A stretch of DNA of 64,000 nucleotides, from positions 1 through 64,000 of the forward strand of contig NW_018479939.1 in the NCBI RefSeq assembly GCF_002113885.1, written 5' to 3'. The DNA comes from Mizuhopecten yessoensis. Its lineage: Eukaryota. A program made the translations under genes and the position numbers. Positions 1 through 64,000 of this stretch are shown piece by piece (position 1 is the first letter of the stretch; each line of letters begins with the position of its first letter). The notes below the pieces were generated by a model. That model made no database searches. It was given only the letters and a program-made list of their open reading frames with translations, and had not been told where the DNA came from.

Positions 1-2090
1 CTACTGTCTACCTGTTATAATACGTCTACATACTACTGTCTACCTTTATCTGTAACAAAACGTCTATATACTACTATCTACCTGTACCTGTAACAATACG
101 TCTATATACTACTGTCGACCTGTACCTGTAACAATAAGCATATATACTACTGTATACCTGTTTCTGTAACAATACGTATATATACTACTGTCTACCTGTT
201 ATAATACGTCTACATACTGCTGTCTACCTTTATCTGTAACAAAACTTCTATATACTACTATCTACCTGTTCCTGTAACAATAAGTCTATATACTATTGTC
301 TACCTGTACCTGTAACAATAGGTCTATATACTACTACTGTATCTACCTGTACCTGTATCAATAAGTATATATACTACTGTACATACTACTGTCTACCTGT
401 ACCTATAACAATAAGTCAATATACTACTGTCTACATGTAACAATACGTCGATATACTACTGTCACCTGTACCTATAACAATAAGTCTATATACTATTGTC
501 TAACTATATACTACTGTCTACCTGTTATAATACCTCTACATACTACTGTCTACATGCACCTGTAACAATAAGCCTATATACTACTACTGTATCTCCCTGT
601 CCCTGTATCAATAAGTATATATACTACTGTGTACCTGTTATAATACGTCTTCATACTACTGTCTACCTTTATCTGTAACAAAACTTCTATATACTACTAT
701 CTACCTGTTCCTGTAACAATAAGTCTATATACTATTGTCTACCTGTACCTGTAATAATAGGTCTATATACTACTGCTGTATCTACCTGTACCTGTATCAA
801 TAAGTATATATACTACTGTACATACTACTGTCTACCTTTATCTGTAACAAAACGTCTATATACTACCATCTACCTGTACCTGTAACAATGCATCTATATA
901 CTAATGTCTACCTGTACCTGTAACAATAGGTCTATATACTACTACTGTATCTACCTGTACCTGTAACAATAAGTATATATACTACTGTATACCTGTTCCT
1001 GTAACATGTCTACATACTACTGTCTACCTGTAATAATAGGTCCAAATACTAATATCTACCTGTTCCTGTAACAATAAGTCTATATACTACCGTCTACCTG
1101 TAACAATACGTCTACATACTACTGTCTACCTATTCCTGTAACAATAAGTCTATATACTACTGTCTACATGTAACAATACGTTTATATACTACTGTCTGCC
1201 TGTACCTGTAACAATAAGTCAAAATATTAATGTCTACCTGTAACAATACGTCTACATAGTACTGTCACAATACGTATATATACTACTGTCTACCTGTATC
1301 TGTAACAATAAGTCTATATACTACTGTCTACCTGTATCTGTAACAATAAGTCTATATACTACTGTCTTCATGTAACAATACGTCTACATACTACTGTCTA
1401 CCTGTAACAATAAGTCTATATACTACTGTCTACCTGTACCTGTAACAATAAGTCAACATATTACTGTCTACCTGTAACAATACGTCTACATAGTACTGTC
1501 ACAATACGTATATATACTACTGTCTACCTGTACCTGTAACAATAAGTCAACATATTACTGTCTACCTGTAACAATACGTGTATTTACTACTGTCTACCTG
1601 TACCTGTAACAATAAGTCAACATATTACTGTCTAACTGTAATAATACGTATACATACTACCTATACCTGTAACAATAAGTCTATTTACTACTGTCACCTG
1701 TACCTATAACAATAAGTCTATATACTACTGTCTACCTGTAATAATACGTCTATATACTATTGTCTACCTGTAATGTTACGTCTATATACTTCTGTCTACC
1801 TGTACCTGTAAGAATAAGTCTATATACTATTGTCTAACTGTAATAATACGTCTATATACTGTTGTCTACCTATAACAATAAATATTTATGATACTGTCTA
1901 CCTGTAACATTAAGTATATATACTACTGTCTACCTGTACCTGTAACAATACGTCTACATACTACTGTCTACCTGTAACAGACCCCAATACGTCTGTATAG
2001 TGCCGTCTATCTGTACCAATACGTCTACATATTACCGGCTATCTGTACCAATACATCTACATATTGCCGTCTATCTGTACAAATACGGCT
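1..2090. repeat. Minisatellite, 32-bp unit (gtctatatactactgtctacctgtaacaataa) with 38-bp variant carrying an extra tacctg
   Basis: Unit read directly (e.g. starts at 1382 and 1414). It degenerates toward ~2090 and continues beyond the window start. Confidence 0.95.
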
Positions 2091-2476
2091 TTATATTTAC
2101 ATTTGCATGGCATTGTCACTATATAGCCTCCTTGAAAACTGTGTCGTTGATGGGACTTTAATTACAATGCATCACGAGACACCATACTTAGCGTATTTTT
2201 ACAACACTGACCGGAACTACAATATCCAATATAAATAAACATGACGGCTGCTGAAATATCGCTGGGCATAGTGAGATTTGACAATGTCATTGTAAATTTA
2301 TGTGTAAAATGAAAAATAAAATAAAAAAAACACTTTTATTACAACGAAAACAAGACCAAGGCCTGCAATATCGTACAAAATGCACATCGGTTGAAATCAC
2401 CAATGACGGCAATGGAAACAATTTTAACGCTCATGCAATTTATCAGAAATATCGTCTGTTACACTGCACTGATCAA

Positions 2477-2600
2477 CAGGGGTTCGTTACAAATGTCTGA
2501 AATACACATATTCTATAGACCTACTGACACATATGTTACAGACCTACTGATATGAGTCACAGCACACATACACATTTCAGACATTTGTAACGAACCTGTG
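2477..2600. mobile_element. Short MITE-like inverted-repeat element
   Basis: Perfect 23-bp inverted repeat ggttcgttacaaatgtctgaaat (2481-2503) / atttcagacatttgtaacgaacc (2574-2596). Right end is cctgtg. No clear TSD. Confidence 0.6.
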
Positions 2601-3939
2601 CTCCGTCGCAAGTTCACTCACTTCAAACGCTATCAGTTTCACGGGTCTCGCATCTACGGTTCCTCAGTTTAATTCTGTCTACAGGACAAATAACGAGGCT
2701 GTTATAGAAACTACCGACTGTTTTCAGGTTCCCATACAATCAACAAATAAATTCACGCCTGGATTCTTCACAAAATGAGCAAAGAGAAAAGTTCGAATAA
2801 ACTTCCAAAAATAACTCCCTCGTGGAGGGCAAGGTCGGATTCACGGTGTTCACAGTCCATGCGCGAAATTTGTTCCGGGGGAAAATCGAAACAATTTAAA
2901 ATCTAACTTTCAGCTCAGAGTTCTATGGATAAACTTGAATTACCCTATATATATATCATACGCAATTGTATTGATACTGAATTGGGGAATTAAATTAAAG
3001 TGTTTGTTAAAATTTCAAAGTACTACTTTGTTTGCCAATCAGCACGCGACAATACGCTGTTCAAACTATTGATCGAAATTGTGCGGACTGTCGATAAGGC
3101 GGGCATTTTTAATTTTAAATATAAATTATAAGTTAAAAAAAAACATAAGAGACAGAGAAAACGTAAATATAAGTATTGAACTGTTTTTGTATGGTATTTC
3201 TGATCTATTTGAATGACACATAGCGCGCATTATGGTGTTTGCTTGCAAAGCTGTGTCATTCAAATAGATCATACAAAAACAGTTCAATGCTTAAATAATA
3301 GCATCTATCTGTATCAATATGTCTAAATGTTCCGTCTACCTCTAAACATATGTCCATCTCTATTTTACTGTCTTCTCTTGACAATGGGTATACATGTTCA
3401 CGTTTGCCTGTTACAATACGTCTATTTATTAAATTTGCCAATAATAGAACGGTATTGGCAAGACTTATCAATAATTAATCTCGAGCTATTTGAGTTGTAT
3501 ACCGTACCTGATATTTGCTTATCAATATTAAATCGCATGACAGGGATTTTGGTCATTAACATCAGTCATGCCGTGTAAAATATTCATAGATGAAACAAGT
3601 TTTCGGTGTCAAATTTAGTTGTTATCAAAGCTCGTATCTTTTAGTACAATCTTTCATGTACGTTACTTTGTTCTAAGCGTGTCGAGGGACATCAAACAAG
3701 AAATCTCAGGGGTTTTAAAACACACGGCTTATAATTCGTTATAAATGGTCTTTTTGTTTTCTAATTACCAAAGCTCTGACATTAGGTTTTTTTAAATTAC
3801 GAACGTGTACATAGTGTAACGTTCACTGACCCACAATAGACGCTAGAGTGGAGAACTGTGTTAAAGTGTAGAGTGCAAAGGCCTAAAAAGACAGCAGTGT
3901 ACAAAATACAAACAACCGCACACACAAACATCAAGTACA

Positions 3940-6900
3940 TTGAAGCAGTATGCGACACAAAGTGGTGGTAATTCAGTCAGTGCTCAGCACAGTTTGGCTG
4001 ATTTAAGTAGTGTAAACACATAGGGACATACATTGAAGCAGTGAACGGCACAGTGTGACGTACATTGAAGCAGTGAACGTCACAGCGTCACGTACATTGA
4101 TGCAGTGAACAACACAGTGACGCATGTGGAAACATTGGGCAGCAAAGTTCGTCGAAGCAGTGTAAAACATAGTGACGCATATTGAAGCAGTATAAAAACA
4201 CAGTGACGCACATTGAAGAAGTCTACATAACAGTGACGCACATTGAAGCAGTACGTGTTCATCACAGTAGCGCACATTGAAAAAATGTACAAAACAGTGA
4301 CGCACATTGAAACACAGTGATGCACATTGAAGTAGTGTTCAACATAGTGGCACTCATTGAAGCAGTACAAAACAAAGTGATGATCATTGAAGCAGAACAA
4401 AACACAGTGATGCACATTGAAGCAGTTTATAACACAGTGATACACATTGAAGCAGTTTATAACACAGTGATGCACATTGAAGCAGTGTAAAACATAGACG
4501 CGCACATTAAAGCAGTACAAAACATAGTGACGCACATTGAAGCCGTTTATAACACAGTGATGCACATTGAAGCTGTGTACAGCATACTTTCACACATGAA
4601 AACATTGTACAGTGGCATAAATTGGAGCAGTGTTCATCACAGTGACGCACATTGAAAAAATGTACATAACAGAGACGCACATTGAAGCACAGTGATGCAC
4701 AATAAAGCAGTTTATAACACAGTGATGCACATTGAAGTAGTGTAAAACATAGCGGCGCATATTGAAGCAGTGTAAAACATAGTGGCGCACATTGAAGCAG
4801 AACAAAACATAGTGATGCACATTGAAGCAGTTTATAACACAGTGATACACATTGAAGCAGTTTATAACACAGTGATGCACATTGAAGCAGTGTAAAACAC
4901 AGTGACGCACATTGAAGCAGTGTTAAACATAGACGCGCATATTAAAGCAGCAAAAAAATAGTGACGCACATTGAAGCCGTTTATAACACAGTGATGCAGA
5001 TTGAAGCTGTGTACAACACACTTTCACACATAAAAACATTGTACAGTGGCATAAATTGGAGCAGTGTTCATCATAGTGACGCACATTGAAGAAGTGTACA
5101 TACCAATGTCGTACATTGAAGTAGTGTAAAACATAGTGGCGCACATTGAAGCAGAACAAAACATAGTGATGCACATTGAAGCAGTTTATGACACAGTGAT
5201 GCACATTGAAGCAGTGTAAAACATAGGGGCGCACATTAGAGCTGTGTTCATCACAATTACGCACATTGAAGAAGTGTACATAACAGTGACGCACATTGAA
5301 GCACAGTGATGCACATTGAAGCAGAACACAACATAGTGACGGCAATTGAAGCAGTGTAAAACACAGTGGCGCATATTGAGGCAGTGTGAAACATAGTGGC
5401 GCACAATGAAGCAGTGTAAAACATAGTGGCGAATATTGAAGCAGTATAAAACACAGTGACGTACATTGAAGCAGTGTAAAACACAGTGACGCACATTGAA
5501 GCAGTGTAAAACATAGTGGCGCATATCGAAGCAGTGCAAAACTTAGTGGCGCACATTGAAGCAGTGATAAACATAGTGGCGCACATTGAAGCAGTACAAA
5601 ATTTAGGGACGCACATTGAAGCAGTTTATAACACAGTGATGCACATTGAAGCAGTTTATAACACAGTGATGCACATTGAAGCAGTGTATAAGACATTTTC
5701 ACACATGAAAACATTGTACAGTGGCATAAATTGGAGCAGTGTTCATCACAGTGACGCACATTGAAGAAGTGTACATAACAGTGACGCATATTGACGCGGT
5801 GTAAAACACAGTGACGCACATTGAAGCAGTGCAAAACATAGTGGCGCATATTGAAGCAGTGTAAAACATAGTGGCGCACATTGAAGCAGTGTAAAACATA
5901 GTGGCGCACATTAAAGCAGTACAAAACATATTGATGCACATTGAAGCAGTTTATCACACAGTGATGCACATTGAAGCTGTGTACAACACACTTTCACATA
6001 TGAAAACATTGTACAGTGGCATAAATTGGAGCAGTGTTCATCACAGCGACGCACATTGAAGAAGTGTACATACCAATGTCGTACATTGAAGTAGTGTAAA
6101 ACATAGTGGCGCACATTTGAAGAAGTTGCATAACAGTGACGCATATTGACGTGGTGTAAAACACAGTGACGCACATTTAAACAGTGTAAAACATAGTGGC
6201 GCATATTGAAACATTGTACATCACAGTGATGCACATTGGAGCAGATAACAACACTCTTTCACGTACAAAACATAGTGACGCACATTGAAGCCGTTTATAA
6301 CACAGTGATGCACATTGAAGTAGTGTAAAACATAGTGGCGCACATTGAAGCAGTACAACATATTGACGCGGTGTAAAACACAGTGACGCACGTTGAAACA
6401 GTGCAAAACATAGTGGCGCATATTGAAACAGTGTTCTTCACAGTGATGCACATTGAAGCAGGTAACAACACTCTTTCACACATGAAATTATTGTACAGTG
6501 GCATACATTGGAGCAGCGTTCATCACAGTGACGCACATTGAAGAAATGTACATAATAGTGTCGCACATTGAAGAAGTTTCATAACAGTGACGCATATTGA
6601 CGTGGTGTAAAACACAGTGACGCACATTGATACAGTGTAAAACATAGTGGCGCACATTGAAGCAAAACAAAACATAGTTATGCACATTGAAGCAGTTTAT
6701 GACACGGTGATACACATTGAAGCAGTGTAAAACATAACAGTGTAAAACATAGTGGCGCATATTGAAAAAGTGTACATCACAGTGATGCACATTGGAGCAG
6801 ATAACAACACTCTTTCACGTACAAAACATAGTGACGCACATTGAAGCCGTTTATAACACAGTGATGCACATTGAAGTAGTGTAAAACATAGTGGCGCACA

Positions 6901-8950
6901 TTTGAAGAAGTTGCATAACAGTGACGCATATTGATGCGGTATAAAACACAGTGACGCACATTGATACAGTGTAAAACATAGTGGCGCATATTGAAAAAGT
7001 GTACATCACAGTGATGCACATTGAACCAGATAACAACACTCTTTCACACAAGAAAACATTGTACAGTGGCATAAATTGGATCAGTTTTCATCACAGTGAC
7101 GCACATTGAAACAGTGTAAAACATAGTGGCGCATATTGAAGCAGTGTAAAACATAGTGGAGACCATTGAAGCAGTACAAAATATAGTGACACAGTGTACA
7201 TCACAGTGATGCAGATTGAAGCAGATAACAACACTCTTGCACACATGAAAACATTGTACAGTAGCATAAATTGGAGCAGTGTTCATCATAGTGACGCACA
7301 TTGAAGAAGTGTACATATTAGTGTCGCACATTGAAGAAGTTTCATAACAGTGACGCATATTGACGCTGTGTAAAACACAGTGACGCACATTGATACAGTG
7401 TAAAACATAGTGGCGCACATTGAAGAATTTGCATAACAGTGACGCATATTGATGCGGTATAAAACACAGTGACGCACATTGAAACAGTGTAAAACATAGT
7501 GGCGCATATTGAAGCAGTGTAAAACATAGTGGAGACCATTGAAGCAGTACAAAATATAGTGACACAGTGTACATCACAGTGATGCACATTGAAGCAGATA
7601 ACAACACTCTTTCACATATGAAAACATTGTTCAGTGGCATACATTGGAGCAGTGTTCATCACAGTGACGCACATTGAAGAAGTGTACATAACAGTGACGC
7701 ATATTGACGCGATGTAAAACACAGTGACGCACATTTAAACAGTGTAAAACATAGTGGCGGATATTGAAACAGTGTACATCACAGTGATGCACATTGAAGC
7801 AGTACAAAACAAAGTTATGCACATTGAAGCAGTTTATAACACAGTGACGCACATTGAAACAGTGTAAAACATAGTGGCGCATATTGAAACAGTGTAAAAC
7901 ATAGTGGCGCACATTGAAGCAGGGTAAAACATAGTGGCGCACATTGAAGCAGTACAAAACAAAGTTATGCACATTGAAGCAGTTTATAACACAGTAATGA
8001 GCATTGAAGCAGTGCACAACAAAACTACACTTATAGAGGCAGAGGACAACACCATAATGTACATTTAAGCAGTATGCATTGTACAACACAGTGTTATACA
8101 TAAAACCTCATTGTAGAGTGACGTAAATTATAAGTGTACGTAACACTGACGCACATTAAAGCAGTTTATAACACAGTGATGTACATATGAAGCAGTGTCA
8201 TACATAGAAACGTTATACGATTACGTATATTAAAGCAGTGTACATCACAGTGACGCAACATGTAGCAGTGCACAGCAGAGTGATGCAGATTGAGGCAATG
8301 TACAACACACTGTCACACATAAACACATTGTATTGTGACGTAAAATGAAGCAGTGTACGTCACAGTGATGCATCTTGAGGAAGTGTACAAACGATTGGTG
8401 TAACTTGAAGCAGTGTTAAACACAGTGACGAATATTGAAGCAGTGTAAAACTCAGTGACGCACATTGAAGCAGTGTAAAACATAGTGGTGCACATTGAAG
8501 CAGTGTAAAACATAGTGGTGCACATTGAAGCAGTATACAACACACGTTCACACATGAAAACATTGTACAGTGGCATAAATTGGAGCAGTGTTCATCACAG
8601 TGACGCACATTGAAGCAGTGTAAAACACGGTGACGCACATTGAAGCAGTGTAAAACATATTGGCGCATATTGAAGCAGTGTAAAACATAGTGGCGCACAT
8701 TGAAGCAGTACAAAACATAGTGATGCACATTGAAGCAGTTTATAACACAGTGATGCACATTGAAGCAGTGTAAAACATAGTGGAGAACATTGAAGCAGTA
8801 CAAAATATAGTGACGCAGATTGAAGCAGTTTGTAACATAGTGATGCATATTGAAGCAGTTTACAATACACTTTCACACATGAAAACATTGTACAGTGGCA
8901 TAAATTGAAGAAGTGTACAGAACAGTGTCGCACATTGAAGCAGTGTACAA
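3940..8950. repeat. Satellite A, 30-bp monomer (gcacattgaagcagtgtaaaacatagtggc) with irregular higher-order structure
   Basis: Monomer read directly. A marker variant acacatgaaaacattgtacagtggcataaattggag recurs about 10 times. The array gives 10-aa periodic spurious ORFs. Confidence 0.95.
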
Positions 8951-11900
8951 CACAGCGACGCACGAGGTAGATGTTTAGACTTAACCACAGCTACGTACAC
9001 TGAAACAGTGTCCAAAACAGCGACGCACGAGGAAGATGTTTCGACAACAACACAGCGACGCACACTGAAACAGTGTCCAACACAGCGACGTAACACAGCG
9101 ACGTACGAGGAAGATGTTTAGACTACAACACAGCGACGCACATTGAAGCAGTGTACAACACAGCGACGCAAAAGGAAGATGTTTAGACTGCAGCACAACT
9201 ATGTACACTAAAACAGTGTCCAAAACAGCGACGCACGAGGAAGATGTTTAGACAACAACACAGCGGCGCACACTGAAACAGTGTCCAACACAGCGACGGA
9301 CGAGGAAGATGGTTAGACTACAACACAGCGACTCACATTGAAGCAGTGTACAACACATCGACGTACTAGGAAGATGTTTAGACCATAACAAAGTTACGCA
9401 TACTAAACAGTGCACAACACAGCGACGTACGAGGAAGATGTTTAGACTTCAACACAGCGACGCACATTGAAGCAGTGTACAGTTGTGGGACCGCACAGCG
9501 CACCAAAAACGCACATTGAAGCAGTGTACAACACAGCGACGTACAAGGAAGATGTTTAGACCATAACAAAGTGACGTATACTAAACAGTGCACAACACAG
9601 CGACGTACGAGGAAGATGTTTAGACTACAACACAGCGACGCACATTGAAGCAGGGTACAACATAGCGACGCACGAGGTAGATGTTTAGACTACAGCACAG
9701 CTACGTACACTGAAACAGTGTCCAACACAGCGACGCACGAGGAAGATGTTAAGACTGCAGCACAGATACGTAAACTGAAACAGTGTACAACACAGCGACG
9801 CAAATTGAAGCAGTGTACAACACAGCGACGCACTAGGAAGATGTTCAGACCATAACAAAGTTACGTATTCTAAACAGTGCACAACACAGCGACGTACGAG
9901 GAAGATGTTTCGACTGTAGCACAGCAACGTACACTGAAACAGTGTACAATACAGCGAGGCACGAGGAAGATGATTAGACTGCAACACAGATACGTACACT
10001 GAAACAGTGTACAACGCAGCGACGCACATTGAAGCAGTGTACAACACAGCGACGTACTAGGAAGATGTTTAGACCATAACAAAGTGACGTATACTAAACA
10101 GTGCACAACACAGCGACGTACTAGGAAGATGTTTAGACCATAACAAAGTTACTTATACTAAACAGTGCACAACACAGCGACGTACGAGGAAGATGTTTAG
10201 ACTGCAACACAGCGACGCACGTTGAAGCAGGGTACAACACAGCGACGCACGAGGTAGATGTTTAGACTACAGCACAGCTACGTACACTGAAACAGTGTCC
10301 AACACAGCGACGCACGAGGAAGATGTTAAGACTGCAGCACAGATACGTCAACTGAAACAGTGTACAACACAGCGACGCAAATTGAAGCGGTGTACAACAC
10401 AGCGACGAACTAGGAAGATGTTCAGACCATAACAAAGTTACGAATTCTAAACAGTGCACAACACAGCGACGTACGAGGAAGATGTTTCGACTGTAGCACA
10501 GCAACGTACACTGAAACAGGGTCCAATACAGCGAGGCACGAGGAAGACGTTTAAACTGCAACATAGCTACGTACACTGAAACAGTGACAACACAACGACG
10601 CACTAGGAAGAAGTTTACACCATAAAACGTTAGTATACTAAACAGTACACAACACAGCGACGTACGAGGAACATGTTTCGACTGTAGCACAGCAACGTAC
10701 ACTGAAACAGTGTACAATACAGCAAGGCACGAGGAAGATGATTAGACTGCAACACAGATACGTACACTGAAACAGTGTACAACACAACGACGCACGAGGA
10801 AGATGTTTTAACAGCACCACAGAAACGTAGACTGAAACAGTGTACAATACAGCGATGCACGAGGAAGACGTTTAAACTGCAACACAGCTACGTACACTGA
10901 AACAGTGTACAACACAACGACGCACTAGGAAGATGTTTACACCATAAAAAGTTAGTATACTAAACAGTACACAACACAGCGACGTACGAGGAAGATGTTT
11001 AGACTACAACACAGCGACGTACATTGAAGCAGTGTATAATATAGCGACTCACTATGTAGATGTTTTGACACCACAGCTACGTACACTGAAACAGTGTTCA
11101 ACACAGCGACGCACGAGGAAGATGTTAAGCCTGCAGCACAGATACGTAAACTGAAACAGTGTACAACACAGCGGCGCAAATTGAACCAGTGTACAACACA
11201 GCGACGCACTAGGAAGATGTTTAGACCATAACAAAATTACGTATTCTAAACAGTGCACAACATAACGACGTACGAGGAAGATGTTTCGACTGTAGCACAG
11301 CAACGTACACTGAAACAGTGTACAACACAGCGACGCACATTGAAGGAGTGTACAACACAGCGACGCACTAGGAAGATGTTTCGACTGCAACACTGCTGCG
11401 TACACTGAAACAGTGTACAACACAACGACGCACGAGAAAGATGTTTAAACAGCACCACATCTACGTAGACTGAAACAGTGTACACTACAGCGACGTACTA
11501 GGAAGACGTTTAAACAGCACCACAGCTACGTACACTGAAACAGTATCCAACACAGCGACGTACACTGAAACAGTGTACAACACAACGACGCACGAGGAAG
11601 ATATTTCGACCATAAAAAGTTAGTATACTAAACAGTGCACAACACAGCGACGTACGAGGAAGATGTTTCGACTGTAGCACAGCAACGTACACTGAAACAG
11701 TGTCCAACATAGTGACGCACATTGAAGGAGTGTACAACTCAGCGACGCACGAGGAAGATGTTTAAACAGCACCACAGCTACGTACACTGAAACAGTGCCC
11801 AACACAGCGACGCACATTGAAGGGGTGTACAACACAGCGACGCACGAGGAAGAGGTTTAAACTGCAACACAGCTACGTACCCTGAAACAGTGTACAACAC

Positions 11901-12323
11901 AACGACGCCCGAGGAAGATGTTTTAACAGTACCACAGCTACGTAGAGATGTTTAGACTACAGCACAGCTACGTACACTGAAACAGTGGACAACACAGCGA
12001 CGCACATTGAAGGAGCGTACAACACAGCGACGCACGAGGAAGAGGTTTAAACTGCAACACAGCTACGTACCCTGAAACAGTGTACAACACAACGACGCAC
12101 TAGGAAGATATTTCGACCATAAAAAGTTAGTATACTAAACAGGGCACAACACAGCGACGTACGAGGAAGATGTTTCGACTGTAGCACAGCAACGTACACT
12201 GAAACAGTGTACAATACAGCGATGCACGAGGAAGACGTTTAAACTGCAACACAGCTACGTACACTGAAGCAGTGTCCAACACAGCGACGTACGAGTAAGA
12301 TGTTAAGCCTACAACACAGCGAC

Positions 12324-12860
12324 TGATTTCAAATCAATTTTATTGTATTCAAAAAAACACAATTGGATTAGGCTAGGGCATTGCCTATAAAAGCCCTTTC
12401 CAGAGAAAATACACACATTTCATACATTCATATATGCATATATATATAGAGAGAGAGTATTATAGAGAAGATGTAGCATATGTTCGAAATAATAGGAGAA
12501 TACTAGAACCATTTAATACATGTTCACAGAAAATAATACATGTAACTAGAATATCATAGATTTTACCATTTCAATTAATATAGTCTATTTACTTCAATTA
12601 TTAATAGCCTAGTGTTTGATTGGAGGCACTTCAAAGACACTGTCACTATACACAGTGCCATCCCTCCCAATTACACCAGAGTTATTGTTATAACATACCA
12701 AATACAAACACATTGTAATATAATTTTTAGAATAGTTTAAGTTAAAATCTTCCAGATTTGTAAATAAACTCCGGAACACATGAGATAATAAATTTATTTG
12801 ATTCACTGCTAAGGGTCATATCACCCTTAGTGAAAGTAACAGTATTGAAGATGATGTTGT
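12324..12860 (-). mobile_element. 5'-truncated non-LTR retrotransposon (CR1/L2-group) 3' end inserted in satellite, copy 1
   Basis: Minus strand reads NIIFNTVTFTKGDMTLSSESNKFIISCVPEFIYKSGRF* (stop 12742-12744), resembling the G..L....N.......FI..S.RF* ORF2 C-terminus. The 3' UTR ends AATAAAattgatttgaaatca. A 12-bp TSD caacacagcgac lies at 12312-12323 and 12861-12872. Confidence 0.75.
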
Positions 12861-15800
12861 CAACACAGCGACACACATTGAAGCAGTGCACAACACAGCG
12901 ACACACGAGGAAGATGTTTAGACTGCAGCACAGCTACGCACATTGAAGCAGTGCACAACACAGCGACGTAAGGGAAAGATTTTTAGACTACAACACAGCT
13001 ATGCACACTGAAACAGTGTTCAACACAGTGACGCACGAGGAAGATGTTTAGACTATAACACAGCGACGCACATTGAAGCAGTGTACAACACAGCGACGTA
13101 AGGGAAAGATGTTTAGACTACAACACAGCTATGCACACTGAAGCAGTGTACAACACAGCGACGTACTAGGAAGATGTTTTGACTACAACACAGCTTCTTA
13201 CACTGAAACTGTGTCCAACACAGCGACGCACGAGGAAGATATAGGGACTATATCACAGCGACTCACATTGAAGCAGTGTACAACACAGCGACGTAGTAGG
13301 AACATGTTTAGATTATAACACAGCTTCGCACATTGAAGTAGTGTACAACACAGCGACGTACGGGAATGATTTTTAGACTACAACACAGCGACGCACATTG
13401 AAACAGTGTCCAACACAGCGACGTACTAGGAAGATGTTTATGCTACAACACAGCTATGCACACTGAAACAGTGTCCAACACAGCGACGCACGGGGAAGAT
13501 GTTTAGACTATAACACAGCTTCGCACATTGAAGTAGTGTACAACACAGCGACGTACGGGAATGATTTTTAGACTACAACACAGCGACGCACATTGAAACA
13601 GTGTCCAACACAGCGACGTACTAGGAAGATGTTTATACTACAACACAGCTATGCACACTGAAACAGTGTCCAACACAGCGACGCACGAGGAAGATGTATA
13701 GACTATATCACAGCGACTCACATTGAAGCATTGTACAACACAGCGACGCAATAGGAAGATGTTTAGACCATAACAAAATTACGTATTCTCAACAGTGCAC
13801 AACATAACGACGTACAAGGAAGATGTTTCGACTGTAGCACAGCAACGTACACTGAATCAGTGTACAATACAGCGACACACGAGGAAGATGTTTAGACTGC
13901 AGCACAGATACGTACAATGAAACAGTGTACAACACAGCGACGCACATTGAAGGAGTGTACAACACAGCGACGCACTAGGAAAATGTTTCGACTGCAACAC
14001 TGCTGCGTACACTGAAACAGTGTACAACACAACGACGCACGAGGAAGATGATTAAACAGCACCACATCTACGTAGACTGAAACAGTGTTCACTACGGCAA
14101 TGCACGAGGAAGACGTTTACACTGCAACAGAGCTACGTACACTGAAACAGTGTCCAACACAGCGACGTACTAGGAAGATAGATGTTTAGACTACACCACA
14201 GCTACGTACACTGAAACAGTGTCAAACACAGCGACGCACATTGAAGGAGTGTACAACACAGCGACGCACTAGGAAAATGTTTCGACTGCAACACTGCTGC
14301 GTACACTGAAACAGTGTACAACACAACGACGCACGAGGAAGATGTTTCGACCATAAAAAGTTAGTATACTAAACAGTGCACAACACAGCGACGTCCGAGG
14401 AAGATGTTAAGACTACAACACAGCGACGTACATTGAAGCAGTGTATACTATAGCGACTCCCTAGGTAGATGTTTAGACTACACCACAGCTACGTACACTT
14501 AAACAGTGTCCAACACAGCGACGCACATTGAAGGAGTGTACAACACAGCGACGCACGAGGAAACAGTGTACAATACAGCGATGCACGAGGAAGACGTTTA
14601 AACTGCAACACAGCTACGTACACTGAAACTGTGTCCAACACAGCGACGTACTAGGAAGATGTTTAGACCATAAAAAGTTAGTATACTAAACAGTGCACAA
14701 CACAGCGACGTACGAGGAAAATGTTTAGATGACAACACAGCGACGTACATTGAAGCAGTGTATAATATAGCGACTCACTAGGTAGATATTTAGACTACAC
14801 CACAGCTACGTACACTGAAACAGTGTCCAACACGGCGACGCACATTGAAGGAGTGTACAACACAGCGACGCACGAGGAAGATGTTTAGACTGCAGCACAG
14901 ATACGTACACTGAAACAGTGTACAACACAGCTACGTAGACTGAAACAGTGTACAATACAACGATGCACGAGGAAGACGTTTAAACTGCAGCACAGATACG
15001 TACACTGAAACAGTGTAACACAGCGACGCACATTGAAGGAGTGTACAACACAGCGACGCACTAGGAAGATGTTTCGACTGCAACACTGCTGCGTACACTG
15101 TAACAGTGTACAACACAACGACGCACGAGGAAGATGTTTAAACAGCACCACATCTACGTAGACTGAAACAGTGTACACTACAGCAATGCACGAGGAAGAC
15201 GTTTAAACTGCAACACAGCTACGTACACTGAAACAGTGTCCAACACAGCGACCTACTAGGAAGATGTTTCGACCATAAAAAGTTAGTATACTAAACAGTG
15301 CACAACACAGCGACGTACGAGGAAGATGTTTAGACTACAACACAGCGACGTACATTGAAGCAGTGTATCACATAGCGACTCACTAGGTAGATGTTTAGAC
15401 TACACCACACCCACCTAAACTGAAAGAGTGTCCAACACAGCGACGTACATTGAAGCAGTGTATAACATAGCGACTCACTAGGTAGATGTTTAGACTACAC
15501 CACAGCCACCTACACTGAAAGAGTGTCCAACACAGCGACGTACATTGAAGCAGTGTATAACATAGCGACTCCCTAGGTAGATGTTTAGACTACACCACAG
15601 CTACGTACACTGAAACAGTACACAACACAGCGACGTACGAGGAAGATGTTTAGACTACAACACAGCGACGTACATTGAAGCAGTGTATAACATAGCGACT
15701 CACTAGGTAGATGTTTAGACTACACCACATCTACCTACACTGAAACAGTGTCCAACACAGCGACGCACATTGAAGGAGTGTACAACACAGCGACGCACGA

Positions 15801-16346
15801 GGAAGAGGTTTAAACTGCAACACAGCTACGTACACTGAAACAGTGTACAACACAACGACGCACGAGAAAGATGTTTTAACAGCACCACAGCTACGTAGAC
15901 TGAAACAGTGTACAATACAGCGATGCACGAGGAAGACGTTTAAACTGCAACACAGCTACGTACACTGAAACAGTGTACACTACAGCGATGCACGAGGAAG
16001 ACGCTTAAACTGCAACACAGCGACGTACATTGAAGCAGTGTATACTATAGCGACTCACTAGGTAGATGTTTAGACTACACCACAGCTACGTACACTGAAA
16101 CAGTGTCCAACACAGCGACGTACTAGGAACATGTTTCGACCATAAACAGTTAGTATACTAAACAGTGCACAACACAGCGACGTACGAGGAAGATGTTTAG
16201 ACTATAACACAGCGACGTACATTGAAGCAGTGTATAACATAGCGACTCACTAGGTAGATGTTAAGATTACACCACAGCTACGTACACTGAAACAGTGTCC
16301 AACACAGCGACGTACGAGTAAGATGTTAAGCCTACAACACAGTGAC

Positions 16347-16885
16347 TGATTTCAAATCAATTTTATTGTATTCAAAAAATCACAATTGGGTTAGGCTAGG
16401 GCATTGCCTATAAAAGCCCTTTCCAGAGAAAATACACACATTTCATACATTCATATATGCATATATATATATAGAGAGAGAGTATTATAGAGAAGATGTA
16501 GTATATGTTCGAAATAATAGGAGAATACTAGAACCATTTAATACATGTTCACAGTAAATAATACATGTAACTAGAATATCATAGATTTTACCATTTCAAT
16601 TAATATAGTCTATTTTCTTCAATTATTAATAGCCTAGTGTTTGATTGGAGGCACTTCAAAGAAACTGTCACTATACACAGTGCCATCCCTCCCAATTACA
16701 CCAGAGTTATTGTTATAACATACCAAATACAAACACATTGTAATATAATTTTTAGAATAGTTTAAGTTAAAATCTTCCAGATTTGTCAATAAACTCCAGA
16801 ACACATGAGAGAATAAATTTATTTGATTCACTGCTAAGGGTCATATCACCCTTAGTGAAAGTAACAGTATTTAAGATGATGTTGT
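16347..16885 (-). mobile_element. Same truncated LINE, copy 2 (co-duplicated with flanking satellite)
   Basis: Near-identical to 12324-12860 with the same truncation point and flanks. Translates ...CVLEFIDKSGRF*. Confidence 0.75.
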
Positions 16886-17443
16886 CAACACAGCGACGCA
16901 CATTGAAGCAGTGCACAACACAGCGACACACGAGGAAGATGTTTAGACTGCAGCACAGCTACGCACATTGAAGCAGTGTACAACACAGCGAGGTACGGGA
17001 AAGATGTTTAGACTACAACACAGCGACGCACATTGAAGCAGTGTACAACACAGCGACGTAAGGGAAAGATGTTTAGACTACAACACAGCTATGCACACTG
17101 AACCAGTGTCCAACACAGCGACGCACGAGGAAGATGTTTAGACTATAACACAGCGACGCACATTGAAGCAGTGTACAACACAGCGACGTAAGGGAAAGAT
17201 GTTAAGACTACAACACAGCTATGCACACTGAAACAGTGTCCAACACAGCGACGTACTAGGAAGATGTTTAGACTACAACACAGCTTCTTACACTGAAACT
17301 GTGTCCAACACAGCGCCGCTCGAGGAAGATATAGGGACTATATCACAGCGACTCACATTGAAGAAGTGTACAACACAGCGACGTAGTAGTAACATGTTTT
17401 GACTACAACACAGCTTCGCACATTGAAGCAGTTTACAACACAG

Positions 17444-17597
17444 CGACGAAAGGGAAAGATGTTAAGACTACAACACAGCTATGCACACTGAAACAGTGTG
17501 CATAGCTGTGTTGTAGTCTTAACATCTTTCCCTTACGTCGCACATCTTCCTCGTGCGTCGCTGTGTTGGACACTATCTCAGTGTACGTCGCTGTGTT
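17444..17597. repeat. Fold-back palindrome plus inverted satellite segment
   Basis: 47-bp arms (17444-17490 / 17494-17540, 1 mismatch) around an aaa loop, followed by ~55 bp of reverse-complement satellite. Confidence 0.9.
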
Positions 17598-20500
17598 TAG
17601 ACTACAACACAGCGACGCACATTGAAGCAGTGTACAGCACAGCGATGTGCTAGGAAGATGTTTAGACTACAACACAGCTTCTTACACTGAAACTGTGTCC
17701 AACACAGCGACGCTCGAGGAAGATATAGGGACTATATCACAGCGACTCACATTGAAGCAGTGTACAACACAGTAACGTACGGGAATGATTTTTAGACTAC
17801 AACACAGCGACGCACGTTGAAGCAGTGTACAGCACAGCGATGTGCTTGGAAGATGTTTAGACTACAACACCGCGACGCACATTGAAGCAGTGTACAACAC
17901 AGTAACGTACGGGATTGATTTTTAGACTACAACACAGCGCCGTACACTGAGATAGTGTCCAACAAAGCGACGCACGAGGAAGATGTTTAGACTACAACAC
18001 AGCGACGCACATTGAAGCAGTGTACAGCACAGCGACGTTCTAGGAAGATGTTTAGACTATATCACAGCGACGTACACTGAGATAGTGTCCAACACAGCGA
18101 CGCACGAGGAAGATGTTTAGATTACAACACAGCGACGCACATTGAAGCAGTGTACAACACAGCGACGTACTAGGAAGATGTTTATACTACAACACAGCTA
18201 TGCACACTGAAACAGTGTCCAACACAGCGACGCACGAGGAAGATGTTTAGACTATAACACAGCGACGGACATTGAAGCAGTGTACAGCACAGTGACGTGC
18301 TAGGAAGATGTTTAGACTACAACACAGCTACTTACACTGAAACTGTGTCCAACACAGCGACGCACGAGGAAGATGTTTAGACTATATCACAGTGACTCAC
18401 ATTGAAGCAGTGTACAACACAGCGACGCACTAGGAAGATGTTTAGACCATAACAAAATTACGTAGTCTAAACAGTGCACAACATAACGACGTACAAGGAA
18501 TATGTTTCGACTGTAGCACAGCAACGTACACTGAAACGGTGTACAATACAGCGACGCATGAGGAAGATGTTTAGACTGCAGCACAGATACGTACACTGAA
18601 ACAGTGTACAACACAGCGACGCACTAGGAAGATGTTTAAACAGCACCACATCTACGTAGACTGAAACAGTGCACACTACAGCGATGCACGAGGAAGACGT
18701 TTAAACTGCAACACAGCTACGTACTCGGAAACAGTGTCCAACACTGCGACGTACTAGGAAGATGTTTCGACCATAAACAGTTAGTATACTAAACAGTGCA
18801 CAACTCAGCGACGTACGAGGAAGATGTTTAGACTACAACACAGCGAGATACATTGAAGCAGTGTATAACATAGCGACTCACTAGGTAGATGTTTAGACTA
18901 CACCACAGCTACGTACACTGAAACAGTGCACAACACAGCGACGTACGAGGAAGATGTTTAGACTACAACACAGCGAGATACATTGAAGCAGTGTATAACA
19001 TAGCGACTCACTAGGTAGAAGTTTAGACTACACCACAGCTACGTACACTGAAACAGGGTACAACACAGCGACGCACATTGAAGCAGTGTCCAACACAGCG
19101 ACGTACTAGGAAGATATTTATACCATAAAAAGTTAGTATACTAAACAGTGCACAACACAGCGACGTACGAGGAAGATGTTTAGACTACACCACAGCTACG
19201 TACACTGAAACAGTGTACAACACAGCTACGTAGACTGAAACAGTGTACAATACAGCGATGCACGAGGAAGACGTTTAAACTTCAACACAGCTACGTACAC
19301 TGAAACAGTGTCCAACACAGCGACGTACTAGGAAGATATTTAGACCATAAAAAGTTAGTATACTAAACAGTGCACAACACAGCGACGTACAAGGAAGATG
19401 TTTAGACTATATCACAGCGACTCACATTGAGGCAGTGTACAACACAGCGACGTAGTAGGAACATGTTTAGACTACAACACAGCTTCGCACATTGAAGCAG
19501 TGTACAACACAGCGACGTACGGGAAAGATTTGCAGACTACAACCCAGCGACGTACACTGAAATAGTGTCCAACACAGCGACGCACGAGGAAGATGTTTAT
19601 GCTAAATAAAAATACGGATGCTAGAAAGCAACTGATATGCCCTCCTGAACAAAGGTTTTCCATTATAATTCGTTTGCTGACCAATACTGCTGGATGGCTG
19701 CTCGACACTCGATCTCTAGTTTTATCCTTTTCTCTGCTTGTAGACTGATGCACGAGTGAGATTTTATACCTGGTTCTATGCAATGAATTCAGAATAAAAA
19801 TATTTATTGATTTTTTTTTTATCTTTTCCAGAAGTTCTACTTGAACACAATTATTGCATTATTCACCTAAGATTTTCAAACATCATTCGATTTGTATCAT
19901 TTATTCAGTGATACTAATTGTAGATAGTCAATGCTAATAGCTTAAAGTAAAACCGAGGAATCTGAACGGTCGATATTAATTTTATAAAATCCGGTTTCGC
20001 GATACAATTTATAAGTCATAGATAAAAGTAAAATAATCAAAGGCCCATCGTCATTAAAGTGTCATAATTTTTCTATAAGAGAAATAGGGGAAGGACTGTT
20101 GCTAATTAGGTAAAATTGAGCGAGATCAAAGAGAAATAGACAATATGGAGATCCCGAAGATAATCGATATTTACAATGACAGTTGTGAGGAATGAACATG
20201 ATGACCTTCATTAGCATTACTTATGCAGAGTTCCAGTCACTCTCAGCATTCAGGTATAATGTGAACGTTGAAATGTAGGAGACGAAGATACCATTTTGTT
20301 TGCAACTGGGTTAACCATTCATTTCGATATTTTTACGTTCGCTTATCAATCCGATTAAACAACAATCTCTGTTGATATTTTGCATCCCAACGAACACAAT
20401 GCAATGTTAATATCGGTATTCTCCTGATGACAGTATACTATGCCTATATACGCCCCTTTGTGATAACAAATAAGGTCTATATTAATCATGTATAGTAATT

Positions 20501-20609
20501 ATGAGATAACAGGCCTCGCCGTCTCTGGTAACCTTTTCCTGGTGACTCTAGGGACAACATGATTCGCCTCTTGTACTGCTACCCTAGCGGGACCTCGCTG
20601 TACACGTTT

Positions 20610-20920
20610 ATTGAGTGCGTAGAGACGTCGCATTCACCGCAAGTACAGTGTAATAGCCATGTCGAGTGCTTTGTCAATATCGTGGAAAATTTGATGCTGA
20701 AAAAAAATATAAACAGTATAAAATGTCTATAAAATACACTGATTAACGACTTTCCTATGTTTACTCTTGCAATGAATGTGTCAGGAATTTCGACGTAACA
20801 CGTCTCCCGTTCTATTCTTGTTCATTAGCAGAGCATTACATGTTTTTGTGGTTAAAAGGCGTCTACATGAATACTATAGTAAACTTAATCTGTTAGTGAG
20901 ATCTATAGTGTATTCTATAT
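20610..20920. repeat. Diverged duplicate of 24460-24740
   Basis: Shared blocks in the same order: cgagtgctttgtcaatatcgtggaaaa, tataaaatgtctat, caatgaatgtgtca, gttcattagcag. Confidence 0.8.
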
Positions 20921-21904
20921 GGGATTGACAAAAACAGTATATATATTAACAAGGGTATAGTTTTATATGCTCTGTATTATACGCATCTAAGTATTCTAGT
21001 TAACAAATGTGGCAAACATAAGTCCGTACTGATGTGTGTTTAACCAATACTATTTCAAAAGTTGAACAATCCCCCTAAGAGATGGTACAGTTACTGAAAA
21101 TATGAACCTCCTTATAAGTCATATGCAAAAATCCGATTCAAAAATCGGAATTTATACATGTAATTTGAATATATTGAATTTGTACATTAGCTATTAATGT
21201 GGTAGATGGCGAGGTTAAAGTAGTCAATAATATTAGTTATCTCTGGGTTACATGTAGGCGGGGTCTACGGGCTCATAGACCCCGCCTAACCCAGAGAAAA
21301 CGAATTTGTCACCCTGACAATCTTTTATTACTTTTTATTCTGCAAAATTATAAGTCACTTTGTGAATTAGACTTATACTTGGCTGATCACTCTAAATAGC
21401 CCCTACTTGGACACGTTTTTGGCATTATTTCGAACAATCCACATCCAATTTTTAAAATGTACACACCAAATGGTAGCATTTTCTTTGACATCATAGGATT
21501 CCAAAAATCACAAAAATTAATTAAGACACAATTGCTTTTCATTTTTTTTTTCTTCAAATTTTTACATTTGTATACAATACAGTTACTTTATAAATACATA
21601 ACATGCCATATATATAAAGACACACACACTCATTCATTATCATACAAACACCAATACAATTATCAGAAAGGAAAGGTAGGATTGTTGAAAATTTGTATAA
21701 CATTTTGAATTTCTAAGCTAGCTGTCAGTGTGAGCGTAATCAATATTTACATTTACTCAACATAACAATTATATTTATAAATTGATAAGTTACTTATGGT
21801 AAATCAGTCGTAATTTTAAGTTTGGATGTTTCAAAAAATGTTTTGCCATTTGGCCCATTCTCTTGAAACTGGTTTAAGTAGCTTTCTCCCTTACCTACAT
21901 ATAG

Positions 21905-22100
21905 CAATGTATTTTGAGTTGTATATGTATCTTTTAGTGTATTTTTGAGTTGTATATATATATTTTAGTGTATTTTTGAGTTTTATATGTATATTTTAGT
22001 GCATTTTTGAGTTGTATATGTATATTTTAATGTATTTTTGAGTTGTATATGTATCTTTTATTGTATTTTTGAGTTGTATATGTATCTTATAGCGAATTTT
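21905..22100. repeat. Minisatellite, 31-bp unit, ~6 copies
   Basis: ttgagttgtatatgtatcttttagtgtattt repeats at 31-bp spacing. Confidence 0.9.
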
Positions 22101-23460
22101 TCAGGGCAATAATGCAGAGTTCGTTCTTGAGGCACCTTGATTTGTAGATATATTGTTTTATTGTAAAGATTATCATATTATTTTATATAAATTTTCTAAG
22201 TTAACAAGTAAAATTTGATTTTTTTCACAGTTCCATAGCGTATGCTCTATAGTTTCAATTTCTGTTTTACAAATGTTACAATAAGGACTGTCTACTAAAC
22301 CAACTTTAAATAAATACGAATTTGTTGTTAGAATATGGTGATTAACCCTAAATTAGAACCACAAAAATATTATTGTAAATTTATTGATTTTTATAACTAT
22401 CAGGTGTAATCAACTAACAGTTTATTAAACAAGCGTTTATTTTTGTTTTTTAATTTCAACAAATTTCAACAAGAAATAATCCATGGATCTTTGACAATAA
22501 CACAACAATAGTATATTATAATTTAATAAATTAATGCTAAAATAGTAGCCAAGTACAAAAAGCATTAAGGCTTATACAACCCATTATATTTCCATATGAT
22601 TTATTCACCTGACTTTCAACATGTCAATGTCTTTTGCAACCGAACTGTATGCTCCGAAATGACATTTTATCTGAAGTGTATCTATACAGTTACTGTAAGT
22701 CATGCGAAGCTTAATTTTCCCAACCTCTGGAGAGGAATACTGGCCTTAAGTAAAGAAAGAGGTGGCCTTGTGAAAACAATCAAATCACAGTAAAATATTA
22801 TGGTAATATAGTGAAGCAGATTAAAGAATAAGAAATCAAAGGCTTAGCCATTAGATCAATAACGAATTGTAAATGATGTGCAATTTCGTAACATTTTTTG
22901 ATTTTATAAATGCGCTAGACATGTTATTAACACCGAGACTCAAATATGTGTTAATGCTGAGAACCTGTCTAGCGCTTTCTTTATGACAGCGTTAAATGTT
23001 ACGAAACGACGCTTTAAATATAAGGTTTGTGTGTTCATTATGGTCACAAACTGATTGGCTTGACACATACATCCTGCTAAAATTTGTTACATGGACATTT
23101 CACTATGATATCTATGCATTCCCATGAAAACACCATTTCGTTGAAAGGCCGTTATACTTCTCAACATCCAGTAAAAGAAATCTCAAGCTCTGCATGACCT
23201 AGGTAATTAAATAGCCATATGTCATTTCGTAGCACTCAGTTGGGTAGCAAACAGGGTGACAAGCAATGAGGGAAAAAAACCGTTGAAAATAAAAGAAGAA
23301 ATAAAAAAGAACATGGAAGTGTGACCACCTGACTGATATTTGCTGAATTATCAAGTTACGCATGTGCAGTATATGTTATCAGTTGTATTCGCATGATCTG
23401 TGTTAGGAATCTGTACTAAAGACGTACCAGACATTTTAACGTCGAGGGTCGACAAATCCA

Positions 23461-23860
23461 AAACTGCCACAGATCAAAAAAGAGCATAGAGACAAGGCAG
23501 TTGACATGTTCCTGGTCCACGTCAGTCAACCTGTCGTCACCCGAATGTTCAACGTGACAAAAGCCTTACCATTGTCTGTGGAGCAAATATACTGTTACAC
23601 TGAACAACAGGGAACCTACATATTTTTGTTAATAATGTACCAAGAAGTGGTCGGACACGAAAAATGTCTGCCAGTCACGACAGTTACATCAGCCTTTGTC
23701 ATATCAAGAAACATTGTATGACGTCAACATCACGACGTTATTTTCCAAATCGCATTGGCCCATTGACATTTCGTGGACGACCAAAATATTCGGGATGAAA
23801 GCACAGAAGCCATGCAAGAGTTTGGTCCTGAAACAACGTCATCACATTCAACGTGTTATA
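23461..23860 (+). mobile_element. Degenerate Tc1/mariner transposase fragment (N-terminal paired-like HTH region)
   Basis: Frameshifted translation LPQIKKEHRDKAVDMFLVHVSQPVVTRMFNV...NVPRSGRTRKMSASHDSYISLCHIKKHCMTST...GMKAQKP..VLKQRH. This matches the Tc1 pattern (R.RA..M....SQ..VA..FNV; PRSGRPR..T...DR.I...H.R). Confidence 0.75.
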
Positions 23861-23934
23861 ATATCATAACGACGTCGAAACCAGAATCAAAGGACCTGGG
23901 ATCGTGCTATGTTCAGTGATAAATCGAGACACCT

Positions 23935-24330
23935 GTATCAGTCATCAAGTTATATCTATATCAGTCCAGTCCTAGTGAAAACAGTTGACACCTCTCTGCG
24001 TCTTACCCAAGTGACAATAGGTAACAACTCTAGCAGGTCTGCCTTACCGACTACATGTTATATTATAGTCATTCATCCCCTAGTGACAACAGGTTTCTCT
24101 CTTTTCAGTCCTACCCTAGTGACAGCATGGTAGAGCTCTATCAGTCCTTCCATTGTGACAACAGGTAAAACCTCTATTAGGTCTACCTTAACAACCACAT
24201 GTTATGTCATAATCAGTTATACCCTAGTGACACCAGGCTGCGCCTTTTTCAGTCCTACGTGTACCTAGTTACAACAGATAGGGGTTTTTCAGCCTTACCC
24301 TGATGACAAAATCTCTCTCAGTCCATCTTT
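23935..24330. repeat. Degenerate tandem repeat (cagtcctaccctagtgacaacagg core)
   Basis: The core recurs about 8-10 times with heavy divergence. Confidence 0.6.
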
Positions 24331-24459
24331 AAAGACAATCATGGAGCTCGAAATGAGAAACATATCGTACCATAAACGAAGCCAACATGTTAATCAAATT
24401 AAACAAAGCCAGTCTCTATGGGCTGCGACATTTGCATATTGTATACACAACGCAGCAGA

Positions 24460-24740
24460 ACCTCGCTGGAGTTAATTATGGAGTGCATAGGGACATATCA
24501 TATACATTTGGTAATGGCTATAGCGAGTGCTTTGTCAATATCGTGGAAAAGCTGTTACTGCGAAATTAATTCCAATATAAAATGTCTATGAAAGTAGAAT
24601 TGTTTTTCTAACCTTTCGATGTTTACTTTTACAATGAATGTGTCAACAATTTCGACATCAAACGTCCCCCGTTGTATTCTAGTTCATTAGCAGCGCTTTA
24701 CATGTCATTGTGAACGTGATAGTTATAGTGCATTCTATAT
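24460..24740. repeat. Diverged duplicate of 20610-20920
   Basis: See the partner copy. Confidence 0.8.
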
Positions 24741-25214
24741 AAAAGTAAGGATAACCTAATTTTTGTGCTCTCTTAAATTAGCGCATCTTCGAATTTTAAC
24801 TGATTAGTGCATCGATTAATTGGCATATCTACACATATGCGATAAAAAACTAGATATAGAAACTTGAATTAACGCAATTACATTGTTACGTAATAGATAT
24901 AGCTAAAAATGGTTAATTAACACTCATGCTTAATGATATACGTTTAAAGTAATGTCTTAAGTATGAGTGTTAGTATTGCACTCGTTATATATGGGTGTTT
25001 GTTTTGTTCATATTATATAGGTGTTTCTATGTATATAAAAATTTTGATATTTATTGCATATGAGAGTTCGGGTATACATTATCAGAATATTATAGTATAT
25101 GGTTTGTTAGTAGGAGTATTACAGTATATGTTTTTATGAGTAGGAGTTTTATAGTATATATCTTATGAGTAAGAATAGTAAAGTATATACTTTATTGGTA
25201 AGAGTATTCTAGTA

Positions 25215-25308
25215 TGGTTTGGTTTGTTTGTCTTTTACGTCCTATTAACAGATATGGTCATTTAAGGACGTGCCAGGTTTTTGTGGTTGAGAAAGTTGGG
25301 AGTTTCTG
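25215..25308 (-). mobile_element. SINE 3' fragment (V-domain type), shared tail
   Basis: tggtttggtttg...acgtcctattaacagatatggtcatttaaggacgtgccagg. The tail is the same as in the other SINEs here, and the body joins the 36815 family. Confidence 0.65.
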
Positions 25309-25562
25309 CCCAACGTGATGGAAAGAATTTCTGATGTCCAATTCTAAATGACGGGTTGCATCTGCGGTATCATCCTCTTTGAAATGCATTATAATGGCAC
25401 ATCTGACAGCTGTAGTATGGCGAACACATACGCGTACCTTTATTTTTGTATTTGGGCTTATCAGTTACTAGCTTTTCAAAGCTGGCTCTGAGGCACTTTC
25501 ACGCATGATTTGCACATTCCACTTTCTCAACTTCATTTCCCCACACTGGTACGGCATTCAGT
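25309..25562 (-). mobile_element. Mutator-like transposase relic
   Basis: Frameshifted translation AVPVWGNEVEKVECANHA*KCLRASFEKLVTDKPKYKNKG / RHTTAVRCAIIMHFKEDDTADATRHLELDIRNSFHHV. It contains the K.EC.NH..K..R..L and AI...L..DI.N...H motifs of invertebrate Mutator-like transposases (recognised from memory). Confidence 0.65.
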
Positions 25563-25571
25563 GTCCGGTTC

Positions 25572-25740
25572 CTTATCTGATGAAAGATGGCGCTACTAGG
25601 TTGAAACGCGCTACTGACTGTTGGGGTCTGTCTGTGTCTGCGCTACGCAGTGGCGTGACTCGGTACACGACTCTCCTGTCTTATATATCCTGACCTTTTT
25701 ATCAGATTGTGGCTTTTAGAGTGTTACGTCCCAGGTCAAA
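25572..25740 (-). pseudogene. Orphan paralog of the promoter and non-coding exon 1 of the secreted-protein gene
   Basis: Minus strand TATATAAgacagg vs TATAAAAgacagg at 34769. Shared acacagaca, ccaacagtca, gtagcgcg and terminal cagataag. Upstream tatcagattgtggcttt vs tatcaaatcgtgacttt. The donor GTAAG is absent and no coding exon was found. Confidence 0.6.
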
Positions 25741-26062
25741 TGGACATGACGTTTTCAATATTGTACTGCTTTAGAATCTTTGTAGAGAAAATACACGGGC
25801 GGTTTCATAAGGTTCTTCTGTTTTCTCCCAACGATATTGATGAAAAGGGTCATTGGCTGTCCCCAGACAAAAACAACAGTATTTTGTATTCTACGTTCTT
25901 GATAGTATGTTTTGACACGATTTCCCATCCGATATCTCATCTCTTTAATGACATGCATAATTAATTCCTTGATAATCAGGAAAAGCACAAATGTACAATT
26001 TCATGCAGGTGTACCAATTTTATAATATACTGAAATGTTTGAATTACATATTGTTATTTCGT

Positions 26063-26395
26063 TCGGTTTGGTTTAATTTTGTTTGACGTCCTATTAACAG
26101 TTAAGGTCATTTAAGGACGTGCCTCCGTGTGTGTAGTGTTTGCCTGCTTGTGTGTGTGTATTCAGAAGACAGTGTATATTGGTGTGCTTGCCTCTTTGTG
26201 ATAGCGCGGATCTGATGCCGACTTTAAAGTGCAATCTCACTGAAACACCATGCCGAACGCACCCAGAACAGCATTCCGCCCGGTCACATGATACTGACAA
26301 CGGGTGATCCAGTTGTTGTCATTCCCCTAAATGCTTAACAATAACGACCCCTATATTTAAGGCCTTTGGTATTTCAACATTACTTGCCTCCTTCG
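26063..26395 (-). mobile_element. tRNA-derived SINE (Meta-like core), head missing
   Basis: Reverse-complement homolog of 27818-28183 (gatccgcgctatcaca, cacgtccttaaatgacc, (ccaaa)n tail). Confidence 0.8.
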
Positions 26396-27817
26396 ATACA
26401 TTTTTGGGGTAACAGCAGTTGTATTCTTTTCCCGATCCCCCACCTGCAGGGGTGACATACTGTAATATATTTAATTTGTAGACACACAGTATTGTGAGGA
26501 ATTGATATAGAGTACCAACTATGATGATCTGTGCTTATACAATTAGTTTCACTGATTGGCAATAATCTATTCTTCTATTTTTTACTACCTATGAAGACAG
26601 AAGAAATCATTAAACTAGTAAATGGTCAATATAAATCTGTTCAAGGAAAGGACTTCAAAGAAATGAAAATAGGAAAATGTCAATGTATATATATCTGGCT
26701 GTGGTAAGTTTTTTAGTTTTCGTTTTGGAACAGACATGCACTTTTCAAGTAGTCTAGGATTGTGTCCGGATACGAACTATTTTGAAAAGAGATTGGTCAC
26801 TTACCATTTAAACTATTATAGAAATTTGTGTTGTCTGAAGGGCAATGTATTCTTCTATCAACTGTTTACTTGTTTGCAACATGTCCTTTTGGTCTAACGT
26901 GCTTTTCCTTACTGAAACAATTCGTAAAAAAAAGTCATTTTACTGTATGCAATATGTGTTAGAAACTATATTCCATGTTATTAAGTTTTATTATAAACTA
27001 CGTATACTGTCATGGGCTTTGAGATGATTTATAAACTATGTTAAACGTAACCTTTAAAATCATTATAGTGACCTATGCCATACGTTTGTAATATGTACTA
27101 GGAATTATGCTCGACGTTTGTAAACTTTATCATAAAATTTGTAATATGTTTGAGTATTTCGATTTGTGTAAACTGCTTAATAAGCTGTTACAAAATTAAT
27201 TTACTTTTTAAACCAACTTGTAGAAAATTGTACCACTTTCTATATTCTATTTTTCTGCCGGAGATTATTTCTTCAGTAGCTTCTATCTTGTTTTTGTGTC
27301 TCTTAAGTTCCCTATTGTTGCTTTGTATCGACTGTAACTTTGGATATTGTCTTCGTGTGTTGACCTGATGTATTTTTAGATTTATGTCATTAAAAACTGA
27401 ATTCTTAATTTCAATATTTATGAAAATATTAAAATTCTGTTTTTAACACACTCTTAACAATTTCATGTCATGATCATTAAGTTGTTTTTGTCAAGTAGGT
27501 ATTCTGCAAAAACTGTCTTCATGATGATGATGACCTCGATTTGGCTTACATTTATACAACATACATAATGTAAATACATGACGTGATTACCACAACAGTA
27601 TTAAGGTGTTCTAATTTTATCTAATTATGAAACATTTTGATGGTATGATAAAAGAGATAACTACTTTACCATTTCCTTTACAAAAACATTGGCCCTCGTT
27701 ATTTACCGTGCAATGAGTATAATATACAGTTTAATATTATACATTGTACACATACAAATATATCTTATGACTTACTGTGCTCTAGATCTGAAATTTCAAC
27801 TGATTAGGTATTCAATT

Positions 27818-28183
27818 TGGACTTTGATGTTGAACGTTCGCCCACGTGAGGAAGTCAATGGGTTCTTCCCCAAAGCCGGGACATACCAAAGTCCGTTAAA
27901 ATGGTGGTTGCTATTCCCTGCTTAAGGTTCAGCATTAAGGGTACAGGCAACAACTGGTTCACCCGTTGCCAGTATAATGTGACCAGGCGGAATGCTGTGC
28001 TGGGTGCCTTCATGGTATTTCAGTGAGGTAGCAGTATAACGTCGGAATCAGATCCGCGCTATCACAAGGAGGCAAGTACACCAACATACACTGTCTTCAG
28101 CACACATACACGCATGAATACACATGGAGGCACGTCCTTAAATGACCGTAGGTATTAATAGGACATTAAACCAAACCAAACCA
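27818..28183 (+). mobile_element. tRNA-derived SINE (Meta-like core), near full length
   Basis: Degenerate B-box gggttcttcccc, core cataccaaagtccgttaaaatggt...cagcattaaggg, tail ggacattaaaccaaaccaaacca. Five copies are in the window. Confidence 0.8.
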
Positions 28184-30369
28184 TTACTCATTAATTTGTT
28201 CGCTATTTTAGCAATATAACCATTAATGAGTCCCATTCAACAGAAACTTTAATAAAAGTTTTCTGAAAAAGAATATATATACTCGTATAACTTACGGAGC
28301 TTTAAAACAACCTTTTTTCTGAACTAATGAAGCGACATATTTCTTTTAGTTGAGAAATAGAATATTTATCCTAAGATGAAAACATTTTGATTGGAGGTAA
28401 AAGTTCTAAAAGCAACACAACCAATCATGTGAAGGTTATATTATGTAATATTTTGCTTTTTTTTATAACTATTTCTTCAATGCTGAGCGATGTTAATTTT
28501 TCCTGTGGGTTGAGAGCATTTTTTTTTAAAAATATAACAGTGATGTTAATACCCGTAAACGTTTTAAATTGCTAAATATCTTGGATCCGAACCCCCTGAA
28601 CCGCCCAAGCCCCCGACCTCTACCCCAATCACCGCCCAGGATTTGACTAGGTGATACATGGATTCATTACTGTCTGGTATAACGTACAGTTAATCAGACT
28701 GTGGTAATTCGTGTGGTTTGTCACAGTCTCCTCCCTTCCACCAGTTTATTTGGCTAGTCTCAGTTGTCTTTCGTTGGCAACATGTTTTTGCACGGTTATA
28801 AATTACGTATATGTCGGAAGTTTTGTATGATGGTAAGCTACCCCTAAGGCTGTTCGTCGTTATCTACAACTTCGTTCTGGTAGCTCCTGCAACCAACCTT
28901 TGGATCACATCAGCAAGATACAGGGGAGTTCTGTCAACTGGGCATCCCAGGATCTCAATGTAATTTCGCCAATTTAAGGCCAGCGCCCAGGAGAGGTCAC
29001 TTCAGTGCCTTCTTAGCGCCCATTCTCTTGTCTTCCGCGACAGACTGATGAATTTTGTATGACGGCTAGCTGTATTTAGAAAGGCTCACAAAAATTTGAT
29101 TGCACCCATACATTTCGGTAATTGATACAGTAGGCAACAAAAAAATGGAATAACACTGCGCATACAGCTTTCGTCCTTCTAGGACTCATCGGTGTGTTCA
29201 GGGGCCAAAAAGATGGAAATACAAATATTACCGTTGAAACAGAAGGAGAGATGAATAAAACCGTTTAATTATGTGAAATTCAAAAACTAGAGGAGTAATG
29301 GCTAATTTCACATTAATAATGCGTAAAACAAAGGAAAACAAAACAAAAGTTACGACAAACCTCGGAGACTAAGAAATCTATGAAAAGTTTTTCAAGAAGT
29401 TACTTGTATATATGGTTGTAAACAATTACTGTCTGTTACGTTTGGTGTAAACAGCAGATATAGCCCCATATATCAAAGAATGACTGATCATATATATCAG
29501 CAATCATTCCCTGAAAAAATGTATTTGTATAATGTACCAACACGTTTATTGAGTTTTCTGCTGAAAAAGTCATAATTGTGTCCTTTAAAAAACAAAATGG
29601 CATTGATTTCCTTGTTAACAAATTAAAGCATATTGTAATAGGATTTATACGCAAATTATATACTTACTGCTATCTAAAAATATGCACAGTTTGAGTGCAT
29701 ATGCATAATCCCACAGATGTAAACCATTTGATGCTAATTGCTAATAAGGTTGCTAAAGAACGGCTTCGTCTGATGTACGTAACAGACAGTCTATATTCCA
29801 TCTTTATTTTCATGAGATAGGGCGACAAACGGGCTGGAATCCAAGTTGCAGTCATTACAGGATCACGACCATAATCAATAAACACTGTCTCATAAAGACG
29901 ACCGTACCAAATAATAATGTGTTTAACCAGGACCACCTACAATATTGGGCAGGTGTGAAAGGAAGAATAAATTGGAAAATAAATACATAAAGAAGGCGCG
30001 ACTTCATGAACGAAGAAAGTTGTTAAATAGTATCAGTAACTCATTCAAGACTCTGTGATAATCCCTGTGTTACCTGTAACACGTGAATAATGAATCCACA
30101 TCATAGATCACAAAGCCGGCATATTGTGTTTTGTTAACGTTAACATGTATTACGTCTGTATTATATACACAAAATTCTAAACAAAAAAACTATCGTTGAT
30201 ATATTATTAATCCAATAGTTTTTTTTCATTATTTATTCTAAAAATCTTTAAAATATTGATTGCTACAGTAAAGGTAATATTAGAAAAATTTCGTACTTTT
30301 TCGCACAACGCCAATAATCAAGAAGTGATACAATACTTTATTGCAGTGGGGTCCAGAAATTATCAAGAG

Positions 30370-30560
30370 GGTCTTAGATAGGCCAGGGAAAAGAGTAGGC
30401 ACGATATCAGGAAACACTCATTTCTACAAAGAGTATTACAAAAATGTGCATACACCACCACAACTATCTACCGAACGGTAGATGTCCATCTAGCAAGGAA
30501 TGTCAGGTAACCTTCAATAATCATTTGGAAATGAGCCAATACTACTTTAACAGCAGTTCC
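30370..30560 (+). mobile_element. Old CR1-type LINE ORF2 C-terminal relic
   Basis: Translates AREKSRHDIRKHSFLQRVL...PSSKECQVTFNNHL, resembling R.DIRK.SF..RV...WN.LP...S...FK..LD.H. Confidence 0.5.
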
Positions 30561-31514
30561 AGTATAGCTAACTTATATACCGAAGTCGTTCCCCACATTA
30601 CGTCCAAAGTACACAATTTACTGACAAACTAGAAATAGAGGCATAAGTCCTGCGTCCAGAGCGAGTTTAGGTGTGCAGTTTATTTGAAATGTCAGTCTTT
30701 CTATAGATAATATGTATTAAAAAACAAATCAATAATCGAAGCTATACATAGATGTATGATGTCAAGGCGGGTCACAGGGCGCCATTACTAAAACGAACCA
30801 ATGTGAGGTTGGTCGCTAGCCGGACAGTTAATGGCAGTTGTGCGACTGTGTTTTATACGTTATCAACGTATAATACTAAGGTCGGTTATATGAAATTAGT
30901 CAAAGCTGGTTGTTTCTCTAATATAAATAAGATATGTAAAATAAAATTATTATCAGATTTTTTTAATAAGTACATTGTATAAGAGAATGACTGTGTTTTG
31001 TTCATGTTTAAATCAGAGGCATCGGATGGTCTGATCAGGGCGGATACAAGATTTATTTAGGATGTTGCCAAAACATGATTTAGCTACGAGTTTTCTTGCT
31101 TAGGAATTGGCAAAAAATTAAAGGCCCTATCCTATTTTCTGTCATCATATTATAAGGATTGATTTATGGGGAATATATGCGGCTGATTATAGGGGAGACC
31201 GGGGCAAGTTCGGTCCCAGGGTAAGTCGGGTTGGGGCAAGTTCAGCCCTTGCAGTATATAAAAGTCGTGAAATTGGCAGGAAAACATGACGTCGCATTCT
31301 CAATTATGCTGATTCCAACGAGGGCCCTTCTTACTCAAGTCTGCCTGTCCGAACTTTCCCAAAGGCAAGTCATTCAATCTTCAAGCAGAAAAGGCTGAAT
31401 AATTCTTCAAATGTGGACATGTTAGCTCTTTTGTTAACATTTTATGAAAAGCATAGCATGTCTTTTCAAAACGTGTGTTTATGCACATACATTTCAAGAT
31501 ATTCCATAAGGTCA

Positions 31515-31862
31515 GCCTGCTGTTGACGATAAACCTCTATACAGCCCAGCCTGTTGTTGGCGATAAACCTGTATACAGACCAGCCTATTGTTGACGATAA
31601 ACCTCTATACAGCCCAGCCAGTTGTTGGCGATAAACCTCTATCCAGGCCAGCCTATTGTTGGCGATAACCCTCTATACAGCCCAGCCTGTTGGTGGCGAT
31701 AAACCTCCATACAGCCCAGCCTATTGTTGGCGATAAACCTCCATACACCCCAGCCTGTTGTTGGCGATAAACCTGTATACAGACCAGCCTATTGTTGGCG
31801 ATAAACCTCCATACAGCCCAGTCTGTTGTTGGCGATAAACCTCCATACAGCCCAGTCTGTTG
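31515..31862. repeat. Minisatellite, 34-bp unit, ~10 copies
   Basis: agcccagcctgttgttggcgataaacctctatac in tandem. Confidence 0.95.
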
Positions 31863-32199
31863 CATCAGTTCAATAGGAGCTCCATGTATATAACATTACC
31901 CTATATATATTCCTTGTTTATTGGCTTGCTTTATAAAATAGTAATTTCAAGTCACAGCTTTTGGCAACAACCACATATCAAATGTTTTATCCCACGTTCA
32001 ACTATCGCTTTATGTTGACTGATATTTATTATACCGAAAGTATTGGTGACTTATTAGCCCCAAAATCTTCCCAAAAAAACCAGTATTAATGCAGCAGAAA
32101 CTAGAGACGTGTCAGTCCCATGTTTAGTGCTGCAAACTGATAATACATTCATGTGTATTTGAAATGGAGGAAAATCCTCAAAATATTTGACTCGGATTA

Positions 32200-32356
32200 A
32201 TTTTGGAAACAGAAAAAAGGGAAACCTGTGCATCACCCCTGCATTCGCCACTGCAGATATATGAACTAGCTGTAATAGCTAATACCTTTTCAAGTCCGAT
32301 TGAGGAATCGATCCCCGGTCGTCTTTATTAAAGGTGAATGCTCTATCCACTAGGCA
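32200..32356 (-). mobile_element. Degenerate tRNA-derived SINE head
   Basis: Minus strand has an A-box-like gcctagtggatagagc and a B-box-like gggatcgattcc at tRNA-like spacing. No intact cloverleaf. Confidence 0.45.
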
Positions 32357-32395
32357 AAGATACAAATAACAAAACCTGTCTTACTGATTTCAACT

Positions 32396-32401
32396 TTTAT
32401 T
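32396..32401 (-). terminator. Polyadenylation signal AATAAA of the secreted-protein gene
   Basis: AATAAA about 220 nt downstream of the stop codon. Confidence 0.6.
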
Positions 32402-32618
32402 TGATTTGCTGTGAAACTTTCTTGCATGAGATGTTTCACATGTTGTTACACTTGAAATTATTATTGTGACAATATGTAAGCACTTGTTCCATTGGTGTCG
32501 TCATGGCTAACGGGAGGTAATGTTGATAGCCTCTCGGAAGATAGATTGTTAATATTCTTTATAACCGATTAACCGAATGGACAATATCTTTCTCCGATTT
32601 TGAAGTGATTGTTATTTG

Positions 32619-33158
32619 TTAATTCCTTTTGCGATCTTTTCCACCTTTACCGACTTTATTATCTCCTCCATCACTCCCACCGTTTCCTCTCTTCCCATTT
32701 TCCCCTCCTTTACCATCTTCTCCATCTTTATCATCTGTTCCACTTTTCCCATCTTTCCCTCCTTTACCATTTTTCTCTTCTTTACCATCTTTCCCATCTT
32801 TACCTTTTTTCCCTCCTTTACGATCTTTTCCATCTGTATCATCTTTTACATCTTTATCATTTCCATCGTCGTTTCCATTTTTGTCGTCATCAGAATCATC
32901 ATCTTCACCAGAGCGAGGCCTATCAGTAGAGTTAGGTGATCCAGGTCTCGTTACAGGTTTCTCATCTTTAGGTTCCCCATCTTCAGTGTTTCCGACTTTA
33001 GTGTTTCCGTCTTCAGTGCTCCCATCTTCAGTGTTCTCATCCGGGACCTCAACATCTGGAATAGAGGGTCTTTCCTCAGTTTGCCGTCTTTTTCTATTTG
33101 GTCTCGCTTGAGCCGACACGATCAGGCATAGTACTATGGTAAGCAGTATCACTCTCAT
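32619..33158 (-). CDS. Secreted 179-aa low-complexity protein: signal peptide, RKRR site, acidic domain, Gly-X-Y-like GKD domain (candidate shell-matrix/extracellular structural protein)
   Basis: MRVILLTIVLCLIVSAQA signal peptide. The splice acceptor tcttttattttacAG (AG at 33167-33166) lies 7 nt before the ATG, so the track's upstream 21 aa are intronic. The frame is intact, and an upstream exon, TATA box and polyA signal are all present. Confidence 0.85.
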   Translation of the reverse strand: MRVILLTIVLCLIVSAQARPNRKRRQTEERPSIPDVEVPDENTEDGSTEDGNTKVGNTEDGEPKDEKPVTRPGSPNSTDRPRSGEDDDSDDDKNGNDDGNDKDVKDDTDGKDRKGGKKGKDGKDGKEEKNGKGGKDGKSGTDDKDGEDGKGGENGKRGNGGSDGGDNKVGKGGKDRKRN

Positions 33159-34616
33159 CTTGTTTCTGTAAAATAAAAGATATAACACGTTTGGTACCAT
33201 CCAAATGAGCGATATTTTCATGATTATTCAAATTGAAAATAAAATATTCATGCTCGTGGATTCAACGTTATCACTTTCTCATTATATATGTAAAATACGA
33301 TATAATTATAGCTGGGGGACCGCTCCGTAAGAACCCCAAACTGTCCCACAAGTATATACAAAACACGATAGTACCCCAAATGTCACCATAGTATTTACAG
33401 AACAAGATCTATTTCAAAAGGGACTGTTACGAAAGTCCCCAAACCTGCCATTTTAATAATAAAAAAACATGCATCGGAAAGACCTTACGATGTCATGATA
33501 CGTCTACATATCAAAATTGGACAATATTTAGATTTCGATCTAACCAATCAACAGCTAGTTTACGTGGGCCACCTGTTTATATCAGGAAACTGGACCAGCT
33601 CGAGCAATTTGGAACAATTTTTAAATTTTGACCAATCAGTGGACTTGGTAAACATGTTTGCTGCATGTGCGATTGCAAAATAAAATGACGAATGCACATT
33701 CAGGCTTGCCAATCAATACTCAGGTAAATTTTCATGTTATCCTACCTCAATTACAATGAAAACAATTTCACTTATTTTAATCATTTTAGGCACTATAAAG
33801 ATCTATTTAGAATGACTTTTTTCTGATCATCTCATACAATAACCACATAAGTACATAATTCTAATTACTAACGAAAAATATTGCACAAAATAAATCCTGG
33901 TCCCCTCATACAATATACACAAAACTATCAGTTTTCGGTCACTTTCATACAACACACATTTACAAATATATCCTCTCTCAAGAGTGTACGAACAAAATTA
34001 CTCATCTCTGTACACCTCATAAAACACACACACCTAATTTCAAATCTACTTCCCCTAAGAAGTACATAAACAATATTACTAAGTTTTGGTCACCTCAAGC
34101 AGTGTATGCAAACAGTAAATGTAAATGTGCATTTTATTATTACATCAACTGTGTAATTCACAAAAATTTAAATACATTAATTAAGCCTACGATTTTCGAT
34201 ACAGATATGTTCACTGAACACATAGACACATGACGGCATTGTTGAGATAACAAAAAAATATTTAATCGGTTTCAGTATAAAATTCCATGTTATATTTTAT
34301 AGATATATATATTTTACCTTAGAATGGTCATTTAAAATGTTTAAAGACATACATTTTTTAAGTTTTAATTAGATTGAAAACAACAGTGGTTCGAAATTAA
34401 TCTTCTTGAGTGATCATGCTACTGAAACTTGAACAAATGTAATATTTTATATACACGATGTTTTACTAATTGTAAATTTTCATATTCATATTAGGATCTT
34501 AAGTTAAAATGAAAACATGAAAACATGATGAATAGACACGAGATGGAGATTTCTTTAACAATAAACATCTATGCAGGTGGTTTTTGTCCGGAAATACACG
34601 TTTAACTCTATCTTAC

Positions 34617-34740
34617 CTTATCTGTTGGGTGCTGCTTCGTCTGTGGTTCGCGCTACCTCGAGTTTGTTAGTGGACGCAATCTGGTCTGTGACTGTTGGTC
34701 GCTGCTTTGTCTGTGTTAAGCGGTAGCGTTGCTCTGTACA
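34617..34740 (-). other. Non-coding exon 1 (5' UTR) of the secreted-protein gene; intron 33166-34616
   Basis: GC-richer block ending cagataag|GTAAGA (consensus donor), starting about 30 nt downstream of the TATA box. Confidence 0.7.
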
Positions 34741-34762
34741 GAATTCACCCGGCTGTCCTGTC

Positions 34763-34769
34763 TTTTATA
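34763..34769 (-). promoter_or_regulatory. TATA box (TATAAAA)
   Basis: gggTATAAAAgac, correctly spaced before exon 1 and conserved in the paralogous copy at ~25681-25688. Confidence 0.7.
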
Positions 34770-35949
34770 CCCACCCGCAATATCAAATCGTGACTTTGGA
34801 TATAATATATACCCTGTCACGTGAGGAAGTTCAAATTACACGCTTACCGTGTACTAATTATAAAGGACTGGTAACATGTTTATGACTGTTCTGCAAGAAT
34901 CCACGATTAATGACAACAAACAAATCATGTGCAAATACAGTTTTAAGTTCTGAGGAAATCGTGATCAAATTGACCCCAGATTGTGTTTATTTTGAATGGG
35001 TTTAAAAATAACGTCAACTTGGACAAATGTTTTAGGCCGATTTGCATAGCATGCTGTCAACACAACACGATTTTTCGAGGTATCTTTACAAGTTAAAATC
35101 GTAATTGAGAACTGCATTACTGGTGTTTTATAGAATCATCAGCAGAAAAGAAAAGGTAATTCGAAAACTTGTTGACGCAACCACGTTAAAATAAGATGTA
35201 TTGTGTACAAGGCTCAGTGGGATACATCCTAATGATTAAATCATTTTGGGGAAAATGAAAACAACATTCTTACGTTCTTTATTTTTAATGCATATAGTAT
35301 GGAGAATATTGTTGTGATACGGCCAAATTCGTTAAACCGTTTATGGCAGATTATGTCAGAACAATGGACTTTTCCTCAGTGAACACTACCACCCCCATAC
35401 CATACCAAACTAACAAAACGCATTCTTTCTGTAGTTATAAGAACTGTCTTTCCCAATAATCGCGAACGACGTTCGGAATATATGACTGTTAACTCTTTTG
35501 TACATGTAACATGTTTTGTGAGAACCACGACAATCGTCAAAGTGAAATATCTATATTCTCTTGATCATACAAATATTCTCCAACTATATTTTACAACCGT
35601 AGATATACATGTATAAAGCTGCTCGCCTGTAAGGGTGTTTGTGAAGTTTGAAAACAAAGAAGGCAGGTCCATAGTCTTATCATTAACTGGTATGCGGAAA
35701 GATCGTACTCAAAGATTTCGAAAAATCGGAATATGTTTTAAGTCGGATAATACGTAAGCTACTAAAATAAACATCCTATACTCTACACTAGGTGTGTGAG
35801 CTTTACTGTAACTTCTGACCTTTATGCTTTATTTCACTCTCCCCTATATCTTTATATTTTAGTATGTACTAAATATATATGTCATATACGTTTGAGGATT
35901 ACTTTGTGCGATGTTTGAGAATATTTGAATGCCATATTATAGACTTAGG

Positions 35950-36112
35950 GCTATGTTTGAGAGCCTTTTATATAAACGTAGTGCTATTTTTAAGAGCTTT
36001 GCTATATTTATACACGTAGTGCTATTTTGAGAGCTTTGCTATATTTATGCACGTAGTGCTATATTTGAGAGCTTTGCTATATTTATACACGTAGTGCTAT
36101 ATTTGGGAGCTT
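35950..36112. repeat. Minisatellite, ~38-bp unit, 4-5 copies
   Basis: acgtagtgctatatttgagagctttgctatatttatac in tandem. Confidence 0.85.
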
Positions 36113-36814
36113 TTTTATAAAAAAAATCCTCCTTTCGTAGTTTTTCTTATATTGTAAGTATGTGTATACATCACTGAGGTCTGAAGGAGAGGCTTTAATG
36201 TGCATTTTAGTTATCGATACGATGCAAAAATGCTATGTGTAAACGTTTAGGATAAAATTACAGATGTGCTCAATTACTTAGCTTGTATGCTTGTGTGTCT
36301 ATCTTGGTTCAAGCGCGGTTGTTCTGTGACTGTAAAAGTAAGTCCCATATTTTAGCGTCATTACAAACATTGAAGTACGTTTGTAAGCGTTATCGATTCT
36401 CTATCTTTATGATCAACTATTACCCGTGTACACTTAAATATACTTCAGTATATTCTGTCCTGTAATGTTAAACGTTGTTATAAACTACGTGACCCTTTCT
36501 ACAATCTAATTGTGTCTGCTATCTTTACTATCTTTGCGAGCTACGCTTCACAAACTAGTTTCTACATTCATGTGTATGCATTGATGAGTTTTTTTATTAA
36601 ATATGTCTTGAGTCTGTTATTATTATTTGTTTGTCACTTTTTTAGTATAAATTAAGTCTAAGGTAGGTGATGTTTATTGTAAATTATGACATGTGTCGGC
36701 TTTATTATAGGTTACGTGAAAAGTTTATGGATATTATCATATAGTATGTCGTGAGTTTGTGAGTTTTAATAAACTAAATAATACGTTTGAAAATGTTATT
36801 GTTTATGTGCTTTT

Positions 36815-36925
36815 CAAGACGTGCCAGGTTTGGCGCCGGAGAAAAACCGGAGTTCCTGGGGAAAAAACACCGACCGGCGGTCATACCTGGCGACTGCCCC
36901 ACGTAAGGTTCGAACCCACGACCCT
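36815..36925 (-). mobile_element. V-domain SINE fragment (copies at ~45525-45630, ~53587-53692)
   Basis: Minus strand B-box gggttcgaacc followed by the V-like core ggtgttttttccccaggaactccggtttttctcc. Confidence 0.65.
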
Positions 36926-37049
36926 GCTTATTATAAAGTATGTCATCGGCAGATGCATTCGATATGCATGTAAATATAATTATCAACTATGTTTGTAATC
37001 TTTGTTATAAAATATATTAATCACATAGCTTTATGAATTCTGACTATAA

Positions 37050-37290
37050 ACTTTGACTATGTCATAAAGTTGGGTGGTTTTTTAGCCACTATGTCATAAA
37101 GTTGGGTGTTTTATTTGACACTATGTCATAAGTTTGGGAGTTTTATTTGACACTATGTCATAAAGTTGGGTGTTTTATTAGACACTATGTCATGAAGTTG
37201 GGTGTTTTATTAGACACTATGTCATAAAGTTGGGTGTTTTATTAGACACTATGTCATCAGTTTGGGAGTTTTATTAGACACTATGTCATA
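37050..37290. repeat. Minisatellite, 32-bp unit (fewer copies at ~45750-45895 and ~53812-53957)
   Basis: gacactatgtcataaagttgggtgttttatta in tandem. Confidence 0.9.
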
Positions 37291-38880
37291 ACAGGGTGTG
37301 TTTTTTTTGTTGGTTTTTTGTCAAATATGCCTTTTATCGTTTTACGTTATAAATTGTATTCTATATGTGTAAGCCTTATTATAAACAATGAAATAAGTGA
37401 TGAATCTTAATGTTTAACCCATCCTTAGTTTGGAACTGTATAGTGTCAGGATGTGTTTCCTTTTGTTTGTTATTTGACTGGAGCATATGTTCCTATGTAT
37501 CGACTTTGGTTGCAATAATTGTCTTCCTTTGTTTTGTTAACCTTTTTTCCTAATTTATCACTTATTCCTAAAACCTACATGTTAAAGTTTTAACAATGAA
37601 AATGTTTCGAAGAAATCATTCTGTGGTTGTTTAAACCTCATGACTCGCTAAAAGTTGTTTAAAGTATTCATTGTGCAAAATCTGTCTCCATTGTGTTGAC
37701 GATCACGAAATAATTCTATTTATAGAAACTAGGTACATATCGTAGCCCCAGTTTGACCAGACAGAAGCTAAGTCGTGATAACCAACACAATATCAAGTGT
37801 GTGATCTGATTTATAAACAAGGACAGGCCTACTATTTAAAGTCTCGTTGCTCGGGTTTTACATTTTACTTGTACCGGTGTAAGTTACCGTTTCAATCATG
37901 AAGGTTATAAAAGAATAAATATTTCCATTTGATTTAGGTACATCTGTATTTTGCGGCACTTTGTGATAAATCAAGCTAGCTTGTTGATCTAGAGTTTGGC
38001 GACCGCGCTCTAAACATATGGTGGGTAAAATAATGAATAAAACTACGAAGAAATGAATCACCTATAAAAAGTTCGTTCTTAGATTCAATTTTACAACAAA
38101 ATAGTACTGCACCATATGACCATTTCGGCCATTAAGAAAAACTTAAGGAGACTTAAAGGTTAAACAAATGAAATCTCCATATCTGAAGTGTTCGGAAGCA
38201 TATATACAGCAAAAACACAGCAAAATGTGCATATAAAACATTTCATCAACGTTACAAATTTAAAAAACCTTAAACTAGTTTTTTATTACAAGATATTGAT
38301 TATTTTTTACGGGTGTCAGGTTCTTGGGTAAAATCAGTTAATTTTCATAGCTCGCAGACATTGCATAACACTACAGTCCGCAATTTTCAGCTTTTACTTT
38401 AGGTTCCTTGTCCCCTTTCTTTAGCAAAGAATTTTTCTTTCGAGAAGCTCATAACAGTAACCTAGCAGGTATTTTTTCTATTTCATTGAACCAACTATTA
38501 ACATCAGAGTTAATATATATATATGTTTCTCAATCGTTAATTCCGAGGATTGTGTCCCCCTACTGAACATGTGTACGTTATACCACGGACTTAGATAACA
38601 ATCTAATTCCATGGTTATACTGCAGTATCTGGTGGATAGTTGAAGCCTCATCAATGTTATGAGAACACGTTGTGCTTTCTCTAAGTTTCCTCATCCTCAA
38701 ACTTCCAGGGGTTACGCATTCTAAATCACGTTTTCTTCACTCTTGGAATATGTAATGACGATATCGAAGCAAGTGATTGTAAATCAAGTTTACTTGTATC
38801 ATCCACAAGGTCGCGCATTCATAGCATTGAGTTGATAACGTGAGTGAGCGTAAAGTACCTGTTGAGCTCTTACGTGAGGT

Positions 38881-38923
38881 CAATCGGGAACAGTCGGCAC
38901 TTTCCGTAAACGATTCCCGATTG
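38881..38923. mobile_element. 43-bp minimal TIR element with 9-bp TSD (second copy 47511-47553)
   Basis: TIR caatcgggaa/ttcccgattg. Perfect direct repeat acgtgaggt at 38872-38880 and 38924-38932. Confidence 0.65.
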
Positions 38924-39088
38924 ACGTGAGGTATATAAAATTTCGGCGAATTTCGATCCCTAAAAACAACATAATTATTGACAACCTCGATCGCTTATAT
39001 ATATAACCTGAATTAAAATCAAAGAAAGTTCAGTCTACAGACACTTCAACAAGCGCTTTTCTCGGTCTTTATTTGTAACATGTCTAAC

Positions 39089-39301
39089 CACAGGAACTTG
39101 AATTTCTATCAGAATGCGTTAAGGGGGTGTATATATTGGGCTTAATCAGTTCTCTGAGCTTAAATACGGTAAGGGGGGGGGGTTATATATTGGGCTTAAT
39201 CAGTTCTCTGAGCTTAAATACGGTAAGGGGGGGTATATATTGGGCTTAATCAGTTCTCTGAGCTTAAATAGACCATTCTGATAGAAATTCAAGTTCCTGT
39301 G
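39089..39301. mobile_element. MITE with 28-bp perfect TIRs, 7-bp TSD and internal ~50-bp tandem repeats (P-superfamily-like); copies 47719-47881 and partial ending 55641
   Basis: TIR cacaggaacttgaatttctatcagaatg. TSD gtctaac at 39082-39088 and 39302-39308. Confidence 0.85.
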
Positions 39302-39591
39302 GTCTAACAGAGACAGCTTACTACTAAGCTGTACATTAAACATGACTATTTTGATTTCCTATCGTGATCTTTTTGATAATGCATGTACATGTAGCATATA
39401 TATCACTGCTTCTCCAGACGCAGTTGGGTTGGTTTGGTATTCAAGAGCTTACTCCGAATAGCAAGACTTCGGTAACAGATGTCGAATGCTAACAGATAAA
39501 CTTAAATCCACGGAATTAGATTATCTAAGTCCGTGTTAAAACACAGGATTTGGTGTTGCTTCGTTATCAATACTCCGAAACTAGCCTTCAT

Positions 39592-39936
39592 CACAAGGAC
39601 CTGATGGTTTGTTACAGCTATATTTGGACCTGTTCTACGGTGTCCAGTGTAATTGTACATGTTTTGGGGGTTTAAATCGACTTTCGGTAAAATGCCACCC
39701 CAATTATTATATATATAAGACTCATTAGACAATGGATAATAATTTGTGAACCGTTTTGAGACGACCTACAAACTAGGATGTGATAAAGCGGTATATAAGA
39801 ACCTCCAATTATTATTAATTATTAGGGGTGCATTTTTACCGAAAGTCGATATAAACCCCTAAATCATGTAAAAGTACTCTGAACGCCTTAGTTTATAGGT
39901 CCAAACATAGCTCTAACACATCATCAGGTCCCTGTG
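39592..39936. mobile_element. Older fold-back MITE with ~110-bp imperfect arms (copies 48172-48516, 55932-56167)
   Basis: cacaaggacctgatg...tcgactttcggtaaaatgc vs gcatttttaccgaaagtcga...catcaggtccctgtg. Confidence 0.75.
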
Positions 39937-40274
39937 GCATTGAGAGTGTGATATAACTTGCATTTGACCTGGATTTACATGGCTGTGTCGTCGATTAAGA
40001 AGAAACACTTACCCTTTCAGGACGCCTGATCTCATTCCATTGAACTTTTCCAACGGTCTCCGTGTAAATCTTTAATTTGCTCATATTTTGCTTTAGTTTT
40101 CTCAGTTTAGCGTTTAAATTGAAGTTTTATATACACTTCGTTATTCTGCTGTTGTTTTATGCGATGTAAGCAGTTATGGTGTTGTTTAGGCCTGTCGGTG
40201 GATTCCTGAACTATCAGAGAACATAGGAGGAGTCGATATCTTACTGTGAATTAATATTGTAACGGACTCTATAT

Positions 40275-40780
40275 TTCATTGATGATCTTCTTCATATATA
40301 ATTTCGGTGGCAACGTGTCAAGACATTCTAACAGAATGTTGACATACCCATGGACACAAACTGTGCCCTTATTTTGGACGACATTCTTTTTTCAAATTTG
40401 GATAAAATGATAAAAGACCTTAATGGACAGGTAAAAACGACATTGCCTTATTCCTCAACTTGACTTTTAGATATGAAAAAAATCTGTTTGTACCACCCGT
40501 AACTTAAAATCAAGGATACTACAGACGCTTTTACATGTAGATCAGCAGCTTATCTCGATCTTAACTTACGTACAGCAGGACCCACAGGACAATTTGATTT
40601 TATGATCATGAACTTTCCTTTTCTTCGTAGTAACAGCCCTGCATTCCCATGCTCACGTGTTTCAGTTATTCATTATTCACGGACTTGACTCGAAAAACCA
40701 GATAGCCGGGACAGATATCAAAATACTGATGGAAAAACTTACAATACTGGTTTTCGAGAGATGCACGTTGATGAAGACGT
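40275..40780 (+). mobile_element. Penelope-like retroelement RT relic (copies ~48855-49358, ~56475-56980)
   Basis: Broken translation IPMDTNCALILDDILF, NLTFRY, LKIKDTTD, SAAYLDL, FDFMIMNFPFLRSNSPA. These match the Penelope RT motifs GIPMGTNCAPLLADLFL / FRYIDD / EIKDTT / ASYLDL / FNF.IVNFPFL.SNIP. Confidence 0.8.
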
Positions 40781-41051
40781 GAAATTACTTAAATTTAACT
40801 GAAATTTAATTAGCGGAAGTCCTCGAAAAGGCAACAAGCTGTAACTCTTTGGAACACTAACTCTTCTTGACAGTTTTCAGTCTTTAAATGTTTCATTGGT
40901 TCATATATTCGGCAATAGTTTTAACAATTCTGAGTTTTGTCCATGCTCAATGATGTTATTAACGTGTATGCTGACGGTAGCTGTGTGCTTCTGAGGGACA
41001 TAATAATCAGTAGTTATGTAGTGAATTCTGGATCAAGCTAAACATTAATGG

Positions 41052-41445
41052 TGGTTTGGTTTGGTTTAATTTCGTTAACAGCTAAGGTCATTTAAGAACA
41101 TGCCTCCATGTGTGTCGTGTATGCGTGCTTGCGTGTGTTGTATGCAAGAGATAGGACATGTTGGCGCAGTTGGCGTGTTTGCCTCCTTGTGATAGCGCGG
41201 ATCTGATGCCGACTTTATAGTGCGATCTCACTGAAATAAAATGCCGAAGACACCCAGCACAGCATTCTGCCCAGTCCCATTATACTTACAACGGGTGAAC
41301 CAGTGGTTGCCATTCCCCTAAATGCTGAACGTTAAGCAGGGAAAAACAACTACCAATTTTTAAGGACTTTGGTATGTCCCGGCCTTGGGACAGAACCAAT
41401 TGCCTTCCTCACCTGGGCGAACGCTCACTGTTAAAGCCAATAGTG
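41052..41445 (-). mobile_element. tRNA-derived SINE (Meta-like core); copies ~49630-50005 and ~57252-57627
   Basis: Reverse-complement homolog of 27818-28183. Confidence 0.8.
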
Positions 41446-41984
41446 AGGTGTTGCCAAGCAAGGCGCTAGGAAATAAAAAGAAGTTAGATGTAGACAGAAA
41501 TCTTAAAAAAACCAAATATTGCAATGTATGCAGCTGATTTATTTTGGTCGCTTTTGTGTCCCCAAATAGGGGACACAAAAGCAAATCCCCAATTCTGCAG
41601 GGGGTTCCCTCATAAGCCGCGTCCATGCGATACAACGATACATGCGGTGTGTGACAGCAAGTGTATTTTTTCCCGATCCCCCACCTGCAGGGTGGACATT
41701 AATAGTGGAAATATTTATCAACGTTATGTATATATGTGATAAAATGATCAAGCCTACATATTATTTGTGACAATTGTATCAAATTATTGGTGCCAGGTGT
41801 ATCATGACTAGATCTACACAACATATACAATACTTGTTACACCTGCCACCAGCTATCACACCTTGATACATATACATGCTGTATGTGTATCAAGATGAGA
41901 CAGCTGCTGACATAGTACATCAACTCATGTATCGTCATGGTCATTTTAACAAAGAGTAAAATATATGGTTAATGCCACTGTAAA

Positions 41985-43000
41985 GCTTATCTTGTATCCA
42001 AGGTCAATACGACGTTCATACAGGTACAGTACCATCTACATGTACCTGATATCTACTGTATAAACAGCAAAGTCAATCTTGTATCCAAGGTCAATACCAT
42101 GTTCGTACAGGTACAGTACCATCTACCTTATATCTATTGTATAAACAGCAAAGTCAATCTTGTATCTAACGTCAATACCATGTACATGCAGGTACAGTAC
42201 CATCTACCTTATATATACTGCATAAACAACAAAGTCAATCTTGTATCTAACGTCAATATCGTGTACATANATGCGATACAACGATACATGCGGTGTGTGA
42301 CAGCAAGTGTATTTTTTCCCGATCCCCCACCTGCAGGGTGGACATTAATAGTGGAAATATTTATCAACGTTATGTATATATGTGATAAAATGATCAAGCC
42401 TACATATTATTTGTGACAATTGTATCAAATTATTGGTGCCAGGTGTATCATGACTAGATCTACACAACATATACAATACTTGTTACACCTGCCACCAGCT
42501 ATCACACCTTGATACATATACATGCTGTATGTGTATCAAGATGAGACAGCTGCTGACATAGTACATCAACTCATGTATCGTCATGGTCATTTTAACAAAG
42601 AGTAAAATATATGGTTAATGCCACTGTAAAGCTTATCTTGTATCCAAGGTCAATACGACGTTCATACAGGTACAGTACCATCTACATGTACCTGATATCT
42701 ACTGTATAAACAGCAAAGTCAATCTTGTATCCAAGGTCAATACCATGTTCGTACAGGTACAGTACCATCTACCTTATATCTATTGCATAAACAGCAAAGT
42801 CAATCTTGTATCTAACGTCAATACCATGTACATACAGGTACAGTACCATCTACCTTATATATACTGCATAAACAACAAAGTCAATCTTGTATCTAACGTC
42901 AATATCGTGTACATACAGGTACAGTACCATCTACCGTATATCCAAAGTCAAGGTCACGTAAACTGTATAAAAAGCAAAGTCAATCTTGTATCTGACAAGG
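41985..43000. repeat. 81/84-bp minisatellite, interrupted by an assembly duplication (copies ~50468-51085, ~58090-58625)
   Basis: Unit gtcaatcttgtatctaacgtcaataccatgtacatacaggtacagtaccatctaccttatatctactgtataaacagcaaa. Copy number differs between the segmental copies. Confidence 0.9.
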
Positions 43001-43436
43001 TCATCGAGATATTCAGGTACAGCACATTTCATCATATATATCAAAAGTCAAGGTCAAAGACATATACAAGTACAATACAATCAATATTGCTTCTATGATA
43101 GAAGTCATACTTGTTTTCAGTACAATTAACTCTGCATTATGTTCAAGGTCACAGACAAACCATCTATAGTGTATCTACATTGTATAAGGTGAAGGTCACA
43201 GACACACAGGTACAGTATCACCTTTATTGTCGTTTCTTTGGCCAAGATCATAGACACACAGGTCTTTATCAAATCTATAATCATACCAGAAAAATAAATT
43301 TTGAATGCATGATTTCATAATTTTATTGTGGTATGGTAATCCTTAACCACTGAGTGTTTTGAAGAGAGTTAAACATTTTATACTTGTTCTCTATCACATA
43401 ATATCAGACTCTCATACATAGAATTATTGATTGGTG

Positions 43437-43505
43437 CTAAGAATTATCAGTAACTTTTGTTGTGATTCTTAAACCATGCATATCCTTTATCTGTTCTTTG
43501 AGTGC
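43437..43505 (-). pseudogene. BOLA3: Duplicated BOLA3 terminal coding exon, copy 1 (ALKEQIKDMHGLRITTKVTDNS*)
   Basis: Intact acceptor ttttctgattttAG, 69 bp, in-frame TAG, AATAAA at 43327-43322. The duplicated unit has no upstream exons. Confidence 0.85.
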
Positions 43506-43514
43506 CTAAAATCA

Positions 43515-44902
43515 GAAAACAATAGAACATCATAAATAATCACAAAACAATAGACCATCATAAATAATCATGAAACAATAGACAATCATAAATGATCACA
43601 AAACAATAGACCTCCATAAATAATCACAATACAATAGACCATCATAAATGATAATAAAACAATAGACCACCATAAATAATCACAAAAAAAATAACCACCA
43701 AAAATAATCACAAAACAAAAGGCAATCATAAATAATCATGAAACAATAAATAATCACAAAACAAAAGACCACAATAAATAATCACAAAACAATACCCAAT
43801 CATATACAATCACAAAACAATAGACCACCATAAATAATCACAATACAATAGACCATCATAAATAATAATAAATCAATAGAACCACCATAAATTATCACAA
43901 AACAATAGACAATCATATACAATCACAAAACAATAGGCAACCCTAAATAATCACAAAAAATAAACCACCAGAAGTAATCACAAAACAATAGGCAATTATA
44001 AATAATCATGAAACAATAAATAATCATAAAACAATAGACCACCATAAATTATCACAAAACAATAAACAATCATATATAATCACAAAACAATAGACCACCA
44101 TAAATAATCACAAAACAATAGACCATCATAAATAATCACAAAACAATAGAAAACCTTAAATAATCACAAAACAATAGACAATCATAAATAATTACAAAAT
44201 TATAGAAAATCTTAAATAATCACAAAAAAATAGACAATCATAAGTAATCACAAAACAATAGACAATCATAAATAATCATTAAACAATAGACAACCCTAAA
44301 TAATCACAAAACAATAGATCACCTTAAATAATCACAAAACAATAGACAACCATAAATAATCACAAAACAATAGCCAATCATAAATAATCACAAAACAATA
44401 GACCTTCATAAATAATCATTAAACAATAGACAACCCTAAATAATCACAAAACAATAGACAGCCCTAAATAATCACAAAACAATAGACCTTCATAAATAAT
44501 CACGAAACAATAGACAATCATAAATAATCACAAAACAATAAAAAACCTTAAATAATTACAAAACAATAGACAATCATAAGTAGTCACAACACAATAGACA
44601 ATCATAAATAATCATTAAACAATAGACAACCCTAAACAATCCCCAAATAATAGACCACCTTAATTAATCACAAAACAATAGAAAATCATAAATAATCACA
44701 AAACAATAGACAACCCTAAATAATCACAAAACAATAGACAATCATAAGTAATCACAAAACAATATACTATCATAAATAATCATTAAACAATAGACAACCC
44801 TAAATAATCACAAAACAATAGACCACCTTAAATAATCACAAAACAATAGACAATCATAAATAATCATGAATCAATAGACAATCATAAGTAATCACAAAAC
44901 AT
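43515..44902. repeat. 28-bp minisatellite (duplicated BOLA3 last-intron repeat)
   Basis: acaaaacaatagacaatcataaataatc in tandem, more diverged than the 62003-62925 array. Confidence 0.95.
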
Positions 44903-45002
44903 TGCCATAAAAAGGGTATTTGGGACGTGAAGCTATACAGCTTATGATTTACAAATATTTTCTAGTTTAAACTATCTCTCCAGTGTGTATCGGTATAATA
45001 AA

Positions 45003-45149
45003 ACGGTTAAAGTATGGGGTTGAGGCATATATAGCAAGTTTCTGGTGTCCCTTGACCATGCCTATTTCCCTCGGCTTCGCCTCGGGAAATCGACCTGGTC
45101 TCGGGACACCAGAAACTTGCTATATCCCTCAATCCCATAATCTAACTGT
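45003..45149. mobile_element. Palindromic non-autonomous element near the duplication junction (copy 53065-53211)
   Basis: Arms atatagcaagtttctggtgtccc / gggacaccagaaacttgctatat around a cctcggcttcgcctcgg centre. The structure recalls Crypton-associated palindromic elements, but the family call is tentative. Confidence 0.7.
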
Positions 45150-48100
45150 ATACTAAGTATATTCTGTCCTATCATGTTAACGTTGTTAAAAACTACGTGA
45201 CCCTTTCTACAATTTACTTGTGTCTGCTATCTTTACATCTTTACGAGCTACGCTACACAAACTAGTTTCTACATCCATGTGTATGCATTGATGAGTTTTA
45301 TTATTAAATATGTCTTGAGTTTGTAATTATTAATTGTTTGTCACTTTTTTAGTATAAATTAAGTCAAAGGTAGGTGACATTTATTGTAAATCATGTCATA
45401 TATCAGCTTTACTATAGATTACGTGAAAAGTTTATGGATGTTATCATGTAGTATGTCGTGAGTTTGTGAGTTTTAATAAACTATGTCATACGTTTGAAAA
45501 TGTTATTGTTTATGTACTTTTCAATACGGCCAGGTTTGGCGCCGGAGAAAACCGGAGTTCATGGGGAAAAAACACCGACCGGCGGTCATACCTGGCGACT
45601 GCCCCACGTAAGGTTCGAACCCACGACCCTATTTATTATAAAGTATGTCATCGACAGAATTTCGATATGCATGTAAATATAATTATCAACTATGTTTGTT
45701 ATCTTTGTTATACAACTATCACATAGCTTTATGAAATCTGACTATTAACTTTGACTATGTCATAAAGTTGGGTGTTTTATTAGACACTATGTCATAAAGT
45801 TGGGTGTTTTATCAGACACTATGTCATAAGTTTGGGAGTTTTATTAGACACTATGTCGTAAATTTGGGAGTTTTATTATGACACTATGTCATAACTTTTC
45901 AGGGGGGTTTTTTGGGGTTTTTTTTTTTTTGTCAAATATGCCTTTTATCGTTTTACGTTATAAATTGTATTCTATATGTGTAAGCCTTATTATAAACAAC
46001 GAAATAAGTCATGAATTTTATTGTTTAGCCCATCCTTAGTTTGGAACTGTATATTGTCAAGATGTCTTTTCCTTTTGTTTGTTATTTGTCTGGAGCATAT
46101 GTTCCTATGTATCGACTTTGGTTGCAATAATTGTCTTCCTTTATTTTTATTTTTATTTATTTTTTTCCTAATTTATCACTTATACCTAAAACCTACATGT
46201 TAAAGTTTTAATGATGAAAATGTTTCGAAGAAACCATTCTGTGGTTGTTTAAACTCAGGACTCGCTAAAAGTTGTTTAAAGTATTCATTGTGCAAAATCT
46301 GTCTCCATTGTGTTGATGATCACGAAATAATTCTATTTATAGAAACTAGGTACATATCGTAGCCCCAGTTTGACCAGACAGAAGCTAAGTCGTGATAACC
46401 AACACAATATCAAGTGTGTGATCTGATTTATAAACTAGGACAGGCCTACTATTTAAAGTCTCGTTGCTCGGGTTTTACATTTTACTTGTACCGGTGTAAG
46501 TTACCGTTTCAATCATGAAGGTTATAAAAGAATAAATATTTCCATTTGATTTAGGTACATCTGTATTTTGCGGCACTTTGTGATAAATCAAGCTAGCTTG
46601 TTGATCTAGAGTTTGGCGACCGCGCTCTAAACATATGGTGGGTAAAATAATGAATAAAACTACGAAGAAATGAATCACCTATAAAAAGTTCGTTCTTAGA
46701 TTCAATTTTACAACAAAATAGTACTGCACCATATGACCATTTCGGCCATTAAGAAAAACTTAAGGAGACTTAAAGGTTAAACAAATGAAATCTCCATATC
46801 TGAAGTGTTCGGAAGCATATATACAGCAAAAACACAGCAAAATGTGCATATAAAACATTTCATCAACGTTACAAATTTAAAAAACCTTAAACTAGTTTTT
46901 TATTACAAGATATTGATTATTTTTTACGGGTGTCAGGTTCTTGGGTAAAATCAGTTAATTTTCATAGCTCGCAGACATTGCATAACACTACAGTCCGCAA
47001 TTTTCAGCTTTTACTTTAGGTTCCTTGTCCCCTTTCTTTAGCAAAGAATTTTTCTTTCGAGAAAAATTGTCGAGAAGCTCATAACAGTAACCTAGCAGGT
47101 ATTTTTTCTATTTCATTGAACCAACTATTAACATCAGAGTTAATATATATATATGTTTCTCAATCGTTAATTCCGAGGATTGTGTCCCCCTACTGAACAT
47201 GTGTACGTTATACCACGGACTTAGATAACAATTTAATTCCATGGTTATACTGCAGTATCTGGTGGATAGTTGAAGCCTCATCAATGTTATGAGAACACGT
47301 TGTGCTTTCTCTAGGTTTCCTCATCCTCAAACTTCCAGGGATTACGCATTCTAAATCACGTTTTCTTCACTCTTGGAATATGTAATGACGATATCGAAGC
47401 AAGTGATTGTAAATCAAGTTTACTTGTATCATCCACAAGGTCGCGCATTCATATCATTGAGTTGATAACGTGAGTGAGCGTAAAGTACCTGTTGAGCTCT
47501 TACGTGAGGTCAATCGGGAACAGTCGGCACTTTCCGTAAACGATTCCCGATTGACGTGAGGTATATAAAATTTCGGCGAATTTCGATCCCTAAAAACAAC
47601 ATAATTATTGACAACCTCGATCGCTTATATATATAACCTGAATTAAAATCAAAGAAAGTTCAGTCTACAGACACTTCAACAAGCGCTTTTCTCGGTCTTT
47701 ATTTGTAACATGTCTAACCACAGGAACTTGAATTTCTATCAGAATGCGTTAAGGGGGTGTATATATTGGGCTTAATCAGTTCTCTGAGCTTAAATACGGT
47801 AAGGGGGGGGGGTTATATATTGGGCTTAATCAGTTCTCTGAGCTTAAATAGACCATTCTGATAGAAATTCAAGTTCCTGTGGTCTAACAGAGACAGCTTA
47901 CTACTAAGCTGTACATTAAACATGACTATTTTGATTTCCTATCGTGATCTTTTTGATAATGCATGTACATGTAGCATATATATCACTGCTTCTCCAGACG
48001 CAGTTGGGTTGGTTTGGTATTCAAGAGCTTACTCCGAATAGCAAGACTTCGGTAACAGATGTCGAATGCTAACAGATAAACTTAAATCCACGGAATTAGA

Positions 48101-51100
48101 TTATCTAAGTCCGTGTTAAAACACAGGATTTGGTGTTGCTTCGTTATCAATACTCCGAAACTAGCCTTCATCACAAGGACCTGATGGTTTGTTACAGCTA
48201 TATTTGGACCTGTTCTACGGTGTCCAGTGTAATTGTACATGTTTTGGGGGTTTAAATCGACTTTCGGTAAAATGCCACCCCAATTATTATATATATAAGA
48301 CTCATTAGACAATGGATAATAATTTGTGAACCGTTTTGAGACGACCTACAAACTAGGATGTGATAAAGCGGTATATAAGAACCTCCAATTATTATTAATT
48401 ATTAGGGGTGCATTTTTACCGAAAGTCGATATAAACCCCTAAATCATGTAAAAGTACTCTGAACGCCTTAGTTTATAGGTCCAAACATAGCTCTAACACA
48501 TCATCAGGTCCCTGTGGCATTGAGAGTGTGATATAACTTGCATTTGACCTGGATTTACATGGCTGTGTCGTCGATTAAGAAGAAACACTTACCCTTTCAG
48601 GACGCCTGATCTCATTCCATTGAACTTTTCCAACGGTCTCCGTGTAAATCTTTAATTTGCTCATATTTTGCTTTAGTTTTCTCAGTTTAGCGTTTAAATT
48701 GAAGTTTTATATACACTTCGTTATTCTGCTGTTGTTTTATGCGATGTAAGCAGTTATGGTGTTGTTTAGGCCTGTCGGTGGATTCCTGAACTATCAGAGA
48801 ACATAGGAGGAGTCGATATCTTACTGTGAATTAATATTGTAACGGACTCTATATTTCATTGATGATCTTCTTCATATATAATTTCGGTGGCAACGTGTCA
48901 AGACATTCTAACAGAATGTTGACATACCCATGGACACAAACTGTGCCCTTATTTTGGACGACATTCTTTTTTCAAATTTGGATAAAATGATAAAAGACCT
49001 TAATGGACAGGTAAAAACGACATTGCCTTATTCCTCAACTTGACTTTTAGATATGAAAAAAATCTGTTTGTACCACCCGTAACTTAAAATCAAGGATACT
49101 ACAGACGCTTTTACATGTAGATCAGCAGCTTATCTCGATCTTAACTTACGTACAGCAGGACCCACAGGACAATTTGATTTTATGATCATGAACTTTCCTT
49201 TTCTTCGTAGTAACAGCCCTGCATTCCCATGCTCACGTGTTTCAGTTATTCATTATTCACGGACTTGACTCGAAAAACCAGATAGCCGGGACAGATATCA
49301 AAATACTGATGGAAAACTTACAATACTGGTTTTCGAGAGATGCACGTTGATGAAGACGTGAAATTACTTAAATTTAACTGAAATTTAATTAGCGGAAGTC
49401 CTCGAAAAGGCAACAAGCTGTAACTCTTTGGAACACTAACTCTTCTTGACAGTTTTCAGTCTTTAAATGTTTCATTGGTTCATATATTCGCCAATAGTTT
49501 TAACAATTCTGAGTTGTGTCCCTGCTCAATGATGTTATTAACGTGTATGCTGACGGTAGCCGTGTGCTTCTGATGGACATAATAATCAGTAGTTATGTAG
49601 TGAATTCTGGATCAAGCTAAACATTAATGGTGGTTTGGTTTGGTTTAATTTTTTTAACAGCTAAGGTCATTTAAGAACATGCCTCCATGTGTGTCGTGTA
49701 TGCGTGCTTGCGTGTGTTGTATGCAAGAGATAGGATATGTTGGCGCAGTTGGCGTGTTTGCCTCCTTGTGATAGCGCGGATCTGATGCCGACTTTATAGT
49801 GCCTCTCACTGAAATAAATGCCGAAGACACCCAGATCAGTATTCCGCCGAGTCACATTATACTTACAACAGGTGAACCAGTGGTTGCCATTCCTCTAAAT
49901 GCGGAACGTTAAGCAGGGAAAAACAACTACCAATTTTTAAGGACTTTGGTATGTCCCGGCCTGGGGACAGAACCATTGCCTTCCTCACTGCTAAAGCCAA
50001 TAGTGAGGTGTTGCCAAGCAAGGCGCTAGGAAATAAAAAGAAGTTAGATGTAGAAAGAAATCAAAAAACCCAAATATTGCAATGGGTGCAGCAGATTTAT
50101 TTTGGTCGCTTTTGGGACACAAAAGCAAATCCCCAATTCTGCAGGGGGTTCCCTCATAAGCCGCCTCCGACGATACATGCGGTGTGTAACAGCAAGTGTA
50201 TTTTTCCCCCATCCCCTACCTGCAGAGTGGACATTAATAGTGGAAATATTTATCAACGTTATGTATATATGTGATAAAATGATCAAGCATACATATTATT
50301 TGTGACAATTGTATCAAGGTATCAAATTATTGGTGCCAGGTGTATCGTGACTAGATCTACTCAACATATACAATACTTGTTACACCCGTCACCAGCTACA
50401 TGTATCACACATTGATACATATGTACATGCTGTATGTGTATCAAGGTGAGACAGCTGCTGACATAGTAAATCTTGTATCTAACAAGGTCAATACCAGGTA
50501 CATACAGGTACAGTACCATCTACCTTATACCAACTGTATAAACAGCAAAGTCAATCTTGTATCTAACAAGGTCAATACCATGTACATACAGGTACAGTAC
50601 CATCTACCTTATATCTACTGTATAAACAACAAAGTCAATCTTGTATCTAACGTCAATACCTTGTACGTACAGGTATAGTACCATCTACTTTATATCTACT
50701 GTATAAACAGCAAAGTCAATCTTGTATCTAACGTCAATACCATGTACATTCAGGTACAGTACCATCTACCTTATATCTACTGTATAAACAGCCAAGTCAA
50801 TCTTGTATCTAACGTCAATACCATGTACATACAGGTACAGTACCATCTACTTTATATCCAAAGTCAAGGTCATGTATACTGTATAAACAGCAAAGCCAAT
50901 CTTGTATCCAAGGTCAATACCATGTACATACAGGTACAGTACCATCTACCTTATATCTACTGCATAAACAGCAAAGTCAATCTTGTATCTGACAAGGTCA
51001 ATACCATGTACATACAGGTACAGTACCATCTACCTTATATCTACTGCATAAACAGCAAAGTCAATCTTGTATCTGACAAGGTCATCGAGATATTCAGGTA

Positions 51101-51517
51101 CAGCACATTTCATCATATATATCAAAAGTCAAGGTCAAAGACATATACAAGTACAATACAATCAATATTGCTTCTATGATAGAAGTCATACTTGTTTTCA
51201 GTACAATTAACTCTGCATTATGTTCAAGGTCACAGACAAACCATCTATAGTGTATCTACATTGTATAAGGTGAAGGTCACAGACACACAGGTACAGTATC
51301 ACCTTTATTGTCGTTTCTTTGGCCAAGATCATAGACACACAGGTCTTTATCAAATCTATAATCATACCAGAAAAATAAATTTTGAATGCATGATTTCATA
51401 ATTTTATTGTGGTATGGTAATCCTTAACCACTGAGTGTTTTGAAGAGAGTAAAACATTTTATACTTGTTCTCTATCACATAATATCAGACTCTCATACAA
51501 AGAATTATTGATTTGTG

Positions 51518-51586
51518 CTAAGAATTATCAGTTACTTTTGTTGTGATTCTTAAACCATGCATATCCTTTATCTGTTCTTTGAGTGC
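51518..51586 (-). pseudogene. BOLA3: Duplicated BOLA3 terminal coding exon, copy 2 (ALKEQIKDMHGLRITTKVTDNS*)
   Basis: Intact acceptor, 69 bp, TAG, AATAAA at 51408-51403. Confidence 0.85.
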
Positions 51587-51595
51587 CTAAAATCA

Positions 51596-52964
51596 GAAAA
51601 CAATAGAACATCATAAATAATCACAAAACAATAGACCATCATAAATAATCATGAAACAATAGACAATCATAAATGATAACAAAACAATAGACCTCCATAA
51701 ATAATCACAATACAATAGACCATTATAAATGATAATAAAACAATAGACCACCATAAATAATCACAAAAAAAATAACCACCAAAAATAATCACAAAACAAA
51801 AGGGAATCATAAATAATCATGAAACAATAAATAATCACAAAACAAAAGACCACAATAAATAATCACAAAACAATACCCAATCATATATAATCACAAAACA
51901 ATAGACCACCATAAATAATCACAATACAATAGACCATCATAAATAATAATAAAACAATAGAACCACCATAAATAATCACAAAACAATAGACAATCATATA
52001 CAATCACAAAACAATAGGCAACCCTAAATAATCACAAAAAAATAAACCACCAGAAGTAATCACAAAACAATAGGCAATTATAAATAATCATGAAACAATA
52101 AATAATCATAAAACAATAGACCACCATAAATTATCACAAAACAATAGACAATCATAAATAATCACAAAACAATAGAAAACCTTAAATAATTACAAAACAA
52201 TAAACAATCATCAGTAATCACAAAACAATAGACAATCATAAATAATCATTAAACAATAGACCATCATAAATAATCACAAAACAATAGAAAACCTTAAATA
52301 ATCACGAAACAATAGACAATCATAAATAATCACAAAACAATAGAAAACCTTAAATAATTACAATACAATATACAATCATAAGTAATCACAAAACAAAAGA
52401 CAATCATAAATAATCATTAAACAATAGACAACCCTAAATAATCACAAAACAATAGACCTTGATAAATAGTCACGAAACAATAGACAATCATAAATAATCA
52501 CAAAACAATAGAAAACCTTAAATAATTACAAAACAATAGACAATCATAAGTAGTCACAACACAATAGACAGCCCTAAATAATCATTAAACAATAGACAAC
52601 TCTAAATAATTACAAAACAATAGACAATCATAAGTAGTCACAACACAATAGACAATCATAAATAATCATTAAACAATAGACAACCCTAAATAATCACAAA
52701 ACAATAGACCTTGATAAATAGTCACGAAACAATAGACAATCATAAATAATCACAAAACAATAGAAAACCTTAAATAATTACAAAACAATAGACAATCATA
52801 AGTAGTCATGAGATCACAAAACAATAGACAATGATAAATAATCATTAAACAATAGACAACCCTAAATAATCACAAAACAATAGACCACCTTAAATAATCA
52901 CAAAACAATAGACAATCATAAATAATCATGAAACAATAGACAATCATAAGTAATCACAAAACAT
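51596..52964. repeat. 28-bp minisatellite, copy 2
   Basis: Same unit as 43515-44902. Confidence 0.95.
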
Positions 52965-55306
52965 TGCCATAAAAAGGGTATTTGGGACGTGAAGCTATAC
53001 AGCTTATGATTTACAAATATTTTCTAGTTTAAACTATCTCTCCAGTGTGTATCGGTATAATAAAACGGTTAAAGTATGGGGTTGAGGCATATATAGCAAG
53101 TTTCTGGTGTCCCTTGACCATGCCTATTTCCCTCGGCTTCGCCTCGGGAAATCGACCTGGTCTCGGGACACCAGAAACTTGCTATATCCCTCAATCCCAT
53201 AATCTAACTGTATACTAAGTATATTCTGTCCTATCATGTTAACGTTGTTAAAAACTACGTGACCCTTTCTACAATTTACTTGTGTCTGCTATCTTTACAT
53301 CTTTACGAGCTACGCTACACAAACTAGTTTCTACATCCATGTGTATGCATTGATGAGTTTTATTATTAAATATGTCTTGAGTTTGTAATTATTAATTGTT
53401 TGTCACTTTTTTAGTATAAATTAAGTCAAAGGTAGGTGACATTTATTGTAAATCATGTCATATATCAGCTTTACTATAGATTACGTGAAAAGTTTATGGA
53501 TGTTATCATGTAGTATGTCGTGAGTTTGTGAGTTTTAATAAACTATGTCATACGTTTGAAAATGTTATTGTTTATGTACTTTTCAATACGGCCAGGTTTG
53601 GCGCCGGAGAAAACCGGAGTTCATGGGGAAAAAACACCGACCGGCGGTCATACCTGGCGACTGCCCCACGTAAGGTTCGAACCCACGACCCTATTTATTA
53701 TAAAGTATGTCATCGACAGAATTTCGATATGCATGTAAATATAATTATCAACTATGTTTGTTATCTTTGTTATACAACTATCACATAGCTTTATGAAATC
53801 TGACTATTAACTTTGACTATGTCATAAAGTTGGGTGTTTTATTAGACACTATGTCATAAAGTTGGGTGTTTTATCAGACACTATGTCATAAGTTTGGGAG
53901 TTTTATTAGACACTATGTCGTAAATTTGGGAGTTTTATTATGACACTATGTCATAACTTTTCAGGGGGGTTTTTTGGGGTTTTTTTTTTTTTGTCAAATA
54001 TGCCTTTTATCGTTTTACGTTATAAATTGTATTCTATATGTGTAAGCCTTATTATAAACAACGAAATAAGTCATGAATTTTATTGTTTAGCCCATCCTTA
54101 GTTTGGAACTGTATATTGTCAAGATGTCTTTTCCTTTTGTTTGTTATTTGTCTGGAGCATATGTTCCTATGTATCGACTTTGGTTGCAATAATTGTCTTC
54201 CTTTATTTTTATTTTTATTTATTTTTTTCCTAATTTATCACTTATACCTAAAACCTACATGTTAAAGTTTTAATGATGAAAATGTTTNTGGTTTTTTGGG
54301 TTGTTTTTTTTTTTTTTTTTTGTCAAATATGCCTTTTATCGTTTTACGTTATAAATTGTATTCTATATGTGTAAGCCTTATTATAAACAACGAAATAAGT
54401 CATGAATTTTATTGTTTAGCCCATCCTTAGTGTGGAACTGTATATTGTCAAGATGTCTTTTCCTTTTGTTTGTTATTTGTCTGGAGCATATGTTCCTATG
54501 TATCGACTTTGGTTGCAATAATTGTCTTCCTTTATTTTTATTTTTATTTATTTTTTTCCTAATTTATCACTTATACCTAAAACCTACATGTTAAAGTTTT
54601 AATGATGAAAATGTTTCGAAGAAACCATTCTGTGGTTGTTTAAACTCAGGACTCGCTAAAAGTTGTTTAAAGTATTCATTGTGCAAAATCTGTCTCCATT
54701 GTGTTGATGATCACGAAATAATTCTATTTATAGAAACTAGGTACATATCGTAGCCCCAGTTTGACAAGACAGAAGCTAAGTCGTGATAACCAACACAATA
54801 TCAAGTGTGTGATCTGATTTATAAACTAGGACAGGCCTACTATTTAAAGTCTCGTTGCTCGGGTTTTACATTTTACTTGTACCGGTGTAAGTTACCGTTT
54901 CAATCATGAAGGTTATAAAAGAATAAATATTTCCATTTGATTTAGGTACATCTGTATTTTGCGGCACTTTGTGATAAATCAAGCTAGCTTGTTGATCTAG
55001 AGTTTGGCGACCGCGCTCTAAACATATGGTGGGTAAAATAATGAATAAAACTACGAAGAAATGAATCACCTATAAAAAGTTCGTTCTTAGATTCAATTTT
55101 ACAACAAAATAGTACTGCACCATATGACCATTTCGGCCATTAAGAAAAACTTAAGGAGACTTAAAGGTTAAACAAATGAAATCTCCATATCTGAAGTGTT
55201 CGGAAGCATATATACAGCAAAAACACAGCAAAATGTGCATATAAAACATTTCATCAACGTTACAAATTTAAAAAACCTTAAACTAGTTTTTTATTACAAG
55301 ATATTG

Positions 55307-55518
55307 NNNNNNNNNNNNNNNNNNNNNNNNNNNNNNNNNNNNNNNNNNNNNNNNNNNNNNNNNNNNNNNNNNNNNNNNNNNNNNNNNNNNNNNNNNNNNN
55401 NNNNNNNNNNNNNNNNNNNNNNNNNNNNNNNNNNNNNNNNNNNNNNNNNNNNNNNNNNNNNNNNNNNNNNNNNNNNNNNNNNNNNNNNNNNNNNNNNNNN
55501 NNNNNNNNNNNNNNNNNN
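55307..55518. other. Assembly gap (212 N)
   Basis: N run. Single-N joins are also present at 42270 and 54288. Confidence 1.
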
Positions 55519-58500
55519 GGGGGGTATATATTGGGCTTAATCAGTTCTCTGAGCTTAAATACGGTAAGGGGGGTATATATTGGGCTTAATCAGTTCTCTG
55601 AGCTTAAATAGACCATTCTGATAGAAATTCAAGTTCCTGTGGTCTAACAGAGACAGCTTACTACTAAGCTGTACATTAAACATGACTATTTTGATTTCCT
55701 ATCGTGATCTTTTTGATAATGCATGTACATGTAGCATATATATCACTGCTTCTCCAGACGCAGTTGGGTTGGTTTGGTATTCAAGAGCTTACTCCGAATA
55801 GCAAGACTTCGGTAACAGATGTCGAATGCTAACAGATAAACTTAAATCCACGGAATTAGATTATCTAAGTCCGTGTTAAAACACAGGATTTGGTGTTGCT
55901 TCGTTATCAATACTCCGAAACTAGCCTTCATCACAAGGACCTGATGGTTTGTTACAGCTATATTTGGACCTGTTCTACGGTGTCCAGTGTAATTGTACAA
56001 GTTTTAGGGGTTTAAATCGACTTTCCCCTAATGAGTCTCGTATATATAATAATTGGGGTGGCATTTTTGCCGAAAGTCGATATTAACCCCTAAAACATGT
56101 AAAAGTACTTTGAACGCCTTAGTTTATAGGTCCAAATATAGCTCTAACAAATTATCAGGTCCCTGTGGCATTGGGAGTGTGATATAACTTGCATTTGACC
56201 TGGATTTACATGGCTGTGTAGTCGATTAAGAAGAAACACTTACCCTTTCAGAACGCCTTGTCTCATTCCATTGAACTTTTCCAACGGTCTCCGTGTAAAT
56301 CTTTAATTTGCTCATATTTTGCTGTTTTACATACACTTCGTTATTATACTGTTATTTTATGCAATGTAAGCAGTTATGGTGTTGTTTAGGCCTGTCGGTG
56401 GATTCCTGAACTATCAGAGAACATAGGAGGAGTCGATATCTTACTGTGAATTAATATTGTAACGGACTCTATATTTCATTGATGATCTTCTTCATATATA
56501 ATTTCGGTGGCAACGTGTCAAGAATTTCTAACAGGATGTTGACATACCCATGGACACAAACTGTGCCCTTATTTTGGACGACATTCTTTTTTCAAATTTG
56601 GATAAAATGATAAAAGACCTTAATGGACAGGTAAAAACGACATTGCATTATTCCTCAACTTGACTTTTAGATATGAAAAAAATCTGTTTGTACCACCCGT
56701 AACTTAAAATCAAGGATACTACAGACGCTTTTATATGTAGATCAGCAGCTTATCTCGATCTTAACATACGTACAGCAGGACCCACAGGACAATTTGATTT
56801 TATGATCGTGAACTTTCCTTTTCTTCGTAGTAACAGCCCTGCATTCCCATGTTCACGTGTTTCAGTTATTCATATATTCACGGACTTGACTCGAAAAACC
56901 AGATAGCCGGGACAGATATCAAAATACTGATGGAAAAACTTACAATACTGGTTTTCGAGAGATGCACGTTGATGAAGACGTGAAATTACTTAAATTTAAC
57001 TGAAATTTAATTAGCGGAAGTCCTCGAAAAGGCAACAAGCTGTAACTCTTTGGAACACTAACTCTTCTTGACAGTTTTCAGTCTTTAAATGTTTCATTGG
57101 TTCATATATTCGCCAATAGTTTTAACAATTCTGAGTTGTGTCCCTGCTCATTGATGTTATTAACGTGTATGCTGACGGTAACTGTGTGCTTCTGAGGGAC
57201 ATAATAATCAGTAGTTATGTAGTGAATTCTGGATCAAGCTAAACATTAATGGTGGTTTGGTTTGGTTTAATTTTGTTAACAGCTAAGGTCATTTAAGAAC
57301 ATGCCTCCATGTGTGTCGTGTATGCGTGCTTGCGTGTGTTGTATGCAAGAGATAGGACATGTTGGCGCAGTTGGCGTGTTTGCCTCCTTGTGATAGCGCG
57401 GATCTGATGCCGACTTTATAGTGCCTCTCACTGAAATAAATGCCGAAGACACCCAGATCAGTATTCCGCCGAGTCACATTATACTTACAACAGGTGAACC
57501 AGTGGTTGCCATTCCTCTAAATGCGGAACGTTAAGCAGGGAAAAACAACAACCAATTTTTAAGGACTTTGGTATGTCCCGGCCTGGGGACAGAACCATTG
57601 CCTTCCTCACTGCTAAAGCCAATAGTGAGGTGTTGCCAAGCAAGGCGCTAGGAAATAAAAAGAAGTTAGATGTAGAAAGAAATCAAAAAACCCAAATATT
57701 GCAATGGGTGCAGCAGATTTATTTTGGTCGCTTTTGGGACACAAAAGCAAATCCCCAATTCTGCAGGGGGTTCCCTCATAAGCCGCCTCCGACGATACAT
57801 GCGGTGTGTAACAGCAAGTGTATTTTTCCCCCATCCCCTACCTGCAGAGTGGACATTAATAGTGGAAATATTTATCAACGTTATGTATATATGTGATAAA
57901 ATGATCAAGCATACATATTATTTGTGACAATTGTATCAAGGTATCAAATTATTGGTGCCAGGTGTATCGTGACTAGATCTACTCAACATATACAATACTT
58001 GTTACACCCGTCACCAGCTACATGTATCACACATTGATACATATGTACATGCTGTATGTGTATCAAGGTGAGACAGCTGCTGACATAGTAAATCTTGTAT
58101 CTAACAAGGTCAATACCAGGTACATACAGGTACAGTACCATCTACCTTATACCAACTGTATAAACAGCAAAGTCAATCTTGTATCTAACAAGGTCAATAC
58201 CATGTACATACAGGTACAGTACCATCTACCTTATATCTACTGTATAAACAACAAAGTCAATCTTGTATCTAACGTCAATACCTTGTACGTACAGGTATAG
58301 TACCATCTACTTTATATCTACTGTATAAACAGCAAAGTCAATCTTGTATCTAACGTCAATACCATGTACATTCAGGTACAGTACCATCTACCTTATATCT
58401 ACTGTATAAACAGCCAAGTCAATCTTGTATCTAACGTCAATACCATGTACATACAGGTACAGTACCATCTACTTTATATCCAAAGTCAAGGTCATGTATA

Positions 58501-60435
58501 CTGTATAAACAGCAAAGCCAATCTTGTATCCAAGGTCAATACCATGTACATACAGGTACAGTACCATCTACCTTATATCTACTGCATAAACAGCAAAGTC
58601 AATCTTGTATCTGACAAGGTCATGGAGATATACAGGTACAGCACATTTCATCATATATATCAAAAGTCAAGGTCAAAGACATATACAAGTACAAGTACAA
58701 TACAGTCAATATTGTTTCTATGATAGAAGTCATGGACATACTTGTTTACAGTACAATTAACTCTGCATTATGTTCAAGATCACAGACAAACCATCTATAG
58801 TGTATCTACATTGTATAAGGTGAAGGTCACAGACACACAGGTACAGCATCACCTATATTGTTGTTTATTTGGCCAAGATCATAGACACAACAGTTAAAGT
58901 ACCATTCTGTATCTACATTGTTAATGTAAGGTCAAGGTCAGTCATACAGGTACAGTGCCATCCATATTGTTTCTGTAGTCAAGGTCACAACCATCATATA
59001 TAATTATACATTACCATCCACTTTGTATATACATAAAATGCCACAAAAACATACTGGTACAGTACCATCCACACAGAATCTACATTGTAAATGTAAGGTC
59101 AAGGTCAAGCATACAGGTACAGTGCCATCCATATTGTTTCTGTGGTCAAGGTCACAGACATTATATATACCCGGGTAATTATACATTATCATCCACTTTG
59201 TATCGAAGGGGAATGCCACAGAAACATCAACAAGATTATTGCTTGGTTTATATATCATAATTTAATTGTCAAATCCAGATCAATCCCAGTTACAAAAACT
59301 GATAGGTTGAGATGTCAACATATAATTTTATAAAATAATGAAACTCTCTACTCTTGTACAGTTTTTGAAACAGAAGGTATTTATCTGAGGGGAGACAAAA
59401 AATATTTAAATAAAATCTTGCTTCAATAGTAGAGCTGTCAGAATAATCGCCGTGCTTATTATAAGCTTCTGTGGTTTAATCAATCCAATAGTAATGAGAA
59501 TTTCCAATTTTGTTTTTATACATGCATAATTGTGTTCCATAACTAAATGTTAAAAATTATCACTCAAATTAAGTCCACCATATTGTATAAAACTCTTGTT
59601 TGTAGCATAATTTTGTGCAATTATTTATACCAAAGACTATTTCAGCACTTACATGGCACATACATCACTTCAGAGGCATTGTAAATGAAGCCCACCATGA
59701 AAAGGCCGAAATTTAAAAACTATAGTTTGTTTAAATAAAATGACAGTGTTTAAATGTTACGCAACAATATGCATATACCAGTACTTGTTACTGAAAAATA
59801 TGTTGAAAGTAATGTAAGAATAATACTTATGCACAGAATATCATGATGCACCAGATACTACAACAGTGCTGTAATAATTCCCCAATCTTATCTTCATGAA
59901 ACAAACAAAATATTTCACATGTATGTAAAAAAAAAAAAACTCAATACCCAAAGTATATTATATATCGCTGCAACCATTCACGTGTTTACTTATATGTATT
60001 TCACAAACTGTATTGGTCTGTGTGTAATACCAAAAATATGTATCATTGCAGCAGTATAAATGTCAACTGAATTCAAATGTTTCTATAAAGACCGTTGTTA
60101 CTGAACTTACCGACAAGTTATTAGTGAGGTGTTTTAACGAATAATCGAGTTGTTTTTACAATTGTATTTACGTAGTATAGATCGTATTTTGAAGGTAACG
60201 TTATGTCTTCTTGAAGGAAGAAGTCCTTATCGGGACTTGCAGTTTCTACTATACGAAATGCTAAAAGAAAAGATAATTGTGCACATATCAAATGTCGTAG
60301 GGAAATGAGTTACAGTGGATAAAGTCTGGCGGTCATGGACCAAACACTCCATTCTGCACTCTTTGTTAATCGCATATTTCAGTTGGATCTGGTGCTAAAA
60401 ACGACGTTACTTAAGCTTAGACTTTCAAAAACACG

Positions 60436-60638
60436 CACAGGCATTTGATTATTTGTTTCTGTCAATCAAATTGATCCTGACAATAAGAATTCAAACCCTA
60501 CTCGTATAAAACTGATATTTTATATGAGTAGGGTGCGAGGACCATTTTTACTGACAGAAACAAAATGGTATTTTATATGAGATGAATGTGACATCTTATT
60601 GTCAGGACCATTTTAATTGACATAAAAAAATGCCTGTG
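60436..60638. mobile_element. MITE with imperfect long TIRs, CACAGG ends and probable 8-bp TSD
   Basis: cacaggcattt...tcctgacaataaga / tcttattgtcagga...aaatgcctgtg. Flanks aaaacacg / aaaacaca. Internal hairpin accctactc...gagtagggt. Confidence 0.7.
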
Positions 60639-61004
60639 AAAACACAGTATCAAATCTATTATTATGAATTATTTTTTTAAGTTGTGTTGTTGACAAATCT
60701 TTTTATTTTTCAGCTTTGAATTTGGTATTATGGATGAGGATTAACTAGATCTGCTGGAAGAATAGTTCAATGAATGTAGAATGATTAAAATATTAAAGTT
60801 CTAATTTAACATCTACATGTACTTTTCCTAAATTTGTTGCGAAAAAAGACGTCGCGCGCTATGACCGTCTTTTTTATTTTCAAAAGAGGGTCATCACCCT
60901 CTTTCAGTGTATTCGGGGTTGACGGTATGAATTCTATATATATTAATCACTGACCATATTAGTACTACATTTTTATATTAATACCCAGCCGGGTATCAAT
61001 ATAT

Positions 61005-61384
61005 AACAAATGTACAGCGGGGCTGAACAATTTACGCCCGTAGAATGCCATATAGTGTTTTATACTTTCTTACAATGAAATAATAGCTGCATCATTCTAA
61101 GAGTGGTAAGCTGACATGCTGTAAAAAATGTAGGAGAAAATCTCCGGACAAAAAATCAAATACTGAAATGAACAAAGGGCAATAACTTTTGTAAAAATCG
61201 TTGAAGCAAAATTCTTTTTAGGGAGACACAACTTCATATCATGATTATAATGTATACCAAGTTTCAAAGAGATCGGTCGAAAAATGTAGGAGGAGATTGC
61301 CAGACAAACAAAAGTTTACACAGGACGGACGGACAACCCCATACCAAAAATTTCTTCCGTCAAATTTGACGGGTGTATAAAAAT
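61005..61384 (+). mobile_element. Helentron-associated non-autonomous element (HINE/DINE-like)
   Basis: 5' aacaa...tacgcccgt subterminal motif, core aagggcaataact...ataccaagtttc...gtaggaggag, (ggac)n microsatellite, 3' hairpin ccgtcaaatttgacgg then gtgtataaaaa. Confidence 0.75.
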
Positions 61385-61923
61385 ATTCACTGTCACCTGC
61401 TAATGAATGTCATATTTATATATTAATACCCAGCCGGGTATCAATACATAAAAATGTCTCCTCGTTAGAAGCTACGTTATCGCAGCTATGACCATATCAG
61501 CCTACATGGAATACATTTTCAATAGAGAATTTCAAGTCCATTATTTAGTTGTGTTTGTTAATGGTATTTTAAGTACCATGTATGAGAGTTTACACATGCG
61601 TTCTCATACAAAAACATAATTGGTAATCCTGTTTCAGCAATGATAACAAAATGAAATAAAAGGGTCCGAATGTTGATTATATTTTTTTTTATTTCCTCTC
61701 CGTTATGTTTCATGAAAGTCTCGCAAGGTATACTTTCCTTTTAAAAAATGATTTTTCAAATCTATAATCATACCGGTAAAATAAGTTTTGAATGCATGAT
61801 TTCATTATTTTACTGTGGTATGGTAATCCTTAACCACTGAGTGTATTGAAGAGAGTTAAACATTTTATACTTGTTCTCTATCACATAATATCAGACTCTC
61901 ATACAAACAATTATTAATTAGTG

Positions 61924-61992
61924 CTAGGAATTATCAGGAACTTTTGTTGTGATTCTTAAACCATGCATGTCCTTTATCTGTTCTTTGAGTGC
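61924..61992 (-). CDS. BOLA3: BolA-like protein 3, terminal coding exon (ALKEQIKDMHGLRITTKVPDNS*)
   Basis: Acceptor AG at 61994-61993, phase 0, in frame with the upstream exon. Matches the BolA3 C-terminal motif ALK.EIK.MHGLRI.T. Confidence 0.93.
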   Translation of the reverse strand, partial: ALKEQIKDMHGLRITTKVPDNS

Positions 61993-62002
61993 CTAAAATC
62001 AG

Positions 62003-62925
62003 AAAACAATAGACCATCATAAATAATCACAAAACAATAGACCATCATAAATAATCATGAAACAATAGAAAATCATAAATAATCACAAAACAATAGACCA
62101 CCATAAATAATCACAAAACAATAGACCACCATATATAATTACAAAACAATAGAAAATTATAAATAATCACAAAACAATAGACCACCATAAGTTATCACAA
62201 AACAATAGACAATCATAAATAATCACAAAACAATAGACAATCATAAATAATCACAAAACAATAGACAATCATAAATAATCACAAAACAATAGACAATCAT
62301 AAATAATCACAAAACAATAGACAATCATAAATAATCACAAAACAATAGACAATCATAAATAATCACAAAACAATAGACAATCATAAATAATCACAAAACA
62401 ATAGACAATCATAAATAATCACAAAACAATAGACAATCATAAATAATCACAAAACAATAGACAATCATAAATAATCACAAAACAATAGACAATCATAAAT
62501 AATCACAAAACAATAGACAATCATAAATAATCACAAAACAATAGACAATCATAAATAATCACAAAACAATAGACCACCATAAATAATCACAAAACAATAG
62601 ACAATCATGAATAATCACAAAACAATAGACAATCATAAATAATCACAAAACAATAGACCACCATAAATAATCACAAAACAATAGACCACCATAAATAATT
62701 ACAAAACAATAGAAAATTATAAATAATCACAAAACAATAGACCACCATAAGTTATCACAAAACAATAGACAATCATAAATAATCACAAAACAATAGACAA
62801 CCCTAAATAATTACAAAACCATAGACAATCATAAATAATCACAAAACAATAGACAATCATAAATAATCACAAAACAATAGATAATCATAAATAATCACAA
62901 AACAATAGACCACCATAAATAATCA
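62003..62925. repeat. 28-bp minisatellite filling most of the BOLA3 last intron (61993-63077)
   Basis: Highly homogeneous central run of acaaaacaatagacaatcataaataatc. Confidence 0.95.
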
Positions 62926-63077
62926 GAGAAAATCTGCCAAAATCCTTTATTCAATTAAAAGTTGAATATACATGAAATTCATCGGGGAAAGAGGCTCTTT
63001 CATCATTGCGTTTCCAAAGTAATGTATCATAATAAATGATAAAATTATAAAGATACAGTGTGTATATAATTACTCAC

Positions 63078-63166
63078 CTCTGTAACCATTTTATGTTGTG
63101 CCACCATTCGCTTTCCTTGGAATGAATCTGCCTCTACCAATACTTCAAACATGGCTCCACAACCTC
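63078..63166 (-). CDS. BOLA3: BolA-like protein 3, penultimate exon ((G)GCGAMFEVLVEADSFQGKRMVAQHKMVTE); upstream exons are outside the window
   Basis: tttcttgtcacAG acceptor and GAG|GTGAGT donor, 89 bp. The SGGCG.M(Y/F) and F.G...V.QH.MV motifs are diagnostic of BolA3. Confidence 0.95.
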
Positions 63167-64000
63167 CTGTGACAAGAAACTATTTGTTATTTGTGTAAAC
63201 ATCATTACCAAGAAGCATGATCATAAGAACTGGATACCAAGCTCTGACACTTAAGAACTAAAGCAAGGTCAAAGACATCAAGTTCAAAGGTCAAGAATGC
63301 AATAAGTAATGCAACATGCTGTACTCATAGCGAAGCATTAGCATATGAAGTCATGTGACCCTATCTGCAGTACTGATACATTACCTAAACACAAATACTT
63401 ACCAAGTACACAGAAGTCAAGGAGGTCACAAAATGTCATGAACAATTTAAGTTGCAGTTGCAGTCCAAAATTGACCTAAAGCAAAACCTTTACTAGCCAA
63501 AAGTACAATTGATACAATTTGTTACAGGGCACGAAAACAAATATGTGCACTACAATACTTGAAATACATTATTTCAGGATCTATAAAGAACATCTCATGT
63601 TTGTAGAACAACTTCCTGATAAGTCAAGAAGCCTGTTCCAGGCCTTGAGTGTTAGGCTGTTATAATTTATTACCAGGCAATGCCTGTTTCAGAATGAATT
63701 GATGTTAACCATGGCTTTATACCAAAATAAGCCCAGGGACACTATGAAATGTGGGATCAAAAGTGGGGGTAGTATTACTGATCGGAGAATTAATTTCAGG
63801 CTTTTGATAAGGACAGATAGGCTTATCAACAGGCATGGGCTTATTGTTGGATAGATATGGTAACAGGCAGAGAATGTATGTAAACCCTGCTTTTATAGTT
63901 TCACCATTTGTATGTAAGAGACAGTGCATTTTTCAGGTAGATTTACATAATGCATGTATCAAGGACATTGCGTCATTGATATTTACTCAATGCTTGACAC

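What the first reader, a model, noticed from the sequence alone, without database searches (positions are those of the whole stretch)
32619..33158. Orphan-like secreted protein with acidic block and proline-free collagen-like (Gly-Lys-Asp) tail
Seen: an 18-aa signal peptide, then RPNRKRR|Q (furin-type site exposing Gln, a possible pyroglutamate), four (N/S)TEDG-type pentapeptides and an Asp-rich stretch. These are followed by 22 triplets of which 18 start with Gly (GKD RKG GKK GKD GKD GKE EKN GKG GKD GKS GTD...). The mature protein has no Cys and no aromatic residues. Established: Asp-rich secreted low-complexity proteins typify mollusc shell matrix, and GKD-rich Pro-poor triple helices occur in bacterial collagen-like proteins. 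Inference: a lineage-specific biomineralisation, byssus or adhesive protein, possibly undescribed. I recognise no named family.
Basis: partly seen in the sequence, partly recalled or inferred. Interest (0 to 1): 0.72.

Follow-up and report, generated by a model that had tools for sequence, protein, structure and literature searches.

The report
Orphan secreted disordered scallop protein
This is a real, spliced and expressed scallop gene for a small secreted, floppy, highly charged protein; its collagen-like look comes from a short DNA repeat, its front end is shared with a small undescribed family of secreted-peptide genes, and its job is untested.

Summary
The minus-strand ORF 33158..32619 encodes the 179-aa protein as described. 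RNA-like contigs from two studies carry exactly the predicted splice (34617>33165, GT..AG). They start about 45 nt after a TATA box and end 12 nt after an AATAAA.

- **Collagen tail: not supported.** Gly sits in one phase 18 times (0 of 20,000 shuffles match this). But the longest unbroken Gly-X-Y run is 7 triplets, Pfam Collagen scores 11 bits against a cut-off of 27, and the tail has no Pro. The periodicity comes from a decayed 9-bp (Asp-Gly-Lys) tandem repeat. Both structure predictions show only the signal helix.
- **Orphan: half right.** The body has no relative in 1.84 billion representative proteins, apart from compositional hits to microbial collagen repeats. The 5' module does have relatives. 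It comprises the intron end, splice acceptor, signal peptide and a conserved P-x-R-x-x-R convertase-type site, and eight other genes of this genome share it. One encodes a 377-aa acidic repeat protein. Seven encode clustered 64-70-aa precursors, four of which end in an amidation-type Gly.
- **Function: untested.** A shell-matrix, byssus or adhesive role was not tested here. The protein does not fit the known scallop byssal protein classes.

It is best read as a lineage-specific secreted polyampholyte built by repeat expansion on a family secretion module. Interest is modest.

The parts
34763..34769 (-). TATA box (TATAAAA)
   Evidence: Read directly. It lies about 40-45 nt upstream of the 5' end of the longest transcript contig, at 34723.
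34617..34723 (-). Exon 1, non-coding 5' UTR. This is the observed extent; the true start may lie up to about 20 nt further upstream.
   Evidence: X1 contig piece 34723-34617 and X2 piece 34698-34617 (table 8). The exon contains no ATG.
33166..34616 (-). Intron, 1451 nt, GT..AG
   Evidence: The joint 'skips 1451, CT..AC on +' is seen in X1 and X2 and is absent from the DNA run X15. The RNA-like runs give no depth over the intron apart from one 31-nt piece.
32384..33165 (-). Exon 2: 7 nt of 5' UTR, the whole CDS and a 235-nt 3' UTR
   Evidence: The contigs of X1, X2 and X13 all end at 32384/32385.
33107..33191 (-). Family-shared 5' module: the last ~26 nt of the intron, the acceptor, the ACAAG-ATG context and the signal peptide
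   Evidence: DNA matches in the window's own genome: 84% over 70 nt to C5525 and 75-79% to C5592 copies. Alignment A1.
32619..33158 (-). CDS, 179 codons plus TAA
   Evidence: The sense frame is open, and frame 0 of the same strand is full of stops.
33105..33158 (-). Signal peptide (residues 1-18)
   Evidence: It has an n-region (MR), a 13-residue hydrophobic core and A-Q-A before the cut, assigned by the -3/-1 rule; SignalP was not available. It is the only helix in the AF2 model, residues 2-16.
33084..33104 (-). RPNRKRR: a convertase-type R-x-[KR]-R site that would expose Gln26
   Evidence: P20, R22 and R25 are invariant in all six aligned family members. That cleavage occurs is an inference.
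32959..33041 (-). 15-bp tandem repeat, 5.5 copies, encoding NTEDG / STEDG / NTKVG / NTEDG / EPKDE
   Evidence: TRF; translation.
32832..32909 (-). Asp-rich block (residues 84-109, net charge -11)
32622..32831 (-). Gly-Lys-Asp tail (residues 110-179, net charge +7); a decayed 9/18/54-bp tandem repeat
   Evidence: TRF gives period 9, 17 copies, 66% matches. Gly is in phase 18 of 24 times and the longest unbroken run is 7.
32396..32401 (-). Poly(A) signal AATAAA
   Evidence: Read directly. It ends 12 nt upstream of the shared contig end at 32384.

Best explanation
This is a functional two-exon gene of the scallop genome. Its mRNA of about 0.9 kb encodes a 179-aa secreted protein.

After the 18-aa signal peptide is removed, a conserved R-x-x-R convertase-type site probably trims the heptapeptide RPNRKRR. 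That would leave a chain of about 16 kDa with pI about 4.6 and an N-terminal Gln that could become pyroglutamate.

The chain is intrinsically disordered. It consists of an acidic half (net -19) followed by a mixed-charge Gly-Lys-Asp half (net +7).

The body arose by slippage-type expansion of a 15-bp unit and a 9-bp unit downstream of a secretion module that the gene shares with eight paralogues. The Gly-every-third-residue pattern is a by-product of the 9-bp (Asp-Gly-Lys) unit and does not indicate a collagen triple helix.

Inferred mode of action: an extracellular, strongly hydrated polyampholyte that acts through charge, by binding cations or mineral surfaces or by association with oppositely charged matrix. 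An acid-soluble shell or mantle matrix component is the leading candidate, but this is untested.

The gene model, secretion signal, disorder, repeat origin and family link are shown here. Cleavage, pyroglutamate formation and the extracellular role are inferred.
For: - Splice, transcript ends and colinear DNA control.
- TATA box, poly(A) signal, first ATG and Kozak context.
- Single full-length copy in the genome, which rules out a retrocopy as the source of the joint.
- Held by 14 RNA-like runs from 7 studies at 0.89 or more of sampled words.
- Disorder: the ESM Atlas model has pLDDT 0.34 and pTM 0.11. The AF2 model has only helix 2-16 and pLDDT about 50 elsewhere.
- Repeat origin.
- Protein-level constraint: Gly codons vary at the third base (GGA 15, GGG 9, GGT 8) while Gly itself is kept, and only the sense frame is fully open.
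- Family module: HMM hits with E from 3e-13 to 3e-20 for nine genes; BLASTP 61% over 31 aa, E 4e-12, to the C1401 paralogue; DNA identity that runs into the intron end.
- Charge layout and pI.
- General knowledge: secreted, disordered, repetitive, duplicated genes typify biomineral matrix proteins (abstract of PMC4336488). Non-collagen Gly-X-Asn repeats occur in the shell protein nacrein (PMC4066178).
Against: - No tissue information: run identities are coded, so mantle or shell expression is unknown.
- No proteomic evidence.
- Its recognisable relatives are mostly small peptide-precursor-like genes, which points towards processed secretory peptides more than matrix.
- Asp content (19%) is well below that of classic Asp-rich shell proteins (my recollection, not checked here).
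- No orthologue could be sought in other scallop genomes with these tools, so conservation is unknown.
- Both structure predictions were made without an alignment.
Confidence: 0.5

Rival explanations
1. It is a prohormone-like or granin-like cargo of the regulated secretory pathway. The protein would be cut at its basic sites (RKRR, RK, KK, GKR, RKR) into an acidic spacer and Gly/Lys/Asp peptides, one of them amidated (…GGEN-amide). Alternatively it acts as an acidic granule-condensing protein.
For: - Four of the seven clustered C5592 paralogues have the classic layout of amidated-peptide precursors: signal, spacer, RVKR or RSKR, five or six residues, then Gly-stop.
- The R-x-x-R site directly after the signal peptide is invariant in the family.
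- The window protein has five basic-pair sites, one preceded by Gly.
- It has an acidic pI and is disordered, like granins (the comparison to granins is from my own knowledge).
Against: - There is no repeated or conserved candidate peptide between the basic sites, and only one Gly-Lys-Arg.
- Lys is so frequent (15.5%) that KK and RK pairs are expected by composition.
- Neither this signal peptide nor the C5592 motif occurs among the 63 ganglion neuropeptide precursors printed in the supplement of PMC5996578. The file does hold sequences. This check assumes the genome is the Yesso scallop.
Confidence: 0.2
2. It is a proline-free collagen-like triple-helical structural protein of byssus or adhesive.
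For: - Significant Gly phase, 18 of 24.
- Weak sequence hits to Pro-poor microbial collagen-like repeats of the GKDGxDG type, best E 2.7e-10.
- Pfam Collagen is the top, sub-threshold, match.
Against: - Five phase breaks in 23 triplets, and the longest unbroken run is 7. The 55 hits have a median longest run of 23, and 53 of them have runs of 13-84.
- Pfam scores 11.1 bits against a 27.2 cut-off.
- No PDB relative.
- No Pro in the tail, and no trimerisation domain.
Confidence: 0.04
3. It is a young, fast-evolving transcribed gene whose product has no selected function: a duplicated secretion module followed by drifting repeat DNA.
For: - No relative of the body anywhere.
- The body is made of decaying tandem repeats.
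- The gene sits alone in a satellite-rich, gene-poor stretch.
- Some family copies have lost their C-terminal peptide signal.
Against: - An intact 179-codon frame while another sense-strand frame is full of stops.
- Canonical TATA box, splice sites, Kozak context and poly(A) signal.
- Contigs identical to the window in RNA-like runs of three studies, and the stretch is held by runs of seven studies.
Confidence: 0.15

Closest known systems
Acidic, repetitive low-complexity shell matrix proteins of molluscs (e.g. scallop MSP-1, Aspein/Asprich; a class, not a homology family)
   Same: Signal peptide, acidic pI, an Asp-rich block, no folded domain, a body built from tandem repeats, lineage-restricted. 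The class description is from the abstract of PMC4336488 and my own knowledge.
   Different: No sequence similarity. Asp is only 19%. The protein is unusually rich in Lys, which makes it a polyampholyte and not a polyanion. No shell-proteome or mantle evidence exists.
Gly-X-Asn repeat domain of nacrein and nacrein-like proteins
   Same: A mollusc secreted protein with Gly at every third residue and acidic or amide residues between, which is not a collagen (PMC4066178).
   Different: In nacrein the repeat is inserted in a carbonic anhydrase domain. Here there is no enzyme domain, and Lys-Asp takes the place of X-Asn.
Bacterial and viral collagen-like proteins (Pfam PF01391; Pro-poor GKDGxDG repeats)
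   Same: Tripeptide composition of the Gly-Lys-Asp / Gly-x-Asp type. These proteins are the only database hits.
   Different: Fifty-three of the 55 hits have 13-84 unbroken triplets, usually with flanking folded domains. The window protein has at most 7. The similarity is confined to residues ~95-176 and is compositional.
Signal-sequence-defined secreted gene families (cone-snail toxin superfamilies; vertebrate SCPP genes such as caseins and enamel proteins)
   Same: A non-coding first exon, a conserved signal-peptide segment that starts the coding exon, and unrelated, fast-evolving mature parts in paralogues. The comparison is from my own knowledge.
   Different: No homology to either. The family here is small, with about 9-12 genes, and is seen only in this genome so far.
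Amidated neuropeptide precursors and granins
   Same: Signal peptide, acidic spacer and basic-pair sites. Four of the C5592 paralogues end in KR-x5-Gly.
   Different: The window protein has no repeated bioactive-peptide unit. It is absent from the published scallop ganglion precursor list.

Membership tests
Collagen triple-helix repeat (PF01391) | Profile score at or above the curated cut-off | tested here: not met
   11.1 bits against a cut-off of 27.2, E 0.34.
Collagen triple-helix repeat (PF01391) | A long uninterrupted Gly-X-Y run | tested here: not met
   The longest run is 7 triplets, with 5 breaks in 23 triplets. The 55 nearest hits have a median longest run of 23, and 53 of them have runs of 13-84.
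Collagen triple-helix repeat (PF01391) | Pro/Hyp in the X/Y positions, or a flanking trimerisation domain | tested here: not met
   No Pro in residues 110-179. No folded domain in the AF2 or ESM models.
Collagen triple-helix repeat (PF01391) | Physical triple-helix formation | not testable with these tools
   Needs circular dichroism and melting of the recombinant tail.
Scallop 'MRV-signal / P-x-R-x-x-R' secretion-module family (defined here) | Shared acceptor context, signal peptide and R-x-x-R site, shown homologous at protein and DNA level | tested here: met
   HMM E 6e-18 for the window gene; eight further genes score 3e-13 to 3e-20. BLASTP E 4e-12 to C1401. 75-84% DNA identity that includes the intron end.
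Acidic shell matrix proteins (functional class) | Secreted, acidic, repetitive low-complexity chain | tested here: met
   Signal peptide present; pI 4.6-4.9; DDDSDDD block; tandem repeats.
Acidic shell matrix proteins (functional class) | Present in shell extracts, or expressed in the mantle | not testable with these tools
   Run and tissue identities are coded. The sequence strings occur in no searchable paper.
Neuropeptide / prohormone precursor | Conserved or repeated peptide units flanked by basic pairs, with an amidation Gly | tested here: not met
   Five basic-pair sites but no repeated unit, and a single G-K-R.
Neuropeptide / prohormone precursor | Listed among precursors found in scallop ganglia | tested here: not met
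   The signal peptide and family motifs are absent from the precursor sequences in the supplement of PMC5996578. This is valid only if the genome is the Yesso scallop.
Scallop byssal proteins | EGF-like domains, Tyr-rich composition or 4C repeats | tested here: not met
   No Tyr or Cys in the mature chain and no EGF-like or other domain at Pfam's cut-off. The classes are as stated in PMC9168380.

The most novel reading that the evidence does not exclude
The shared module may mark a scallop-specific 'signal-sequence superfamily', comparable in logic to cone-snail toxin superfamilies. In it, one ancestral small peptide-precursor gene would have given rise both to a tandem array of amidated-pentapeptide precursors and, by repeat expansion, to long secreted polyampholytes (this gene and the C1401 gene). 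The non-collagen (Gly-Lys-Asp)n / Asp-block protein would then be a new type of charge-patterned extracellular material or calcite-regulating matrix component.
Probability: 0.15. Interest if true: 0.55.

Novelty: new member of a known kind. Interest (0 to 1): 0.33.

Why it matters
The gene adds a verified, expressed member to the large and poorly understood pool of lineage-specific secreted low-complexity proteins of bivalves.

It also shows concretely how such a protein arises: a duplicated secretion module followed by expansion of 9-bp and 15-bp units.

It is a caution that Gly-every-third-residue patterns can be a by-product of repeats and need not indicate collagen.

The link to a cluster of amidated-peptide-like precursor genes is new, as far as these searches reach. 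It gives a small family that could be tested by peptidomics and in situ hybridisation.

Nothing here bears on a long-standing open question.

Tried and rejected
**Searches for relatives or named families that found nothing usable**
- Word-index protein searches with the window protein, with residues 1-130 of the C1401 paralogue, and with an alignment of the C5592 precursors all found nothing.
- Full phmmer against 1.84 billion representatives gave only compositional hits to collagen repeats.
- Exact-sequence look-ups for the protein and three paralogues found nothing. Records of this genome appear to be withheld there, so this says nothing about novelty.
- PDB sequence search: no hit.
- ESM Atlas feature and structure neighbours all fall below meaningful scores.

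**Searches in the window's own genome**
- The promoter and exon 1 are unique.
- The DNA hits to the tail in C5405 and C76711 are unrelated simple repeats.
- The whole C1401 protein as a query was swamped by low-complexity matches.

**Leads tested and dropped**
I tested whether the C5592 precursor tails are related to them. The tail matched only the cluster itself.

**Literature**
- Five peptide strings of the family occur in no searchable paper.
- The four-species bivalve shell-proteome paper PMC5854119 gave no composition-class match.

**Limits of the evidence**
- Tissue of expression could not be obtained because runs and studies are coded.
- SignalP and ProP were not available. The signal cleavage and the furin site rest on the -3/-1 rule and the R-x-[KR]-R motif.

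Full report
**1. The observation**

On the minus strand, 33158..32619 is an open frame of 179 codons.

- MRVILLTIVLCLIVSAQA
- RPNRKRR followed by Q
- the pentapeptides NTEDG, STEDG, NTKVG, NTEDG
- an Asp block, GEDDDSDDDKNGNDDGNDKDVKDDTD
- a 70-residue Gly-Lys-Asp tail

Read as triplets, the tail gives 23 triplets plus a final Asn, and 18 of them start with Gly.

The chain after the signal peptide uses only 12 residue types. These include Gly 20%, Asp 19%, Lys 15.5%, Glu 9%, Asn 8% and Arg 7.5%. It has no Cys and no aromatic residues. Its pI is 4.9, or 4.6 after removal of RPNRKRR.

The Gly phase is not chance: none of 20,000 shuffles of the tail reaches 18 Gly in one phase.

**2. The gene model**

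- Contigs from two small-assembly runs of different studies (X1, X2) carry exactly this joint. It skips 1451 bases with CT..AC on the plus strand, which is GT..AG on the minus strand.
- In X1 a single 892-nt contig runs 34723-34617 and then 33165-32384.
- The runs are only guessed to be RNA. However, they give no depth over the intron and flanks apart from one 31-nt piece. The genome-sized DNA run X15 covers the whole stretch colinearly with no joint.
- The genome holds only one full-length copy, so a retrocopy does not explain the joint.
- TATAAAA lies at 34769-34763, about 45 nt upstream of the contig start.
- AATAAA lies at 32401-32396, ending 12 nt before the end shared by three contigs.
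- Exon 1 has no ATG, so the ATG at 33158 (context AACAAGATGA) is the first in the mRNA.
- The longer 200-aa ORF listed begins inside the intron and is excluded.

The whole CDS lies in exon 2. Exons 1 and 2 were joined only inside a local script, to locate the first ATG.

The stretch is held at 0.89 or more of sampled words by 14 RNA-like runs from seven studies. It is absent from three other runs of the same samples or studies, one of them from a second organism. This suggests, but does not show, condition- or tissue-specific expression. Tissue names are coded, so the tissue is unknown.

**3. Coding evidence**

- Only the sense frame is fully open on exon 2. Frame 0 is full of stops.
- Gly codons vary freely at the third base (GGA 15, GGG 9, GGT 8) while Gly itself is kept. 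This is what constraint on the protein, as opposed to the DNA repeat, would give.

**4. What the 'collagen-like' tail is**

Tandem Repeats Finder shows the tail is a decayed array. It has a 9-bp period with 17 copies at 66% matches, and higher-order 18-, 36- and 54-bp periods. The unit encodes Asp-Gly-Lys. The pentapeptides come from a 15-bp unit with 5.5 copies. A 9-bp unit containing one Gly codon necessarily places Gly at every third residue.

Every testable collagen criterion fails:

- Pfam Collagen scores 11.1 bits against a cut-off of 27.2.
- The phase is broken five times, and the longest unbroken run is 7 triplets.
- The tail has no Pro.
- There is no folded domain that could nucleate a trimer. 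The ESM Atlas model has pLDDT 0.34. My AF2 model has one helix, the signal peptide (residues 2-16), and pLDDT about 50 elsewhere. Both were made without an alignment.
- The PDB sequence search finds nothing.

The exhaustive phmmer search of 1.84 billion representatives gave 55 weak hits, the best at E 2.7e-10. All are confined to residues ~95-176. The ones I read are microbial or viral proteins with strict GKDGxDG repeats. Across the 55 hits the longest unbroken runs have a median of 23, and 53 of them lie between 13 and 84. I read these hits as compositional and not as homology.

Mollusc shell proteins with non-collagen Gly-every-third repeats are known. An example is the Gly-X-Asn domain of nacrein-like proteins (PMC4066178).

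**5. Not a complete orphan: a shared secretion module**

The search of the window's own genome gave weak hits to residues 1-33. Following them up:

- A DNA alignment shows a shared acceptor (TTACAG), the short leader ACACAAG, ATGAGRGTG, the signal peptide and the following P-N-R-x-x-R.
- A profile of 35 residues finds nine clear genes, with E from 3e-13 to 3e-20. These are the window gene, one gene on C1401, and seven in a tandem cluster on C5592 at 2.28-2.40 Mb.
- More distant copies lie on C5525 and C2300. The signal peptide of the C5525 copy is 14 of 18 identical to the window's.
- At DNA level the window's 33176-33107 is 84% identical to C5525. The match to one C5592 copy runs 26 nt into the intron. 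This is descent by duplication, not convergence of signal peptides.
- P20, R22 and R25 are invariant, so a minimal convertase motif R-x-x-R directly after the signal peptide is a family feature.
- The promoter and exon 1 are not shared with any of these genes.

The closest paralogue is C1401:171457-172587. It encodes 377 aa and starts MRLILVAIVCTCLIVSTYG-RPSRERRQAEEK. That is 61% identity over 31 residues, E 4e-12. It continues as a different acidic Ala/Glu/Lys repeat protein.

The C5592 genes encode 64-70-aa precursors. Four of them end in RVKR or RSKR followed by RVFFMG, RGFLMG, SAFLFG or SSFRFG and a stop. This is the layout of amidated-peptide precursors. Three copies have lost that ending.

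No member of the family has a relative in the word-index database. None of the strings occurs in a searchable paper.

**6. The organism**

Notes of other agents in this scan call the genome the Yesso scallop. The assembly size and contig count agree with my recollection of that assembly. I did not verify this independently.

On that assumption I checked the published ganglion neuropeptide catalogue (PMC5996578). Its supplement prints the precursor sequences, and it contains neither the window's signal peptide nor the cluster's motif.

**7. How it most likely works**

Shown here:
- a secreted-type precursor
- a disordered, charge-segregated chain: residues 26-108 have net charge -19, and residues 110-179 have net +7
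- repeat-expansion origin
- membership of the secretion-module family

Inferred:
- signal cleavage after SAQA
- convertase trimming of RPNRKRR
- possible pyroglutamate formation at Gln26
- possible modification at one N-x-T sequon (Asn76) and two S-x-E sites

My best reading is an extracellular, strongly hydrated polyampholyte that acts through charge. Among candidate roles, I rate an acid-soluble shell or mantle matrix role the most likely, at roughly 0.3. This rests on the Asp block, the class features of biomineral matrix proteins (PMC4336488 abstract) and my recollection that convertase processing is known for shell proteins.

Rough probabilities for the alternatives:
- prohormone- or granin-like: 0.2, favoured by the nature of the paralogues
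- no selected function: 0.15
- true collagen-like fibre: under 0.05

A byssal role is unlikely. [quoted passage not shown]

**8. Novelty and verdict**

- The gene is real and its body is unique.
- The collagen label should be dropped.
- The family link is new as far as these searches reach.
- This is a new member of a known kind: a lineage-specific secreted repetitive low-complexity protein in a signal-defined gene family.
- Interest is modest.

Noticed in passing
G000:C5592:2282303-2400703 (loci L003, L006, L010, L011, L033, L034, L035): A tandem cluster of at least seven genes, each with one coding exon, for 64-70-aa secreted precursors. The layout is signal peptide, SPNRM[KE]R, a ~30-aa spacer, then RVKR or RSKR followed by RVFFMG, RGFLMG, SAFLFG or SSFRFG and a stop. 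This is an amidated-pentapeptide layout. The genes are absent from the published scallop ganglion neuropeptide list and have no database relatives. Three copies have lost the C-terminal signal.
   Followed up: partly
G000:C1401:171457-172587 (-), locus L002:469-1602: The closest paralogue of the window gene. It encodes a 377-aa secreted protein that starts RPSRERRQAEEK and has a 22-aa Ala/Glu/Lys repeat (EAKAEKDGAKAEAKEEKDGAKA) about eight times. The body has no relatives.
   Followed up: partly
G000:C5525:1093243 (+) and G000:C2300:305663 / 303559 (-) (loci L037-L039): More distant small precursors. In C5525 the signal peptide is 14 of 18 identical to the window gene's, with 84% DNA identity over 70 nt. 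They carry HNR[ND]KRSQ basic sites, and the C2300 copy ends …RPPIG-stop.
   Followed up: no
window 9-19599 and 41989-62925: The gene sits alone in satellite-rich DNA. There are 32/38-bp arrays at 9-2049, a 30-bp satellite at 4154-8963 and a 65-bp satellite at about 9092-19599. Arrays of 28 bp (43510-44901, 51591-52963, 61997-62925) and 81 bp recur at roughly 8-kb spacing, which suggests segmental repeats. The long 'ORFs' there are repeat artefacts.
   Followed up: no
window 34698 (-): One X2 contig carries 30 nt unlike the window upstream of 34698, inside exon 1. It may be an alternative 5' end or a chimeric contig (table 7).
   Followed up: no
window 31513-31862: A 34-bp tandem repeat, 10 copies at 88% matches, lies about 500 nt downstream of the gene's 3' end. 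The DNA run shows raised depth and several short contigs there.
   Followed up: no

What the first reader, a model, noticed from the sequence alone, without database searches (positions are those of the whole stretch)
36447..63166. BOLA3 has a tandem array of three intact terminal exons created by an 8-kb partial gene duplication
Seen: the last exon of BOLA3, with its acceptor, stop, 3' UTR and the adjacent intronic minisatellite, occurs at 61924-61992, 51518-51586 and 43437-43505. All three are on the same strand and downstream of the single donor at 63077. Both extra copies keep the acceptor and frame and differ at the protein level only by P>T (KVPDNS vs KVTDNS). Established: BOLA3 is a mitochondrial Fe-S cluster assembly factor. 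Inference: the locus could produce alternative last exons or 3' UTRs, or the copies are simply young and not yet decayed.
Basis: partly seen in the sequence, partly recalled or inferred. Interest (0 to 1): 0.72.

Follow-up and report, generated by a model that had tools for sequence, protein, structure and literature searches.

The report
Silent duplicated BOLA3 last exons, scallop
In the Yesso scallop assembly the 3' end of the BOLA3 gene sits in a young 8-kb tandem repeat that carries one or two spare copies of the last exon. The RNA sampled uses only the original exon, so this is an ordinary, probably copy-number-variable duplication and not a new way of making protein variants.

Summary
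The window is Mizuhopecten yessoensis scaffold C76612, and the gene is bolA-like 3 (XP_021340526.1) on the minus strand. All keep the acceptor, frame and stop. The proximal copy ends KVPDNS and the two distal copies end KVTDNS.

The duplication is real. Units diverge 5-7%. A junction links the intron-3 minisatellite, a complete 247-bp high-copy hairpin element and the unit start. DNA contigs from two other individuals carry the distal type.

The count of three is not secure. The array is stitched across three N joints, two of them with duplicated contig ends. Away from the last-exon and minisatellite segment, the assembled middle unit is 100% identical to one neighbour or the other over kilobases. 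Contig word depth gives about 1.6 distal copies per proximal copy in one individual and about 0.9 in another.

Only 172 nt of a 3' UTR of at least 529 nt is duplicated, because the distal units lack 2.86 kb. RNA contigs from two runs join exon 3 to the proximal exon with no distal-type letters. Exon divergence (3-4 of 69) equals flank divergence, and about 65% of neutrally drifting copies would still look intact.

Verdict: young, lineage-specific (absent in Pecten maximus), silent pseudo-exons. Low interest.

The parts
63078..63166 (-). BOLA3 exon 3 (…GGCGAMFEVLVEADSFQGKRMVAQHKMVTE), with a single gt donor at 63077
   Evidence: the loose end of an RNA contig at 61994 reads into this exon
61997..62925 (.). 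28-bp minisatellite (33 copies) that fills intron 3 of the functional gene
   Evidence: Intron 3 is only 127 bp with no array in Pecten maximus.
61924..61992 (-). Proximal (P-type) last exon, KVPDNS*, the one used in mRNA
61395..61923 (-). 3' UTR covered without mismatch by RNA contigs. Only 61752-61923 lies inside the duplicated unit.
   Evidence: records 16 and 24. The end at 61395 coincides with a repeat edge, so it is a minimum.
58894..61751 (.). 2.86-kb segment present only in unit 3 and absent from units 1 and 2. It holds single-copy DNA plus a very high-copy element at about 60068-61435, and it is partly covered in RNA runs.
   Evidence: DNA joint 58889>61752 in X1 and X2
53211..62942 (.). 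Unit 3 (proximal), continuous with exon 3
55307..55518 (.). Assembly gap inside unit 3. Flanks are collinear with units 1 and 2, and the gap stands for about 840-880 bp there.
53980..54616 (.). Single-N joint (54288) flanked by a 308-bp near-identical duplicate, an unmerged contig overlap
52964..53210 (.). Junction 2: a complete 247-bp hairpin repeat element between the minisatellite and the unit start, 100% identical to junction 1
51591..52963 (.). Minisatellite of unit 2 (about 48 copies)
51518..51586 (-). Middle (T-type) last-exon copy, KVTDNS*
45149..53210 (.). Unit 2 (8062 bp). Apart from its exon/minisatellite end, which is 89-99% like unit 1, it is a mosaic that is 100% identical to unit 3 or to unit 1 over long blocks.
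44902..45148 (.). Junction 1: the same 247-bp hairpin element
43510..44901 (.). Minisatellite of unit 1 (about 49 copies)
43437..43505 (-). Distal (T-type) last-exon copy, KVTDNS*
36439..45148 (.). Unit 1 (distal). It is 8710 bp as written and about 8064 bp without the joint artefact. Its left edge at 36439 abuts unique downstream DNA.
41625..42915 (.). Single-N joint (42270) inside an 81-bp tandem repeat, flanked by a 645-bp duplicate with 2 mismatches, an unmerged contig overlap

Best explanation
This is a young, lineage-specific partial tandem duplication of the 3' end of scallop BOLA3. It covers part of the intron-3 minisatellite, the last exon, 172 nt of the UTR and about 6 kb of downstream non-coding DNA.

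Step 1 (inferred). A non-homologous duplication joined the minisatellite to DNA about 8 kb downstream. A complete 247-bp hairpin repeat element lies at the joint. The distal (T-type) lineage lost 2.86 kb that holds most of the 3' UTR and acquired P>T.

Step 2 (inferred). Unequal homologous recombination between units, most simply inside the 81-bp tandem repeat, produced a recombinant middle unit. That gives a three-unit haplotype segregating beside two-unit haplotypes.

The extra exons are not used (shown for two RNA runs). The proximal acceptor is identical and is met first, and transcripts end kilobases before the next copy. The extra exons are therefore neutral pseudo-exons. The scaffold sequence of the middle unit is partly gap-filler reuse of neighbouring contigs.
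For: Identity of the gene:
- It is bolA-like 3 of M. yessoensis, and all four exons match at 100%.

The duplication is real:
- Units differ by 5-7% in the a, d and e segments.
- An unplaced 561-bp contig spans the hairpin element into the unit start.
- The joint element is a full-length member of a family with more than 40 scored copies at 94-98% identity.
- T-type DNA contigs with the 58889>61752 joint occur in two other individuals from two studies.

The event is specific to this lineage:
- P. maximus has one last exon, a 127-bp intron 3 and no array in the 10 kb downstream.

A recombinant middle unit is plausible:
- Junction 1 and junction 2 are 100% identical.
- Unit 2 is unit-3-like in segments a and d, and unit-1-like in segment e (98.1-98.8%).
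- Unplaced contig C63069 is a third variant of segment c, close to the unit-3 type.

Copy number looks variable:
- T:P contig word depth is 32.3 against 18.6-22.2 in X1, and 9 against 7.4-11.2 in X2.

The extra exons are silent:
- RNA contigs are 100% P-type and one, in X19, was read into exon 3. Distal-type depth is 0 of 113.5 and 0 of 253.9 at 61806 and 61813.

The extra exons drift neutrally:
- CDS differences are 3-4 of 69 against 11 of 172 in the UTR part. Intactness is expected in 65-69% of neutral trials.
Against: - All reads evidence is from Logan contigs. Contig word depth is only a rough proxy for copy number, and contigs drop rare variants, so a minor T-type isoform below about 1-2% cannot be excluded.
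- The assembled unit 2 switches type three times (a2, c1, d2, e1'), not once. The single-crossover reading needs one gap-fill error.
- e1 and e1' differ by only 1.6%, which is within the range of alleles.
- X2 fits one T-type copy per P-type copy.
- Only two RNA runs of unknown tissue were examined.
Confidence: 0.5

Rival explanations
1. The true array has only two units, one distal T-type and one proximal P-type. The middle unit is a scaffolding and gap-closing chimera. It was built from an allelic variant of the distal exon/minisatellite contig plus reused contigs of both real units.
For: - Outside the exon/minisatellite segment (e1 vs e1', 1.6%), only two variants more than 2% apart exist at each position. 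Unit 2 is 100% identical to unit 3 over 53211-56000 and 57590-58569, and to unit 1 over 37908-40891.
- The two junctions are identical, and a single leftover contig matches both.
- e1 and e1' differ by 1.6%, which is like alleles.
- Two single-N joints show the gap closer left duplicated ends here.
- X2 shows a T:P depth of about 0.9-1.0.
Against: - X1 shows a T:P depth of about 1.5-1.7.
- A third c-segment variant exists unplaced.
- The two T-type minisatellite arrays were assembled as different sequences, 89-97% alike in the middle.
- Unit 2 reaches 8062 bp without any N.
Confidence: 0.35
2. Three fixed copies act as genuine alternative last exons. They would give a KVTDNS C-terminal variant and/or a short 3' UTR that uses the canonical AATAAA the T-type copies carry where the P-type has AGTAAA.
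For: - Acceptor, frame and stop are intact in all copies. The T-type copies have AATAAA about 110 nt after the stop.
- A low level of RNA continues downstream of the proximal exon to at least 58700 in X19.
Against: - No T-type letters or joints appear in two RNA runs with P-type depth of 113 and 254.
- Only one annotated protein isoform exists.
- Divergence in the exon equals neutral flank divergence.
- The nearest extra exon lies 10.4 kb beyond an identical acceptor.
Confidence: 0.07
3. The whole array is an artefact of uncollapsed haplotypes, and the genome has a single last exon.
For: The assembly is a fragmented short-read scaffold (82,659 contigs), with N joints and duplicated contig ends inside the array.
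Against: - P-type and T-type differ by 6% and by a 2.86-kb indel.
- A specific junction (minisatellite, hairpin element, unit start) exists as its own contig.
- Both types occur together in DNA contigs of two other individuals from other studies.
Confidence: 0.03

Closest known systems
Partial (3'-end) tandem segmental duplication / copy-number variant expanded by unequal crossing-over
   Same: The units are head-to-tail and share one junction sequence. The middle unit is a mosaic. Breakpoints lie in repeats (a minisatellite and an 81-bp array). Depth ratios appear to differ between individuals.
   Different: Copy number was inferred only from contig word depth. No long read or PCR shows the array on one molecule.
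Alternative last exons that arose by tandem exon duplication
   Same: Several same-strand copies of a terminal exon lie downstream of one donor. Each copy has an acceptor, a stop and a poly(A)-signal-like hexamer.
   Different: No transcript uses the distal copies in the RNA examined. The copies carry only a third of the UTR, and their divergence is neutral.
BOLA3 / bolA-like 3 (BolA family, PF01722), mitochondrial Fe-S cluster assembly factor
   Same: The gene has the BolA domain and a four-exon structure. It is 83% identical to P. maximus bolA-like 3 over the exon-2 query region and has the same head-to-head short-chain dehydrogenase neighbour.
   Different: The scallop gene function itself is untested. 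The M. yessoensis gene has a minisatellite-expanded intron 3 (1085 bp against 127 bp).
Tandem false duplications in short-read scaffolds (heterozygous contigs placed side by side, gap-closer reuse of repeat contigs)
   Same: Single-N joints have duplicated ends. Kilobase blocks are 100% identical between units. Leftover contigs are identical to scaffold pieces.
   Different: The units differ by 5-7% elsewhere. The junction is specific, and the distal type is found in other individuals' DNA.

Membership tests
BolA family / BOLA3 orthologue | BolA domain (PF01722) in the encoded protein | tested here: met
   The precomputed Pfam PF01722 is recorded on P0001, which is encoded 100% by the four exons.
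BolA family / BOLA3 orthologue | Orthology to an annotated BOLA3, with conserved gene structure and neighbourhood | tested here: met
   It is 83% identical to P. maximus bolA-like 3 over the exon-2 query region. Both genes have four exons, and the short-chain dehydrogenase gene lies upstream in both.
BolA family / BOLA3 orthologue | Role in mitochondrial Fe-S cluster assembly | not testable with these tools
   The role is known for human and yeast BOLA3 from established knowledge. It was not assayed here.
Tandem segmental duplication | A novel junction joining the end of the unit to its start | tested here: met
   The minisatellite end at 44901 is followed by the 247-bp element and then by sequence homologous to 36439. 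Unplaced contig C63350 covers it.
Tandem segmental duplication | Both paralogous types present in the DNA of independent individuals | tested here: met
   X1 and X2 hold P-type contigs and T-type contigs with the 58889>61752 joint.
Tandem segmental duplication | Three units on one chromosome | tested here: inconclusive
   The middle unit is a mosaic with 100% blocks. T:P depth is about 1.6 in X1 and about 0.9 in X2. No long reads were available.
Alternative last exons | Each copy has an acceptor, an open frame, a stop and a poly(A) signal | tested here: met
   T-type copies have AATAAA and the P-type has AGTAAA at the same place. The poly(A) site actually used was not determined.
Alternative last exons | Transcripts that join the common donor to each copy | tested here: not met
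   Only exon 3 to P-type exon contigs were found. There are no T-type letters in X15 or X19. Contigs can miss rare forms.
Uncollapsed-haplotype artefact | Copies differ only at allelic level and have no junction of their own | tested here: not met
   This holds for P-type against T-type: 6% divergence, a 2.86-kb indel and a specific junction. For unit 1 against unit 2 alone the feature cannot be excluded (1.6% in the exon region).

The most novel reading that the evidence does not exclude
The array is a copy-number-polymorphic set of spare terminal exons. In some tissue, stage or stress state, exon 3 would splice to a T-type exon. That would give BOLA3 a Thr-for-Pro C-terminus and a short UTR ended by the canonical AATAAA, so that copy number tunes isoform output of an Fe-S assembly factor.
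Probability: 0.05. Interest if true: 0.45.

Novelty: new member of a known kind. Interest (0 to 1): 0.15.

Why it matters
The finding matters mainly as a caution. Intact-looking duplicated exons in a stitched short-read scaffold are neither proof of three genomic copies nor of alternative splicing. If the copy-number difference between individuals holds up, the locus is a small, tidy example of duplication that starts in a minisatellite and a repeat element and then expands by unequal crossing-over in a bivalve. It has no evident consequence for BOLA3 function.

Tried and rejected
1. Weak tblastn hits (E 0.12-0.6) suggested an older relic of the last exon in each unit, at 40053-40097, 48633-48677 and 56284-56313. 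The DNA alignment shows no real similarity, so I read them as chance.
I laid 58700-62100 instead, so the exon 3 to exon 4 splice is seen only as a loose end.
3. The true 3' end of the mRNA could not be fixed. The RNA contig ends at 61395 and at about 59103-59114 coincide with DNA contig breaks at repeats, and no poly(A) signal lies near 59103.
4. The look-up of encoding contigs found no other record for P0001. No other M. yessoensis assembly was reachable.
5. There are no ORFs of 90 aa or more in the unit apart from frames through the 81-bp repeats, so no passenger gene is evident.
6. A literature search for BOLA3 plus scallop gave nothing relevant. The genome paper is not in the library, so the assembler is inferred from the sequence features only.
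Exons were handled by reference only, using the open frame around exon 2.
8. Collinearity with two P. maximus downstream elements was inconsistent and is not used, beyond suggesting that the 2.86-kb segment is ancestral.
Full report
**What the window is.** The window is contig C76612:1-64000 of a 988-Mb assembly in 82,659 contigs. The open frame around exon 2, searched by reference, hits bolA-like protein 3 of Mizuhopecten yessoensis (P0001, 106 aa, OWF36470.1 / XP_021340526.1) at 100%. It hits the Pecten maximus orthologue at 83%. tblastn places the four exons on the minus strand at 67808-67837, 64856-64993, 63078-63166 and 61924-61992, all at 100%.

**The observation.** The last exon is repeated at 51518-51586 and 43437-43505. 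In all three copies the last 18 nt before the exon, including the AG, are identical, the frame is open and the stop is kept. The proximal copy encodes ...KVPDNS and both distal copies encode ...KVTDNS. P. maximus has CCA (Pro) at that codon, so Thr is the derived state. The coordinates and the P>T statement are correct.

**Anatomy of the repeat**.
- Three head-to-tail units lie at 36439-45148, 45149-53210 and 53211-62942.
- Read on the gene's strand, each unit begins with a 28-bp minisatellite. This is the array that fills intron 3 of the live gene: 0.93 kb in unit 3 and about 1.4 kb in units 1 and 2.
- The last exon follows, then 172 nt of downstream sequence, an 81-bp tandem repeat and about 6 kb of DNA with no ORF of 90 aa or more outside the repeats.
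- At both unit junctions the minisatellite end (44901 / 52963) is followed by exactly 247 bp, and then by sequence homologous to 36439.
- The 247 bp is a complete copy of a dispersed element. At least 40 full-length copies scored at 94-98% identity out of 611 candidates, and it folds into a long hairpin (z = -10). It looks like a MITE- or SINE-like repeat.
- Unit 3 holds 2.86 kb (58894-61751) that units 1 and 2 lack.

**The assembly gap and joints.**
- The 212-N gap (55307-55518) lies in non-coding DNA of unit 3. Its flanks are collinear with both other units: 55306 pairs with 46915 and 38298, and 55519 pairs with 47753 and 39177. It therefore stands for about 840-880 bp. No reading frame crosses it, and I did not fill it.
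- Two single-N joints (42270 and 54288) are each flanked by a direct duplicate: 645 bp with 2 mismatches and 308 bp with 1 mismatch. These are contig ends that overlap but were not merged.
- Without the 646-bp artefact, unit 1 is about 8064 bp, which matches unit 2 at 8062 bp.
- The array is therefore stitched from four blocks, not read in one piece.

**Is the duplication real?** Yes, at least as two units.
- P-type (unit 3) and T-type (units 1 and 2) differ by about 6% around the exon and by the 2.86-kb indel. The unit starts differ by 7%.
- The junction exists as a separate unplaced 561-bp contig (C63350).
- In Logan contigs of two DNA runs from two other studies (X1, X2), P-type contigs and a T-type contig carrying the 58889>61752 joint are both present.
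- P. maximus, in a chromosome-scale record, has a single last exon, a 127-bp intron 3 without the minisatellite, and nothing similar in the next 10 kb. The event is therefore specific to the Mizuhopecten side.

**Are there three units?** This is unresolved.
- Along the unit, only two variants more than 2% apart exist at any place.
  - Segment a (36439-37658): unit 1 differs from units 2 and 3, which are 100% identical to each other.
  - Block 37908-39645: all three units are identical.
  - Segment c (39645-40891): units 1 and 2 are 100% identical and differ from unit 3.
  - Segment d (41141-42851): unit 1 differs from units 2 and 3, which are 100% identical.
  - Exon segment: units 1 and 2 are 98.1-98.8% alike and differ from unit 3.
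- The two junctions are 100% identical. The leftover small contigs are 100% identical to two or three places in the scaffold, which is what reuse of repeat contigs in gap filling produces.
- Evidence for a real third unit:
  - Four differences separate units 1 and 2 in the 245 bp around the exon.
  - The two T-type minisatellite arrays have different interiors.
  - Unplaced contig C63069 is a third variant of segment c. It shares the unit-3 deletion and most unit-3 letters, but has about 15 substitutions of its own and lacks the 31-bp deletion.
- If C63069 is the true c segment of unit 2, then unit 2 is unit-3-like up to the 81-bp repeat and unit-1-like after it. That is exactly the product of one unequal crossover between a two-unit pair, and it would also copy the junction unchanged.
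- Contig word depth is a rough measure. The T-specific 165-nt contig has depth 32.3 against 18.6-22.2 for P-specific contigs in X1 (ratio about 1.6). In X2 it has depth 9 against 7.4-11.2 (ratio about 0.9), and in 61876-61999 the figures are 6.16 against 5.9.
- My reading is that two- and three-unit haplotypes probably both exist. I put about 0.5-0.55 on three units being real in the reference and 0.35 on the middle unit being an assembly chimera.

**Is any extra exon used?**
- Two RNA runs gave contigs of 838 nt (X15, depth 113.5) and 826 nt (X19, depth 253.9). Both match 61395-61994 with no difference and continue as a loose end.
- The first 30 letters of that loose end are the reverse complement of the end of exon 3 (checked). 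So the X19 contig joins exon 3 to the proximal exon; the X15 overhang was not listed.
- At the diagnostic places listed (61806 and 61813), distal-type depth is 0 of 113.5 and 0 of 253.9 in RNA. It is 32.3 and 9 in the DNA runs. The 58889>61752 joint is absent from both RNA runs.
- The UTR runs at least to 61395, which is 357 nt beyond the edge of the duplicated part. RNA-run contigs also cover 59103-61116 at depth 28-32, so the transcript or read-through extends into the unit-3-only segment.
- The distal copies therefore hold about a third or less of the UTR.
- The protein cluster has one member, so no T-isoform is annotated.
- Contigs can miss rare forms, so a minor isoform below roughly 1-2% is not excluded.

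**Is intactness meaningful?**
- The exon differs at 3 of 69 (unit 1) and 4 of 69 (unit 2) positions from the proximal copy. The adjacent non-coding part differs at 11 of 172.
- In 20,000 simulated copies per rate, 65-69% keep the AG, the open frame and the stop at 5-6% random substitution.
- The two distal copies share their changes, so they count as one lineage. Nothing here calls for selection.

**Mechanism.**
- Shown: the junction structure, the 2.86-kb difference, the mosaic of the units, use of the proximal exon only, and absence of the repeat in P. maximus.
- Inferred: a first non-homologous duplication with a breakpoint in the intron-3 minisatellite and the hairpin element at the joint. 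Whether that element mediated the joint or inserted later is not known.
- Inferred: loss of 2.86 kb in the distal lineage. A weak P. maximus match at 59095-59160 hints that the segment is ancestral.
- Inferred: later unequal crossing-over gave a third, recombinant unit.
- Inferred: the distal exons stay silent because an identical acceptor is met 10.4 kb earlier and transcripts end before reaching them.

**Comparison with what is known and verdict.** This is an ordinary young partial tandem duplication, or copy-number variant, with pseudo-exons. It fails the defining test for alternative last exons, which is transcripts that use each copy. It passes the tests for a tandem duplication except the count of three. 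It is a new instance of a known kind and of low interest. Its main value is to show that the three intact exons rest partly on gap-filler reuse.

I did not build or search a joined spliced T-isoform model. The exons were handled one by one, by reference.

Noticed in passing
window 44902-45148 and 52964-53210: A 247-bp element with a long perfect-stem hairpin (DNA fold z = -10). It is present as many full-length copies at 94-98% identity across the genome (611 candidates, 40 scored), so it looks like a young MITE- or SINE-like family.
   Followed up: partly
window 60068-61435: A very high-copy repeat: DNA contig word depth reaches 10^4-10^5 in X1 and X2. It lies inside the stretch of BOLA3 3' UTR or read-through that RNA-run contigs also cover.
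   Followed up: no
window 59103-61116: RNA-run contigs (X15 depth 28, X19 depth 32) cover single-copy DNA 0.8-2.8 kb downstream of the BOLA3 stop. This could be a long UTR isoform, read-through or a separate transcript. The strand is unknown.
   Followed up: partly
window 42270 and 54288: Single-N joints flanked by near-identical direct duplicates (645 bp and 308 bp). Unmerged contig overlaps like these probably occur elsewhere in this assembly, where they would mimic short tandem duplications.
   Followed up: yes
L011 (G000:C63069, 556 bp, unplaced): A third sequence variant of the unit segment 39529-40193 / 55869-56393. It is either the true middle-unit sequence or an allele of unit 3.
   Followed up: partly
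window 9-1976, 4154-8963, 9092-19599: Large satellite arrays. A 30-bp unit is repeated about 164 times and a related 65-bp unit occurs in several blocks totalling about 10 kb, at 66-74% matches. There is also a 439-bp-period array at the window start.
   Followed up: no
window 41989-42942, 50465-51137, 58087-58612: An 81-bp tandem repeat lies just downstream of each last-exon copy. It is the likely site of the switch between unit types and of contig breaks.
   Followed up: partly
L006 about 5091-5300 (C76612:69091-69300): An exon of a short-chain dehydrogenase gene lies head-to-head upstream of BOLA3, in the same arrangement as in Pecten maximus.
   Followed up: no
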